Shown here: positions 1-51,071 of the stretch, piece by piece
How positions within the stretch are numbered: the stretch's first letter is position 1
How the letters are laid out: each line of letters opens with the position of its first letter
Virus record (IMG/VR): IMGVR_UViG_3300007734_000720
Coordinates: 1-51,071 of that record
DNA length: 51,071 nucleotides
Strand: one strand, 5' to 3'
From: a virus
Lineage: Duplodnaviria; Caudoviricetes
Translations under genes and position numbers: made by a program
Notes under the pieces: model-generated
What the model saw: only the letters and a program-made list of their open reading frames with translations
What the model was told of the DNA's origin: nothing
Databases searched by the model: none

Positions 1-2
1 AG

Positions 3-3000
3 GTCGGGAAAAAACTTGCGAACATTACTAGAAGCAAACTGCCCAACCTGTTGACCAGCAGCATTATTCACACGGCCAGACTTCTCCAAAGTATAAATAG
101 AGTTCTGAAGTCCTGCCATAAGACGCTGCTCAACTTCAGTATTGCCAAGAACTGCTACGGCTGCTTCGTACTCTGCCTGCAATTGAATTTGTCTTTGTGC
201 AATATTTTCCAAATGTGCAAAACCTGGACCACGAGTACCAAAAGTGCGAAGCATCTCGATACCCTCGTCAAGAGTCTTGATGCCCTGATTATAGGAACGA
301 GCAGCAGAAGATGTGCCAGCAACACGAGTACGAACAGTAGTACGACCAGAAGGAACTGGTCTGGATTCATTGTAGTACTTACCATCAATCTTACTCTTGA
401 CACGAGAAGTCTTATTGACACGAACTGTGGGGTCAAAAGCAACACCACGTTGCGTACTATTAATCATGTCCTGGACTTCTAACAAACGGTCTTCAAGTTT
501 CTTAATCGCAACAGGGTCATGTGGTTGCACTAAACCCTTAACAGAATCAAACTGAGCCTGCAAATCCGTTACAAGATTCTGCGCCTTCGTATTCGCAGAA
601 CGTGCAGCAGTACGAGCCTTCTTGTTTGACGCATTAGATGCGTCAACAGTAGTAGATATAGATTCCAAATCAGATTGCAAACGAGCAATAGCCTCTTCAC
701 TAGCAGTCATGGGTCTTGGGGGTGCGTCAACAGTCAAAGACTCAGGAAGCCGTGGAGCAAGACCAAGTAAATCGGGAGAATCCACAGTCTCAATAACACC
801 ACCAAAAGTATTAGCTTGCTCGCTAGTAAAACCATACTCAGATGTAGAACGAGCCCACTGTTCGTCACCGTACTCAACAGTCTTCAACCATCGAGCAGCA
901 GAAGATTCATCACCAGGCTTCTGATATATAGCAAAGTAACCAAGTGCTTCTCTATTGGCCTTCGTAGCCAACTCGTCACCCTGAACAAATGTTGCCTTCA
1001 TATCATCAGAAGTAATAGGACGCCAACGAACCTCAACCCATTTATCAGTAGGACTTAACTGTTGTGCACGAGCATTTCTCGCCGGCAATTTCATGCGACT
1101 CATGTCCTCTTTACGAAGATACAAACGACCAGACGCAGTACCATCGTCGTATCGACGATAGGTGCCAACATTAGAGGGTCGCACATCAGGTTCCATAACA
1201 ACTTGATTAGTAACAGAATCTATAACGTTCTTGCCATCCTGCTTCTTTGGCTTCATCCTAAGCTCAATAGACACAGGCAAACCATTAGAAGATGCAGCCT
1301 TGCGCTGAATACCAAGAGCATCTTCACGAACCTTAATCATCTGCCTAATACCATCAGACTTAATCTCAATAGTCTCAACACCCATACTGCGCATCTGTTT
1401 AAGAGTCTCAATCTCATGCAACAACTGTTCACGGGACTTTTGCTCAAAAGGAGTGTGAACAATCACATTATCAACATCATCAGCAAAACGCTTTGAGTCA
1501 TTTAAAACAACTTGAAACTTATAACTCAGAGCTTCGTCAGCCTTAGTACCAGTAAACTCATAACCAAGCCTTGCTCGAAGTTTATCTAAACTCCTGAAGT
1601 CAGCAGGAGCCTCGGGGCCAACACTAACAACATCGTTAATGGCAGCATCAACCTCGGTACCAAAACTCTTACGCTCGGCATCAATAGAAGCAGACAATTC
1701 TTCTGAACCAGTTTCCTTAAGTTTGACACGAGCAGCAGATAAATTAGAGAAAGCATCATCAAGAACAATAGGTGTGTAAACTGCATCTACAGTTGCTTGT
1801 CTAACCTCACCACGCAGGTTCGCTTGCTCTGCCTTGAGTGCATCAATATTGCCCGCAATAACCTTTTGAGCATCAGCAATCTGAACAGGAGTAGCAGACT
1901 TAACACCATCAGCAAGAACAGCAGCACCAAGTTCTTCTTGTCTCTTAAGAAGAACACGTTCACCAGAACTGCCCCAAAACTTTTCAATAATACTACGATT
2001 AGCAGACGCAGTATCAAAATTAGCAATAAACTTGCCACTGAGCGCATCTTGCTCCCTAAGATAATCAACCAGATACTGCAAAGAACGTTCATGAGATATT
2101 TTGTCAACACCATCACGAAGCAACATCTCAGGATTAGTAATGCGAAGAACGGCATCAGTATGAGCCCAATCAGTAATAGAAGAAACAATCTGACCAGCAT
2201 CTTTGTGTTGCACAAAGATGTTCCTCCAAAACTTAGAAGAAGAAAAATACGACGCCAAAGAAACATCCCCACCAAGAGATTGTGCAGCCCGCAAAGTAGG
2301 TGGGGACACACGACCACCAAAAGTCCAATCAACATTGTGTCCATTCAATTCAGAAAGAGTAATCAAAGAACTACTACGATTCTGAGCAGATTTGGCCAAA
2401 GCATATTCAGGAGACTGCATCAAAATATTAAGTTCATTCTGTGCCTCAGCAGCCGGAATAACACGCTCAACAGGCTTCTTGCCTACAGACTTCACAACGG
2501 GACGAACACGAATACTCTCATTCAAACGCACAGCAAGGTCGTTGGAAATCTTTTCCAAATCAGCAATCTGCATGTCAACACGAACAGCGTCATCAACATA
2601 CTTACCAAAGTCACGACCTTGAGAAATCAAAGCAACATTCTTTCTAAAAATATCCTGCGTAATCGAATCACCCAAATCAACACCGTAATAGGAAAACACT
2701 TCTCGCAAATGTGCTAACTCAATTGATGTCTTTTGTTGTGCAACCAAAACACGAACCTTCAACAAAGCCTCTGTGTAATCAGAAACACCCGTAGTGCCAT
2801 TCTTAACCAAATCAAGAGCAATCTGATAATCATCAGCAAGCTTGGCAGCACGAGCTGCCAAGCGAGGAGAACCAGAAGCACGACCAGCAGCAGCCTTAGA
2901 AGCCTTCTCTAAGGCAGAAACCTCGGCAGTTGTGGGAATACGCTGAGCAGGACGATTAGCCTGCAACTTAACATCATTAAGTATTTCATCAATCTTTTTA

Positions 3001-5582
3001 GCCATGCCCGGAAAACGTTCCTTAAGATGAACACGCAAAGACTCCACAACAGGGGACAAAGTAGCCATGTCACGAGAACCAGTCTCACCCAAACGAGCTA
3101 CAACACTATCAATCTGTTCCAAACTATGTACAGCCTTAGTTGGGACAATGGGTTGCCCGACACCCAACTTCCTAACAACATTAACCACTTCAGCATAAAG
3201 ACCAGATGTTTGCAAAGGAGAAGAATTGGCAAGAGGAGCAAGATATGCAGAAACCTCCATGAGTTGTTCCTGTGAACGTGCATGAAAAGCAGCGTCTTCT
3301 GTGTACTTCTCAAACTTTGTAAGAAAATCAGTAACAGCCTGATTATGCTCAGGTGATGACTCAACAGCACGAAGAGCAAGACCTTCTTCAGAAAGGTCTT
3401 TAAAACGCTTCTGCAAATTACCAGACTCTACAGCATGTTTTGCATAAACAGTAAAACCATCTGTGTCCGGCAACATGCCAGCAATAACACCATCAGCACG
3501 TACCATCTCGGCATGCTTCATAGCAGCATCAGCCATCGCTGTATTCAAATGACCCAACAACTCTGCAACATCTGCTTCACTCACGGCAGGATTCTTAAGT
3601 GCCATCAAGGCAGCATCCATGCTGCCGTACTTCAACTCAAGTTGTGACTTCAAAACATCAAGACTGTCTCGCAAACCTGAATGCAAATTCTTAATAGAAG
3701 TCAAAACCTGTTCAAATGCATGAGCAGAATTCTTGTGCATTTGCTTCAAATACTCAGGAGCAATACCAAAATAACTTTCAAAAAGTTTCACAAACTCAGG
3801 AGTCTTTTTAAACTCATTCATCATCGCCACGTTCGACATCATGTTGGCATGACCTCGAATATAAGCAGGAACAATATTCTTCATGTCGGTATCAAAAGCA
3901 TCAAAGACAGGACGACCCTCACTGCGTAACCAAGTATTGACAATCTCATTAAGATTGTCAATCGTCAAATCTTCCTTCTTTAGAATTGTGCCAAAGAATG
4001 GAGAACCTTCCTTCAAACCACGCTGCCTAAAATTACCAACAATATGCAATGCACTACCATCATCCGGCAACAAACCTGCCATAGCAGGGTCAGCCCTAAC
4101 TTCATCCATCAATTGAACAAACTGCTCAGTAGAGTTGTGCGGCAAATAACCTTTCTGATAACCAATAACATGGTCAGGAACAACAGTCTTCCAAGCTTCA
4201 TCGGTAATACCATGAAGGTCTTCCATAACAGTACGAAACTTTTGAGCCAAATCTAAATGCTCGGAAGAAAGACCAAGTTGCGCAGCCTTATCAATCATGG
4301 CCTGACCACTCTCAACATTGTCCAACAAATGTCGAACGGGATTATTCTCAGGCTTCATAACCTCTTCACGCAAAGAACCAAAACGTTGCACAGCAGCAAA
4401 GTCTGCTTCAGAAAAACCAATACGACGAATATCATCAGCATTCAAAATAACTCGTGCAAGCTGTGCTTCAGCATCACTCAAACTTCCATTCGCCAAAGCA
4501 ACACGGTATTTCTTGATAGTGCCTTCACCAAAATACTCAATAGCCCCAACACCACGAGGCGTTATAGCAGCATGCAATGACTTAATACCACTAGTATTTA
4601 CAAACCCAAGGCGAGTAGCGGTGATACCACGCTCAAGAAACTTACCAACAATATCGCTACCAGGAACCTTAACCCGACTACCAAAATAATAAACACCAGG
4701 TCCCCTAATACCAAGCTCTTTAGAAATAATCTCAGGAAGAGCTTGCTTGCCTTGCGCTGCAATATTCTTATAGGCAGATGCTATTTCTGCTTCAGAAAAA
4801 TTAGCAAGACCACTCTTAGTCATCCACTCCATGCGTTGCTGCGTAAATACAGCAAGCTTCTCTCTACCCTCACGACCAATAACAGATTTAGCAGCTGCAC
4901 GTCCAGAACCTTTAACACCAAAAACAGCCTTACGAGCAGATGTCTCAAACAAGTCATCACCCAACTTTGTGACACCAATCTTTGCCAACTGCTCTGCAGT
5001 AGCGTTCTCAACCCCACCTTCAATAAGGTGTGCAAGAGATGCGCCAGAAGTTTTAATAGTACCCTTAGCAAGAATTGTTCCACCCAAGGTAGCCCAAGTC
5101 AAAGGGTCTAAAGCCACATCACCAACTAAACCAACAATACGACCAGCCCAACCCTTCATCGGGAATGCCTTGCCAAAACCGTAATCAAACTCTTTGGTCT
5201 GATTTAAAAAATCAGAAAACGAAGCCTTCGTATTGGAGTCACTATCAACTTGGTCCACAATCTCACGGATACCAGAAATCACAGCACGACGTGGTGTATC
5301 AAGAATCTGCAATGGCATCAGCAAGTGCTTCAACGCACTTGCACCGACACCAGGCTTAGGCAGTCCAGGCAACTTGTTCTTTATGTAAGGGTTTGCATCC
5401 AACTGCAAAGACAAACTCGAAGTCACACCCTGTTGTGACAATGTTGGAACCTGTGTAAACCAAGAGGTATCAAGCTTCTTGGATACAGACGGCTTACCAA
5501 TACCACGAGACACTGGGTCTTTTGCGGCAATTGCATTCAATTGCGCAACAATGTCTACCGGCTTATTTTGCGAATTAGCCAC
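3..5582 (-). CDS. Large internal virion (DNA ejection) protein, copy A, truncated by window edge; missing from ORF track
   Basis: GTG start at 5582 reads (M)ANSQNKPVDIVAQLNAIAAKDPV, matching the N-terminus of 38320..45051; frame at the window edge matches copy B (not every codon was translated). Confidence 0.85.
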   Translation of the reverse strand, partial: MANSQNKPVDIVAQLNAIAAKDPVSRGIGKPSVSKKLDTSWFTQVPTLSQQGVTSSLSLQLDANPYIKNKLPGLPKPGVGASALKHLLMPLQILDTPRRAVISGIREIVDQVDSDSNTKASFSDFLNQTKEFDYGFGKAFPMKGWAGRIVGLVGDVALDPLTWATLGGTILAKGTIKTSGASLAHLIEGGVENATAEQLAKIGVTKLGDDLFETSARKAVFGVKGSGRAAAKSVIGREGREKLAVFTQQRMEWMTKSGLANFSEAEIASAYKNIAAQGKQALPEIISKELGIRGPGVYYFGSRVKVPGSDIVGKFLERGITATRLGFVNTSGIKSLHAAITPRGVGAIEYFGEGTIKKYRVALANGSLSDAEAQLARVILNADDIRRIGFSEADFAAVQRFGSLREEVMKPENNPVRHLLDNVESGQAMIDKAAQLGLSSEHLDLAQKFRTVMEDLHGITDEAWKTVVPDHVIGYQKGYLPHNSTEQFVQLMDEVRADPAMAGLLPDDGSALHIVGNFRQRGLKEGSPFFGTILKKEDLTIDNLNEIVNTWLRSEGRPVFDAFDTDMKNIVPAYIRGHANMMSNVAMMNEFKKTPEFVKLFESYFGIAPEYLKQMHKNSAHAFEQVLTSIKNLHSGLRDSLDVLKSQLELKYGSMDAALMALKNPAVSEADVAELLGHLNTAMADAAMKHAEMVRADGVIAGMLPDTDGFTVYAKHAVESGNLQKRFKDLSEEGLALRAVESSPEHNQAVTDFLTKFEKYTEDAAFHARSQEQLMEVSAYLAPLANSSPLQTSGLYAEVVNVVRKLGVGQPIVPTKAVHSLEQIDSVVARLGETGSRDMATLSPVVESLRVHLKERFPGMAKKIDEILNDVKLQANRPAQRIPTTAEVSALEKASKAAAGRASGSPRLAARAAKLADDYQIALDLVKNGTTGVSDYTEALLKVRVLVAQQKTSIELAHLREVFSYYGVDLGDSITQDIFRKNVALISQGRDFGKYVDDAVRVDMQIADLEKISNDLAVRLNESIRVRPVVKSVGKKPVERVIPAAEAQNELNILMQSPEYALAKSAQNRSSSLITLSELNGHNVDWTFGGRVSPPTLRAAQSLGGDVSLASYFSSSKFWRNIFVQHKDAGQIVSSITDWAHTDAVLRITNPEMLLRDGVDKISHERSLQYLVDYLREQDALSGKFIANFDTASANRSIIEKFWGSSGERVLLKRQEELGAAVLADGVKSATPVQIADAQKVIAGNIDALKAEQANLRGEVRQATVDAVYTPIVLDDAFSNLSAARVKLKETGSEELSASIDAERKSFGTEVDAAINDVVSVGPEAPADFRSLDKLRARLGYEFTGTKADEALSYKFQVVLNDSKRFADDVDNVIVHTPFEQKSREQLLHEIETLKQMRSMGVETIEIKSDGIRQMIKVREDALGIQRKAASSNGLPVSIELRMKPKKQDGKNVIDSVTNQVVMEPDVRPSNVGTYRRYDDGTASGRLYLRKEDMSRMKLPARNARAQQLSPTDKWVEVRWRPITSDDMKATFVQGDELATKANREALGYFAIYQKPGDESSAARWLKTVEYGDEQWARSTSEYGFTSEQANTFGGVIETVDSPDLLGLAPRLPESLTVDAPPRPMTASEEAIARLQSDLESISTTVDASNASNKKARTAARSANTKAQNLVTDLQAQFDSVKGLVQPHDPVAIKKLEDRLLEVQDMINSTQRGVAFDPTVRVNKTSRVKSKIDGKYYNESRPVPSGRTTVRTRVAGTSSAARSYNQGIKTLDEGIEMLRTFGTRGPGFAHLENIAQRQIQLQAEYEAAVAVLGNTEVEQRLMAGLQNSIYTLEKSGRVNNAAGQQVGQFASSNVRKFFPD

Positions 5583-6576
5583 TCTTCGTTGAACGCTTCA
5601 ACATAGCATTTCTCATGATGTCGGTCTTCAAAGGAGTAGAACCCTGTTGCTGCAAAGAAGAAAGTATTTGAGAAGCAAGGTCAAATGCTTGTTGCTGTGT
5701 ATTAGCACCACTGCCCTCTTTGCGGTCTGCATAAGCATTAATAGCATTGGCACGTGAACGATTCTCAGAACTAAGACGCTCGTCTTTAATATCCGCACCC
5801 TTTAAGGCAAGAAAATCCTTTGCTGCCTGGTCCTTGGCCCTACCAACAGGGGCACCAGGCATTTGAATTCTAGAATTCAGCAATTTCATAAACCAATTAC
5901 GCTGAGATTGTTCATTCGCATGTTGTTTCTCTTTACCCATAACATCCTGAATTGCTTTGTTCTCCAAATACTTCTTCTTGTCAACATCACTCGTAAGAAA
6001 AACATCACCAAATTTAGCAGCAATATTCTGACGCCTAGTAGCGTCAGAAGAAAGCTGAGCGGGAAGATTAGCAGTAAGGTCAGCAAATTGCTGAGGAGCA
6101 TACTGCATGGCTTCAGCACCAAACTTCAAAGTACCATCTGAGTTCATGTCAGTATAATTCTCATTAGCACCACGCATACCAGCCTTCTGAAACACATCCT
6201 GTTGCATACTTTGGTCAAGCATTGCCTTCTGAACAACCTGATGTTCATCAGCCAAAGTATTGACAAAAGATTTCCAATCTTCAGGACTCATGCCAGATTG
6301 TGGTTGCAAATCTTTTGCATTCCACAACTGCCAGGCAGGAGTGCCAGACTTAATTCGAGCAGCAGCAATAGCATGAGGAGATGAAGAACCCAAAGAAACG
6401 GCAGACGCAGTCGTAGGGGCATTGCGCTGATACAACTGGTCAAGAGTAAAAGAAGGTGCAGACTGAAAAGTACCATTAAGATACTGCATGACAGGGTCCA
6501 TCGTGTTCGACGAAAAGTCAGACCCACCCTTGCTAGCAATCATTGCTGCAATCAAATCGGAATACGGGTCAGCCAT
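5575..6576 (-). CDS. Putative internal virion/ejection protein, copy A (333 aa)
   Basis: Ala/Gln-rich helical protein upstream of the giant virion gene; homolog at 45044..46285. Confidence 0.7.
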   Translation of the reverse strand: MADPYSDLIAAMIASKGGSDFSSNTMDPVMQYLNGTFQSAPSFTLDQLYQRNAPTTASAVSLGSSSPHAIAAARIKSGTPAWQLWNAKDLQPQSGMSPEDWKSFVNTLADEHQVVQKAMLDQSMQQDVFQKAGMRGANENYTDMNSDGTLKFGAEAMQYAPQQFADLTANLPAQLSSDATRRQNIAAKFGDVFLTSDVDKKKYLENKAIQDVMGKEKQHANEQSQRNWFMKLLNSRIQMPGAPVGRAKDQAAKDFLALKGADIKDERLSSENRSRANAINAYADRKEGSGANTQQQAFDLASQILSSLQQQGSTPLKTDIMRNAMLKRSTKSG

Positions 6577-6597
6577 ACTAATTAGTCCTTTTGTTCC
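6577..6597 (-). promoter_or_regulatory. Putative late promoter box
   Basis: GGAAC-AAAAGGACT-AATTAGT-ATG on the minus strand. Confidence 0.6.
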
Positions 6598-7812
6598 CTA
6601 GAACGCGCCAGCCAAAGCGGGAAATTTCTTCTTAGCTGCAGCCATAGTTGTAAACTTATAATTTGGATTCAGGTCTGCCAAAGCAGCCTTAAAGTTTGGA
6701 TAATTATCTGGTGCCGCAGCAACCTGCTCTGCACGAGATGTAGCACTACCCGCAACAACCGGTTGAGCATTTGCACCAGCACCAGCAGTAGAACCATCAA
6801 CTGCACCACCAGCAGCAATAATAGCTTCCTCAAGAGCAGTCTTCTTCTCACCAACACCCTGTTCAACACCATAACGTGCCTGGTTAATCTGGTCCATCAA
6901 TTGATTCATTGCACTTGCTCGTGCGGTATCAGCATTGGCTTGATATGCAGCACGTTGAGAACCCAATCCAGTTGTTGCATAATTCTGCGCCATTTGTGAC
7001 ACATCAAGATTCGACCGATTATTTGACAACTGATTGGCAGACATCAATTGTTGCAACTGATTGTACGAATCAGCACCTTGCTGATTCGCCATCTGTGAAG
7101 CCTGAACCTGCTGATTCACGGGGTCATTGGAAACACCATAAGCACTCAAATAATTAGCCATAGCATTATTCACAGGACTTACCTGCTGTTGCAAGTTGGC
7201 GTAAGGATTACTCTGGTTAGCTGTCAAATACTTATTCAAATCACCATAACCAGTATTCACCATGCCCTGCGCCATGTCATAACCAGCATTAATATTACTA
7301 ATACCAGTATTGTAATTGTCCCAAATAGAAGCCTGACCTTGTGTATTCTGGTCATTGATAAGACCAAGCAACGTGTCAGCGTTGCCACGATACCCACCAG
7401 AAGCAAGACGACCCTGTAAACCCTGCAAAGCACGAAGTTGAGTATCAGTAGTATTCTTCGCAGCAGCCTGCTCAGCGTTCCACTTGGCCCAATCAAGAGA
7501 ACTGTCCTTGCTACCAGAACCCCCAGAACCACCACCCTGTAGCATCTTCGTCAAACCAGCAATACCACCATAAGCAACAAAAGGGTCTGCCTGTACAGGA
7601 GGCTTAATAGATGGCTGATTATATCTATTAGCTAAATTATAAGCATCATTCTGTGCCTTAGTACCAGAACTATAATCGTATGGTATTTGTCCAAGAGCAG
7701 CAGTACCAACCAAACTCTCAACACGGTCACGTCGGTCTGCCGTACGAGGAGCATTCTGTATCTTAGCAGAAGCACCATTTACCCAATCGTAAGTATTTAC
7801 ACCTGTTGCCAT
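6598..7812 (-). CDS. Putative internal virion/ejection protein, copy A (404 aa)
   Basis: A/Q/N/G-rich, typical of podovirus pilot proteins; homolog at 46307..47632. Confidence 0.7.
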   Translation of the reverse strand: MATGVNTYDWVNGASAKIQNAPRTADRRDRVESLVGTAALGQIPYDYSSGTKAQNDAYNLANRYNQPSIKPPVQADPFVAYGGIAGLTKMLQGGGSGGSGSKDSSLDWAKWNAEQAAAKNTTDTQLRALQGLQGRLASGGYRGNADTLLGLINDQNTQGQASIWDNYNTGISNINAGYDMAQGMVNTGYGDLNKYLTANQSNPYANLQQQVSPVNNAMANYLSAYGVSNDPVNQQVQASQMANQQGADSYNQLQQLMSANQLSNNRSNLDVSQMAQNYATTGLGSQRAAYQANADTARASAMNQLMDQINQARYGVEQGVGEKKTALEEAIIAAGGAVDGSTAGAGANAQPVVAGSATSRAEQVAAAPDNYPNFKAALADLNPNYKFTTMAAAKKKFPALAGAF

Positions 7813-8249
7813 TATGCGTACGCTCCTGCTCTGTATTGCATTATCTGTCCTGCATCCTCAGCAATTTGCTGAGCCTTCTGCTGTGCAAGCACACCCTGGT
7901 CTGCTTTTAGTTGCGCTTGTCGCTCACCCAAATCACCTTGATAAAAAGCATTACCAGTGTCAAGCGCACCCTGCGCTTGACCAGTCTTATCAACACGGTC
8001 TTTGGCAAAGTCCTGCATTGCACTAGCAAATGCACCGCTCTTGACGTTTGCAGTATTACGGCCACTACGACCATAACCAGCAACCAACTGTGGTGCCTGC
8101 CTGTCGTACTGTGCGTTTGCATCAGCAATCGCACGACGACCAGTCTGATTCATTATCTGATTGTCATACAAAGCACGACTACTCTGTGTATTAAAACCAC
8201 TAATCAGAGCCTGCAAACGAGCTGCGTATTCTGCTGGATTAAATGCCAT
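7812..8249 (-). CDS. Putative small internal virion protein, copy A (145 aa)
   Basis: A/Q-rich; 16 aa differences from 47629..48066; TAATG coupling. Confidence 0.7.
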   Translation of the reverse strand: MAFNPAEYAARLQALISGFNTQSSRALYDNQIMNQTGRRAIADANAQYDRQAPQLVAGYGRSGRNTANVKSGAFASAMQDFAKDRVDKTGQAQGALDTGNAFYQGDLGERQAQLKADQGVLAQQKAQQIAEDAGQIMQYRAGAYA

Positions 8250-8425
8250 TAGAAATTACCTTTGTATCGAGTATCTTTATTAGGAATAGGACGTTGCTTC
8301 AACTGCTCTACATCTTTACGCAAAGAATCAATAGCCTGAATCAACGAAGACACAATCACACGAATAGCAACAGCATCCGAAGAATTAAGTGTCGTTACAG
8401 CAGGAATTGATAGTGGTTGGCTCAT
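8249..8425 (-). CDS. Small coiled-coil virion-region protein (58 aa), missing from ORF track
   Basis: MSQPLSIPAVTTLNSSDAVAIRVIVSSLIQAIDSLRKDVEQLK...; overlapping start/stop with both neighbours; conserved at 48066..48239. Confidence 0.8.
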   Translation of the reverse strand: MSQPLSIPAVTTLNSSDAVAIRVIVSSLIQAIDSLRKDVEQLKQRPIPNKDTRYKGNF

Positions 8426-8703
8426 CCGAAAATCTGTCCCCCAAGCACAATCTGGTCGGTTACGGCAAGACCACTGGGTACATCAGCCGAATCAAGTTTT
8501 GCATAAGCAACAACACCATCAGTAATTTTGATTGCGGTAATCGCATTGGTAGCCAAAGCGGCTGTAGGAATAGCACCAGGAGTAAAACCTGTGCCTGCTT
8601 GTAGTGCGTCAACAAAGTTTTTTACATCAGTAAAGTTTGTGTTGACTTGTGATGCTTGCGCAATCGCAGCATCAACAAAAGTATTTGTAATAGTAATAGC
8701 CAT
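8422..8703 (-). CDS. Short tail-fibre anchor-like protein, copy A (93 aa)
   Basis: N-terminal F...A..VN.NF tail-attachment-type motif, AITAIKI repeat, C-terminal DQIVLGGQIFG. Confidence 0.6.
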   Translation of the reverse strand: MAITITNTFVDAAIAQASQVNTNFTDVKNFVDALQAGTGFTPGAIPTAALATNAITAIKITDGVVAYAKLDSADVPSGLAVTDQIVLGGQIFG

Positions 8704-10310
8704 TATCCAGTGACCTTTCGATTATTATATTTATAAGCAATACTGTCAATGCCCCAGTAACCACCAGTGGGTCCAGTAAACAATAATTGTACAGAACGAG
8801 CCAATCCAAGATTGGAGCCACGACGAACCTCTGCACCCGCTGCAACAACACCCCAAGTACCAGTTCCCCAACGCATTGTTCCCCAAACACCACCACTTGA
8901 AGATGGTGGCAAAACAATATCAATACTTTTGCGTTGATTACCAACAGCCTCTTCAAAATTATGAAAAACACGTATATTTAAAGTTCTTTGAGTATTAACT
9001 TGTTTTAAAACAAAGTCTGGTCTACGAAACATTTTTTTCATAGAATAACTATTACCATCAACCCAACCAGTTCGATAAGTTGATGCAAAGTTTGTTTCTA
9101 CAGTTGCAAGCAAATCTGTTTCGGAAGTAAAAACATCAACACGCACAACACGAGGTATGTAAGAGTGCATCATCAATGGGTTAACTCCGCCGGCTGTTGT
9201 AATAAAATCTGTTCCACCAACAAGACCATATCCATCTCCAGATGAATGTTTAACCCAAGAACCATTGGTGGAAATAGATTGGTCGTAAACAAAATTTATG
9301 GTAGCGGTAGAAGGTGATGTGATAGTCGAATAAGGCATACTTAGCCAAACACGACGATTAACATAAGAAACAGTTATTTTAGATGTATAAGCATCACTAA
9401 TGTATCCAAGTGGATACATTGACTTAAGATTTTGAAACAAATCCACAACAGTGTTTCCATTGTAAAAAAACAATCCCTTAGTGTGTGTATAGAAATATAC
9501 ACCGTTTTCTGAAGTTGCAATTTTTGTAGAACCATCACAACCCAAAACAGAAGACAACTCAACAACATTATGGTCAGTTGAATCGTATCCAAATAGAACA
9601 TAAATGGCTTGTGGCTTAAACACAACAAGATGTCCAGCAACAACAGACAAACCAGTTATACCATCACCACCACCATTAAAATCAATATAGTCAGATTGCA
9701 ACCAATCTGATGGTAAACCTTCATGCGACCAACGCAAACGATTTGGATAAGATGTTCCATCTTCTTTTGTATTTGCAACAAACATTTTGTTTGTATGTTG
9801 AATTGTGTGTTCCGCTTTAGGAAAATATCCACCAACAGGGCTTGCATAAGCCTGCCACGTCGGACCACTTGCGGTCAACGCAGTAGCATAAGTGTCAGTA
9901 ACCTTCCACTTATACGAAGCAGTAGCAGCAGAACCAGTGACCATATACATCGTGTCGCCCCACTGGGCAAACTCGATGCCATTACCGCCAGAAGCCACAA
10001 CAGGTTGAGCAGCACCAAAATTGAGTTGAGTAAAATTAGACCCAGTAGAAGTATGCACAGAAGTTTCTGTGCTCAACATCAAATACTGACTGGTTCCCTT
10101 GAACCAAGACAAACGTTTCGGACTCCATGTGCCTGTAACTGCAGTGGAATTAATTTCACGATAAGCACCACGAGTAAACAAACCACCACGAGGGTCAACC
10201 TCCATGTTCAACATATCTGGAGATTCGTTATCCGCCAATTGAAATTGGTCAGCACGAAGATTTAAACCACCAGTAAAATCGTTTCGTCTTTCAACAAGAA
10301 TTTGCGGCAT
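8703..10310 (-). CDS. Tail nozzle / tail tubular protein B-like (P22 gp10-like), copy A
   Basis: 535 aa, N-terminal DFTGGLN, beta-propeller-like composition, NRLRWS motif, follows the adaptor gene. Confidence 0.75.
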   Translation of the reverse strand: MPQILVERRNDFTGGLNLRADQFQLADNESPDMLNMEVDPRGGLFTRGAYREINSTAVTGTWSPKRLSWFKGTSQYLMLSTETSVHTSTGSNFTQLNFGAAQPVVASGGNGIEFAQWGDTMYMVTGSAATASYKWKVTDTYATALTASGPTWQAYASPVGGYFPKAEHTIQHTNKMFVANTKEDGTSYPNRLRWSHEGLPSDWLQSDYIDFNGGGDGITGLSVVAGHLVVFKPQAIYVLFGYDSTDHNVVELSSVLGCDGSTKIATSENGVYFYTHTKGLFFYNGNTVVDLFQNLKSMYPLGYISDAYTSKITVSYVNRRVWLSMPYSTITSPSTATINFVYDQSISTNGSWVKHSSGDGYGLVGGTDFITTAGGVNPLMMHSYIPRVVRVDVFTSETDLLATVETNFASTYRTGWVDGNSYSMKKMFRRPDFVLKQVNTQRTLNIRVFHNFEEAVGNQRKSIDIVLPPSSSGGVWGTMRWGTGTWGVVAAGAEVRRGSNLGLARSVQLLFTGPTGGYWGIDSIAYKYNNRKVTG

Positions 10311-10312
10311 GA

Positions 10313-11011
10313 TTAATAATTCTTAAGAGTTCTACCAAGAGTTTGCAACCAACGTTGCAAAGTCGGATACTGTCGTCCGCCGGACATCACAACAGGTTGT
10401 GCACTTGATGCTTTCATCAAGTCACGTCGTGCAAACGCAACACCTTCTTCAAATGATTTCATATACATGTTGGAAAGGTCAGAGTCTTCTTGGCGTTGAT
10501 ATACACGGGCAAGCACAAAATAGGGGAGAATGGCATGAAACCATTCGTCAAGGTCAATATCCTCAGTTATGTCGGTCAACCAGGTATAAACAGGATTACG
10601 AAATGCTCGCACGGTCATGGGATAAACAATGTTCGGCTTAGCCCACAACTGTATCTTCTTGTCCCAAAAACTATAAAAGTATGGACGAGCAGCAACATCC
10701 AAATTTCCCAACCAAACCATTTCGGCCTGGTTGTAATCAATCAAATGAAGACGAGCACCTTGAGCCGAAGTATCTACAATAGAAATAATTTCTCGAATAT
10801 CCCCAATTGTAGATATTGTGTATTCACGCTGATTAGCTACCGTGCTAAATGTATATGTTTCTTGCAATATAGGCCAACGACGTTCCAACGCATAAATGCG
10901 TTGAAATCCTTCACGAGCAAACTGGTCAATAACAGCATCAGACAAATCGGTTTCATCAAGGTCGGACATATCCCTAACCTGTGAACGCAATGTCGTAAGC
11001 GTTATTGCCAT
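10313..11011 (-). CDS. Head-tail adaptor / tail tubular protein A-like, copy A
   Basis: 232 aa, TLTTLRSQVR N-terminus, position between capsid and nozzle genes. Confidence 0.7.
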   Translation of the reverse strand: MAITLTTLRSQVRDMSDLDETDLSDAVIDQFAREGFQRIYALERRWPILQETYTFSTVANQREYTISTIGDIREIISIVDTSAQGARLHLIDYNQAEMVWLGNLDVAARPYFYSFWDKKIQLWAKPNIVYPMTVRAFRNPVYTWLTDITEDIDLDEWFHAILPYFVLARVYQRQEDSDLSNMYMKSFEEGVAFARRDLMKASSAQPVVMSGGRQYPTLQRWLQTLGRTLKNY

Positions 11012-11226
11012 TAAGCCTCACCCTTATTTCTTAAATGTCCAATACAAAAATCTGTCCCACGGGCCTTTGGGCCCTCACACGTGTCATCCTTGGCTATGCA
11101 ACGATTACGCCCAATATAAGGGCCTGATGGAGCAGCAAGGCGTGCGCCTTCTGCATGGGCAAGACGGGAGTGCTTAGTAGTTGGCTCCCCGTATAAAGTA
11201 TGAGCAAGTTTCGCCGATTGGTTCAT
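11011..11226 (-). CDS. Small Cys/His protein, copy A (71 aa)
   Basis: C-x6-C-x10-C-x2-H putative Zn site; 4 aa differences from 50774..50989. Confidence 0.75.
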   Translation of the reverse strand: MNQSAKLAHTLYGEPTTKHSRLAHAEGARLAAPSGPYIGRNRCIAKDDTCEGPKARGTDFCIGHLRNKGEA

Positions 11227-11247
11227 ACCAATAGGGCAAAATGTTAC
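11227..11247 (-). promoter_or_regulatory. Putative late promoter box
   Basis: GTAAC-ATTTTGCCC-TATTGGT-ATG; no Shine-Dalgarno. Confidence 0.65.
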
Positions 11248-11251
11248 CTAC

Positions 11252-11707
11252 TTAATACTTTGAACCCTTAGCAGGTGCTTTCTTCTTTGGTGCATACTTA
11301 CCTGCTTGTGCAGATGAACTCTTGTTAGAACCCATTGCTTCTCCACCCTTGCCACGACCTGCAGCAGAACTTTTTGGCATTGTCTTACCAAAACCACCAG
11401 CAACAGTAGCACGACCACCGGACTTCGAACCCATACCTTCACGAGCAGCACCAGCACGGTCTACACGCTTCTTGGTACCAGTTGCACCTTGAATGGCACG
11501 ACCTGAACGATACGAACCACCAACTTTAAAATCGGGCATTGTTGATTTTGCTTTACCATTACCTGGCTTGGCACGACCAAGACCCACACGAGAAGCGGCT
11601 TCGCCACTTCCACGAACTCCTGGCATACTCTCTTTTGCACGACCACCAGTTTGACGTGATGCCGAAGATGACTTTGGATACTTCTTAGGTGTTGGTGTGT
11701 AAGCCAT
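11252..11707 (-). CDS. Highly basic K/R/G/S/A-rich low-complexity protein (151 aa)
   Basis: Composition; C-terminus conserved at 51015..51071. Confidence 0.75.
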   Translation of the reverse strand: MAYTPTPKKYPKSSSASRQTGGRAKESMPGVRGSGEAASRVGLGRAKPGNGKAKSTMPDFKVGGSYRSGRAIQGATGTKKRVDRAGAAREGMGSKSGGRATVAGGFGKTMPKSSAAGRGKGGEAMGSNKSSSAQAGKYAPKKKAPAKGSKY

Positions 11708-11709
11708 AA

Positions 11710-11925
11710 TTATTTTCCGTATTCCATTCTTCGCTCAGATTTTCCTTCTGTGCGCTCGTGTTTTGGTGAATTGTTTTCAGATTTATCTGAGTTTGGACGA
11801 ACTTGATAATTCTTTTTTTGTACTGGTGGATTTGTGCTCTTACCATACAAACCTGGTGCCGTAACGGTTCCAGACTTCGGAGTTGCATCTGCGTGATTGT
11901 CTAACTGACGATACTTCTTTGGCAT
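11710..11925 (-). CDS. Hypothetical hydrophilic protein (71 aa)
   Basis: AGGAG SD upstream; fills the gap in the late operon. Confidence 0.7.
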   Translation of the reverse strand: MPKKYRQLDNHADATPKSGTVTAPGLYGKSTNPPVQKKNYQVRPNSDKSENNSPKHERTEGKSERRMEYGK

Positions 11926-11944
11926 GTTATTCTCCTAAAACTAT

Positions 11945-11986
11945 AAAAACTGTGGTGTGGGGGACTGAAAAGCCACCCACGCCACA
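11945..11986 (-). terminator. Intrinsic terminator after the capsid/decoration genes
   Basis: Minus strand TGTGGCGTGGG...CCCACACCACA stem followed by GTTTTT. Confidence 0.7.
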
Positions 11987-11997
11987 ATCTAGATTAC

Positions 11998-12420
11998 TTA
12001 CTTACGGTAAATTGATACCGTATCTGCTGCAGTGAACACACCAAGGTATGTTGCAGAAGATGCTGCTGCAACCGCAAAAGTTGCTGCTGCACCAACAAGT
12101 GTTACACCCGATGCTGCTGCAGTCACAGTAATTGCGTGAGTTGCTGCTGCAACGTTAACAACAGTAAACTCAAACGAGGTTCCTACTGCTTCGTCGGTGA
12201 ATCCTGCACCCAACAATGCGCCTGTTGGCGTTGTCAATGTGCGTGCTGCTGTTGGTGTCATTGTGTAAACCACACGACCTGCACCAGCAAGTTGTGCTGC
12301 TGTTTGAACAGTTGCTGCATCGGTAGCGGCAACAACAGTTACCTTCTCACGAAGTGCAGCCCATGTCTCTACACGCTTGCGTGTGAGAGCACCATCTGTA
12401 TCATTTGCTAATAGTGGCAT
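11998..12420 (-). CDS. Putative capsid decoration protein (140 aa)
   Basis: A/T/V-rich beta protein directly after the capsid gene, strong SD. Confidence 0.6.
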   Translation of the reverse strand: MPLLANDTDGALTRKRVETWAALREKVTVVAATDAATVQTAAQLAGAGRVVYTMTPTAARTLTTPTGALLGAGFTDEAVGTSFEFTVVNVAAATHAITVTAAASGVTLVGAAATFAVAAASSATYLGVFTAADTVSIYRK

Positions 12421-12451
12421 AATATTTCTCCTTGTTTTCTAGTTGTTGAAC

Positions 12452-13387
12452 TTAGGCTGTCTTAGCGGTCAGTTTGCCTTGCTTTGCACGGTTACGTACA
12501 GTCAAGTTGCCGTAGCACATGATGAGCGCATAGCGTGCATCTGTGTCTTCTGGCGAAATAAATGCGGTCTGTGAGAACCACTTGTCCGAGTGACCAACCA
12601 AAGTGATGTACTTGCTGTTAAGGAAGTAGAACACGCCAGCGGTGCAACCAGTGTCGTACATTACTGGAGCAGCCTTGAACAACAGGTTCTGGAATCCAGC
12701 ATCTGCGGTCTTGGTGTCCGTGTAACGGAGTGTTGGTTGAAGCAATGCTTCGTATTTTTCAAACAAAGTCTGAGTTGTCAACAGTGTGTCTGGGTGGTCA
12801 TTACCAACCGAAACGCTGTTATATGCAGTTGACATTTGAGCAAGAGTCAAAGCAGTTGCAGTGTTCTCTTCATATGACTTCCACCATGTGTAGGTGTTCG
12901 AGTCAATTCCGCCAACCGTGTTGCCGGACTCAACCAAGTTGCCAAGGCCGTTCCAGTTCTTTGAACTGTTTCCAGTTCCGTCAGCAAAAAACATCGTGTT
13001 GAAACCTTCACGCATGGACTCTTCAGCCTGCATGATTTTTGCTTCCAACAAGTTGATGATTTCAGCATCACCACTGTTCTTGGCTTCTTCAATACCTGAG
13101 ATTGAAATTGAACCAGCGTATTGACGCCATTCAAACTCTGCAGCAGAGATACCCGTTTGTGGAGTAAGCGCAATTGAGTCATAACCCGAGTACGAACCGA
13201 CAGTGTCGTTCAATCCGTAAATGAGTGGTTCAACAATTTTCGTACCGCCATTAAGCATACGAATGCGACCCTTTTCCATGAGGGTGTAAGTCAACGGACG
13301 TGCAGTAAATACGTTGTCCGTGAGGGTCTTGCGGTAATTTGCAAGGGTTGTTGTTAATAGATTGTCAAAGTTGCTATTCGCAGCCAT
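12452..13387 (-). CDS. Major capsid protein
   Basis: 311 aa after scaffold and portal; DGTGN..K...GL motif typical of HK97-fold podoviral capsids; strong SD. Confidence 0.88.
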   Translation of the reverse strand: MAANSNFDNLLTTTLANYRKTLTDNVFTARPLTYTLMEKGRIRMLNGGTKIVEPLIYGLNDTVGSYSGYDSIALTPQTGISAAEFEWRQYAGSISISGIEEAKNSGDAEIINLLEAKIMQAEESMREGFNTMFFADGTGNSSKNWNGLGNLVESGNTVGGIDSNTYTWWKSYEENTATALTLAQMSTAYNSVSVGNDHPDTLLTTQTLFEKYEALLQPTLRYTDTKTADAGFQNLLFKAAPVMYDTGCTAGVFYFLNSKYITLVGHSDKWFSQTAFISPEDTDARYALIMCYGNLTVRNRAKQGKLTAKTA

Positions 13388-13411
13388 GTAATTTTCTCCT
13401 TAAGTTAAGCG

Positions 13412-14200
13412 TTAAGCATGTTGACGCTTTGCAGCCTCAAATGCTTCTCGCAATGATGTAATTGGTTTGGCAGAAACATCAGCACTTGACGACGTTGTGC
13501 CACCACTTACAACTCCCGCTTGACGTTTTGCACTAGTGCGGGTCTGTTCGTCAGAAGCCGCTTGAGAGCGAATTTGACGAATAGCTTTCGCATCTTCGTA
13601 CACCTTGTCAAACGAAATTTGCTTGTAGACAGCCTCCAAATTGGTTGAACCTAAAGCCAAAGCCCTAGAGACAACTTCGTTTGCATCGAAGTCCTCATAT
13701 TTCGCTTGCAGCGAAGCAACAGTACGTTCCAACTCGTCAGCAGCCTTTTGATGTTCAAAAGCCTGCACTCGTTGTTCTAACTGCCGGTATTGTTTCTCAA
13801 CCGGGTCTTGGAGTTCTTCTTCCTCTTTGGTCAAAGCTGTCTCGTCTAATCCGTAATGCTGTTTCAACAATTCCAAAGTACCCTTTGGGTCGTTTTGCAA
13901 GGCTTCTTGCAATGCGCCACCAAACTGTACTTGTCGCCGTTGCTCACTGAGTTCCTGTGTCTTGCGAGTATAATCCGCTTGACGCTGGTATCCAGAAAGC
14001 GCCTCTTTAAGTGGAACCTGAACTTCTTTTCCATCAACTTGTACGGAAACATATTTGTCCCCAAACTCATCAACAGGAAGCAATTCAATTTCACGCTCGC
14101 TGAGACTTTCAATTTCTTCAATTGCTAAAGCTGTTTGTCCTTCGCTTTCTAACTCAGGGACAACTTCCTGCACCGATTCATTGCTTACTACTTCACTCAT
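13412..14200 (-). CDS. Capsid scaffolding protein
   Basis: Acidic N-terminus, VDGKE..VPL.E...GYQRQADYTRKTQEL motif, coiled coil. Confidence 0.88.
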   Translation of the reverse strand: MSEVVSNESVQEVVPELESEGQTALAIEEIESLSEREIELLPVDEFGDKYVSVQVDGKEVQVPLKEALSGYQRQADYTRKTQELSEQRRQVQFGGALQEALQNDPKGTLELLKQHYGLDETALTKEEEELQDPVEKQYRQLEQRVQAFEHQKAADELERTVASLQAKYEDFDANEVVSRALALGSTNLEAVYKQISFDKVYEDAKAIRQIRSQAASDEQTRTSAKRQAGVVSGGTTSSSADVSAKPITSLREAFEAAKRQHA

Positions 14201-14242
14201 GGAGTCCTTTCAAGGGGTTGCTCTATAGTTATATATTTATCG

Positions 14243-16114
14243 TTACATTTGTGGTGGCATGCCAGAAGGTGGTTGCTGACCACCCTGCATTTGTTGCATC
14301 AATTGCATCAATACCTCAGGAGGTAATGATGCAAGTTCAGGAGGCAATCCACCACCCATATCTTGTGGTGGCATACCTTGTGGCATTCCCTGTGGCATCA
14401 TCGGTGGCATCTGTGGAGGCATTCCTTGTGGTGGGATTCCTTGTGGTGGCATCTGCGGTTCAGGCGCAGGTGGAGCAGGTGGCTGTGGCGGTGGAGGTGG
14501 CACAATAAAAGAACCACCATCTTTAATACCAAAACCATAAGTCAAAAGATAACCAGCAAGTTTTGCCATATCAATAATGCCGGTATTAACAAACGGTGCC
14601 ATAGCGTCAACAACCTGAACGGCTTGTTGACGTCTCACAGTCTCATTCACAGGCTGAGTAGAACCACCCTCAACCTCAAAGTCAAACTCACCCTGCAAAT
14701 AGTCACGGTCGAAGTTCAGCCAAACCTGTTTAGCACCAGTTCCAGCAACACGAACAGCAGCCTCACCAGTCATGAACTCCTGAGCCAAAGCAACCAATCG
14801 ACGTGCAACCTCTGCAATCGCACGCTCAATCAAAGCAAGCTTGTCCGATGAACGAGCATTAGCAGCATCTTGAATAATGCCGGCTTCTGTCGCTGTGCGA
14901 CGAATCTCGGGCAAAGAACCACGCTGATATTCAGATACACCAGATACACGGTCAATATCACTAGAAATCAATTCAGACTGATTGTAAAACTCTGGTGGAC
15001 TAATAACCGCCGGCATCGGACCAACAACACTGCCAATACTCTCTTCCGAAATAACAGGAACCATGACGTTATCCTCGTCCGATTCAAGTGCAGACCTACC
15101 GTCGGCATCAAATGCCGACTCCTTGTACAGCCACTTACGAGAGAACCGTTTACGATGGTTCATCATCTGAGTACGAGTCTGATTCAATTCCATCTGCAAA
15201 GGCTCGATGGCTTCAAGTTCACCCATTGGATAAAAATAATCAGGTACTTCGTAGTTTGGAATCATAACAAAAGGATGTCCAAAAGAAAATGGAATATCAG
15301 TTGGATTCACAAGAAACTTCTCGCCACCATCACAGAACACAGACATCTTGCCTGAATCAATGTCATAGTATTCCCAAATCTCAACATAAGTATCTTCTGG
15401 CTCAACCGATGGTCGTGGTTTATCACGACCACGAACACCCTCTAATCCGTAACGAGAATAATGGCTAGGTTGTGCATCATTCCGAGCAACCGAATTGTAT
15501 CGCTTGTCCTTTTTGACATCAGACAGAGGTCGACGAATGCGTTGAGCAATCCAACGCATGTCAGACATCGATGTACAATCGGAATCCACAAAAACATCAA
15601 AGGGAGAAATACGCTCTACAAAAGGACGGTCTTCAGTAATAATCTGAGCAGACTCAGTTATTGACTCAGGACTCGCATCAGCAACTTCGTCAGAAACTTC
15701 GTGTTCAACATCCTTCTCAACAAAACGATAACCGGTCTTGACCCAACCATGACCACAAATCAATGTGTCCTTAACAGCACGACGAAACTCTTTCTGGCAC
15801 TCGTAATGTCTCCACCAATAGTTCACAATCGCTTCAGTCACAACTGCGTTCGGAGCCTGCTCCGACTTGCGAGCATTAACCGTAATCTTTGGGTAATTAA
15901 CGCTCACACCAGGAGCGATAACGTTGATGGTTGCAAAAGCAATGTTGACCAACAACTGGTCACTCTCTGACGACTTTACATAATGCTTACCACGGTACAT
16001 GTCAATCATACGACGCCAAAGGTCGTCGTATTTTTCTTCTTCTCGCCAACGACGTGATTGGTTAATCTTTTTGCGATAACGAGTAATCAGCTCTTGATTA
16101 GATGTCCTAGCCAT
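14243..16114 (-). CDS. Portal protein
   Basis: 623 aa; ERISPFDVFVD and RTATEA motifs of P22-like portals; P/Q/M/G-rich C-terminal tail. Confidence 0.88.
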   Translation of the reverse strand: MARTSNQELITRYRKKINQSRRWREEEKYDDLWRRMIDMYRGKHYVKSSESDQLLVNIAFATINVIAPGVSVNYPKITVNARKSEQAPNAVVTEAIVNYWWRHYECQKEFRRAVKDTLICGHGWVKTGYRFVEKDVEHEVSDEVADASPESITESAQIITEDRPFVERISPFDVFVDSDCTSMSDMRWIAQRIRRPLSDVKKDKRYNSVARNDAQPSHYSRYGLEGVRGRDKPRPSVEPEDTYVEIWEYYDIDSGKMSVFCDGGEKFLVNPTDIPFSFGHPFVMIPNYEVPDYFYPMGELEAIEPLQMELNQTRTQMMNHRKRFSRKWLYKESAFDADGRSALESDEDNVMVPVISEESIGSVVGPMPAVISPPEFYNQSELISSDIDRVSGVSEYQRGSLPEIRRTATEAGIIQDAANARSSDKLALIERAIAEVARRLVALAQEFMTGEAAVRVAGTGAKQVWLNFDRDYLQGEFDFEVEGGSTQPVNETVRRQQAVQVVDAMAPFVNTGIIDMAKLAGYLLTYGFGIKDGGSFIVPPPPPQPPAPPAPEPQMPPQGIPPQGMPPQMPPMMPQGMPQGMPPQDMGGGLPPELASLPPEVLMQLMQQMQGGQQPPSGMPPQM

Positions 16115-16566
16115 TACTTAACTCCCTTAATAGACGAACGTAATTGCCATCTCCATTTTTTATGCTGACTATCACGGTCAGCAAGAAAATTACAAATACC
16201 CTGCTCGTTGGCTTTTGTAGCTTCCTTAAATGCTTTATCAATCTGTTTAATCAAACCATCATTCATAGCAAACAAAGCAGTAGCCATATCCAAAGGATTA
16301 GGCTTAGCAGTGACAGGCTTAACAGATTGCAAGTCAGCAAAATGCTGCAAAGCAAAAGGAGCATAACAATCCAGTTTTCGTATATTCTCGGCAAGAGGGT
16401 CAATAGCAGAGTCAACATCAACGTAAATTGTTTCAAACAATTCGTGATACTGTGCAAAATCAGGTCCCTCAACATTCCAATGAAAACCATGAGCAGTAAA
16501 TTTCATTGCAACGGTGTCCGCAAGCAAAACTTTCAAACAATAATCAAGAGTGTACTTCTCAGCCAT
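16114..16566 (-). CDS. dps: Dps family ferritin-like DNA-protection protein
   Basis: HWNVEGPDFAQYHELFETIY and IDPLAENIR ferroxidase signatures; HKKWRWQL C-terminus. Confidence 0.92.
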   Translation of the reverse strand: MAEKYTLDYCLKVLLADTVAMKFTAHGFHWNVEGPDFAQYHELFETIYVDVDSAIDPLAENIRKLDCYAPFALQHFADLQSVKPVTAKPNPLDMATALFAMNDGLIKQIDKAFKEATKANEQGICNFLADRDSQHKKWRWQLRSSIKGVK

Positions 16567-16781
16567 TAGTCCTCTTTCCCAACACTGTCTTTAACACCAT
16601 CATGCCAACCAATATGCCCATCAATTTTGCTAGCAACTTTGTCCACCTTATTACCAATGAGCCGTAATAAAATGCGCCCTTCATTGTGCTGGTCGGTATT
16701 TTCTTTTCGGAGTCGTTGTAGTACGACGACAACTGGTCCCATGAGGATTGCGACGACAATGGGAACCCAGACTGGTTCCAC
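16566..16781 (-). CDS. Small single-TM membrane protein (holin/lysis-associated candidate)
   Basis: Likely GTG start at 16781; N-terminal TM VWVPIVVAILMGPVVVVL then coiled coil. Confidence 0.65.
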   Translation of the reverse strand: MEPVWVPIVVAILMGPVVVVLQRLRKENTDQHNEGRILLRLIGNKVDKVASKIDGHIGWHDGVKDSVGKED

Positions 16782-16782
16782 G

Positions 16783-17010
16783 TCACACCCACCGTTGCCC
16801 AACTGGTTCAGCCTTTATGCCAGCTGACTCAGCTTGTCGCATCTGCTCACGCTGACGCTCAACAACAGTAGGTCCATGAAAGTCCTCTTTGCCATAAGTA
16901 AAACCCCACTTAATGCCTTTGATGTGGCACTTAAAACAAATAGAGCCCCTACGAGGGAGTTCTGCCTCCATAAAAGTTGATAGGCAGTCTAAACAGCGAA
17001 ATTCTTCCAT
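16783..17010 (-). CDS. Zn-ribbon protein (75 aa)
   Basis: CLDC...CFKC. Confidence 0.75.
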   Translation of the reverse strand: MEEFRCLDCLSTFMEAELPRRGSICFKCHIKGIKWGFTYGKEDFHGPTVVERQREQMRQAESAGIKAEPVGQRWV

Positions 17011-17032
17011 AACTATTAAGACAATTCGTTAC
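17011..17032 (-). promoter_or_regulatory. Putative late promoter box
   Basis: GTAAC-GAATTGTCT-TAATAGT-T-ATG. Confidence 0.6.
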
Positions 17033-18624
17033 TAAGTACTGGACGTCGTGTTAAAAGAACCAATTCGTGCATTCTGTGGCTTAATGTCTCGAATTATGTA
17101 CTTCTCCCACCAACCCATTGTGTTCTTCATTGGAGAATCCTCAGACCGATATTCAGGCAACCAAACGTATTTCAGCATCTGATTGGTAATCGCCAAAGAC
17201 ATCACCCGGTCATCATGTGGCGAACCATGCATCTTGCCATTGGCTTCACGCACAAACGTGCGTAATTCAGCCATCGTCTTACCATCGTACAAAGAAAGAC
17301 TCTCATCACGAATAGCGGCGTTAAGTTCGTCAATAGCCAAAGGCTTTGACACAGCCGTTGTTCTCCAACCCATCGTTTCACTAATCTGTGGATTCCGATG
17401 GTTCATCTTTCGCTGACGAAAGATGTTTCTATAGCCAGACCTTTGCAAACCCTTCAAGGTGGTCAAGCCGTGATTGTTTGATTCCACACCAATCAAAGCT
17501 CGATTGTAATAATACCCAATCTCTTTCAAAACCTCTTCGCCAAAAATGTCGGGGTCTACGTGCCCATGCCAGTGTGCAACAACCATGCCAGTGTCAGCAG
17601 AAATCACATGAGCAGCACTAAAGTCTCCATGCCCAAGACCTTCTGCAACGTCTGCTCCAATAACGTAAGTCTCGCCTCGTGCGGGATAATCCCAAATAGC
17701 TAAAGCTCCACCATCTTCGTAAAAGTCATAACTATTCCTACCAGGTGATGCCTTCAAGTATCCACGGTCAGGTTCAATCGGTTCAATAAGTCGTATGGCT
17801 TCAAGGTCAAAGACCGGACGACCAGAACGAATAAACGCTTCATCTGGGTCATCAGGATATTCCTGTGCCATCTGCCAATCAGGCAAATCTGCCTTCTTGG
17901 CGTCATACCATGCTTGGTCACGGTCTCCAGCAGACCAAGGAAAAAAGATTCCAGTAAACCGATTCGTTCCAGTTTGAGAGCCAACCCACAGTTCATGGAA
18001 TATATTCCCTTCACCGTTGGCTGTGCTAAGACAGTTAACACGTCCACCTACGTCGGCAATCGGTTCAATAGATGCCCAAGCTTCAGCAGCGTTAGGGATA
18101 AACGCCATCTCGTCAATGAACACTCGATATACAGATTCTCCACGAGCAGGGTCATTGCCAGAAGGCAATGACTCAATAGCGGAGTCATTGGCAAACACCA
18201 TCTTCAATTGGTTATCGGACAGCAGGTCAGGCCCACGTTGCCGAACCCAGTTCGGCATCATCTTGTAACCGTACTTGGTTTTCTGCAGCAACTTGGCTGC
18301 TTCACGCTCAGTGCGGGAAAGCATTACGGTAAATCGGTCAGACCAAAAGAACTGTTCCCAAAAGGTAAATGTGGCAGCCAGAGTGGAGAATCCAATCTGG
18401 CGAGCTTTCAAAACAATCGTGTATCGGTCATCAATCCAACAACGCACAGTTTCAATTTGTGCTTGACGCATTTCAAACTTGATACGACCACGCTCAGGAT
18501 GTCTGATGTGCCAATAGTTGGAGCAGAAATGGGAGAACGCAGCCACCAGTTCTTCGGTGGTTGCGTTCTCTGGACCTTTACACTTGCGCCATTCCTTCTC
18601 ATTGAGAAGGTCTGTGAGTTCCAT
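17032..18624 (-). CDS. terL: Terminase large subunit
   Basis: LKARQIGFST Walker A, FIDEMAF Walker B, STANG motif III, IGADVAEG and HDDRVMS nuclease motifs. Confidence 0.95.
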   Translation of the reverse strand: MELTDLLNEKEWRKCKGPENATTEELVAAFSHFCSNYWHIRHPERGRIKFEMRQAQIETVRCWIDDRYTIVLKARQIGFSTLAATFTFWEQFFWSDRFTVMLSRTEREAAKLLQKTKYGYKMMPNWVRQRGPDLLSDNQLKMVFANDSAIESLPSGNDPARGESVYRVFIDEMAFIPNAAEAWASIEPIADVGGRVNCLSTANGEGNIFHELWVGSQTGTNRFTGIFFPWSAGDRDQAWYDAKKADLPDWQMAQEYPDDPDEAFIRSGRPVFDLEAIRLIEPIEPDRGYLKASPGRNSYDFYEDGGALAIWDYPARGETYVIGADVAEGLGHGDFSAAHVISADTGMVVAHWHGHVDPDIFGEEVLKEIGYYYNRALIGVESNNHGLTTLKGLQRSGYRNIFRQRKMNHRNPQISETMGWRTTAVSKPLAIDELNAAIRDESLSLYDGKTMAELRTFVREANGKMHGSPHDDRVMSLAITNQMLKYVWLPEYRSEDSPMKNTMGWWEKYIIRDIKPQNARIGSFNTTSST

Positions 18625-18869
18625 TATGCTTTCTTTTTAGCAGCCTTCTTGACAGTCAAAGGCTTGCCCTGTGATGTCTTAGAACCGATGAACGATGCAA
18701 CAGTTGGGTCGCCAATCTTGGTGGAAGCCCATGACAATCCTGCAGCCACCAATGGCATCGCCATTGCTGTCAAAGCAGCATCAACATTGTACTTCACGCA
18801 CAAGTACACAACAATACCCAAAACACCACCCTTGGCGGTCTGGTCAACTGACTGATTATTATTTTTCAC
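18624..18869 (-). CDS. Small two-TM membrane protein (holin candidate)
   Basis: Likely GTG start at 18869; two hydrophobic segments and basic tail KKAAKKKA. Confidence 0.6.
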   Translation of the reverse strand: MKNNNQSVDQTAKGGVLGIVVYLCVKYNVDAALTAMAMPLVAAGLSWASTKIGDPTVASFIGSKTSQGKPLTVKKAAKKKA

Positions 18870-19029
18870 TGGTATCTCCAAAGATAGCACCGAGTAGGTG
18901 AATGGCTATTGCTACTAATGTGATTTGAATACCAAAGACCCTCGTAGAACCTGACAACGTAATCAGCACCATTCCAGTGCCGGCTAGAGTCCAGGTCAAA
19001 CCGTGGATTTCAGAAAGTATTTTCTTCAC
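18859..19029 (-). CDS. Small two-TM membrane protein (56 aa), missing from ORF track
   Basis: (M)KKILSEIHGLTWTLAGTGMVLITLSGSTRVFGIQITLVAIAIHLLGAIFGDTSEK; fills the gap, preceded by the late box. Confidence 0.75.
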   Translation of the reverse strand: MKKILSEIHGLTWTLAGTGMVLITLSGSTRVFGIQITLVAIAIHLLGAIFGDTSEK

Positions 19030-19050
19030 ACCTATAGTGCTGGCTGTTAC
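19030..19050 (-). promoter_or_regulatory. Putative late promoter box
   Basis: GTAAC-AGCCAGCAC-TATAGGT-GTG. Confidence 0.65.
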
Positions 19051-20519
19051 TTCTGCTTTCGTTGTCCTACTGCAACGGTGGCTGCACCTGCAGCAACCGC
19101 TATAAGCGTCCTACGGCTGTGTACGGGGATATTCGAGCCTGTTGGGACGTAGTCACCCAAACCGTCATCAAAGATGTTTATGGTCTTTTCAAACGCCTTA
19201 CGCACGCTCACGGGAGCGGACTGGACCGCTTCAACCAAAGCATCCAGTTGAGTGTTATCTAATTCGGTTACATCAATAGTGGCAAAGATTTCCTCTGCTT
19301 GTTCTGAGGTGACAACCGCAAGCACATCTGGGTTGGATGCCAATTCTGTTGCTTGCTCTGGTGTTACTGCGGTAGCAAGAATTTGCTCAATTAGTGCTAC
19401 CGCTTCTTCAGGTTCTAAGTCTGCAATAGATTCCACAACCATGTCAAACTGTTCTTCAGTCAAAGACACATCTTCACTGGCATCTTCTAGGGCTTGGACA
19501 AGTTCAGGTGGTAGTTCCGCAATCAACTCAATTGGTAAGGTTGCAGGAGGCTCAGGCATTGTGTCTGATGGCAATTCAATTGTGTCAGGTGGTCCTGGCA
19601 GTTCACCGACAAACGGTAGCGTTTGCGGTGGCTCAATAGTAGGGTATGTGTCCACAGGGAATGGCATTGTGTCTACAATGTAGGGGGGTAGTTCTAATGT
19701 TTCTGGTGGAAATGTTTCAATCTCTGGTAGGACAGGCACTGTCTCTGGCGAGTCTGGTTCAACTATTTGTGGCAGAGGAACCGTTGCTGGCGGGTCTGGC
19801 ATTGTCGGCTCTGGTGGGTATGTGGAGATTGTTTGAAGTGTCGTAGTAGTTGAGAGGTCTGTCACAGGAACAGTCCCATAAGGTGCAATAGTAGAAGTGG
19901 TTGTCGTTGTAGTCGTGGAAGTTGTTGTGGTCCATGATGTTGTTGTCTCCTGAATAGTTGTTACTGGACTATCGGTTGTGGTCGTAACCGACACCTGGCT
20001 ATCGGTAGTGAAAGCCTCATCGGGCACAATCTCCCATCCCTGATTGTTGATGTTCCAAGCGAGCATTATGCACGTCGAGCCGCCATCTTCGTACATCCAC
20101 AAGTCAAGTGGTTGGCTGCCTGCACTAATGTCTATCTCGCCTGATGCCATCCATGAGCAACCCTGGTCGCTCCAGTTGCCCCAGTCGTTGCCGTCGATGT
20201 CAATGATGCCACCATCATCTGAAGCCAACCAAAACTCAATGGTGTCATGTTCGGGTATCTGAATGAAGCCTGTCATGTGAACCATGAACAAATCAACGGT
20301 GCAGTTCTCAAACGGTTCACCGTTATACGAACGGTTGATGTTATTTTCCACTTCACTACCGCAAACGGTATAGATGTCATCTGACCGTGTGGGAGGTACA
20401 GTATCTATTGCGTAATAAGTAGCCTGTAGCCCTACTATTGGTTCAGCGTTGGCTTGCGGCGCAAACAACGCCAAGATTGCTACTGGCGCAAATATTAGCC
20501 AACAAGAATAACGGCTCAT
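19047..20519 (-). CDS. Secreted/anchored PA14-domain protein with Thr/Pro-rich stalk
   Basis: Signal peptide ending ANA, GLQATYY...FMVHMTGFIQIP...LASDDG PA14 motifs, poly-Thr and P/E/T linker, hydrophobic plus basic C-terminus; start likely 20519. Confidence 0.8.
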   Translation of the reverse strand: MSRYSCWLIFAPVAILALFAPQANAEPIVGLQATYYAIDTVPPTRSDDIYTVCGSEVENNINRSYNGEPFENCTVDLFMVHMTGFIQIPEHDTIEFWLASDDGGIIDIDGNDWGNWSDQGCSWMASGEIDISAGSQPLDLWMYEDGGSTCIMLAWNINNQGWEIVPDEAFTTDSQVSVTTTTDSPVTTIQETTTSWTTTTSTTTTTTTSTIAPYGTVPVTDLSTTTTLQTISTYPPEPTMPDPPATVPLPQIVEPDSPETVPVLPEIETFPPETLELPPYIVDTMPFPVDTYPTIEPPQTLPFVGELPGPPDTIELPSDTMPEPPATLPIELIAELPPELVQALEDASEDVSLTEEQFDMVVESIADLEPEEAVALIEQILATAVTPEQATELASNPDVLAVVTSEQAEEIFATIDVTELDNTQLDALVEAVQSAPVSVRKAFEKTINIFDDGLGDYVPTGSNIPVHSRRTLIAVAAGAATVAVGQRKQK

Positions 20520-21136
20520 ACAAAATTGTTGCCAACAACCCACACAACCAAAGACTTTCTTGTGCCCTTAATCATTGGTGTTACTCTATGGAAAATATAA
20601 GAAGGAAAAACAATTACAGAACCTTGTTTCATGTTTATTTTATTTGCCTTGTGTTCACCGTCTGTATTCAACTCAAAGTTCCCACCTTCAAAATTTGTTT
20701 CATCAGATAACAGAATAGACAAACTTAATTTTCTTGTTAAACAAACATCTGGAATATATTTTGTATCTTTAGATTTGTCACCAAAAATTAAATCTGTATG
20801 CCAATCATATTTGTCCTGTGTTTGTGAATAGTACTCTGCATACTGAATAGATTCGTAACCAATTAAGTTCATTCTAAAATATGATGAATTAACATATTCA
20901 ATAAAATGATTAATCTTTTCAAAAATCCAACTGTTTTCTTTTGTTGGAAACAAAAAATCATTTCTTGATTTTCTTACATCAATTGGATTTGATGCAAAAT
21001 TTACAGATGGTTTTACTTTAAGTGTTTTTCCGCACAAATCAATAATTTGTTGACACTCATCTTTTGTAAATACTGATTCTGAAAATACATGCGACCAAGA
21101 GTGCACATGATTTGTTAATCCTTGATTTAACAGCAC
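20516..21136 (-). CDS. 2OG-Fe(II) oxygenase (PKHD/prolyl-hydroxylase-like)
   Basis: YDWHTD, RKLS, FEGG, FPS...HRVTP...GTRKSLVVW. Confidence 0.92.
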   Translation of the reverse strand: MLLNQGLTNHVHSWSHVFSESVFTKDECQQIIDLCGKTLKVKPSVNFASNPIDVRKSRNDFLFPTKENSWIFEKINHFIEYVNSSYFRMNLIGYESIQYAEYYSQTQDKYDWHTDLIFGDKSKDTKYIPDVCLTRKLSLSILLSDETNFEGGNFELNTDGEHKANKINMKQGSVIVFPSYIFHRVTPMIKGTRKSLVVWVVGNNFV

Positions 21137-21158
21137 AAGACGCTACCTTCCTTGTTTG

Positions 21159-21512
21159 TTAATCAGTATATAATACCCATTCTTGATTTATTTCGTTCCA
21201 CCAGTAATTACCATCAGGTTTTGATACTGGTGGTTCCCAATCATGGTTTTCGTTTAATATCCATGTAGGAAAAGGCTTTGTTTTTACAAATACATCTGAA
21301 ATAGAATCATAAGTAAATCCAGCATAAGGATATTGCTTTCGGAAATTATTGTTATACGAACATTGTTTCCACTGACCGTCAAAACCAAGGGAACCAATAA
21401 ACACTTGTCCAACTGGTTCACTTGCGGGAAAAGTTCCACCACCACAATTGTCGTTTGCAACAACAATTATGTTTGTTACAACATTATTTTCTATGAGTGC
21501 AAAATGTGCCAT
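21159..21512 (-). CDS. Tail-fibre-associated protein (117 aa)
   Basis: MAHFA...VV...WKQCSYN..FRK.Y pattern that I recall following Gly-rich fibre genes. Confidence 0.7.
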   Translation of the reverse strand: MAHFALIENNVVTNIIVVANDNCGGGTFPASEPVGQVFIGSLGFDGQWKQCSYNNNFRKQYPYAGFTYDSISDVFVKTKPFPTWILNENHDWEPPVSKPDGNYWWNEINQEWVLYTD

Positions 21513-22315
21513 TACAGTATAAAACTTCCCGAACCAGTAAATCTATAAACATGATAACCGCCAGCATTTGAGTATGTTGCTCCGCTATTTGTAGTGGCTT
21601 GGTCATAAGTGTTTGACCAATACACCTCTACAGCACCACTACCGCCGCCACCTTGACCTCCACTAACCCCAGAAGCCCCACCTCCTCCACCATAACCAGT
21701 GTTTGCACCACCAGCACCACCACTAGCACCTGCGCCACCACCTGCATAATAAACAGTGTTGTTTACTCCGTATGCACCTGAACCACCACCTGAGCGACCA
21801 CCAGCACTACCTATTCCACCACCACCACCTGCGCCTCCTGGGCCACCAGAACCACCATTATTTCCAGTTACACCATCTCCAGAACCAGCACCACCACCCG
21901 AGCCACCACCGTCATACGAACCACCACCACCAGATGCTCCACCGTTTCCAGCGCCATTATTTGTTCCACCACTTCCACCACCACCAGAACTAGGTGCGCC
22001 AGTCAAGGTTGATGTTCCACCTGCTCCAGCAACACCTACTGTGTAAGTTGAGCCAGGTGTCATAACAACTCCAGAACCACTGCGATAGCCACCTGCACCA
22101 CCACCACCACCTGCGGAACTAGGTGCACCAGGAGGTGTTCCAGCACCGCCTGAACCTCCACCACCTACAACAACATACGAGTAACTTGGTGCGGGATTAG
22201 CGGCAGGAGTTCCAATCCACAAAGAATTTATGTTGCCACTAGACGAACGCCTAGAACGAGGTGCAAGCGTAGTGCTTAGAACTTTACCAGTTCTGTTACG
22301 AATCTGCTGTGGCAT
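21512..22315 (-). CDS. Glycine-rich tail fibre / receptor-binding protein
   Basis: VVVGGGGSGG...GGGGGAGGY, YYAGGGAG, GSGAVEV and YHVYRFTGSGSF. Confidence 0.8.
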   Translation of the reverse strand: MPQQIRNRTGKVLSTTLAPRSRRSSSGNINSLWIGTPAANPAPSYSYVVVGGGGSGGAGTPPGAPSSAGGGGGAGGYRSGSGVVMTPGSTYTVGVAGAGGTSTLTGAPSSGGGGSGGTNNGAGNGGASGGGGSYDGGGSGGGAGSGDGVTGNNGGSGGPGGAGGGGGIGSAGGRSGGGSGAYGVNNTVYYAGGGAGASGGAGGANTGYGGGGGASGVSGGQGGGGSGAVEVYWSNTYDQATTNSGATYSNAGGYHVYRFTGSGSFIL

Positions 22316-22317
22316 TG

Positions 22318-22692
22318 TTACGCCGTAATGCGGTTAACAAATCCAAAAATGCTAACAACACTGGCTGTACCAGCAAACGCTGTAATGACCTTCGGTGTTG
22401 TATTGCCTTGCAATGGAATACCAGCACAAATCAAATACATACCACTAGGTGAAAGTGCAAGTGAAGTCTGAATCTTGTCTTTTGCTGCAACGCCACCAAA
22501 CTCAATTGTCAAAGTAACAGCCGAAGAATGAGTGTTGTTTGCATACAACCAAACCTCATCAATTGTAGTAGCCACGTTTGCACCCGTATGAATGGTTGTG
22601 CCAAGTGTTGCGGTTGCAACAACAAGCGTACCCAGACCTGTGCCTGTAGTCATCGTTGTTGGTTGGAATGCTATCTTGCTAAATGTTGCCAT
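22318..22692 (-). CDS. Tail-associated adaptor-like protein (124 aa)
   Basis: Beta-rich, DEVWLYA motif, in fibre cluster. Confidence 0.65.
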   Translation of the reverse strand: MATFSKIAFQPTTMTTGTGLGTLVVATATLGTTIHTGANVATTIDEVWLYANNTHSSAVTLTIEFGGVAAKDKIQTSLALSPSGMYLICAGIPLQGNTTPKVITAFAGTASVVSIFGFVNRITA

Positions 22693-22713
22693 ATCTATAT
22701 AACCTTTCGTTCC
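22693..22713 (-). promoter_or_regulatory. Putative late promoter box
   Basis: GGAAC-GAAAGGTTA-TATAGAT-ATG. Confidence 0.65.
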
Positions 22714-22726
22714 CTAGGTAGGGATA

Positions 22727-23128
22727 TTAACTAAAAACTATTCCAGACAAAACGTACTGGTCACCTTGTGGGTTGGCAAATGCTGTAGTAGCCACCTGTG
22801 TGCTGGAGGTGCCATCTGCAGCCGTAGGCGCAGCAGGAGTACCAGTAAAAGTAGGGCTAGCAAGCAATGCATAACCTGCAGCGTTAACCCAAGCCGTACC
22901 ATTCCACTTCAACAAATCACCCGTAGCAGCACTAGTAATGGTGACATCTGCAATGTCATCCAAGGCAGCCACATCAAAAACAGCCAAACCACCCAAATAT
23001 GTACCAAGATTCAACGCCGTAATCTTCTTGGTTGTAGGTGTACCCGTAGTGTCCACAACAATAGGGAAAATGTCGGCATCCACAACAGATGTGGTTGCCG
23101 TTAACGCAGTAATCTTCTTATCAGCCAT
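22727..23128 (-). CDS. Fibre-like structural protein (133 aa)
   Basis: MADKKITAL N-terminus, LDDIADV...GDLLKWNGTAWVN, LASPTFTGTPAAPT fibre repeat. Confidence 0.75.
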   Translation of the reverse strand: MADKKITALTATTSVVDADIFPIVVDTTGTPTTKKITALNLGTYLGGLAVFDVAALDDIADVTITSAATGDLLKWNGTAWVNAAGYALLASPTFTGTPAAPTAADGTSSTQVATTAFANPQGDQYVLSGIVFS

Positions 23129-23417
23129 TACCTGTCTCCAATAAAATGTAGTCCTCTGTCTCTAAGAGCAAGTCGTCACCTAATTCTTGTTCCAAGTTAG
23201 AAATTAAAAAGTCGTGGTCTCCCCAAAACGTGTTAGCCAAGTCACCAAGCGTGTCGCCAGTAGCACCACCAGCAAGATACACGGTGCTTTGTAGTGTGCC
23301 TCGATACCCAAGTCCCTTGTCAGACCAGTAGGCATACAACAAGTCACCTAGTGTCTGTCCGGCTGTTGGGTAGAGCACAGCCAACTCACGAAACATTGCA
23401 TCGTTAGTCGTCGCCAT
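23121..23417 (-). CDS. Small structural-region protein (98 aa)
   Basis: Internal repeat G.TLGDL...(Y/F)W twice; C-terminal LLLETEDYILLE. Confidence 0.7.
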   Translation of the reverse strand: MATTNDAMFRELAVLYPTAGQTLGDLLYAYWSDKGLGYRGTLQSTVYLAGGATGDTLGDLANTFWGDHDFLISNLEQELGDDLLLETEDYILLETGNG

Positions 23418-23541
23418 AATCCCTCAATTCAAACGTCACCATCTTCTTTTCGTAGTCATCTACGCCACAAGTTGGACAAACCCAATTAGTTACCTGAGGA
23501 GGATACTCCTCACCACAATCAGGGCAGGTCAACAAAATCAA
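23404..23541 (-). CDS. CPxCG zinc-finger mini-protein (45 aa), missing from ORF track
   Basis: TTG start overlapping the terS stop; CPDCG...CPTCG. Confidence 0.7.
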   Translation of the reverse strand: MILLTCPDCGEEYPPQVTNWVCPTCGVDDYEKKMVTFELRDYGDD

Positions 23542-23978
23542 ACTACAGCCTTCAAATGATTACGATTAGCCTTCTCACGTTCTGCGATAGTGGCAATCAA
23601 CGAATCCAATTCGGCATCCGTCAAATCCACTGTCTTCTTATTAGAGCTAATCGTTACTGATGGCGGAGCCATCCGATTAGTCGCTTTCAAATACAGTTCA
23701 GCGGATTTGGTATCACCTTCCAGGGCCTTGTTGTACAGGTTGTCCAGAAGCTTCTGGGTTCGCTCTGGCGAACCCTGAATGTCATCTACCTGTGTCTTCC
23801 ATCGACTACGGAAAATGTCTTTCTTTTCCCACCTACGCATCGTTGATATATCAACTGTGTTCTCCAACGCATACTTGTTCTTAGAAGCTGGCACACGCTC
23901 CGACGGAGCGGTGCACAGCCAATCCAAATACTTCTCCTGCGCTGCAGTAAGGGTCATCTCTTCGTTTTGTTTCATCAT
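23538..23978 (-). CDS. terS: Terminase small subunit (HTH)
   Basis: N-terminal HTH (VDISTMRRWEK), LYNKALEGDTKSAELYL, DLTDAELD; first gene of the late operon. Confidence 0.7.
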   Translation of the reverse strand: MMKQNEEMTLTAAQEKYLDWLCTAPSERVPASKNKYALENTVDISTMRRWEKKDIFRSRWKTQVDDIQGSPERTQKLLDNLYNKALEGDTKSAELYLKATNRMAPPSVTISSNKKTVDLTDAELDSLIATIAEREKANRNHLKAVV

Positions 23979-23997
23979 CTAAAGGTGCGTTTGTTAC
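23976..23997 (-). promoter_or_regulatory. Putative late promoter box upstream of terS
   Basis: GTAAC-AAACGCACC-TTTAGAT-G-ATG (second Met, 23975). Confidence 0.6.
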
Positions 23998-23999
23998 AC

Positions 24000-24030
24000 C
24001 ACTGTGAGTGGTTATGTACTCACTGTGAGT
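24000..24030. repeat. CACTGTGAGT twice, 21 nt apart; second copy within palindrome ACTCAC-T-GTGAGT
   Basis: 24000-24009 and 24021-24030, between divergent late boxes. Confidence 0.8.
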
Positions 24031-24033
24031 TAG

Positions 24034-24054
24034 GTAACGAACAAATGTAACAGT
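24034..24054 (+). promoter_or_regulatory. Putative divergent late promoter box
   Basis: GTAAC-GAACAAATG-TAACAGT facing the 24166 gene. Confidence 0.5.
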
Positions 24055-24063
24055 ACCAGGGGG

Positions 24064-24109
24064 GAGCGGAACACCGTGAGCGACCCAAGAGCGGAACACC
24101 CAGAGCTAC
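24064..24109 (+). repeat. Imperfect 21-nt direct repeat
   Basis: GAGCGGAACACCGTGAGCGAC (24064-24084) and GAGCGGAACACCCAGAGCTAC (24089-24109). Confidence 0.8.
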
Positions 24110-24121
24110 TAGAAGAGAAAC

Positions 24122-24142
24122 GCAATCACCTTCGGTGATTGC
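24122..24142 (+). promoter_or_regulatory. Perfect 9-bp hairpin
   Basis: GCAATCACC-TTC-GGTGATTGC upstream of SD and ATG 24166. Confidence 0.6.
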
Positions 24143-24165
24143 TGAATACACAAGGTAGGAAAGCA

Positions 24166-24483
24166 ATGGCAACAAGCAAAAAAGACTCACGAATCACACG
24201 GGCAGGAGTAGCCGGTTTCAACAAACCCAAAGCAACTCCAGGACACCCAACCAAATCCCACATTGTTGTGGCTAAATCTGCTGGTCAAATAAAAACTATT
24301 CGTTTTGGTCAACAAGGTGTCAAAACCAACCAAACCGCAGGACAACGAGAAGCCTTCAAATCTCGCCACGCCAAAAACATTTCCAAAGGACCAATGAGTG
24401 CCGCCTACTGGGCAAACAAAGTTAAATGGTCTTCATCAAAAACAGCCCAACCAAACAACAAAAAATGGGTTAAAGGTTCATGA
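24166..24483 (+). CDS. Basic phage protein
   Basis: ATG 24166 with AGGA SD; KSH.V......K.IRFGQQG...FK.RH...SAAYWA; Lys-rich. Confidence 0.8.
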   Translation: MATSKKDSRITRAGVAGFNKPKATPGHPTKSHIVVAKSAGQIKTIRFGQQGVKTNQTAGQREAFKSRHAKNISKGPMSAAYWANKVKWSSSKTAQPNNKKWVKGS

Positions 24484-24875
24484 CATACACCAACCCCTCG
24501 CTTCGAAACAAAATCAAAAACCGAGTAATGGCAGGAACCCAAGGTGGCAACGCAGGACAATGGTCTGCCCGCAAAGCCCAACTAGTAGCACAAAAATACA
24601 AGGCTGCAGGTGGCGGATACTCTGGTGCAAAGACCAGCAAACAAGAATCCCTGTCCAAATGGACTAAAGAAAAGTGGACAACCAAGTCAGGTAAACCATC
24701 CACCCAAGGACCCAAAGCAACAGGTGAACGCTACCTACCAAAGAAAGCTATTGAAAGCTTGTCATCTGCTGAATACGCTAAGACCACTGCTGCCAAACGT
24801 AAAGGCACCAAGTCAGGTCAACAGTTCGTCAAGCAACCAACAAAGATTGCAAACAAGACCAAAAACTACAGATAG
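24480..24875 (+). CDS. Basic phage protein, DUF5872-like
   Basis: GQWSARKAQL..QKYK..GGGY, SL.KWTKEKW.TKSGK, ERYLP. Confidence 0.8.
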   Translation: MTYTNPSLRNKIKNRVMAGTQGGNAGQWSARKAQLVAQKYKAAGGGYSGAKTSKQESLSKWTKEKWTTKSGKPSTQGPKATGERYLPKKAIESLSSAEYAKTTAAKRKGTKSGQQFVKQPTKIANKTKNYR

Positions 24876-24980
24876 TTTTCATATTATTTTTAGTTAAGGT
24901 ACCCTATTGTTTAGGTACCCCCCCTATGTTTTGGTAATCACGCTCTCGCCCTGAGCAGATACCATCCTTTTACTAGAGTA

Positions 24981-25006
24981 CCCCCACCCCCCCCCTACTC
25001 CCCCCC
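24981..25006. repeat. Poly-C tract (G-rich on minus strand)
   Basis: C5-A-C9-TACT-C7; another C7 at 24918-24924. Confidence 0.9.
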
Positions 25007-25173
25007 TTGTGTGCTCACACCAGCATCGCCTTGCGACGCTTGGTGTCCCGAGCCCTGTGCCCCCCACTGCGACTCAGAGAGAGCCTCTCGTCCGTAGTAC
25101 TCGGGTAAACCACTCTAAGTGGTCGCCCCTATCCTCTAGTGCCAACACCAGACCCTAGACCTACTGATAAACC

Positions 25174-25208
25174 ATAATTTCTCTCTACCGCTTCGCGAGA
25201 GAAATTAT
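25174..25208 (+). promoter_or_regulatory. Early-region hairpin A
   Basis: ATAATTTCTCTC / GAGAGAAATTAT 12-bp stem; loop contains GCTTCGC. Confidence 0.65.
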
Positions 25209-25242
25209 TCACTGATTAGAACCCAAACCGAAAGAAGGGCTT

Positions 25243-25503
25243 ATGGCTTCTGTGGTAAATAAAAGAAATGTACCCACTGGTGTTGCCAGCGTGTACATAG
25301 GTCGCCCCAGTAAGTGGGGCAACCCGTTCCCCTTGTATGGGGAACAGTTTAGAGATGAAGTTATTGCTCAATATGAGCAATACCTTCTGAATTCACCAGA
25401 ATTGCTAGCGCAATTAGGTGAATTGAAAGGGCAAGATTTGGTGTGCTGGTGTGCGCCAAAAGCCTGCCATGGTGACATCCTTCTACGCCTTGCCAACGAA
25501 TGA
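25243..25503 (+). CDS. DUF4326 family protein
   Basis: VYIGRPSKWGNPF...LKGQDLVCWCAPKACHGDIL. Confidence 0.9.
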   Translation: MASVVNKRNVPTGVASVYIGRPSKWGNPFPLYGEQFRDEVIAQYEQYLLNSPELLAQLGELKGQDLVCWCAPKACHGDILLRLANE

Positions 25504-25660
25504 GTTGGCAGGGCTAGAAGTTGTAAGTGTTAGAGAGTGGTTGTGTGACTGCGTTCCACCCGCAATATGTCAGTTCCTGTTCCGTCGGGGCTGAGACCAC
25601 TCTCTTTCAAGTTCCATAAACAAAACAAACCGTGGTGAAAGCCACAGAAAGGGGTCAGTC

Positions 25661-25834
25661 ATGAGTGCTTTGAATAGCCATGATGACGACTTCATCAATG
25701 AATGTGCCGAACACTTCCATAAACAGGCTAACGCCTCGTTTATGGACGACTTGTCATCGCTTGCCGATGACAACCCAGAAAACATGGTGATATTGGTCAG
25801 GTTCATACTTGACCCAACATCCCAACTGTTCTAA
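25661..25834 (+). CDS. Small acidic early protein (57 aa), missing from ORF track
   Basis: GAAAGGGG SD, MSALNSHDDDFINECAEHFH... Confidence 0.7.
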   Translation: MSALNSHDDDFINECAEHFHKQANASFMDDLSSLADDNPENMVILVRFILDPTSQLF

Positions 25835-25851
25835 CCAACACGGTTAGTTGA

Positions 25852-25892
25852 GAGCACACAAACCCTGAACCCCTTGCGGGGTTTGTGTGTTC
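25852..25892 (+). promoter_or_regulatory. Early-region hairpin B
   Basis: GAGCACACAAACCC / GGGTTTGTGTGTTC stem with one G-U pair. Confidence 0.6.
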
Positions 25893-25935
25893 AATTACCC
25901 ACCGTGGGTAGATATGAATAACTAAGGAGAGTTCA

Positions 25936-26154
25936 ATGCGTGGATTACCAACATATTGTGAACAGCGTGGGTTGCTGGTTGAGTTATGGTTCTCGTCACC
26001 AAACGGTGACAGTTCCGACAGTCACATCGTACAAATGTGCTGTGAGACAACTCAACAGGCTTCCGACTTGTGCGCAACTTGGAATATCATCATCAAGAAT
26101 GTCAACGAAGTTGTTGTTGCGGGAACAATTCGTCCCCTCATCAGGCTTTCATAA
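25936..26154 (+). CDS. Hypothetical early protein (72 aa)
   Basis: AAGGAG SD; TAATG coupling to next gene. Confidence 0.7.
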   Translation: MRGLPTYCEQRGLLVELWFSSPNGDSSDSHIVQMCCETTQQASDLCATWNIIIKNVNEVVVAGTIRPLIRLS

Positions 26155-26315
26155 TGATTGTCACCAACTTTTGGGGCGTGTTTACTGTGTTACTCGCCTC
26201 TCATCTAGTCGCTGTACTCTTCGCCTGCGTGGCAGGCTACGAGTACGGACTAGACCATCCAGAACCAGAAACCGATACAGATGTCCCGTGGAAATTTGTT
26301 GACGGGATTAGATAA
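26154..26315 (+). CDS. Small single-TM early protein (53 aa)
   Basis: ATG 26154 overlapping upstream stop; hydrophobic N-terminal half. Confidence 0.6.
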   Translation: MIVTNFWGVFTVLLASHLVAVLFACVAGYEYGLDHPEPETDTDVPWKFVDGIR

Positions 26316-26324
26316 CAAACATGT

Positions 26325-26364
26325 GTTTCACTTGCTCGCCCGTTTCCGTGCGAGCAAGTGAAAC
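26325..26364 (+). promoter_or_regulatory. Early-region hairpin C
   Basis: Perfect 15-bp stem GTTTCACTTGCTCGC / GCGAGCAAGTGAAAC, 19 nt before ATG 26384. Confidence 0.65.
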
Positions 26365-26383
26365 CCTCTAACGAAAGGTAAGT

Positions 26384-26644
26384 ATGAGTGACTTTGAGCC
26401 AAGCCACCAGTCGAAGCATCCTGCGGGACGCTTCTATGGTGGAGTATCAAGGACAGTTCAAAATGAAATTGATGGGTTTGATGACACAGACCCAGAGCAA
26501 GTGCTCATTCGTCAAGACGATGAGCGTGATAACAGGTTCTTCATCAACACGCTTGATGATGTAGCCACGCCTTGCTACGAGCAAGACGATGACTACACAG
26601 ATGACCGTTTCCCTGAAATCAAACGCAGACTAACGGCAGAATGA
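26384..26644 (+). CDS. Acidic early protein (86 aa)
   Basis: GAAAGG SD; Asp/Glu-rich. Confidence 0.75.
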   Translation: MSDFEPSHQSKHPAGRFYGGVSRTVQNEIDGFDDTDPEQVLIRQDDERDNRFFINTLDDVATPCYEQDDDYTDDRFPEIKRRLTAE

Positions 26645-26699
26645 TTTCTCGTTGGTCTCGCCCCCCTGCTTCGCGTGGGTGCGAGCCCACCGAGAGAAA
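26645..26699 (+). promoter_or_regulatory. Early-region hairpin D
   Basis: TTTCTC..CTCGC / GCGAG..GAGAAA interrupted stem; loop contains GCTTCGC. Confidence 0.55.
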
Positions 26700-26745
26700 A
26701 TAAAAAAAAAACAAAAACAAAGTCCAACAGGACAGAAAGGTCGTC

Positions 26746-27207
26746 ATGACCACATCAACAAAGACCAAGACGGCGAAGGCACCAGCCACGACCGTCACCA
26801 CCCCAGAGACAGTGACATTGACAGTCGCATCTGTTGACAACGGAGCCAAGAACGGCAAGTTCGTACGCTTCGTAGCCAACCAACGCAACATTCAGTGGCA
26901 GGTGTACATGACCGACGCAAAAGTCATGGCGCACAAAATCAACGAAGGTTCCAAGTTGACCGTCCTCGCATCGTCAATCAAAATTGCCGACGCATACGAC
27001 ACAGTCAACAAGCGTCCAATGCTTGACGAGAATGGTCTCACATTCCCGTCACCAGTCGTCTATGGCTGGGTCAACGCAGAAGGCGAAACCGTTGAGTACG
27101 CATACGGCAAGGGAACGCTTGACATCGGCATCAAGATTGTCAAGAACGAGACCAACCCGAACATCGGCGAAGCACAGGCTAAATCAGCCTTTGACCCGCT
27201 GGCATAG
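26746..27207 (+). CDS. Hypothetical early protein (153 aa), possibly OB-fold
   Basis: GAAAGG SD, strongly C-ending codons, beta-rich core. Confidence 0.75.
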   Translation: MTTSTKTKTAKAPATTVTTPETVTLTVASVDNGAKNGKFVRFVANQRNIQWQVYMTDAKVMAHKINEGSKLTVLASSIKIADAYDTVNKRPMLDENGLTFPSPVVYGWVNAEGETVEYAYGKGTLDIGIKIVKNETNPNIGEAQAKSAFDPLA

Positions 27208-27220
27208 TCCAAGTCCACCC

Positions 27221-27411
27221 GAACCCACTTGTCCCCTCCGGGGCCAAGTGGGTTCATTACCACGCTAGGAGCATCGTGCTACCGCACTATTTCGCAAGCG
27301 AAATTGCCCCTTATCCAATCATTTCGGCAAAGCCGAAATCGTCAGGTCAAACCACAACCATGAACCACATGAACTTATTCTCGACCCCTCCGGGGCCAAG
27401 AGTAAGTTCAT
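27221..27411 (+). repeat. Two related hairpins (E, F) flanking two mini-hairpins
   Basis: 27221-27255 and 27369-27411 share CCCCTCCGGGGCCAAG; ATTTCGCAAGCGAAAT (27289-27304) and ATTTCGGCAAAGCCGAAAT (27321-27339) lie between them. Confidence 0.75.
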
Positions 27412-27460
27412 TTACTGCTACACAAATGAAAAGCAATCGGATGGGGCAGAAATTGGGTGC

Positions 27461-27497
27461 GTTTCTTGCGCCCCCTGCTCCGCGTGGCGCAAGAAAC
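27461..27497 (+). promoter_or_regulatory. Early-region hairpin G
   Basis: GTTTCTTGCGCC / GGCGCAAGAAAC 12-bp stem; loop contains GCTCCGC; AAAGGAG SD follows. Confidence 0.65.
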
Positions 27498-27519
27498 ACC
27501 CCCCAACAAAGGAGTAATA

Positions 27520-27762
27520 ATGAAAAAAAATGTTGAGTATTACGTTGGGTATTACAAAAAAGAAAAAATGGCTTGGTTGGATTTTTTAGAACTCTTTACT
27601 GATGAACTTACCTTGCAAGATTTGCGTTGGGTGTGGTTGTATATTGACAGATTTGACAACATCATCAAGAGATTACAAAATCCAAATTGTATGCACGAAA
27701 AACAAATAGAACAAAAATTAGACAGAGCACTTGCTAGACAAGTTCTCATCTACGGAAGATAG
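27520..27762 (+). CDS. Hypothetical early protein (80 aa)
   Basis: ATG 27520 after AAAGGAG; AT-rich. Confidence 0.7.
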   Translation: MKKNVEYYVGYYKKEKMAWLDFLELFTDELTLQDLRWVWLYIDRFDNIIKRLQNPNCMHEKQIEQKLDRALARQVLIYGR

Positions 27763-27771
27763 GAAAAACTC

Positions 27772-28020
27772 ATGAACGGCAATGTAATCATGCTAACCAA
27801 CAACGGTTCTGTCACATCAATTCGTATTGCAACGGCATGGACTGATGACCATGACCCTATTGTAATTGATATTCCATTCAAAACACATGACGAAGCATTT
27901 TTTTACTTCAATGCTTTGTCAAACTTGTTCGAGTTACCAAACTCAATTGTTTGGTCAGATGGTGTAGCAATAAGAGAAACCAACAAACGACACACAAGGA
28001 GCAGTAATGCCACTAAATAA
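27772..28020 (+). CDS. Hypothetical early protein (82 aa)
   Basis: AGGA SD, tight packing. Confidence 0.7.
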   Translation: MNGNVIMLTNNGSVTSIRIATAWTDDHDPIVIDIPFKTHDEAFFYFNALSNLFELPNSIVWSDGVAIRETNKRHTRSSNATK

Positions 28021-29113
28021 CGAAGAAGAAGAACAGATACTCTGTTACTCAAGCGGGTGCACAAACGCAGGTGAATTCACCAACGAATACACAGACGAAT
28101 ACTACTGTGAAGCTCACAACGAAATGGTCATCGACCATTACCACGAATCAAATGATGACCACAGTGATGACTACGGTGACGATGATGACAACGAAAGTGA
28201 TGAACGCACAATCCACAGCTACGGCTATCATCCACGAGCATCATTCATGCGTTCGGATGGAACACACTCAATGTATGTTACATACTTGGACCCAAGCATG
28301 CCAGGAGAAGTGCGCTCAAACAAAAGAACAACATTCACAATGGGTTTCGAACTCGAAACACAATATGTTGGTGACAACGCATTCGGCAGAGAGATACCAA
28401 TAGAGTTGCTCAACGATGTGAACTCATCACATGAATCAGACATCTACCTCAAAGAAGATGGCTCTGTATACAACGGCTTTGAGATTGTGTCACACCCAGG
28501 TGAACTTGACTACTTCATGAATCACTTCAAATGGAAAGGCATCGAAAACCTTGCCCGCAAAGGCTTTCAAGCATGGAAACGTCCATGTTGTGGATTACAC
28601 GTGCACGTAGCCAAATCAGCATTCGCTGACACATCACACAAATTCAAGTTCATTGCATTTGTGTACAAGAACAGACCAGAAATGGTTCAACTTGCTGGTC
28701 GTGAGAGTCACGACTACGCAAGTTATGACATCAAGCGTTTCCTCAACAGCCACAGGGACTGGGTGGATGACAACGGCAAAATCATCCGACACACAAACCT
28801 AATGAAAATGGCTAAAGGTGAAGACTGTAACAACTCACGCAGTGTTGCTGTCAATATTCAAAACGAAAAAACAATCGAATTACGATTGTTCAAACCTTCA
28901 CTAAAAACAGAAACAGTCAGAGTGGCACTCCAATTCTGTGACGCACTATTCAATTACACAGAAGTAATCAGCACTTACGACATTCTACAAAAGAATGCTT
29001 TGACATTCCCAGAGTTTCGTAAATGGGTGACAGCCAACAACGAGAAATACAAAGTTCTCGACACACGCATATCAGAAAGAGTCAAAGTCAAATCAACAGG
29101 AAGAGACGTATAA
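28007..29113 (+). CDS. Putative amidoligase (COOH-NH2 ligase, glutamine-synthetase-like fold)
   Basis: GFELET, KEDGSV, GFEIVSHP, CGLHVHV, TIELRLF. Confidence 0.88.
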   Translation: MPLNNEEEEQILCYSSGCTNAGEFTNEYTDEYYCEAHNEMVIDHYHESNDDHSDDYGDDDDNESDERTIHSYGYHPRASFMRSDGTHSMYVTYLDPSMPGEVRSNKRTTFTMGFELETQYVGDNAFGREIPIELLNDVNSSHESDIYLKEDGSVYNGFEIVSHPGELDYFMNHFKWKGIENLARKGFQAWKRPCCGLHVHVAKSAFADTSHKFKFIAFVYKNRPEMVQLAGRESHDYASYDIKRFLNSHRDWVDDNGKIIRHTNLMKMAKGEDCNNSRSVAVNIQNEKTIELRLFKPSLKTETVRVALQFCDALFNYTEVISTYDILQKNALTFPEFRKWVTANNEKYKVLDTRISERVKVKSTGRDV

Positions 29114-29114
29114 C

Positions 29115-30122
29115 ATGTGTCTACTCACATTCATGCCGTCCGACGTTACACCGGACATGTCACGGTTCAAAGAAGCAGCACTCAACAATGGTGATGGCTT
29201 CGGATTCGCAATTTTAGAGTCAAAAGGCTTTATAAAAGCGCATTCTATGAACTTCAACGAAGTTGCCAACAAATTCGTTGACGCTCGTGACAAGCACAAA
29301 GGTCCAGCCATATTCCACTTCAGATGGGCTACACATGGTACGGAAACAGTTGACAACTGTCATCCGTTCCTACTCGGTGATGACCCAACATCCGTTGTTG
29401 GTCACAACGGAATACTTGACGTGCAAATTCCCAAAGATGACAAACGCAGTGACACCAAAATATTCGCAGAAGACATAATGCCAGCAATCGGTGGCATCAC
29501 ATCTCTGGATGATGAAAAGTACTTCAACACAATGGAAACATGGGCAGGTGGCAACAAACTAGTCTTCCTCACCCACAATGATGACGCCAAGTTCAATTGG
29601 TACATCCTCAATGCACATCTAGGTCATTGGGACCAAGACATGTGGTGGTCAAACACATCATACAAAAAGTATGCGCCAATTGCCAGCACATACCAAGCAA
29701 CCCACTCATTGTGGGATGATGACGATTACGGCTACGAATCGTACAACAACTATCGTTGGGATTACGCAGACAGACGATACGTATCAATACATGACAACAA
29801 ACCACTTGAAATCGTCGAGTACGACGACGAAGCAGAACTATGGCAAGAAGACATTGAAGAAATAGCAATGGAAAAGTTCAAAGTGTTCATGACATACATT
29901 GACGAAGAAAGCAGTCTTGTCGAATGCTACACATGTGCTGTCGCATACACAGTTGACGATGAAATGTGGCCAACAGAATGCCCAAACTGTGATGCATGTC
30001 TACATTGTGGACACTACGGCGGATGCAACTGTTGGCTAGGTCTAGATGATTTCTTTCATCTAGCAGGTTTCCCATTACCACGTAAAAATTTATACACAAC
30101 ACAAAAGGAGATAGCAAAATGA
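29115..30122 (+). CDS. Class II (Ntn) glutamine amidotransferase with C-terminal Zn-ribbons
   Basis: Cys2 nucleophile, HFRWATHG, HPF, HNGI, SDT; CYTC/CPNC/CLHC tail. Confidence 0.9.
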   Translation: MCLLTFMPSDVTPDMSRFKEAALNNGDGFGFAILESKGFIKAHSMNFNEVANKFVDARDKHKGPAIFHFRWATHGTETVDNCHPFLLGDDPTSVVGHNGILDVQIPKDDKRSDTKIFAEDIMPAIGGITSLDDEKYFNTMETWAGGNKLVFLTHNDDAKFNWYILNAHLGHWDQDMWWSNTSYKKYAPIASTYQATHSLWDDDDYGYESYNNYRWDYADRRYVSIHDNKPLEIVEYDDEAELWQEDIEEIAMEKFKVFMTYIDEESSLVECYTCAVAYTVDDEMWPTECPNCDACLHCGHYGGCNCWLGLDDFFHLAGFPLPRKNLYTTQKEIAK

Positions 30123-30637
30123 CAACCATCAGACTCATCCCACAAGTAATGGAGTTTGATGTAGCAATCGATGCTGCATCAATGCCATCACTATTCAATC
30201 AATCGTTGGAAACAACAATCTGTGAAAAAATTGATGAGCATGTATCCAACCGAATACCAACAGCAGAAACTGTCGCAGAACAACTTGAAGGTTCAAGAGA
30301 CTTCCTACGACGCATGCGTGACTGGGTTATCGAATCAATGGACCACAATGAAATCGCAAGACAAATTGGTAATGACATCAGCGTAAGCGACATCATCGAA
30401 TCATTGGACATCAACAGCGAAACAATCCTCGGCAACCCAACATTCCTGCGTCAAATGACGGAATACACAAGATTCCGTTCTCTCGTTCAAAACGCTGTCA
30501 ACAACCTACATGAAACAATGAGCGTAGAACAAATCATTGAAGACAAAATCAATACAATGTCTGTCAACATCGCAAACGAAGTTGCCGACAAAGTCATGAC
30601 AGTAATCATCAACAGGTTCAGCAACAGAGATGTCTGA
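30119..30637 (+). CDS. Hypothetical helical protein (172 aa)
   Basis: AAGGAG SD, ATGA overlap. Confidence 0.8.
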   Translation: MTTIRLIPQVMEFDVAIDAASMPSLFNQSLETTICEKIDEHVSNRIPTAETVAEQLEGSRDFLRRMRDWVIESMDHNEIARQIGNDISVSDIIESLDINSETILGNPTFLRQMTEYTRFRSLVQNAVNNLHETMSVEQIIEDKINTMSVNIANEVADKVMTVIINRFSNRDV

Positions 30638-30893
30638 TACAAGCTGGATGATTGGAGCAATGTGCTACGGAAAACCAACACGATGGTGGTTCCCACAACA
30701 CAGAGACAAAGCAGATGATGTGTACAACTTCAGAGTGGCAAAACGCATCTGCAGCACATGCTCAGTAAAACAGCAATGCCTGGAATATGGCATAGCAACC
30801 AATTCATTCGGAGTGTGGGGTGGGATTACCCTACAAGGAAGGCATGACAGATATGGCTCAAGAGATAAAACACTGGATATGTCAAATGTGTAA
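30630..30893 (+). CDS. whiB: WhiB family transcriptional regulator
   Basis: Four Cys (C...CxxC-x5-C) and FGVWGG. Confidence 0.93.
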   Translation: MSDTSWMIGAMCYGKPTRWWFPQHRDKADDVYNFRVAKRICSTCSVKQQCLEYGIATNSFGVWGGITLQGRHDRYGSRDKTLDMSNV

Positions 30894-30977
30894 AAAAGTA
30901 ATTACCACTTACGTTCCATTACGCAATACCCCAACATGTACAAATAAACATAAACCAACTGAAATGGAGAAATACAA

Positions 30978-31466
30978 ATGACAACAAGCAAAGCATTCAA
31001 AATGATTGATGATGAAATCGCCAAAAAAATGCCAACAGGTGATGATGGCTTCAATCTAGAAAAAGCAGGATTGTATGGCATCCACGAATTCGCAGATGGT
31101 GGTGCAATCGCAATCAAAGAATCAGACAACGGAGACGTATACGAATTGCTCAGCAACCTCAACAACGTCGTCAAGCTCATCCCTTATGACGGATTCGGTA
31201 TCGTCACAGTCGGTTGGGCAGCACCAATTGCAAAAGACCTAGATGATTTCGACGGACCACCAAGTAAACACCCAGAAAAAAGACGAGTTCGTTTGTTCTG
31301 CTACTGCAATGCACAAGGTGAAGTCTCTTCATCAATCCGATTCAAAGACGATGATGAAGTTACCTACGATGAAAACCAAGCAACAGGTAGTCTCAAGGAA
31401 GCAATGACTGTCATGTTCAAAGACAAAAAAGACGCAACCAAAGCGTTCAAAGCATTCCAAGACTAA
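30978..31466 (+). CDS. Hypothetical protein (162 aa)
   Basis: GGAG SD; GWAAP...PSKHPEKRRVRL. Confidence 0.8.
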   Translation: MTTSKAFKMIDDEIAKKMPTGDDGFNLEKAGLYGIHEFADGGAIAIKESDNGDVYELLSNLNNVVKLIPYDGFGIVTVGWAAPIAKDLDDFDGPPSKHPEKRRVRLFCYCNAQGEVSSSIRFKDDDEVTYDENQATGSLKEAMTVMFKDKKDATKAFKAFQD

Positions 31467-31678
31467 TGCATACAGCAACGCAAGAAGACTTACGACTATT
31501 CGTAAACTGGTTAGCCGGACATGGTATGCCAACCGTAGACACCTACAGTTGGTTAGTCCGTTGCGAAGACTGGGTCAGGTCACACATTGAAGAAGACAAA
31601 AACTCAATTGAATGGATTATTCCATTTCCAAAAGGAGACACAAATGCAGGTGAAAGAAGCAATAGCAGCACTGTATAA
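31466..31678 (+). CDS. Hypothetical protein (70 aa)
   Basis: TAATG coupling. Confidence 0.6.
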   Translation: MHTATQEDLRLFVNWLAGHGMPTVDTYSWLVRCEDWVRSHIEEDKNSIEWIIPFPKGDTNAGERSNSSTV

Positions 31679-31892
31679 ACTAAATGATGATGAAGAAATA
31701 TGTATGTACTGGCAAGCAAGGCCAGACAACATCAATATATACGCATGGGCATGGATTTGTGAAGAGTTCCCACTTGAAATATCACGTGAGTTCAATAACA
31801 TATTCTGTGACACAATCATGTCACTAAACGAGTTATACCCTTATGATGTAAGGGTTGCGTCGGGGGATGTGGTATTCGTTGAGAAAAAATGA
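31644..31892 (+). CDS. Hypothetical protein (82 aa)
   Basis: ATG 31644 after AAAGGAG. Confidence 0.65.
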   Translation: MQVKEAIAALYKLNDDEEICMYWQARPDNINIYAWAWICEEFPLEISREFNNIFCDTIMSLNELYPYDVRVASGDVVFVEKK

Positions 31893-32145
31893 ACCAACCC
31901 TTGATGTAACGATTACGCTTACAGAGTTAAGAGCAGTCGTCAAATCCCTATCAATCGGGACAGACCAACTAGCCAAAAAAATAAATCGCCTGGGCGATGA
32001 CAAACGAGCAGATGATGTATACGCCGAGTTTGCTGACTTGATGTCAGCAAAGAAAGAGATGGAAGAAGTCTTACTGGCAGCACTACAAGGAGAATCACTT
32101 GATAATCAAAACAATTATGGCCATGGCCATACTGCTAGGGAGTAA
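31879..32145 (+). CDS. Hypothetical coiled-coil protein
   Basis: Start uncertain (31867 or 31879); helical composition. Confidence 0.6.
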   Translation: MRKNEPTLDVTITLTELRAVVKSLSIGTDQLAKKINRLGDDKRADDVYAEFADLMSAKKEMEEVLLAALQGESLDNQNNYGHGHTARE

Positions 32146-32518
32146 CACCCCAAAGGAACCAAGACCAATAGTCAACTATCCACAAGCACCGCAAACAGCC
32201 AAGTGCCCGCAGTTCTGGGAAACAGCTCTACAAGTCGGGTGGAAATGGAAAGACCTGGCAGTCTTAGATAAAATCATGTTTCGAGAATCTAGATGTAATC
32301 CTCTAGCCTTCAACTCAACGGACCCAATGGGTGGCTCAAGAGGGCTTGTACAAATAAATGGCTTCTGGACACCCTGGCTCAAAGAACGAGGCGTCCTAAG
32401 CCCTCCTAAAGCGTCTGAAGGGCTGTTCAATCCCGCAGTCAACCTTCTCTCTGCACTACACATCTACAACTATGGCGTTGACAAATACGGTGACGGATGG
32501 GGACCTTGGGGTACTTGA
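32099..32518 (+). CDS. Lytic transglycosylase (SLT-like), with N-terminal signal/anchor
   Basis: IMFRESRCNP catalytic Glu, SRGLVQIN, LFNPAVN, GWGPW. Confidence 0.88.
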   Translation: MIIKTIMAMAILLGSNTPKEPRPIVNYPQAPQTAKCPQFWETALQVGWKWKDLAVLDKIMFRESRCNPLAFNSTDPMGGSRGLVQINGFWTPWLKERGVLSPPKASEGLFNPAVNLLSALHIYNYGVDKYGDGWGPWGT

Positions 32519-32542
32519 CAGAATCCACAAAATTGATATAAT
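32515..32542 (+). promoter_or_regulatory. Consensus housekeeping-sigma promoter for the replication operon
   Basis: TTGACA-N16-TATAAT with extended -10 TG; 9-bp hairpin 32568-32588 and AAGGAG SD downstream. Confidence 0.8.
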
Positions 32543-32604
32543 GCCCTTACAGGTACAAGCCACTGTAGCACCACCCGTCGGGTGGTGCGCAACAAGGAGA
32601 ACCA

Positions 32605-33438
32605 ATGAGAATCGAAGATAACAAAATCTTCATCCGCCAGTCTTGGCTGGGTGATGCGCTAATGTGCCCCGAACGTGCAAGACTTTCAGCCTTACACCCC
32701 GAGTCTCGCAAAGAAAACGACTCTGCCATGATGGGCACTGCCTGTCACACTGGCATTGAAGCTGTGCTCAATGAAGAAGTCACAGCCCAACACATGGGAG
32801 ACCATGCTGTGGAATCATTCCGTTGGAAAGAAAAAGAGTTGATTGAAGCAGGCAAAGCAATCAACATCACTAACACCAATCCGTCTCACTGGAACACACA
32901 CATTCGTTCAATGTGTGATGCATGGTTGCGAGATATCTATCCCAATGTGCCACTCGGTGGCACATCAGAATTCAAGTTCTCTACTCAAGTAGGAATGATT
33001 GGTGCCTACGAACTTCACTTCGAAGGAACTATGGATTACTTTCATCAAGAAAGTATTTGGGATTGGAAAACTGCTGCACGTAAATATTACCAAGCAGAAA
33101 AACAATCACAAAATATCCAATCATCTATTTACACCAAAGCAGCATATGAAATGGGGCTAATTGATTACCCAGCCACATTCAAGTTTGGTGTCATGATTCG
33201 CAATGCGTCCAGTACCGGACAAATTGTGAGTGTCAACAGAACAGAAGCCCATGGCAACTGGATTGTTGAACAAGCAACAGCATTAGCACAGATGGTGCTA
33301 ATGTACAACAATGACCCATCGGGTGGTCGATGGCTTGCCAATGACCAACACTTTCTCTGTTCGCAGAGATGGTGCCCAGTGTGGGATAAATGCAAGGGGG
33401 GCTACGTAGGCTCCGATAACGCCGAGGAGGCAGAGTAA
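32605..33438 (+). CDS. PD-(D/E)XK RecB/Cas4-like exonuclease
   Basis: CP...GTACH...GTMD...DWKT...Q...Y...C...WCP...C. Confidence 0.88.
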   Translation: MRIEDNKIFIRQSWLGDALMCPERARLSALHPESRKENDSAMMGTACHTGIEAVLNEEVTAQHMGDHAVESFRWKEKELIEAGKAINITNTNPSHWNTHIRSMCDAWLRDIYPNVPLGGTSEFKFSTQVGMIGAYELHFEGTMDYFHQESIWDWKTAARKYYQAEKQSQNIQSSIYTKAAYEMGLIDYPATFKFGVMIRNASSTGQIVSVNRTEAHGNWIVEQATALAQMVLMYNNDPSGGRWLANDQHFLCSQRWCPVWDKCKGGYVGSDNAEEAE

Positions 33439-33860
33439 TGGATAAAGATAAAGCCATAATCACTCAAGTCTGTGCAAAGATTGCAGCAGACTTGACAGAC
33501 AAAACAAAAGAGATGGATGCTCGTCTAAGCGAGTATGCAGTACTCTTCTCAACCATCAAAGACATTGTGTTCGACGAAATCTTCGGTGACACATCAGCAG
33601 CACAAGAAGTGCCAACGAACAACGTTGTCCAAATGGTTCAGTCATCATTCGCAGGAAGCGAAGCAGTTTCCTCGGGTGGGACGGTAAGCATCAAAGGCAC
33701 CACGCACGGTCCAGTACCTGAATGGCTCATCAAAGCCTGCAAGCGTGACGGTGTTACAGAAGTATGGGACAACCGTGACGGTTTGGCAGAAAACCCAAAG
33801 CGTCCTTCGTTCCGTGCAACAAGTGGAGAAAAGTCCTACTGGCCACCACGAGGTAAGTAA
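33438..33860 (+). CDS. Hypothetical replication/recombination-region protein (140 aa)
   Basis: Coupled between exonuclease and helicase; WDNR...NPKRPSF C-domain. Confidence 0.75.
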   Translation: MDKDKAIITQVCAKIAADLTDKTKEMDARLSEYAVLFSTIKDIVFDEIFGDTSAAQEVPTNNVVQMVQSSFAGSEAVSSGGTVSIKGTTHGPVPEWLIKACKRDGVTEVWDNRDGLAENPKRPSFRATSGEKSYWPPRGK

Positions 33861-34894
33861 TGAAAATGTCCGCAGAAGAAATTGCTGCGGGCTGGGAAAT
33901 GGTGGGGAGACACAATGTCTCCCCACTTTCCGAACACCGAATGTACACACCACTAGGTGAGTCAGTTGACTCGTTTGTCAGATGGGCTCAATCCCCACAA
34001 GAACGTATCAATCTCGGTATTGCCCGCATAGATACAGAGATGAGAGGAATTGCACCTGGAGAAATCGCCATGGTGCTTGGGTTCGCACACGGTGGCAAGA
34101 CATTATTATTACTTCACATGCTGTGCAATAACCGCGACAAGCATGTCGCGCTCTTCATCCCAGACGAACCAAGAGAACTTGTTCTCATCAAGCTCACCTG
34201 CATCACACACAACATTGACGCCAGAGTTCTTGAACAACGCATCGCAGACCATGACGAAGAAGCAATAGAACTACTACACAAGACAGCCAACGAAGACTAC
34301 CCAAACCTCGCAGTCTTTGACCAATCACTTACAGCAGGTGACATGGAGCGTGGCTACAACGAACTGTGTGATGTCTGGAATCAAGCACCAGAACTTGTTG
34401 TTGTGGACTTCTTGGACCTCATCCAAGCAGGTGAAACTGTGCCCGACAAGGCCAACTTCCTCAAAGGTTTCGGACGCAAACACGATGTACCGCTGCTTGT
34501 GTTACACCAAACCTCACGACATGCAGGTGCTGATGGTAAAAAACCAACCATGAGTTCGGGTGCATTCGGTGGTGAGCAACAAGCCACAGCAATCCTTGGT
34601 GTTCGTAGGCGCAAGTATGAAATACAAACAGAGATTAACGAACTCATCGAGAAGCTCAACAAAGGTGGCTCCGAACGCTCACAAGAGCGTTTGGAGTTCT
34701 TGCGTTACGAAGCAAAAATACATGAACACACAGTCACAGTCAACCTACTCAAAAACAAACGACCCGCCGGTCAACTTGTTGATGATGTGGATTTCGAACT
34801 CAACGCCATGACTGGTCGCATTCGTGAACTCAACGGTGAACTACCAAGACAATACAAACAGATGGGACTTGAATATGAACATCCCTATGACTGA
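33860..34894 (+). CDS. DnaB-like (SF4) replicative helicase
   Basis: GFAHGGKT Walker A, VVVDFLDLI Walker B, LLVLHQTSR, KNKR. Confidence 0.88.
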   Translation: MKMSAEEIAAGWEMVGRHNVSPLSEHRMYTPLGESVDSFVRWAQSPQERINLGIARIDTEMRGIAPGEIAMVLGFAHGGKTLLLLHMLCNNRDKHVALFIPDEPRELVLIKLTCITHNIDARVLEQRIADHDEEAIELLHKTANEDYPNLAVFDQSLTAGDMERGYNELCDVWNQAPELVVVDFLDLIQAGETVPDKANFLKGFGRKHDVPLLVLHQTSRHAGADGKKPTMSSGAFGGEQQATAILGVRRRKYEIQTEINELIEKLNKGGSERSQERLEFLRYEAKIHEHTVTVNLLKNKRPAGQLVDDVDFELNAMTGRIRELNGELPRQYKQMGLEYEHPYD

Positions 34895-35783
34895 TGCCAT
34901 CGAAGAGTTCATGGAACTCTTCCAAGGTCGCACAGATGCATACGGCACCTGGGAAGGTGGTTCAGTAAAAGAACCAACAAACTATAAAACGTTCGCACGT
35001 CATCTATATGACGAAGAGTTCGTCGGTATCTACCCACTCAAAGATGACCACACCGTCAGGTGGGGTTGTTCTGACATTGATGTTGACAACATAGACCTCG
35101 CAAGAAATCTACAGTACGCACTTCAAGCACAAAAGATTCCAGCGTTCGTAGAAAAAACTGTCAGGGGATTCCATGTCTGGGTGTTCGCATCAGAATGGGT
35201 ATCTGCTGCAATCATGCGCAGAGCCTTCTTGGCAGCGCACGAAGCAATCAATCTAATTGCTAAAGAAGTAAACCCCAAGCAAGAACAAGCCAAAGATGTA
35301 GGTAATTACGTAAGACTACCATACCCAGGAGCAATGGTGACAACACCAACAGCACGATACATGATTGATGACAATGACCAACCAATTGAAATTGGAACAT
35401 TCATATCAGAAGCACTAGACAATCGAGTAACAGCCGACATGCTCAGACCACTAGCAGAAATGCACAGACCAAGAACAAAAACCACAATGGAAAACCTAGA
35501 TGTATCTGCATCGGTGGAAGAAGCACTCAGACATTGCTCAAGATATTCCAAACATCTATGGTTCAATGGACCACTAGAACGTCAAGACAGGTCAAACACA
35601 CTGTGTCAACTTGCCCACACAATGAACCAGTACAATGTTCCCATCAACTTCGCATACATCGTGCTCGTTGATGCAGACAAACGGTGGGGCAAATTCCACC
35701 TACGTGAAGACTGCGTAGAACAATTAGTAAAGATAATCGAAGACACCTACGGCGAAGACAACAGAACGGCATTCAGACCATGA
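34875..35783 (+). CDS. Archaeo-eukaryotic primase (prim-pol)
   Basis: FQGRTDAYG, VGIYPL, SDID, RGFHVWVF, GNYVRLPY, C-terminal DRS. Confidence 0.85.
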   Translation: MNIPMTDAIEEFMELFQGRTDAYGTWEGGSVKEPTNYKTFARHLYDEEFVGIYPLKDDHTVRWGCSDIDVDNIDLARNLQYALQAQKIPAFVEKTVRGFHVWVFASEWVSAAIMRRAFLAAHEAINLIAKEVNPKQEQAKDVGNYVRLPYPGAMVTTPTARYMIDDNDQPIEIGTFISEALDNRVTADMLRPLAEMHRPRTKTTMENLDVSASVEEALRHCSRYSKHLWFNGPLERQDRSNTLCQLAHTMNQYNVPINFAYIVLVDADKRWGKFHLREDCVEQLVKIIEDTYGEDNRTAFRP

Positions 35784-36142
35784 AACAATATAAGTTCAAT
35801 CAAATATTCGCAGTCCGTCCCCGTGTAAAAGGCAGACCAAGAGTCACTAAAACTGGTCATGCTTACACACCTGCCACTACTCGTGAGTACGAAAACAAAA
35901 TCAAAGCAATGTATACCGGACCACTCTTCGAGAAAGGTCTGCTATCTGTAAAACTTCGCTTCACAGTTGATGGAATAGAAGTCCAAATAGAACCAGTCAT
36001 GCATAATCCACTCGTAGAAGGCACCCTCAGCAAACTCACAGGAGACCTAGATAATTATGCCAAAGCAGTACTTGACGCCCTAAATGGTGTAGCGTACACA
36101 GATGACAAACAAATCGTTTGTCTGTATGTGGAGAAAGCATGA
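35780..36142 (+). CDS. rusA: RusA Holliday junction resolvase
   Basis: KGRPRV...YTP...DLDNYAKAVLDALNGVAYTDDKQI. Confidence 0.93.
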   Translation: MKQYKFNQIFAVRPRVKGRPRVTKTGHAYTPATTREYENKIKAMYTGPLFEKGLLSVKLRFTVDGIEVQIEPVMHNPLVEGTLSKLTGDLDNYAKAVLDALNGVAYTDDKQIVCLYVEKA

Positions 36143-36315
36143 TTTACTCAATCAAATGCCGACAATGTGCGGTAACAATCAAACACGACCCATTCAATCT
36201 AAGAAGTTGTAACTGCGACCCCGACGCAACGTCGTGGGTCGCCATCGCTAAAGATGGTAGGCTCATAAAAATGTCAGGCTCAAACATAGAGATATTGGAT
36301 GAAACACGAGAATGA
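36139..36315 (+). CDS. Small Zn-binding protein (58 aa)
   Basis: ATGA overlap; IKCRQC...CNC. Confidence 0.7.
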   Translation: MIYSIKCRQCAVTIKHDPFNLRSCNCDPDATSWVAIAKDGRLIKMSGSNIEILDETRE

Positions 36316-36755
36316 AAGACAACCGATGGGACATTCCAGCAACACAACAATACAACTTCAAGAATGATTTACAGTTCGGCAAAAAAGGTGAGCAAATAAC
36401 TAAAGACTTTCTTGAAGCAATATCCAAAGGTTCCTTTGAAGTAAAAACTGACCGTTATCGCAATGGTCGGATGGTTGTAGAAACACAACAAAACCCCCGT
36501 GACACAGGCTGGAAACCATCAGGTGTAGATGTCACACTCGCTGACTGGTGGGTTTATGTATACGCACTTGACGGAAGCCTTATGGTCATTAAGGTGGAAC
36601 GATTAAAGAGATATATACAGACATTATCCGGCAAACGTCTAAAGACGTTTGCCCCAATGTCCAACAATCCAACCAAGGGGTTTCTCCTACTACCAGAAGA
36701 AGTAATGAATATGATGACCAATCCAATCTACGATATGCCAGGTGCCGAGCAATAA
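36312..36755 (+). CDS. PD-(D/E)XK-like nuclease-fold protein
   Basis: DL.FG..GE...EVKTD...VVE...KPSG...T.ADWWVY. Confidence 0.7.
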   Translation: MKDNRWDIPATQQYNFKNDLQFGKKGEQITKDFLEAISKGSFEVKTDRYRNGRMVVETQQNPRDTGWKPSGVDVTLADWWVYVYALDGSLMVIKVERLKRYIQTLSGKRLKTFAPMSNNPTKGFLLLPEEVMNMMTNPIYDMPGAEQ

Positions 36756-37131
36756 GGAAGTCCCTCTTACTCCATACCACGAAGTAACTATCCGTGGTCC
36801 TAGGAGGCCAGAAACGCCCACCGAGGCGTTGATGCAGGCTGCCCCAGGTGAAAACATCAGAGAGTCGGTAGAAGAACTACAGCCCTTCCGTGAAGCTGTT
36901 GCCAGTTGTATTGACCAACTCAATGAACAAGACAGATTTATTATTGACGCAGTAAATACAGAAATGATTTCGTTAGAAGAACTAGGTGAAAGATTGGGGG
37001 TAACTAAAACTCATGCTTGGAGACTAAGAAACTCCGCAATGGATAACCTTAAAAAAATTATGTTACAGGACCCCACGGTGCTAGAAAGATTAAGAAACAA
37101 TGATGAGACGACAGATTACGGTGGGATTTGA
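36742..37131 (+). CDS. Stand-alone sigma-70 region 4 HTH protein
   Basis: LNEQDRFII...SLEELGERLGVTKTHAWRLRNSAMDNLK; too short to contain region 2. Confidence 0.8.
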   Translation: MPSNKEVPLTPYHEVTIRGPRRPETPTEALMQAAPGENIRESVEELQPFREAVASCIDQLNEQDRFIIDAVNTEMISLEELGERLGVTKTHAWRLRNSAMDNLKKIMLQDPTVLERLRNNDETTDYGGI

Positions 37132-37297
37132 TAATGAAATTGACGTACATGAAGTGGCGCAAGTACTTAAAAAGTTCTTTGGCGAAACACTCGTCGGTCA
37201 AGGAATACTCGAAAACGGACTCCCTCAAGGATGTCTTTACATCACCAACCCAAAACGAAAGAAGAAGTATGTCGAACGACCACAACTGGATTCATGA
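37100..37297 (+). CDS. Hypothetical protein (65 aa)
   Basis: Overlaps both neighbours in operon. Confidence 0.55.
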   Translation: MMRRQITVGFDNEIDVHEVAQVLKKFFGETLVGQGILENGLPQGCLYITNPKRKKKYVERPQLDS

Positions 37298-37562
37298 CAT
37301 CATCCCTCGCAGTCAAATAGATGCAATGAATAAAAACGGGGATGCAATGATTGACAACATGAAAAATGGTGTCAATCTTATGATTAGTGCGTCTAATCAA
37401 TCAGCCATAGAACTATGCAAAGCATGGGAACTCACAAGAAACGGAGATGAAGATGGCTTCGGAGCCATCGCATATTTCATCAATGGTCTAGTGTCAGCCC
37501 TAGAAATGTATCTAGAAGATGAGAACATCAACCCATACGGGGAACAAAATGAAACCGATTAA
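37269..37562 (+). CDS. Hypothetical protein (97 aa)
   Basis: Likely start MSNDHNW at 37269. Confidence 0.65.
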   Translation: MSNDHNWIHDIIPRSQIDAMNKNGDAMIDNMKNGVNLMISASNQSAIELCKAWELTRNGDEDGFGAIAYFINGLVSALEMYLEDENINPYGEQNETD

Positions 37563-37872
37563 GTGCAACTGGGACTTAGTCAGCCTTCACTGGCTAGACG
37601 CTTTCGATGGAGAAAACGGCTGGACAGAAACAAAAGACTACAAACCATACAGACGTACCGTCGTTACAGTCGGGTGGCTTTGGCCCAACTGCCTAGAAGG
37701 ACACGTCACGCTTGTGACTTCCTACTTCCCAGATGAAGTGCCCAACCTAAAAACAGTTGGTATGCCAACACACATTCCTAACGGAATGATTATCAGTCAA
37801 ACTATTCTGAAGCAGGCTTCAATTCTTCTGCCACCGGAAGAACTAACTTTGCAAAAGCCTCCCGCACTTTAG
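37549..37872 (+). CDS. Hypothetical phage protein (SH3-like W.DA...TVGWL family)
   Basis: LVSLHWLDA...TVGWL...IP.GMI; start likely 37549. Confidence 0.7.
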   Translation: MKPIKCNWDLVSLHWLDAFDGENGWTETKDYKPYRRTVVTVGWLWPNCLEGHVTLVTSYFPDEVPNLKTVGMPTHIPNGMIISQTILKQASILLPPEELTLQKPPAL

Positions 37873-38320
37873 CAGGACTATCCGCCATCTCTGGCGAAAT
37901 TTCCGCATGGAGCCAATCGCCCTTGGGGGCTCCGTGAATTGTTTCCTTCTTGTAGTTTGACCAAGCATCTCTGTCGCACATCCATGCACGTCCCCACGGT
38001 GCGGGAAAATAATCAAACAATGCTTCCAGACCCAACAAGTCTGCGTTCTCCACCAACAACTTACACATTCTCACAGCCTCTCGGCGTCCATTAGGGACGC
38101 CTTTGCCCTTGCCCATGTTGCGGTAAGAAAAATCCACAGCCCTACCTGTTGCGTGAACGCTCATAGAAGTTTCAGAACCCCTCATCATCCTCACACCAAA
38201 ATCGCCGTTATTCCAAAAAGCACCATTACCAAGTTTAATTACTTCTTCAATAAACACTTTCATACCTGGGCGCAAGCCTTTGGCTGCGCCATCTTTGTTC
38301 CCCGTGTATTGCCGTTTCAT
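37802..38320 (-). CDS. Endolysin, M15-like Zn peptidase
   Basis: SVHATGRAVD (SxHxxGxAxD) and DWLHAE; last gene of the late operon. Confidence 0.85.
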   Translation of the reverse strand: MKRQYTGNKDGAAKGLRPGMKVFIEEVIKLGNGAFWNNGDFGVRMMRGSETSMSVHATGRAVDFSYRNMGKGKGVPNGRREAVRMCKLLVENADLLGLEALFDYFPAPWGRAWMCDRDAWSNYKKETIHGAPKGDWLHAEISPEMADSPAKVREAFAKLVLPVAEELKPASE

Positions 38321-41300
38321 TATTTCTCCTTGGTTTGATATGTACGAACTGGTGAACCCACAAAAGACAACCAGGCATTCTTAGCAGCATCTCCCTCGCT
38401 ACCAATCAGCCTGTCACCCATCTGTACTGGTGGCACAAATCCCTTCAATATATGAATGAGTCGTTCCTTTGGGTCATCCAAAGTATTGCCAGTAAACACA
38501 GACTTACCCAAAAACTGCTCCAACGGAATCTTCAACAATGGGTTCATGTTGTTGGTATACCGAAGAGGACTAAACAACTCACCCAACTGTTGTGGCGTCC
38601 TAGTAAAACCTAAGTCCGGAGCAAGATAAAGATTGTCACCAAATGGCAATTTAATACCACCAATCTCTCGTACAAATGGGGATGGGTATTCAGATGGTTC
38701 GTAATTAGGGTCACGCATGTTTCTCATAATCGAACGGTAAATCTGATACGGCTTGGGATTCAACCATTGGTTCTGCAATTCAAATATCAAGTTGCGTGAC
38801 GTCCAAAGCCAAAATGGAACAACCTGTCGCATAACCTCATCAACTTGACTCAAGTCCTCATAGTCAAAAAACGCACGTTTAGTTCTGGCTTGTGCCATAC
38901 CAACATCCATTCCGCTCTTGGCGGAATCAAATCCAAGAACAAATCGACTGTAGTTGTCAGACTCTTGACCCCACTTGGCATTGAATCGCACAAGCTTGTT
39001 ATCCCACAAACGTGAACCACCAACAGCATCCTTAAAGTCTTCAGTAAAAATTCCACCTCCAGAGCCAAACATTGACTTTCGTGCAGTGCGCAGCACTTCA
39101 CGAACTTCAAAAGGCTTAGTTAAAACCCAATCCTCAAACTGCATTCCAGCCCTAGAAGACTTCATCCAATCAATGTACAAGGGGGTGGCTTCCATCATGT
39201 TCTTAAACTCAGCACCCATGAACACAAGTTTCACAGCGTTGGCCAATCCGTTACGCACGTGAAAACCAGGAGTCATAGTCGCATAAGCCTTAAAAAACTT
39301 TGTGTAACTACCTACATATTTGTGCATCTGCCTCAAATATTCAGGGTCATCAAATCGCTTCGCTCTATTCCACAATTCAGCAAACTCAGGTGAACCAGCA
39401 AGACCAGGATAAATACCATAATCACCTTTAACGCCCTCAGCACCATAAATACCCTTACTTAAATACTGCCAACCTTCTTCAAGGTCAGGAAAGAACTTAC
39501 GAACATTACTAGAAGCAAACTGACCAACCTGTTGACCAGCTGCATTATTAACACGACCAGACTTCTCCAAAGTATAAATAGAGTTCTGCAATCCCGCCAT
39601 AAGACGCTGCTCAACTTCAGTATTACCAAGAACAGCTACAGCAGCCTCGTACTCTGCCTGCAATTGAATTTGCCTTTGTGCAATATTCTCCAAATGAGAA
39701 AACCCAGGACCACGAGTGCCAAAAGTACGAAGCATCTCAATACCTTCATCTAAAGTCTTAACACCCTGATTATAAGAACGAGCAGAAAAAGATGTACCAG
39801 CAACACGAGTACGCACAGTAGTGCGACCAGAAGGAACAGGCCTTGATTGATTGTAGTACTTACCATCAATCTTGCTCTTAACACGAGAAGTCTTATTCAC
39901 ACGAACTGTGGGGTCAAAAGCAACGCCACGTTGCGTACTATTAATCATGTCCCGGACTTCCAACAAACGGTCTTCAAGTTTCTTAATAGCAACAGGGTCA
40001 TGTGGTTGTACCAAACCCTTAACGGAATCAAACTGAGCCTGCAAATCAGTTACAAGGTTTTGAGCCTTGGTATTCGCAGAACGTGCAGCAGCACGAGCCT
40101 TCTCCGTTGACGCATTAGATGCGTCAACAGTAACAGAAATAGATTCCAAGTCAGACTGCAAACGAGCAATAGCCTCTTCACTAGCAGTCATCGGCTTTGG
40201 GGGTGGAACAACAGTCAAAGACTCGGGAAGACGTGGAACAAGACCCAACAGGTCTGGAGAATCAACAGTCTGAATAACACCACCAAAATTGTTAGCAACC
40301 TCACTAGTAAAACCATACTCAGATGTAGAACGAGCCCACTGTTCATCACCGTACTCAACAGTCTTCAACCAACGAACAGGAGAAGTCTCATCAAAAGGAT
40401 TCTGATACACAGCAAGATAACCGAGTGCCTCCCTATTAGCCTTAGTAGCCGCAGCATCATTGACCACAAACGTTGCCTTCATATCGTCAGGAGTAATAGG
40501 ACGCCATCGAACCTCCACCCAACGACCGTTAGTCTGTCGAGCGCGAGCAAATCGTGCTCGCGGGTTCATAAGAGTCATGTCTTCTTTACGTAAAAATAAA
40601 CGACCAGAAGAAGTACCATCGTCGTATCGACGATAAGTACCAACATCAGAGGGTCGAACATCAGGGACCATAACAACCTGATTAGTCGCGGGGTCTATAA
40701 CATTCTGACCCTTAACCTTCTTTGGCTTCATCCTAAGTTCAAGAGAAACAGGCAAACCATTCGAAGATGCAGACTTCCGCTGAATACCAAGAGCATCCTC
40801 ACGAACCCTAATCATCTGCCTAATACCATCGGACTTAATCTCAGTAGTCTCAACACCCATACTTCGCATTTGTTTAAGGGTCTCAATCTCGTGCAACAAC
40901 TGCTCACGCGACTTTTGCTCAAAAGGAGTATGAACAATTATATTGTCAACATCATCAGCAAAACGTTTTGCATTTGCCAATTCAACTTGAAACTTGTAAC
41001 TCACTGCTTCATCGGGATTCGTGCCAGTAAACTCATATCCAAGTCTGGCTCGAAGTTTGTCTAAACCTCTAGAATCAACAGGGCCTTCAGGACCCACAAC
41101 AACAACATCATTGATGGCAGCATCAACCTCGGTACCAAAACTCCGACGTTCCGTCTCAACCGATGCAGCCAACTCCTCTAAATTATTTTTCTTAAGTTCG
41201 GCCTGAATAATAGACAATTTAGAAAAAGCATCATCAAGAACGGTAGGTGTGTAAACAGCATCTACGGTTGCTTGTCTAACCTCACCACGCAAGTTCGCTT

Positions 41301-44300
41301 GCTCCGACTTAAGTACATCAATATTTCCTACAATAACCTTTTGAGCATCAGCAATCTGAACAGGAGTAGCAGACTTAACACCATTACCAAGAACAGCAGC
41401 AGCAAGTTCTTCTTGTCTCTTAAGAAGAATACGTTCGCCAGAACTACCCCAAAACTTTTCAATAATACTCCGATTAGCAGATGCAGTATCATGACTCGCA
41501 ATCAAAACACCACTAAGAGCATCTTGCTGTCGAAGATAATCAACCAAATAATGCAAAGAACGCTCGTAAGATATTTTGTCAACACCATCACGAACCAGCA
41601 TCTCAGGATTAGTAATACGCAAAACTGCTTCCGTATGCGCCCAATCAGTAATAGAGGTAACAATCTGACCAACCTCTTCATGTTGAACAAAAATGTTTCT
41701 CCAAAACTTAGCCGAAGGAATCGTCAAAGGAACATCTCCACCAAGAGACTGCGCAGCACGCAAAGTAGGTGGAGCCACGCGACCGCCAAAAGTCCAATCA
41801 ACATTGTGTCCATTTAATTCGGAAAGGATAATCAAAGAAGCACTACGATTATGAGCAGACTTAGCCAAAGAATACTCAGGAGACTGCATCAAAATATTAA
41901 GGTCATTCTGTGCCTGAGCAACAGGAATAACAGGCTCAGGAAGCCTCTTGCCAACAGGTGTAGGAACAGAACGCACACGAACACTCTCATTCAAACGCAC
42001 AGCCAAATCATTGGAAATCTTTTCCAAATCAGCAATCTCCATCTCAACGCGAACGCCATCATCAACATACTTACCAAAATCACGACCTTTAGAAATCAAA
42101 GTAACATTCTTCTTAAAAATATCCTGCGTAATCGAATCACCCAAATCAACTCCATAGTAAGCAAACACTTCTCGCAAGTGTGCTAACTCAATTGATGTCT
42201 TTTGTTGTGCAACCAAAACACGAACCTTCAACAAAGACTCTGTATAATCGGAAGAACGAGTAATACTATTCTTAACCAAGTCAAGAGCAATCTGATAATC
42301 ATCAGAAAGCTTGGCAGCACGAGCTGCCAAACGAGGGGAAACAGAAGCACGAGCTGCAGCGGCCTTAGAAGCCTTCTCTAAAGCAGAAACCTCAGCAGTA
42401 GTAGGAACACGCTGAGCAGGACGCTTGGCAGTAGCCACAACATCATTGAGTATCTCATCAATCTTGTCAGCCATGCCCGGAAAACGTTCCTTCAAGTGAA
42501 CACGCAAAGACTCAACCACAGGAGACAAGGTAGCAATGTCACGAGAACCAGTCTCACCCAAACGAGCCACAACACTGTCAATCTGTTCCAAACTATGTAC
42601 AGCCTTTGTCGGAATGACAGGTTGACCAACACCCAACTTCCTGACAACATTAATAACTTCTGCGTAAAGACTATCTTTCGACAAAGCAGAAAAATTAGCA
42701 AGAGGAGAAAGATATGCAGAAACATCCATAAGTTGTTCCTGTGAACGTGCATGAAAAGCAGCGTCCTCTGTGTACTTCTCAAACTTCGTAAGAAACTCAG
42801 CAACAGCCTGATTGTGCTCAGGTGATGACTCAGCAGCACGAAGAGCAAGACCTTCTTCGGAAAGGTCTTTGAAACGCTTCTGTAAATTACCAGACTCAAC
42901 AGCATGTTTAGCGTAAACAGTAAAACCATCTGTGTCTGGCAACATGCCAGCAATAACACCATCAGCACGTACCATTTCAGCATGCTTCATCGCGGCATCA
43001 GCCATCGCTGTATTCAGATAACCCAACAGCTCAGCAACATCTGCTTCACTCACAGCGGGATTCTTGAGTGCAATCAAAGCAGCATCCATACTGCCATACT
43101 TCAATTCAAGCTGTGACTTCAAAACATCAAGAGCTTCTCGTAAACCAGAATGCAAATTCTGAATAGCAGTCAAAACCGCCTCAAACGCATGAGCAGAATT
43201 CTTGTGCATCTGTTTTATATATTCAGGTGCAATACCAAAATAACCTTCAACTAATTTCACAAACTCAGGAGTCTTTTTAAACTCATTCATCATGGCAACA
43301 TTAGACATCATGTTTGCATGACCACGAATATAAGCAGGAACAATATTCCTCATGTCAGTATCAAAAGCATCAAAAACAGGACGACCCTGACTACGCAACC
43401 AAGTATTGACAATTTCATTCAAATTGTCAATAGTCAAATCTTCTTGTCTAAGAATTGTATTAAAGAATGAAGAACCCTCCTTTAAACCACGTTGCCTAAA
43501 GTTACCAACAATGTGCAATGCGCTGCCATCATCCGGCAACAAACCAGCCATAGCGGGATTAGTCCTAACTTCGTCCATCAACTCAACAAACTGCGGAGTA
43601 GAGTTATGCGGTAAATAACCTTTCTGATAACCAATAACATGGTCGGGAACAACAGTCTGCCATGCTTCATCAGTAACCTGATGAAGCTCTTCCATAACAG
43701 TACGAAACCGTTGAGCCAAATCCAAATGCTCAGGAGAAAGACCAAGTTGCGCAGCCTTGTCAATCATCGCCTGACCACTCTCAACATTGTCTAACAAATG
43801 TCGAACAGGGTTATTCTCTGGCTTCATAACCTCTTCACGCAACTGACCCAAACGCTGAACAGCTGCAAAATCTGCTTCGGAAAAACCAATACGACGAATA
43901 TCATCGGCATTCAAAATAACTCGTGCAAGCTGTGCCTGCTCATCTGACAAAGAACCATTAGCCAAAGCAACACGATACTTCTTAATAGTACCTTCACCAA
44001 AGTACTCAATAGCACCAACACCACGAGGTGTTATCGCACGATGCAAAGCATCAATACCCTTAGTCTGAACAAAACCAAGACGAGTACGAGTGATACCACG
44101 CTCAAGAAACTTACCAACTACATCACTACCGGGAACTTTAACACGACTCCCAAAATAATAAACACCAGGTCCCTTAATACCAAGTTCCTTGGCAATAATG
44201 TCTGGAACATTTTGTTTACCCTGCAAAGCAATATTGCGATACGCAGATGCTATTTCTTCTTTGGAAAAATTAGCAAGACCAGTCTTGGTCATCCATTCCA

Positions 44301-45051
44301 TACGTTGCTGCGTAAAAACAGCAAGCTTCTCTCTACCCTCACGACCAATAACACTCTTTGCAGCAGCACGACCAGAACCCTTAACACCAAACAAAGCCCT
44401 GCGAGCAGAAGTCTCATAAAGGTCTTCACCCAACTTAGTAACACCAACCTTGGCTAACTGTTCAGCAGAAGCCTTCTCAACACCACCCTCAATCAAATGA
44501 GAAAGTTGAGAACCAGACAATCTAATAGTACCTTTAGCGGCAATTGTGCCACCCAAAGTAGCCCAAGTCAAAGGGTCTAATGCAACATCTCCAACTAAAC
44601 CAACAATACGACCAGCCCAACCCTTCATTGGAAACGCCTTGCCAAAACCATAATCAAACTGTTTTGTCTGATTCAAAAAATCCCCAAACGAAGCTTTCGT
44701 ATTAGGGTCACTATCCATTGTGTCAACAATTTCACGAATACCAGAAATCACAGCACGACGTGGTGTATCAAGAATCTGTAAAGGCATAAGCAAATGCTTT
44801 AACGCACTTGCATCAGCACTAGGCTTGGGTAAAGATGGCAAAGACTTCTTTATGTAAGGATTAGCATCCAATTGTGCAAGCAAATTAGATGTCTGACCTT
44901 GAGACGCAAGAGGAGAACTCTTGGTCAACCAAGAAACGTCGGGCTGCACAGCAGCACGACGCTTAACAGACAACTGAGACACTGGGTCTTTTGCAGCAAT
45001 TGCATCCAATTGTGCAACAATGTCAATCGGCTTTCCTGCAGGGTTAGCCAT
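38320..45051 (-). CDS. Large internal virion (DNA ejection) protein, copy B (2243 aa)
   Basis: GLVGDVALDPLTW N-region and PGFHVRN...FDY...VPFW C-region typical of podoviral giant core proteins. Confidence 0.8.
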   Translation of the reverse strand: MANPAGKPIDIVAQLDAIAAKDPVSQLSVKRRAAVQPDVSWLTKSSPLASQGQTSNLLAQLDANPYIKKSLPSLPKPSADASALKHLLMPLQILDTPRRAVISGIREIVDTMDSDPNTKASFGDFLNQTKQFDYGFGKAFPMKGWAGRIVGLVGDVALDPLTWATLGGTIAAKGTIRLSGSQLSHLIEGGVEKASAEQLAKVGVTKLGEDLYETSARRALFGVKGSGRAAAKSVIGREGREKLAVFTQQRMEWMTKTGLANFSKEEIASAYRNIALQGKQNVPDIIAKELGIKGPGVYYFGSRVKVPGSDVVGKFLERGITRTRLGFVQTKGIDALHRAITPRGVGAIEYFGEGTIKKYRVALANGSLSDEQAQLARVILNADDIRRIGFSEADFAAVQRLGQLREEVMKPENNPVRHLLDNVESGQAMIDKAAQLGLSPEHLDLAQRFRTVMEELHQVTDEAWQTVVPDHVIGYQKGYLPHNSTPQFVELMDEVRTNPAMAGLLPDDGSALHIVGNFRQRGLKEGSSFFNTILRQEDLTIDNLNEIVNTWLRSQGRPVFDAFDTDMRNIVPAYIRGHANMMSNVAMMNEFKKTPEFVKLVEGYFGIAPEYIKQMHKNSAHAFEAVLTAIQNLHSGLREALDVLKSQLELKYGSMDAALIALKNPAVSEADVAELLGYLNTAMADAAMKHAEMVRADGVIAGMLPDTDGFTVYAKHAVESGNLQKRFKDLSEEGLALRAAESSPEHNQAVAEFLTKFEKYTEDAAFHARSQEQLMDVSAYLSPLANFSALSKDSLYAEVINVVRKLGVGQPVIPTKAVHSLEQIDSVVARLGETGSRDIATLSPVVESLRVHLKERFPGMADKIDEILNDVVATAKRPAQRVPTTAEVSALEKASKAAAARASVSPRLAARAAKLSDDYQIALDLVKNSITRSSDYTESLLKVRVLVAQQKTSIELAHLREVFAYYGVDLGDSITQDIFKKNVTLISKGRDFGKYVDDGVRVEMEIADLEKISNDLAVRLNESVRVRSVPTPVGKRLPEPVIPVAQAQNDLNILMQSPEYSLAKSAHNRSASLIILSELNGHNVDWTFGGRVAPPTLRAAQSLGGDVPLTIPSAKFWRNIFVQHEEVGQIVTSITDWAHTEAVLRITNPEMLVRDGVDKISYERSLHYLVDYLRQQDALSGVLIASHDTASANRSIIEKFWGSSGERILLKRQEELAAAVLGNGVKSATPVQIADAQKVIVGNIDVLKSEQANLRGEVRQATVDAVYTPTVLDDAFSKLSIIQAELKKNNLEELAASVETERRSFGTEVDAAINDVVVVGPEGPVDSRGLDKLRARLGYEFTGTNPDEAVSYKFQVELANAKRFADDVDNIIVHTPFEQKSREQLLHEIETLKQMRSMGVETTEIKSDGIRQMIRVREDALGIQRKSASSNGLPVSLELRMKPKKVKGQNVIDPATNQVVMVPDVRPSDVGTYRRYDDGTSSGRLFLRKEDMTLMNPRARFARARQTNGRWVEVRWRPITPDDMKATFVVNDAAATKANREALGYLAVYQNPFDETSPVRWLKTVEYGDEQWARSTSEYGFTSEVANNFGGVIQTVDSPDLLGLVPRLPESLTVVPPPKPMTASEEAIARLQSDLESISVTVDASNASTEKARAAARSANTKAQNLVTDLQAQFDSVKGLVQPHDPVAIKKLEDRLLEVRDMINSTQRGVAFDPTVRVNKTSRVKSKIDGKYYNQSRPVPSGRTTVRTRVAGTSFSARSYNQGVKTLDEGIEMLRTFGTRGPGFSHLENIAQRQIQLQAEYEAAVAVLGNTEVEQRLMAGLQNSIYTLEKSGRVNNAAGQQVGQFASSNVRKFFPDLEEGWQYLSKGIYGAEGVKGDYGIYPGLAGSPEFAELWNRAKRFDDPEYLRQMHKYVGSYTKFFKAYATMTPGFHVRNGLANAVKLVFMGAEFKNMMEATPLYIDWMKSSRAGMQFEDWVLTKPFEVREVLRTARKSMFGSGGGIFTEDFKDAVGGSRLWDNKLVRFNAKWGQESDNYSRFVLGFDSAKSGMDVGMAQARTKRAFFDYEDLSQVDEVMRQVVPFWLWTSRNLIFELQNQWLNPKPYQIYRSIMRNMRDPNYEPSEYPSPFVREIGGIKLPFGDNLYLAPDLGFTRTPQQLGELFSPLRYTNNMNPLLKIPLEQFLGKSVFTGNTLDDPKERLIHILKGFVPPVQMGDRLIGSEGDAAKNAWLSFVGSPVRTYQTKEK

Positions 45052-46285
45052 GCTTTGTTGAACGCTTCAACATAGCGTTTTTCATGATGTCAGTCTTCAA
45101 AGGAGTAACACCCTGCTGTGCCAAAGAAGCAAGAACTTGTGCAGCAAGTTCTGCTGCTTGACGCTGTGTAGTAACAGCACTGCCCTGTTTGCGGTCCATA
45201 TAAGCATTAATAGCGTTCGCATCCGAACGCCCAATAGCACTCGCCATCTTGTTCTCCATAGGAGCAGAACCTTGCAACTTAAGCAACTGCTGAGCGTCCT
45301 GCATAGCAGCACTACTCTGGTTACGAGGATTATTGGCACCAATAGAAGTTGCAACCCTATCCACCAATGGCTTAAAACCAAGCCATTGACTGAAAGGACG
45401 ACGAACAAGACTTTCCAACATAACAGTCGCAATATCGGGATTATCCGAACCCTTAGCAAATGGATTAAAAGTACTCCAAGTCGGCTTAGAACCGTTGAAC
45501 CAAGGAACACTCTTACCGTTAGCGTAAGAATAATTATCCCCAGCACCGCGAACCTTGGGATTCTCATACGAAACAACCATCTTGTCGGTCAATGGGTCAC
45601 GAGACCAAATCTGCTTACCCTTAACCTTTTCACGCTCCGTACTATCGCGTTTAGCCAAAGACTCATTATAAAGCATATTCAAAATCTTATCCTTATCAGT
45701 CTCAACAACAGGAGCACCATACTTTGCATCAACAGACTTGCGTCTAGCAACATCACTGGCAAGTTGAGCAGGAAGATTAGCAAGCAATTGGTCAAACTGC
45801 TTAGGAGCAAACTGATAAGCATCCGAAGCATAAGTCTGAGTACCATCTGGATTCATGTCAGTGTAAGAAGCATTGGCACCACGCATACCAGCCTTCTGAA
45901 ATACATCTTGTTGCAGACTCTGGTCAAGCATTGCTTTCTTAACGGTCTGTTGCTCAGTAGCCAAATCGTTGATAAACGATTTCCATTCTTCAGGACTCAT
46001 ACCTGACTGTTGTTGCAAGTTCTTGTCACGCCACAACTCCCAAGGAGCCTGACCCGACTTGATGCGAGCAGCAGCAATAGCATGGGGAGAAGTCTCACCA
46101 AGCGCAGCAGCAGACATAAAAGTAGGAGCAGTGCGCTCATACAATTGATTAATGTCAAACTGCGGAGCCTGCTGATAAGAACCATTCAAATATTGCATAA
46201 CAGGGTCCATCGTGTTCGATGAAAAGTCAGAACCGCCCTTGCTAGCAATCAATGCAGCAATCATGTCGCTATACGGGTCAGCCAT
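45044..46285 (-). CDS. Putative internal virion protein, copy B (413 aa)
   Basis: Homolog of 5575..6576 with a different central segment. Confidence 0.7.
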   Translation of the reverse strand: MADPYSDMIAALIASKGGSDFSSNTMDPVMQYLNGSYQQAPQFDINQLYERTAPTFMSAAALGETSPHAIAAARIKSGQAPWELWRDKNLQQQSGMSPEEWKSFINDLATEQQTVKKAMLDQSLQQDVFQKAGMRGANASYTDMNPDGTQTYASDAYQFAPKQFDQLLANLPAQLASDVARRKSVDAKYGAPVVETDKDKILNMLYNESLAKRDSTEREKVKGKQIWSRDPLTDKMVVSYENPKVRGAGDNYSYANGKSVPWFNGSKPTWSTFNPFAKGSDNPDIATVMLESLVRRPFSQWLGFKPLVDRVATSIGANNPRNQSSAAMQDAQQLLKLQGSAPMENKMASAIGRSDANAINAYMDRKQGSAVTTQRQAAELAAQVLASLAQQGVTPLKTDIMKNAMLKRSTKHG

Positions 46286-46306
46286 ACTAATTAGTCCTTT
46301 TGTTAC
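46286..46306 (-). promoter_or_regulatory. Putative late promoter box
   Basis: GTAAC-AAAAGGACT-AATTAGT-ATG (GGAAC in copy A). Confidence 0.6.
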
Positions 46307-47632
46307 TTAAAACGCTTTAGCCAAAGCAGGAAATTTCTTTTTAGCTGCAGCCATTGTTGTGAACTTATAATTAGGATTTAAATCTGCCAAAGCAGTCTTA
46401 AAATTAGGATAATTGTCAGGTGCTGCAGCAATCTGCTGTGCACGAGCAGAAGCACTACCCTCAACAGGCTTTTGACCATTATCCCCAGAACCAGCAGCAG
46501 CAGGACCAGTATCAACACGTCCTGTATCTGGATTGACATCCGCAGCGGTAGCACTAGTACTACCACCAGCAGCAATAATAGCTTCCTCAAGTGCATTCTT
46601 TCGAGTACCAACATCCTGCTCAACACCATAACGAGCAGTATTAATCTGGTCCATCAACTGATTCATAGCACTTCTACGTGCAGCATCAGCATTCGCCTGA
46701 TAACCAGCACGTTGTGAACCCAAACCAGTGGTTGCGTAATTCTGTGCCATCTGTGACAAACCAAGATTCGACTGATTGTTTGACAACTGATTAGCAGACA
46801 TCAACTGTTGCAACTGATTAAACGAATCAGCACCTTGCTGATTCGCCATCTGTGAAGCCTGAACCTGCTGATTAACGGGGTCATTGGAAACACCATAAGC
46901 ACTCAAATAATTAGCCATAGCGTTATTCACAGGACTTGACTGCTGTTGAATATTCGCATAAGGGTTAATTTGATTAGCGCCAAGATAACTATTCAAATCA
47001 CCATAACCACTATTAACCATTCCCTGAGCAGTGTCATATCCAGCATTAATGTCACTAATACCAGTATTATAATTATCCCAAATCGCAGCCTGACCCTGTG
47101 TGTTGTTGTTGTCAATCAAACCCAACAAAGTGTCAGCGTTACCACGATATCCACCAGAAGCCAAACGACCCTGCAAACCCTGCAAAGCACGAAGTTGAGT
47201 GTCAGTAGTATTCTTCGCAGCAGACTGCTCAGCGTTCCACTTAGCCCAATCCAAAGCAGTATCCTTAGAAGAAGTACCACTAGTGCCACCACCCTGAAGC
47301 GCCTTGACAAAACCAGCAAGACCACCATAAGCAGCATAAGGGTCTACAGCACCAGCCTGTGGTCCAGCCTGATTGTACATATTAGCTTTGTCATAAGCAT
47401 AATTCTGTGCTGTTGTACCAGCTTCATAATTGTATGGAGTTTGACCAGCAGCGGCGGTTGTAACCAAACTACCAACTCGTCCAGCACGGTCAGCAGTCCT
47501 AGGACGATTTTCCGGCCGAGCAGAAGCACCATTTACCCAATCATAAGTACTAACACCCAATGTCGGAGGAACAGATGCAACAACCTTATTGCCCTTTTTG
47601 GCCGCGTTATTCGTAATACTATCTGCACTCAT
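46307..47632 (-). CDS. Putative internal virion protein, copy B (441 aa)
   Basis: Homolog of 6598..7812 with N-terminal extension. Confidence 0.7.
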   Translation of the reverse strand: MSADSITNNAAKKGNKVVASVPPTLGVSTYDWVNGASARPENRPRTADRAGRVGSLVTTAAAGQTPYNYEAGTTAQNYAYDKANMYNQAGPQAGAVDPYAAYGGLAGFVKALQGGGTSGTSSKDTALDWAKWNAEQSAAKNTTDTQLRALQGLQGRLASGGYRGNADTLLGLIDNNNTQGQAAIWDNYNTGISDINAGYDTAQGMVNSGYGDLNSYLGANQINPYANIQQQSSPVNNAMANYLSAYGVSNDPVNQQVQASQMANQQGADSFNQLQQLMSANQLSNNQSNLGLSQMAQNYATTGLGSQRAGYQANADAARRSAMNQLMDQINTARYGVEQDVGTRKNALEEAIIAAGGSTSATAADVNPDTGRVDTGPAAAGSGDNGQKPVEGSASARAQQIAAAPDNYPNFKTALADLNPNYKFTTMAAAKKKFPALAKAF

Positions 47633-48066
47633 GCATATGCTCCTGCTCTGTATTGCATTATCTGTCCTGCATCCTCAGCAATCTGCTGAGCCTTCTGCTG
47701 CTGTATAACAGTCTTGTCAGCAGCAAGCTGAGCCTGACGCTCACCCAAATCACTCTGATAAAAAGCATTGCTAGTGTCAAGCGCACCTTGCGCTTGACCG
47801 GTTTTGTCAACACGGTCTTTAGCAAAATCCTGCATTGCAGAAGCAAAAGCACCACTCTTCACATTCGCAGTATTACGTCCACTACGACCATAACCAGCCA
47901 CCAACTGTGGAGCTTGTTTATCATACTGCGCACCAACATCAACCATTGCACGACGTGCATTCTGATTCAATATCTGATTGTCGTATAAAGCACGACTACT
48001 CTGAGTATTAAACCCACTAATCAAAGCCTGCAACTTAGCTGCGTATTCTGCTGGATTAAATGCCAT
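47629..48066 (-). CDS. Putative small internal virion protein, copy B (145 aa)
   Basis: Homolog of 7812..8249. Confidence 0.7.
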   Translation of the reverse strand: MAFNPAEYAAKLQALISGFNTQSSRALYDNQILNQNARRAMVDVGAQYDKQAPQLVAGYGRSGRNTANVKSGAFASAMQDFAKDRVDKTGQAQGALDTSNAFYQSDLGERQAQLAADKTVIQQQKAQQIAEDAGQIMQYRAGAYA

Positions 48067-48239
48067 TAGAAATTACCTTTGTACAAATTGTTTGTTTTGG
48101 GAATAGGACGACTCTTCAATTGCTCAATATCTTTACGCATAGAATCAATTGCCTGAATCAATGCAGAAACAATCACACGAATAGCAACAGCATCCGAAGA
48201 ATTGAGTGTCGTTACAGCAGGAATTGATAGTGGTTCCAT
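48066..48239 (-). CDS. Small coiled-coil protein, copy B (57 aa), missing from ORF track
   Basis: MEPLSIPAVTTLNSSDAVAIRVIVSALIQAIDSMRKDIEQLK... Confidence 0.8.
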   Translation of the reverse strand: MEPLSIPAVTTLNSSDAVAIRVIVSALIQAIDSMRKDIEQLKSRPIPKTNNLYKGNF

Positions 48240-48478
48240 CATGAGAATATCGATGTCCCCAAAACAATCTGGTCACTGTCACCAGTCACAGGACTAGCCA
48301 ACTTAATAGAAGTAATTGCACCATCGGCAATAGCAGCAGTCTGAATTGCTCCAGCAGTAAAATTTGTGCCTGCTTGTAATGCATCAACAAAGTTTTTAAC
48401 AGCAGTAAAGTTGCCGTTAGCCTCAGAGGCTTCAGCAATGGTTGCATCAACAAATGTATTTGGAATAGTTAGAGCCAT
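48239..48478 (-). CDS. Short tail-fibre anchor-like protein, copy B (79 aa)
   Basis: Homolog of 8422..8703, 14 aa shorter; ends DQIVLGTSIFS. Confidence 0.6.
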   Translation of the reverse strand: MALTIPNTFVDATIAEASEANGNFTAVKNFVDALQAGTNFTAGAIQTAAIADGAITSIKLASPVTGDSDQIVLGTSIFS

Positions 48479-50085
48479 TATCCAGTAACCTTTCGATTGT
48501 TATATTTATAGGCAATACTGTCAATGCCCCATTCGCCACCAGTCGGACCGGTAAACAACAATTGCACACATCGTGCCAATCCAAGATTAGCTCCACGACG
48601 AACCTCAGCACCTTGAGCAATTACACCCCAAGTACCACTTCCCCAAAGCATTGTTCCCCACTGTCCACCGCTAGCAGAAGCAGGAAGAACAATATCAATA
48701 CTCTTACGTTCGTTGCCAGTCGCTTCTTCAAAATTATGAAACACTTTAATGTTTAATGTGCGCTGCGTGTCCACCTGCTTAAGAACAAAATCTGGTCTAC
48801 GCCACATCTTCTTCATTGAGTAATTGTTTCCATCAACCCAACCCGTGCGATAATACGTTGCAAAATTTGCTTCTGTTTGGCTAATAAAATCTGTCTCAGA
48901 AGAAAACACTTCTACCTCCAACACTCTTGGGAGTGTTGGATGTGCAAGCACGGGTACGCTTACGCCAGCAGTTGTTTTGAAATCTGCTCCACCCACAAGA
49001 CCATAATCATCTGCAGATGACAACCTATTCCAAGAACCATTCCGACCAATACTCGGGTCGTAAACCAAATTGGTAGTTACCTCTGTGGCAGCGACACCAG
49101 TCGAATAAGGGACAGCAAGCCACACCCTGCGATTAACGTAAGACACACTTATCTTGCTACTATAGTTATTGTTAATGTATCCAAGTGGATACATAGCCTT
49201 AAGGTTCTGAAACAAGTCAACAACCGTGTTTCCGTTATAGTAAAATAATCCTTTGAACCCAACATAAAAATACACACCCTGTTCAGAAGATGCAATATGG
49301 GTTGGAAAGTCTACACCAAGGTTGGTTGATAATTCAACAACCTGATGGTCAGTTGAGTCATAGCCAAACAAAACATAGATTGCCTGTGGCTTAAATACAA
49401 CCAAATGTCCAGCAACAACAGCAAGACCAGTAATACCGTCACCACCACCATTAAAATCAAGATAGTCAGCAAAAAGCCAATCCTCTGGCAAACCTTCATG
49501 AGACCAACGCAAACGGTTTGGATAAGATGTTCCATCTTCTTTTGTGTTTGCAACAAACATTTTGTTTGTATGCTGAATAACATGTTCTGCTTTAGGAAAA
49601 TATCCACCTACAGGACTTACATAAGCCTGCCAGGTTGGTGCACTTACAGTCAATGCAGTAGCATAAGTGTCAGTAACCTTCCACTTATATGTTGCAACAC
49701 CAGTCTTGCCAGTTGTCATATACATCGTGTCACCCCATTGAGCCAACGATGAACCACTTGTGCTTGCAGACACAATAGGTGTACCAGAACCAAAATCTAA
49801 ACGGGTAAAGTTTGTACCCGTACCTTGATACACGGATGTTTCCGTAGTTAACATCAAATACTGTGACGAGCCCTTAAACCATGTAAGACGCTTTGGAGCC
49901 CAGGTACCCGACACAGCCGTTGAGTTAATCTCCCTAAACGCTCCACGACTAAACAAACCGCCACGAGGGTCAATCTCAACATTCAACATGTCGGGAGATT
50001 CATTCTTAGACAACTGAAACTGGTCTGCCCTAAGGTTCAGACCACCAGTAAAATCGTCGTATCGTTCAATAACTAATTGTGGCAT
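48478..50085 (-). CDS. Tail nozzle / tubular protein B-like, copy B
   Basis: Homolog of 8703..10310; start MPQL at 50085 (TAATG). Confidence 0.75.
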   Translation of the reverse strand: MPQLVIERYDDFTGGLNLRADQFQLSKNESPDMLNVEIDPRGGLFSRGAFREINSTAVSGTWAPKRLTWFKGSSQYLMLTTETSVYQGTGTNFTRLDFGSGTPIVSASTSGSSLAQWGDTMYMTTGKTGVATYKWKVTDTYATALTVSAPTWQAYVSPVGGYFPKAEHVIQHTNKMFVANTKEDGTSYPNRLRWSHEGLPEDWLFADYLDFNGGGDGITGLAVVAGHLVVFKPQAIYVLFGYDSTDHQVVELSTNLGVDFPTHIASSEQGVYFYVGFKGLFYYNGNTVVDLFQNLKAMYPLGYINNNYSSKISVSYVNRRVWLAVPYSTGVAATEVTTNLVYDPSIGRNGSWNRLSSADDYGLVGGADFKTTAGVSVPVLAHPTLPRVLEVEVFSSETDFISQTEANFATYYRTGWVDGNNYSMKKMWRRPDFVLKQVDTQRTLNIKVFHNFEEATGNERKSIDIVLPASASGGQWGTMLWGSGTWGVIAQGAEVRRGANLGLARCVQLLFTGPTGGEWGIDSIAYKYNNRKVTG

Positions 50086-50774
50086 TACAGCGTCCTGCCA
50101 AGAGTCTGTAACCAACGCTTCATCGTTGGGTACTGTCGTCCACCGGACATCACAACAGGCTGTGCACTCGATGCCTTCATCAAGTCACGGCGAGCAAATG
50201 CAACACCCTCTTCAAAAGACTTCATATACATGTTCGCAAGCTCAGAGTCCTCTTGACGCTGATACACACGAGCAAGAACAAAATACGGCAAAATAGCATG
50301 GAACCATTCATCAAGGTCGATGTTCTCGGTAATGTCGCTCAACCAGGTATAAACGGGATTACGAAAAGCACGAACGGTCATTGGATACACAATGTCCGGT
50401 TTAGCCCACAACCATATCTGTTTGTCCCAAAAACTATAAAAGTATGGTCGGCTGGCAACATCCAAGTTGCCCAACCAAATGCTCTCAGCATCGTTGTAAT
50501 CAATTAAGGTAAGTCTTGCACCCTGAGTTGATGTGTCCACAACAGAGATGATTTCTCGAATATCCCCGATTGTAGATATTGTGTACTGACGCTGATTAGC
50601 AACCGTGTTAAATGTGTATGTTTCTTGCAGAATCGGCCAACGGCGTTCCAACGCATAAATGCGTTGAAAGCCTTCACGGGCAAACTGGTCAATAACAGCG
50701 TTAGACAAATCGTTTTCATCAAGGTCAGCCATATCTCTGACCTGTGAACGCAATGTTGTAAGCGTTATTGCCAT
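50085..50774 (-). CDS. Head-tail adaptor-like protein, copy B
   Basis: Homolog of 10313..11011. Confidence 0.7.
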   Translation of the reverse strand: MAITLTTLRSQVRDMADLDENDLSNAVIDQFAREGFQRIYALERRWPILQETYTFNTVANQRQYTISTIGDIREIISVVDTSTQGARLTLIDYNDAESIWLGNLDVASRPYFYSFWDKQIWLWAKPDIVYPMTVRAFRNPVYTWLSDITENIDLDEWFHAILPYFVLARVYQRQEDSELANMYMKSFEEGVAFARRDLMKASSAQPVVMSGGRQYPTMKRWLQTLGRTL

Positions 50775-50989
50775 TAAGCCTGACCCCTATTTCTTAGATG
50801 TCCGATACAGAAATCTGTCCCACGGGCTTTAGGACCCTCACATGTATCATCGTTGGCTGTGCAACGGTTACGCCCGATGTACGGACCTGATGGAGCAGCA
50901 AGGCGTGCGCCTTCTGCATGGGCAAGACGGGAGTGCTTAGTAGTTGGCTCCCCGTATAAAGTATGAGCAAGTTTCGCCGATTGGTTCAT
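50774..50989 (-). CDS. Small Cys/His protein, copy B
   Basis: Homolog of 11011..11226. Confidence 0.75.
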   Translation of the reverse strand: MNQSAKLAHTLYGEPTTKHSRLAHAEGARLAAPSGPYIGRNRCTANDDTCEGPKARGTDFCIGHLRNRGQA

Positions 50990-51010
50990 ACCAATAGGCG
51001 GAATTGTTAC
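50990..51010 (-). promoter_or_regulatory. Putative late promoter box
   Basis: GTAAC-AATTCCGCC-TATTGGT-ATG; boxes conserved and spacer diverged relative to copy A. Confidence 0.65.
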
Positions 51011-51014
51011 CTAC

Positions 51015-51071
51015 TTAATACTTTGAACCCCTCAAAGGTGTTTTCTTTTTTGGTGCAAACTTACCTGCTTG
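51015..51071 (-). CDS. C-terminal end of basic protein, copy B (partial)
   Basis: QAGKFAPKKKTPLRGSKY* versus QAGKYAPKKKAPAKGSKY* in copy A. Confidence 0.8.
   Translation of the reverse strand, partial: QAGKFAPKKKTPLRGSKY

Follow-up and report, generated by a model that had tools for sequence, protein, structure and literature searches.

A 51-kb phage record very probably assembled from two co-occurring strains of one 39.5-kb phage

The window, by which we mean the whole 51,071-base stretch that was analyzed, is a single-contig virus record of IMG/VR without N runs. In one unit of the phage map, a structural block lies on the minus strand and an early/replication block on the plus strand. In this record the 11.6 kb at the distal end of the structural block, from inside a giant gene to just past a 71-aa gene, are present twice. 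We refer to the first occurrence as copy A and to the second as copy B; the features of both copies and of the backbone between them are given below, with the basis of each assignment in brackets.

1-11308, minus strand: copy A of the tail/ejection module (self-BLAST, ORFs)
3-5582, minus strand: giant virion protein, cut by the contig start (ORF)
5575-6576, minus strand: 333-aa protein (ORF)
5761-6005, minus strand: part of the 333-aa gene unaligned with copy B, its counterpart being 45230-45714 in the 413-aa gene
6598-7812, minus strand: 404-aa protein (ORF)
7812-8249, minus strand: 145-aa protein (ORF)
8422-8703, minus strand: 93-aa protein (ORF)
8703-10310, minus strand: 535-aa protein, virion structural (family name taken from the B copy)
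10313-11011, minus strand: 232-aa protein, structural (family name taken from the B copy)
11011-11226, minus strand: 71-aa protein (ORF)
up to 11308, minus strand: 151-aa gene, with its 3' end inside copy A (ORF)
11309-39481, both strands: single-copy backbone (no second copy in self-BLAST)
12452-13387, minus strand: MCP (PHROGs)
13412-14200, minus strand: scaffold-like protein (PHROGs)
14243-16114, minus strand: portal (PHROGs)
17032-18624, minus strand: TerL (PHROGs)
20516-21136, minus strand: 2OG-Fe(II) oxygenase (PHROGs)
24139-37872, plus strand: early/replication genes (PHROGs)
30630-30893, plus strand: WhiB-like gene (phrog_472, E = 4.8e-17)
32605-33438, plus strand: exonuclease (PHROGs)
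33860-34894, plus strand: DnaB-like helicase (PHROGs)
34824-35783, plus strand: primase (PHROGs)
35780-36142, plus strand: RusA-like gene, resolvase (PHROGs)
37802-38320, minus strand: 172-aa gene of the structural block
38320-45051, minus strand: giant gene, complete, 2243 aa; its 5' 5.6 kb lie in copy B and its 3' end, 38320-39481, in the backbone
39482-51071, minus strand: copy B of the tail/ejection module (self-BLAST, ORFs)
45044-46285, minus strand: 413-aa protein (ORF)
46307-47632, minus strand: 441-aa protein (ORF)
47629-48066, minus strand: 145-aa protein (ORF)
48239-48478, minus strand: 79-aa protein (ORF)
48478-50115, minus strand: 545-aa protein, virion structural (PHROGs)
50085-50774, minus strand: 229-aa protein, structural (PHROGs)
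50774-50989, minus strand: 71-aa protein (ORF)

In addition to the genes listed, the structural block encodes a weak small-terminase-like gene, a DNA-binding protein and a short protein with tail-fibre-like repeats, and the early block encodes a sigma-factor-like protein. The Pfam search gave no match for the giant protein, the 333/413-aa pair, the 404/441-aa pair or the 151-aa protein; matches below threshold linked a 498-aa protein to PA14 and the 172-aa protein to Peptidase_M15_4. Because a WhiB-like gene is present, the host is probably an actinobacterium. Among cultured phages it has no near relative: in 50,697 phage records the best match to its MCP reaches 40.8% identity, and a megablast search with positions 1-25000 of the record gave no match. 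The scan against PHROGs covered 46 distinct ORFs and left out about 17 of the 63 candidates, most of them shorter than 100 aa, the longest being the A-module copies of 535, 232 and 93 aa. No tRNA was found in the record and no integrase family at E <= 0.001 among the 46 ORFs scanned. An arrangement of tandem prophages (polylysogeny) was rejected on these two results and on the presence of phage genes from end to end.

Self-BLAST of the whole record gave three direct collinear matches, each with E = 0, between 1-5760 and 39482-45229 (85.4% identity), 6006-7803 and 45715-47557 (77.9%), and 7814-11308 and 47631-51071 (78.7%), and reported no further internal repeats. These matches bear out the claim of an earlier note on this DNA that a non-identical version of 1-11308, with the same gene order, is present at 39482-51071, and they place the identity of the copies at 78-85%. 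The repeat period is 39,481 bp, the duplicated block makes up 22% of the contig, and the overlap amounts to 29% of one unit. The longest run identical between the copies is 113 bases, 296 of 11,278 31-mers are common to both, and the mean k-mer frequency of the record is 1.02 (k = 20-21).

Both contig ends cut genes: the frame of the giant gene runs off base 1, and base 51071, which lies 82 bases past the start of the 71-aa gene of copy B, falls in the 3' part of a homologue of the 151-aa gene. At the end of the contig, identity with copy A extends over 13 bases only. True direct terminal repeats were rejected as an account of this layout, since the repeats at the ends are 78-85% and not 100% identical; terminal repeats that arise by concatemer packaging share one template and are therefore identical.

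The divergence between the copies has the character of coding sequence under selection. As the earlier note had observed, the first 60 nt differ at positions 6, 12, 18, 42 and 60, all five being third codon positions; the frame concerned is the minus-strand frame 3-5582. Its residue counts were also confirmed, with 16 differences in the 145-aa pair (89.0% identical) and four in the 71-aa pair (94.4% identical), and frames that it had described as intact are open in both copies for all eight gene pairs. Across these eight pairs, dN/dS ranges from 0.06 to 0.45 and dS from 0.31 to 1.11, and the 2029 differences in aligned codons are distributed over codon positions 1, 2 and 3 as 526, 371 and 1132. 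The most diverged pair is that of the 333-aa and 413-aa proteins, with 61.6% aa identity, a dN/dS of 0.45 and a length difference of 80 residues. The dN/dS values and codon-position counts uphold the note's reading of true divergence: the difference between A and B reflects purifying selection, and is neither sequencing error nor an identical terminal repeat.

A search of IMG/VR with TerL returned 321 related stretches, the best 80 of which come from contigs of up to 43.9 kb. We compared ten near-complete relatives (G001-G010), which have CheckV completeness values of 91-100% and lengths of 36.4-43.9 kb. After removal of end overlaps, the units of the seven relatives with a single simple end overlap are 37.0-41.0 kb long. 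One relative, G001, aligns collinearly with the record over exactly one unit, and its tail genes are nearer to copy B. End overlaps aside, the 545-aa protein and the MCP each occur once per record in five of five relatives, and a second tail/ejection module is absent from all ten near-complete relatives. Because the relatives have units of 37.0-41.0 kb and the tested genes are single-copy, the record corresponds to 1.29 units, and the note's proposal that a period of about 39.5 kb represents one genome fits these data.

The contigs of the relatives also wrap around imperfectly. Seven of the ten have imperfect end overlaps, which range from 208 bp to about 4.4 kb at 76-99.6% identity:

G002: end overlap of 208 bp, 99.5% identity
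G005: end overlap of 239 bp, 95.0% identity
G003: end overlap of 253 bp, 99.6% identity
G001: end overlap of 329 bp, 98.5% identity
G007: end overlap of 428 bp, 95.8% identity
G006: end overlap of about 1240 bp, 89.5% identity
G004: end overlap of about 4.4 kb, 76-93% identity

A perfect end overlap of 123 bp is present in G008, and none was found in G009 or G010. Among these ten relatives and the record itself, the record has the longest wrap-around. The differences within the overlap of G007 are periodic, with 12 of 18 in one codon phase, and those of G004, G005 and G006 are of mixed phase, with several frames involved. The overlaps sit in differing genes (the 545-aa gene, the giant gene, the MCP gene and upstream of TerL). 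This variation in position points to the assembly process, since a duplication of biological origin should be found at the same site each time, while a wrap-around between strains can stop anywhere.

Sequences of both copies are present in public sequencing runs. Copy A (positions 1-10000) is represented by 0.95-0.99 of its sampled words in runs X1-X5, five runs from two studies, and by 0.76 (X6) and 0.50 in two further runs; runs labelled as riverine or freshwater metagenomes contain 0.25-0.39 of the copy A words. Logan contigs of runs X1, X3, X5 and X6 were mapped onto 31072-51071, and in each of these four runs copies A and B co-occur. Contigs of the B module that carry 0-1 other letters were found in all four, covering parts of the module, and two of the runs with both copies, X3 and X6, are labelled as viral metagenomes. 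The backbone contigs of X1 match the record with 0-1 differences across 31072-39352, and hence a single sample is enough to account for the whole backbone. In X1 the depth is 0 in many bins of the B module, though 0.99 of the copy A words are present there, and the bins of 37742-39742 have a depth of 0 in X6; no inference is drawn from either gap.

In IMG/VR and the metagenome collection, the matches found to either copy are similar rather than identical. A 25.5-kb contig from another sample (L258, 25,523 bases) carries an A-like module that is 95.6% identical over 277-8457, and the start of copy A was matched in IMG/VR at only four loci, with 84-87% aa identity. IMG/VR yielded no contig identical to copy B; the best match there to its 229-aa protein has 95% aa identity, and an exact 35-base pattern from the end of the record gave 0 matches there. 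Nor was a B-identical contig found in the metagenome collection, in which the best full-length match is 95%; a partial contig of that collection (L250) resembles copy B at 97% aa and 94.4% nt identity.

The connection of copy A to the backbone is given by a bridging contig that spans 38888-39588 in X3 and occurs as the same contig in X5. This contig has 0 differences from the record over the 569 bases of 38888-39456 and nine other letters, all at or beyond 39457. At seven of seven positions at which A and B differ within 39482-39588 (39487-39556; record positions 1-107), it carries the copy A letter, and its two remaining non-record letters are at 39457 and 39460. Copy A thus also follows the end of the backbone, and the molecule does not end at base 1. 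The giant gene of copy A is complete in nature and extends upstream of base 1. We therefore rejected the idea that the record ends are molecular ends, as A-type sequence extends upstream of base 1 in both X3 and X5 and both ends cut genes. In X5 there is also a joint from 50662 to 39404 with one letter between, at a depth of 3.6, and the record has no repeat there. Judging by its loose ends at 39424 and 50644, it may come from an unrelated contig that matches twice over stretches of about 20 bases, and we do not use this joint as evidence.

The bridging contig also locates the point at which the two strains part.

39457, inside the giant gene: first difference between strain A and B-type sequence, the two being identical for at least 569 bases upstream and about 90% identical downstream

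The start of the contig corresponds to a point 25 bases past this first difference. In G001 the region of the giant gene at 39457 is poorly conserved, with 33-51% aa identity. Because identity drops so sharply at 39457, and because the region is poorly conserved in G001, the change marks a recombination boundary and not a conserved domain.

Contig depths are per-contig means summed over all mapped contigs and give a weak hint at most. For the contigs listed, whose depths are not copy numbers, the backbone and B values are 7-10 versus 2.9-3.5 in X1, 15-20 versus 5-6 in X3 and 57 versus 11-18 in X5; in X6 the backbone is no deeper than B. The bridging contig has 1.5-1.6 times the depth of B (8.5 versus 5-6 in X3; 25.3 versus 11-18 in X5), and since most of its length is common to both strains, this ratio would fit A and B being about equally abundant. 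Such equal abundance would also be expected of a tandem.

In our view, the record is very probably a chimera that assembly made from two co-occurring strains, which share the backbone partly or wholly and differ in an 11.6-kb tail/ejection module. The earlier note had favored such a chimera as the most likely cause, and the runs shared by A and B, the junction of A with the backbone and the wrap-arounds of the relatives support it. Under this explanation, at least two strains of one phage of about 39.5 kb would coexist in the sampled community, with a phage map that is circular or circularly permuted. The strains are identical over at least 569 backbone bases (38888-39456), with sharing that probably extends far more widely, and differ by 15-22% over an 11.6-kb block that encodes tail, internal-virion and ejection proteins, from about 39457 to past the 71-aa gene. 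The assembly graph would then be a circle with one large bubble, and the assembler may have followed the branch of strain A into the shared backbone and then, the A branch being already used, taken the branch of strain B, producing a linear contig of 1.29 units. Three of the junctions involved are seen, the right side of A and the left side of B in the record and the left side of A in the bridging contig, and we expect that the B branch, too, rejoins the start of the backbone (51071 to 11309). Probably no one DNA molecule bears A, the backbone and B. The contig ends lie off clean bubble boundaries, and their positions do not fit a simple picture of de Bruijn-graph unitigs.

The same contig could also come from a natural hetero-concatemer, or hetero-tandem, in which a cell infected by both strains held an A module, the backbone and a B module on one real and probably transient molecule; we regard this as improbable. 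The co-occurrence of A and B in four runs would suit it, as would the ratio of bridging to B depth, which is alike in X3 and X5 and compatible with equal amounts. An exonuclease and a RusA-like resolvase are among the genes, recombination between the strains is evident from the sharp boundary at 39457, and short-read data cannot separate such a molecule from a mixture of strains. However, nothing in the data demands a concatemer, as a plain mixture yields an identical contig, and wrap-arounds at unrelated positions and of unrelated lengths in seven of ten relatives point to assembly. A molecule of 51 kb or 79 kb would exceed the 37-41-kb unit of the relatives, yet A and B both occur in the viral-metagenome runs X3 and X6, and whole concatemers would presumably not be packaged. 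The greater depth of the X3 backbone contigs (15-20) than of the bridging contig (8.5) weakly suggests further strains that share the backbone.

It is decidedly unlikely that A and B contigs were fused after assembly, by scaffolding, by multi-sample co-assembly or by merging of approximate end overlaps. Such a join would account for contig ends that lie off the exact boundaries of a graph bubble, and the runs that hold A stem from two studies, but the record has no N run and the single run X1 supplies the backbone with 0-1 differences over 31072-39352. This is a variant of the chimera reading and makes no separate biological claim. A genuine 51-kb genome with two diverged tail/ejection modules, whether paralogues or diverged long terminal repeats, is barely credible: each copy has intact genes that evolve under purifying selection, but in X3 and X5 the giant gene of copy A continues upstream into the sequence of 38888-39456, so that the context of A is that of B; none of the ten near-complete relatives has a second module; the copies, at 78-85%, are unlike identical terminal repeats; and the tRNA search and the 46 ORFs scanned gave no features of tandem prophages. 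A genome with two ejection/tail modules had been offered in the earlier note as a novel alternative, and is contradicted by the upstream extension of the copy A giant gene and by the finding that base 1 is not an end.

The tandem of two modules is thus most likely not real as a genome architecture, and it would be wrong to read the record as evidence for a 51-kb phage whose tail genes are duplicated. As the record stands, the genome seems 29% larger than it is and eight genes enter the count twice, and the diverged copies would probably escape exact-repeat and k-mer checks for wrap-around. All seven relatives with imperfect overlaps are classed as "linear" in IMG/VR, which indicates that circularity is under-called and some sequence duplicated in this phage group. 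The underlying biology is real but familiar, namely strains with an identical backbone where compared and a swapped tail/ejection block that is 15-22% diverged. If the hetero-concatemer were true, it would be a metagenomic snapshot of a mixed infection and of a recombination intermediate in the swapping of host-range modules, and module swapping between strains would have produced the boundary at 39457.

A natural precedent for two redundant ends with different alleles exists in T4, in whose terminal-redundancy heterozygotes the redundant ends of one chromosome bear different parental alleles after mixed infection. In T4 the redundant ends cover a few per cent of the genome, and the heterozygotes concern single markers. 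The likeness to our record lies in the two redundant ends with different parental alleles; the differences are that the overlap here is 29% of a unit, that its copies are 15-22% diverged, and that the corresponding molecule is here hypothetical.

In its WhiB-like gene and in the presence of 0.25-0.39 of the copy A words in runs labelled riverine or freshwater, the phage resembles the whiB-encoding freshwater Actinobacteria phages from metagenomes that are described in the COBRA work (PMC10914622), although here the host is deduced from the gene and the nearest cultured MCP is 40.8% identical. With respect to the assembly, the CheckV work (Nayfach et al., 2020; PMC8116208) states that assemblers sometimes concatenate copies of one genome and reports the removal of contigs in which duplication made up >=20% of the length. 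Our record is like those contigs in being over-length (1.29x) and in having one block, 22% of the contig, twice in direct order; it differs in that its copies are 78-85% identical and appear to come from two strains, and not from one genome taken twice. Because the copies are diverged, with a mean k-mer frequency of 1.02, an exact-k-mer filter of the CheckV kind would probably pass this record.

A close parallel to the proposed graph is in the accounts of Phables (PMC10104058) and COBRA (PMC10914622), in which variant phage genomes share unitigs, the unique unitigs represent functional modules, assemblers cannot phase the variants, and chimeric joins can arise during assembly. The co-occurring variants with common and unique segments in these accounts resemble strains A and B. 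The outcomes that the two accounts describe in the parts relevant here are fragmentation or multi-variant bins, unlike the record, in which one contig wraps from the module of variant A, through the backbone, into the module of variant B.

The two co-occurring phage strains, strain A and strain B (carrying copy A and copy B of the tail/ejection module, respectively), begin to differ within a very large gene:

38320–45051, minus strand, giant protein of 2243 aa, complete in copy B

Over the compared region 38888–39588, strain A matches the B-type sequence of the window without a difference across at least 569 bases, but its identity falls to ~90% from 39457 onward. Position 39457 is a sharp recombination boundary within this virion protein gene. 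The C-terminal ~379 residues of the giant protein would be common to both strains (the identity was shown for 38888–39456 only), and over the remainder of the gene strains A and B would be 14% different. The gene occupies one sixth of the genome, and at the cut-offs applied its product could be assigned to no family in either Pfam or PHROG; based on its position, we consider it a candidate internal virion or ejection protein.

The most diverged gene pair is 5575–6576 (333 aa) versus 45044–46285 (413 aa), with 61.6% identity and a dN/dS of 0.45. The two products differ in length by 80 residues, the difference being towards the C-terminal end, and the segments 5761–6005 and 45230–45714 could not be aligned. 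There was no match to this protein in Pfam or PHROG, and its position and behavior make it a candidate receptor-binding protein.

A run of 113 identical bases (11123–11235 versus 50886–50998) stands out against a background identity between the copies of 78–85%. This run takes in the start of a 71-aa gene, whose product is a small protein containing cysteine, together with its first 35 codons, and the same stretch is the best conserved at the nucleotide level among the relatives aligning there (0.90–0.96). The identity may mark a recombination tract; alternatively, the nucleotide sequence itself may be under constraint.

Further variation is suggested by the contigs of the public sequencing runs, which have consistent loose ends where they depart from the window sequence. 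Departure at 51029 in run X5 points to the existence of three or more alleles at the module end. Departures at 36083–36162 in runs X1, X3, X5, and X6 suggest that the backbone is variable around 36.1 kb. Run X5 also has a low-depth (3.6) joint of 50662 to 39404, which is probably two ~20-base matches within an unrelated contig.

Three notable ORFs are situated at 19047–23128, between TerL and the early genes:

within 19047–23128, 498-aa protein with a sub-threshold PA14 match
20516–21136, 2OG-Fe(II) oxygenase
22727–23128, 133-aa protein with similarity to the repeat portions of tail-fibre families

Two other genes together suggest an actinobacterial host:

30630–30893, WhiB-like regulator (phrog_472, E = 4.8e-17)
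36742–37131, small sigma-factor-like protein

The runs with 0.25–0.39 of copy A's words carry riverine or freshwater labels.

Imperfect end overlaps of 208 bp to 4.4 kb, with 76–99.6% identity, are present in seven of the ten near-complete IMG/VR relatives (G001–G010; loci L088–L099 and L262–L272), and all seven carry the class "linear." Two of the relatives, G004 (43.9 kb) and G006 (40.2 kb), are the window's probable artefact on a smaller scale, at other genome positions.

Follow-up and report, generated by a model that had tools for sequence, protein, structure and literature searches.

Conserved hairpins in the early region of an uncultured freshwater phage resemble linkers for message processing or gene cassettes, unlike N4-type promoters

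In an uncultured freshwater phage with a genome of ~39.5 kb, real and conserved hairpins punctuate the early genes. Because their loops vary freely in relatives, they have the look of linkers for message processing or gene cassettes, unlike N4-type promoters. The hairpins were studied in the window, i.e., the whole 51,071-nt stretch of DNA that was analysed (IMG/VR record IMGVR_UViG_3300007734_000720, positions 1 to 51,071). With a little better than even confidence, we favour the explanation that they are cis-acting punctuation of the sense-strand RNA (processing, stability or attenuation) and double as recombination linkers. The evidence consists of the structures, conservation, covariation, loop variability and positions of the hairpins, and of the swapping of cassettes around them; from it we infer action as RNA, a nuclease, and an effect on stability or termination.

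Hairpins of the early region

The hairpins and their apical heptamers are listed in Table 1. Coordinates and sequences of the hairpins and heptamers given in the original prediction were confirmed on re-examination, and X2, B2, EF1, EF2 and the long-range stem, which were absent from it, were found in addition. The inverted-repeat arms measure 9-20 nt, with 85-100% complementarity. When folded as RNA, 9 of 12 elements surpassed in stability every one of 200 dinucleotide-shuffled versions (z between -4.92 and -8.02), while weaker folds relative to shuffles were obtained for X2 (z -2.4), EF1 (z -1.2) and a hairpin at 32563 (z -3.9). A strict count (at least 11 Watson-Crick pairs, at most one mismatch, loop of 3-13) over the non-redundant 39,481 nt returned 19 hairpins; five were intergenic, and all five lie within 25174-27499. 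Intergenic DNA makes up 3,688 of the 39,481 nt.

Table 1. Hairpins of the early region and positions of their apical heptamers (window coordinates; z, folding energy relative to shuffles)
Feature	Position	Strand	Description	z
H0	24122..24142	+	leader stem of the first early gene, 9 bp with UUC triloop	-6.04
A	25174..25208	+	perfect 12-bp stem; loop contains a CGC-UUC-GCG mini-stem	-5.97
Long-range stem	25532..25605	+	10 bp, AGAGAGTGGT/ACCACTCTCT, around a structured insert of ~54 nt	
X2	25632..25645	+	small 5-bp hairpin adjoining the Shine-Dalgarno sequence (SD) of gene 25661	-2.36
B	25852-25892, extended 25839..25906	+	long imperfect stem, ~27 positions	-6.08
B2	25896..25910	+	palindrome TACCCACCGTGGGTA, overlapping the 3' arm of extended B	
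C	26325..26364	+	15-17-bp stem	-8.02
D	26645..26698	+	stem of ~25 positions, UUC loop, conserved U x C mismatches	-5.78
E	27221..27255	+	15-bp stem, UCC loop; paralogue of F and B	-6.34
EF1	27289-27304	+	small ATTTCG...CGAAAT hairpin in ORF-free gap	-1.16
EF2	27321-27339	+	small ATTTCG...CGAAAT hairpin in ORF-free gap	-4.92
F	27369..27411	+	stem of ~20 positions, UCC loop	-7.04
G	27459-27499, outer 27453..27506	+	UCC apex; upper part paralogous to D	-5.76
GCTTCGC heptamer	25190 and 26668			
GCTCCGC heptamer	27477			
CCTCCGG heptamer	27235 and 27387			
CCTTCGG heptamer	24129			

Loops of 3 nt are limited to H0, A (inner loop), D, E, F and G, and two paralogous groups are present among the hairpins of the window, D with G and B with E and F. 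The upper ~32 nt are common to D and G, as had been claimed (mean column identity 80%). The recurrence of apical motifs, on which the original prediction drew, stands in that the heptamers are present as listed; however, their recurrence is not independent, because D and G, and likewise B, E and F, are paralogous copies. Across the whole window the heptamers are only modestly enriched: GCTYCGC occurs 12 times against 6.4 +/- 2.4 expected (12 was reached in 2 of 100 shuffles), and CCTYCGG 5 times against 4.4 +/- 2.3 (reached in 45 of 100).

The stems are placed between same-strand genes and have the placement of promoter-early stem-loops (PeSLs), i.e., a stem-loop between an upstream stop codon and a downstream SD and start codon. 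A stop codon precedes B, C, D and E by 0-13 nt, and for H0, A, X2, C, D and G the next start codon lies 13-47 nt beyond the 3' end. Specifically, H0 lies 23 nt upstream of the ATG at 24166, and A lies 34 nt upstream of the ATG at 25243, which begins a DUF4326 gene; a conserved CATAAT overlaps the 5' base of A. The long-range stem is found downstream of the DUF4326 gene and is missing in most relatives. The extended stem of B starts 4 nt past the stop codon of gene 25661-25834, C is situated 9 nt past a stop codon and 19 nt upstream of the ATG at 26384, and D begins directly after the stop codon at 26644 and is separated by an A-rich spacer of 47 nt from the ATG at 26746. E follows the stop codon of a 153-aa gene by 13 nt, and G precedes the ATG at 27520 by 13 nt.

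Conservation of stems and variability of loops

The window was compared with 25 related loci, each element being recovered in 4-17 sequences. The stems are kept, with compensatory changes, in 24 related contigs, and a strand-neutral count gave 12 compensatory columns. Covariation was best in B among all elements, with 5 of 24 pairs compensatory, 8 carrying G-U variants and 98.6% of cells paired; its covariation score of 0.288 compared with 0.211 +/- 0.011 in shuffles and was reached by none of 500, and in a slid-partner control at most 41.5% of cells paired. Compensatory pairs were also present in D (3/17), C (2/17), E (1/14) and X2 (1/5, GC to UA), the last of which lies within a module conserved in 16 sequences. 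H0 was recovered in six sequences, four of them distinct, with the loop-closing G changed to A in one, and the B2 palindrome TACCCACCGTGGGTA was unchanged in 12 of 12 distinct relatives.

The loops, in contrast to the stems, were not preserved. In D, E and G, at least five forms of the apex were seen for each among 9-13 distinct relatives, the UCC loop of E being replaced by GCC, GUCC, UGCC or GAAA, and a C[TNC]G apex was found in just 8 of 115 distinct hairpins of the lineage. GAAA, CUUG and similar loops, typical of stable RNA hairpins, are among those of the relatives, and distant relatives (~60% protein identity) carry unrelated hairpins in the same gaps, with loops of UUUUU, CAAG or GAAAAC. 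In the favoured explanation, it is probably the stem, and not the loop, that is under selection.

These data bear directly on one of the two readings of the original prediction, in which the hairpins are N4-like signals, with mini-hairpins of the C(GNA)G type on the template (-) strand read by an injected protein; as N4-type promoters they would be recognised by a virion-carried polymerase, for example the 2243-aa protein. Six apexes in the window do read C-GAA-G or C-GGA-G on the - strand, and they fit what N4 requires, namely a G:C closing pair and a loop with 5' G and 3' A (PMC4496689). However, the apical motifs are not kept across relatives, an outcome that the original prediction had itself named among those refuting it, and by this loop variability the N4-type reading is largely refuted. 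Furthermore, the stems span 9 (H0) to ~27 (B) positions versus 5-7 bp, so that transcription of the N4 type, beginning ~11 nt from the centre of the loop, would have to start within the stem, and in B and D pairs held only by sense-strand G-U are lost on the - strand.

Strand evidence

The evidence on the strand is mixed, in that B and D favour the sense strand and C, E, F and G do not. Nine columns switch between Watson-Crick and G.T pairs, versus 3-4 between Watson-Crick and A.C, and the RNAalifold consensus energy was lower for sense than for antisense in B (-31.4 and -12.7) and D (-17.8 and -12.6); the consensus of G was slightly better antisense (-22.8 vs -18.7 sense). Of 102 distinct sequences that were folded singly, 72 were more stable as antisense and 30 as sense, with C, E, F, G, X2, P1 and P2 on the antisense side. 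Total G.T cells equal total A.C cells (58 vs 58), and the A.C mismatches that are invariant in F (a CGA/CCA internal loop in the sense strand) and in G would be G-U pairs on the antisense strand. A general sense-strand G-U asymmetry was dropped in view of the single-sequence folds and kept for B and D alone. G-T pairs are tolerated in single-stranded DNA as well, and the signal in B and D thus fits either RNA or + strand DNA.

Transcription signals and the search for a polymerase

A search of the + strand between 23900 and 27600 detected no sigma-70-like promoter reaching 10 of 12 matches. The best such sites near stems match at 8 of 12 positions (CAGACC-18-CATAAT at A and CTGAAA-18-CAGAAT at D), and the best in the modules overall at 8-9 of 12; that the left early genes are without a strong sigma-70-like promoter upstream speaks for the N4-type reading. 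Elsewhere, a promoter of perfect sequence, TTGACA-16-TATAAT with TG, lies at 32515-32542, and together with a gene of the Sigma70_r4-like type it points to use of the host RNA polymerase. A repeated GCGGAACAC word was considered as a phage promoter box and rejected, with 5 matches vs 9 expected. An Rfam E-value scan of 23500-33000 returned two chance-level rows only (E 3.2 and 4.6). The single RNA run found (X1, share 0.10) consists of assembled contigs from several strains; these revealed neither transcript starts or ends nor a strand, and they do not count as evidence of expression.

The original prediction had stated that no RNA polymerase is recognisable, and this was borne out: no polymerase was found by PHROGs (0 of 50 proteins) or by Pfam (0 of 26), and a search with PF00940 gave no match in the window, nor did it in the control genomes. 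Attention falls on the 2243-aa protein, which is conserved and encoded in the virion gene block, as the N4-type reading would have it. Against all PDB sequences, phmmer and a family profile of this protein detected helical bundles only, and hhalign against the N4 virion RNA polymerase (gp50) gave a probability of 0.5%. AlphaFold predicted all-alpha structures for residues 1-620 and 1880-2243, at low to moderate confidence (pLDDT 62 and 68), and Foldseek found no match to either in the PDB at E<=0.001; the central ~1260 aa (~621-1879) were compared by sequence profile only. Thus structure prediction, proposed originally as a way to uncover a polymerase, yielded two all-alpha conserved end domains and no polymerase fold, the central part being covered by profile only, and a hidden polymerase in the protein was rejected on the profile, hhalign and end-domain fold searches with the same coverage. 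In a wide VIA search, the best score of the C-terminal model was Z 5.9 to a cyanophage A4 pre-ejectosome chain (rmsd 4.4, 135 residues aligned), and the likeness of this helical model is too weak to be taken beyond a lead. An Atlas feature search with the 2243-aa protein led to viral clusters; in one cluster, 20% of the members carry LPD38.

Linker modules and cassette exchange

Two modules, one made up of X2, the SD and the first 11 codons and the other of B and the SD, are 74-92% identical in loci L004-L008, whereas the ORFs between them in the same loci are unrelated and have no BLASTP match; for modules of hairpin, SD and start codon together, the identity is 80-92%. Conserved islands at 25613-25693 and 25790-25941 accordingly stand beside non-homologous ORFs in L004, L005, L006, L008 and others. 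On either side the islands continue past the stem and into genes, a pattern that plain homologous recombination would be expected to give. That the stems are parts of linker modules with gene-cassette exchange had gone unnoticed in the original prediction. Of its two readings, the N4-like one is largely refuted by the unconserved loops, and the one of RNA processing or stability stems is partly supported, since it agrees with stems that are conserved and covary, with loops that change freely and with a position between stop codon and SD.

Proposed role and alternative explanations

In the explanation that we favour, each module would consist, in order, of a stop codon, a stem-loop on the + early transcript, an A/C-rich spacer, a Shine-Dalgarno sequence and a start codon. 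The family of B, E and F (base GAAC...GTTC, then AWTTAC), located 4-13 nt past stop codons, may serve as a 3' barrier or attenuator, and H0, A, X2, C, D and G, several with the base RTTTC...GAAAY and 13-47 nt before start codons, would be 5'-leader stems. B and D, whose imperfect helices run to ~25-27 positions, would be the best candidates for cutting of the RNase III type. The ORFs between modules would be exchanged by homologous recombination and the modules would stay alike, because each small early gene needs such a module; with modules alike and ORFs exchanged, the modules would therefore also serve as cassette linkers.

An alternative that we regard as possible but unlikely is that the stems are intrinsic terminators or attenuators lacking a U-tract, which would grade expression of the early operon and insulate cassettes in the manner of PeSL stem-loops, with no processing involved. 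The start of B, D and E 0-13 nt past stop codons and their GC-rich apexes agree with this, and PeSL stem-loops are reported to terminate in reporter tests (PMC2839356). However, no U-tract or T-run follows any stem on the sense strand; the 14 terminator-like sites in 23500-33000 are all on the - strand (0 of 14 on +) and not appreciably above the shuffle mean (10.1 +/- 3.0). Moreover, H0 and A lie in leaders with no nearby same-strand gene upstream, and G is 13 nt before a start codon.

It is rather improbable that the hairpins act at the level of DNA, as imperfect palindromes that phage proteins would use as an operator or as a structure-specific recombination signal directly driving cassette exchange. 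Such a role would suit the exchange adjoining the stems, the U x C mismatches of D and the A.C mismatches of F and G, which relatives have kept, the common stem-base words RTTTC...GAAAY and GAAC...GTTC, the equality of G.T and A.C overall, and the invariance of B2 as a perfect palindrome, but the homology islands pass beyond the stems into coding sequence, and neither a recombinase nor an integrase is detectable in the window by PHROGs or Pfam. The stem-base words are spaced from 6 to >40 nt, unlike dimer binding sites, and the eight G-U variant pairs of B are mismatches in the duplex or the - strand form.

A speculative extension, to which we attach a similarly small likelihood, is that the linkers go beyond passive homology patches and form, in small phages, a cassette system that lacks promoters and is defined by structure. 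The hairpins would then mark both message cutting and preferred exchange sites, and would be functionally comparable to integron attC sites or to PeSL mini-circles while needing no integrase of their own. Here, the mismatched palindromes and the stem-base words RTTTC...GAAAY and GAAC...GTTC-AWTTAC would be cut marks for ORFan cassettes, and exchange between co-infecting relatives would take place at single strands folded during replication.

Somewhat less probable still are leader RNA operators, i.e., 5'-side stems (H0, A, X2, C, D and G) bound by a phage or host protein that would control translation or anti-termination. The distance of 13-47 nt to start codons, the 32-nt upper stem common to D and G and the RTTTC...GAAAY base of several stems are consistent with operators; yet upper stems and loops differ between close relatives, no conserved single-stranded word like boxB or boxA is present, and no RNA-binding protein is recognisable by PHROGs or Pfam. 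Lastly, N4-type promoters are highly improbable given the loops and the polymerase searches described above, which removes an attractive but wrong lead, that of N4-style hairpin promoters in a 40-kb phage without a recognisable polymerase.

If the favoured explanation, of RNA punctuation that doubles as recombination linkers, is general, promoter-less hairpin linkers would help to explain how the early ORFans of small phages (anti-defence and take-over genes) turn over without breaking operon expression, and the linkers would be practical anchors for cassette boundaries in metagenomic phage genomes.

Comparison with known systems

The N4 promoters P1-P3 are described as a 5-7-bp stem with a 3-nt loop on the template strand, with conserved positions from -17 to +1 (-11 purine, -10G, -8G) and three sites at the genome end, used by a virion RNA polymerase of 3500 aa (PMC4496689). 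The six template-strand apexes of the window belong to the stable N4 loop type and stand before early genes, but the stems here are long and imperfect, the loops are variable and no homologue of the virion polymerase was found by the searches above. Polymerases of this type have a T7-like single-subunit core, and their transcription is rifampicin-resistant and starts at a fixed distance downstream of the loop. With intrinsic terminators, B, D and E share a GC-rich hairpin directly past a stop codon; unlike them, the stems are without a sense-strand U-tract.

In T7, the early mRNA carries five RNase III signals, in which mismatches lead to single-strand cuts that stabilise 3' ends (PMC3867540). 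Like the T7 signals, the stems described here are stem-loops that separate consecutive early genes, in a region that here is putatively polycistronic, and B and D, with ~25-27 positions and internal mismatches, resemble substrates in which a cut in one strand leaves behind a hairpin that stabilises the 3' end. The ideal RNase III substrate has ~22 bp of double-stranded RNA, or two helical turns, often with an internal loop (PMC3867540). B (~27 positions) and D (~25) attain this length, F and G come close to it (~20), and H0 (9), A (12-14), C (17) and E (15) fall short of it. The stems have no sequence likeness to the T7 signals and no Rfam match, and they are denser, with ~12 elements in 3.4 kb vs five in ~7 kb in T7.

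A close architecture is that of the PeSLs known from T4-type phages (Arbiol et al. 2010, PMC2839356; Comeau et al. 2014, PMC4122927). The modules differ from PeSLs in being without a strong sigma-70-like promoter (best 8-9 of 12), the stems are longer and form at least two sequence families, and the phage, at ~39.5 kb, is of an unrelated lineage and not a T4-type myovirus. As PeSLs are described in these papers, both are intergenic, stable stem-loops with G-T pairs, placed between a stop codon and the SD and start codon and clustered among small ORFans of a plastic early region, and in both the element is conserved while the flanking ORFs are replaced, so that both may be regarded as homology patches for modular shuffling. 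A PeSL-like linker architecture is thereby documented, by covariation and natural cassette swaps, in a freshwater lineage far from the T4-type phages.

Stems and loops of the early hairpins

All of the stems and of the apical heptamers (GCTYCGC and CCTYCGG) of the original prediction were found at their reported places on re-checking. Folded as RNA, hairpins H0, A, B, C, D, E, EF2, F and G were each better than 200 of 200 dinucleotide shuffles (z -4.9 to -8.0); X2, EF1 and a hairpin at 32563-32593 were weaker in this test. A strict, strand-neutral rule (at least 11 Watson-Crick pairs, at most one mismatch, loop of 3-13) returned 19 hairpins in the non-redundant genome, 5 of them intergenic; all five lie inside 25174-27499, and intergenic DNA makes up 3,688 of 39,481 nt. 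The left 3.4 kb of the early arm consists of small genes with gaps of 68-367 nt, each gap holding at least one strong stem; the part of the arm to the right of this has few stems, with genes that abut or overlap.

Features of the window, with distances (nt) of stems from the preceding stop codon and to the following start codon
Feature	Position	Strand	After stop	Before start	Source
Virion genes	23978 leftwards, and 51071 down to 37802	-			PHROGs/Pfam
Early and replication genes	24166-37872	+			PHROGs/Pfam
Late/early divergent junction	23984-24101				
Compound palindrome in junction	23984-24058				
Hairpin H0	24122-24142			23	
Non-coding stretch	24876-25242				
Hairpin P1	~25017-25046				
Hairpin P2	~25110-25127				
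Hairpin A	25174-25208			34	
DUF4326 gene	25243-25503				
Hairpin X2	25632-25645			15	
Hairpin B	25839-25906		4		
Palindrome B2	25896-25910				
Hairpin C	26325-26364		9	19	
Hairpin D	26645-26698		0	47	
153-aa early protein	26746-27207				
ORF-free gap	27208-27519				
Hairpin E	27221-27255		13		
Hairpin EF1	27289-27304				
Hairpin EF2	27321-27339				
Hairpin F	27369-27411				
Hairpin G	27453-27506			13	
Amidoligase-like and amidotransferase-like genes	28007-30122	+			
TTGACA-16-TATAAT promoter	32515-32542				
Sigma70_r4-like gene, 129 aa	36742-37131	+			Pfam, 27.6 bits (cut-off 24.1)
2243-aa virion-block protein	38320-45051	-			

Related loci were collected with the 153-aa early protein as query (5 viral loci), with its alignment (20 metagenome loci) and with the amidoligase-like gene (3 more loci). 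L001-L003 (the window itself) and L007, L009 and L010 (same contigs or duplicates of L006) were left out, and the comparison set was 25 loci and the window. Elements occurred in at least 4 (EF2) to at least 17 (C and D) sequences, in 2-13 distinct versions each; these counts are lower bounds because many loci are short. In B, 5 of the 24 consensus pairs changed on both sides and 8 had G-U variants; 98.6% of cells are paired, against 30-42% when the partners are slid by 1-3 columns. None of 500 shuffles exceeded the covariation score of B, 0.288. Compensatory pairs were also found in D (3 of 17), C (2 of 17), E (1 of 14) and X2 (1 of 5), and the two in G are confined to frayed outer pairs. Across 11 elements, dynamic programming without regard to strand counted 123 columns of invariant Watson-Crick pairs and 12 with compensatory changes.

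Among relatives, the apex of E reads UCC, GCC, GUCC, UGCC, a CUACCA variant or GAAA, that of D reads GCUUCGC, CGCUUGCG, GCGUUCGC, GCUUUGC, GCGCUGC or GCAUCCGC, and that of G drifts as well. In L024-L028 (~60% protein identity), strong hairpins also occur in the equivalent gaps; their sequences are unrelated and their loops read UUUUU, CAAG, GAAAAC or CCUCA. The window and 24 loci together have 115 distinct intergenic single hairpins (dG ≤ -14; crude ORF calls, which may include some false gaps), with 20 triloops and only 8 cases of C[TNC]G. Taken together, these sequence comparisons indicate selection on the stems and none on the loops; the recurring GNA-type apical motif, originally proposed as a functional signal, is not conserved in relatives, an outcome that the original prediction had itself named as refuting the motif reading.

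Enrichment of the two heptamers in the window is no more than mild: GCTYCGC occurs 12 times against an expected 6.4 ± 2.4, and CCTYCGG 5 times against 4.4 ± 2.3. The stem sequence already noticed as common to D and G amounts to ~32 nt of the upper stem, and B, E and F align with each other at stem base, apex and 3' flank; the heptamers at the apexes recur largely through paralogy (D with G; B with E and F). The stem-base word RTTTC...GAAAY is found in A, C, D, G, EF1 and EF2, and distant relatives have it too, in a hairpin unrelated to these (L024, ~3078-3112). That of B, E and F is GAAC...GTTC followed by AWTTAC, and the stem end seen most often in the 115 lineage hairpins is GTTTC/GAAAC (8 cases). 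The ORF-free gap (312 nt), with five consecutive hairpins (E, EF1, EF2, F and G), is kept in several relatives (L004, L006, L022) and had no Rfam match; it may represent a structured non-coding RNA or what is left of lost cassettes. All 12 distinct relatives carry the palindrome B2, TACCCACCGTGGGTA, without change. It shares bases with the 3' arm of the extended B stem, and may serve as an operator or, as a competing hairpin, switch the lower stem of B.

Position of the stems and transcription signals

The leader spacers (H0, A, X2, C, D and G) are A/C-rich with clear SD sequences. No T-run was found after any stem, and the 14 terminator-like sites in 23500-33000 are all on the - strand and not above chance; no + strand promoter-like site with at least 10 of 12 matches was found in 23900-27600. 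We favour, with moderate confidence, the reading that the stems punctuate the sense early message (barriers or attenuation, 5' protection, RNase III candidates), in modules that double as recombination linkers. Stems at gene ends (B, E and F) would attenuate read-through or act as a block to 3' exonucleases, those in leaders would shield processed 5' ends with the SD left open, and the long mismatched helices B and D would be candidate RNase III sites of the kind described for T7 (PMC3867540). That the stems are attenuators only, which would have to be U-tract-less, is doubtful.

The stretch 32515-32588 holds the single perfect sigma-70 consensus of the window (with upstream TG), in front of the exonuclease-helicase-primase block; between it and the exonuclease gene, close to the latter, comes a 9-bp GUC-triloop hairpin. 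This site is likely the main host-polymerase promoter of the replication block. The Sigma70 region-4 protein, encoded where the early arm ends, is a candidate for a late-transcription sigma factor or appropriator of the phage, and the promoter and this gene point to host RNA polymerase.

The 367-nt non-coding stretch has C7-C9 runs (G-runs on the - strand; quadruplex possible in principle), direct repeats GGTACCC..TATGTTT, and hairpins P1 and P2, with A.C mismatches that would be wobbles on the - strand; with 82-85% conservation among relatives, it is a possible origin, packaging site or promoter region. The late/early junction carries a compound palindrome of ~75 nt in which the word CACTGTGAG recurs, and next to it GAGCGGAACACC as a direct repeat at 24065 and 24090; the junction may act as operator, promoter or pac region. 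The hairpin-rich region is directly followed by two neighbouring genes, one Amidoligase_2-like (368 aa) and one class-II glutamine amidotransferase-like (335 aa), the former kept in relatives at 61-76% identity.

Strand of the signal

A general G-U asymmetry across the stems was dropped after single-sequence folding, which favoured antisense in 72 of 102 distinct sequences, and equal scoring of G.T and A.C (58 cells each). The remaining signal is narrower: 9 columns vary between Watson-Crick and G.T versus 3-4 for A.C, and B and D, the stems with most variation, both fold far better in sense (consensus energies -31.4 versus -12.7 kcal/mol antisense for B, and -17.8 versus -12.6 kcal/mol for D). 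G is slightly better in antisense (-22.8 versus -18.7), and F and G have invariant A.C mismatches. Because the evidence is mixed, the sense-strand reading is fairly probable and no better than that. G-T pairs are tolerated in single-stranded DNA too, so that sequence alone does not separate RNA from + strand DNA. DNA-level palindromes or structure-specific recombination signals are an unlikely explanation of the stems; that a protein uses the leader stems as operators is quite unlikely.

The record and its polymerase search

The IMG/VR virus record (51,071 bp, GC 44.6%) has ends that are diverged copies: 1-5760 matches 39482-45229 at 85%, and 7814-11308 matches 47631-51071 at 79%; overall, 1-11308 and 39482-51071 carry the same virion genes, 78-85% identical. 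The record is therefore longer than one genome and assembled across two strains; the real genome measures ~39.5 kb. At the left end, an open frame of 1860 aa represents the copy of the 2243-aa gene that belongs to the second strain. The virion block contains small and large terminase, portal, scaffold, major head protein, internal virion proteins, the 2243-aa protein and a peptidase-like protein. The major head protein is only 25-41% identical to the nearest named phages, and the single RNA run with similar sequence is labelled freshwater metagenome.

PHROGs (50 proteins) and Pfam (26 proteins) named no RNA polymerase, and a six-frame search for PF00940 gave no match, control genomes likewise giving none. 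The large family to which the 2243-aa protein belongs consists of proteins of 2200-2600 aa, on contigs of at most ~45 kb. Most have no Pfam domain, and fusions to NADAR (PF08719) or DUF4326 (PF14216) occur in a few; DUF4326 is a free-standing early gene in the window. Against solved structures, with N4 mini-vRNAP and crAss-like gp66 in principle covered, the family profile gave no polymerase, only helical bundles (E ≥ 0.01), and hhalign against N4 gp50, the virion RNA polymerase, gave a probability of 0.5%; the original statement that no polymerase is recognisable was borne out. Structure prediction, once suggested as a route to a hidden polymerase, gave all-alpha folds of modest confidence and no clear fold match for the conserved N- and C-terminal domains, and the variable centre (residues ~621-1879) was covered by the sequence profile only. 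The best VIA row, for the C-terminal model, a cyanophage pre-ejectosome chain (Z 5.9), is a weak lead that fits an ejection protein, and the 2243-aa protein looks like a polyvalent ejected protein. N4-type promoters are very improbable, given the drifting apexes, the rarity of C[TNC]G and the lack of a polymerase in all of these searches.

Cassette exchange and comparison with known linkers

Between the window and L004-L008, homology is an archipelago of conserved islands. The X2 module with the first 11 codons (25613-25693) is 88-92% identical and the B module with its SD (25790/25808/25840 to 25914/25941) 74-81% identical, and the ORFs between them are replaced. The gene after X2 encodes 57 aa in the window and 76 aa in L004, L005, L006 and L008, the likeness ending after the first 14-18 residues; that after B encodes 72 aa in the window, and its counterparts elsewhere, of 89 or 67 aa, gave no BLASTP match. 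Under the punctuation reading, modules needed by every cassette would be conserved and so serve as recombination linkers.

Intergenic stem-loops of phage early operons and linkers of the PeSL (promoter-early stem-loop) type are already known; new here are the lineage, the promoter-less module, the two sequence families with common stem-base words and the direct natural evidence of swapping. In T4-type phages, a PeSL consists of a stop codon, a sigma-70 promoter together with a stem-loop that contains G-T pairs, then SD and start codon; PeSLs cluster among ORFans and are used as crossover points (PMC2839356, PMC4122927). The modules of the window resemble PeSLs in being kept while neighbouring ORFs are replaced, and differ in having no recognisable promoter.
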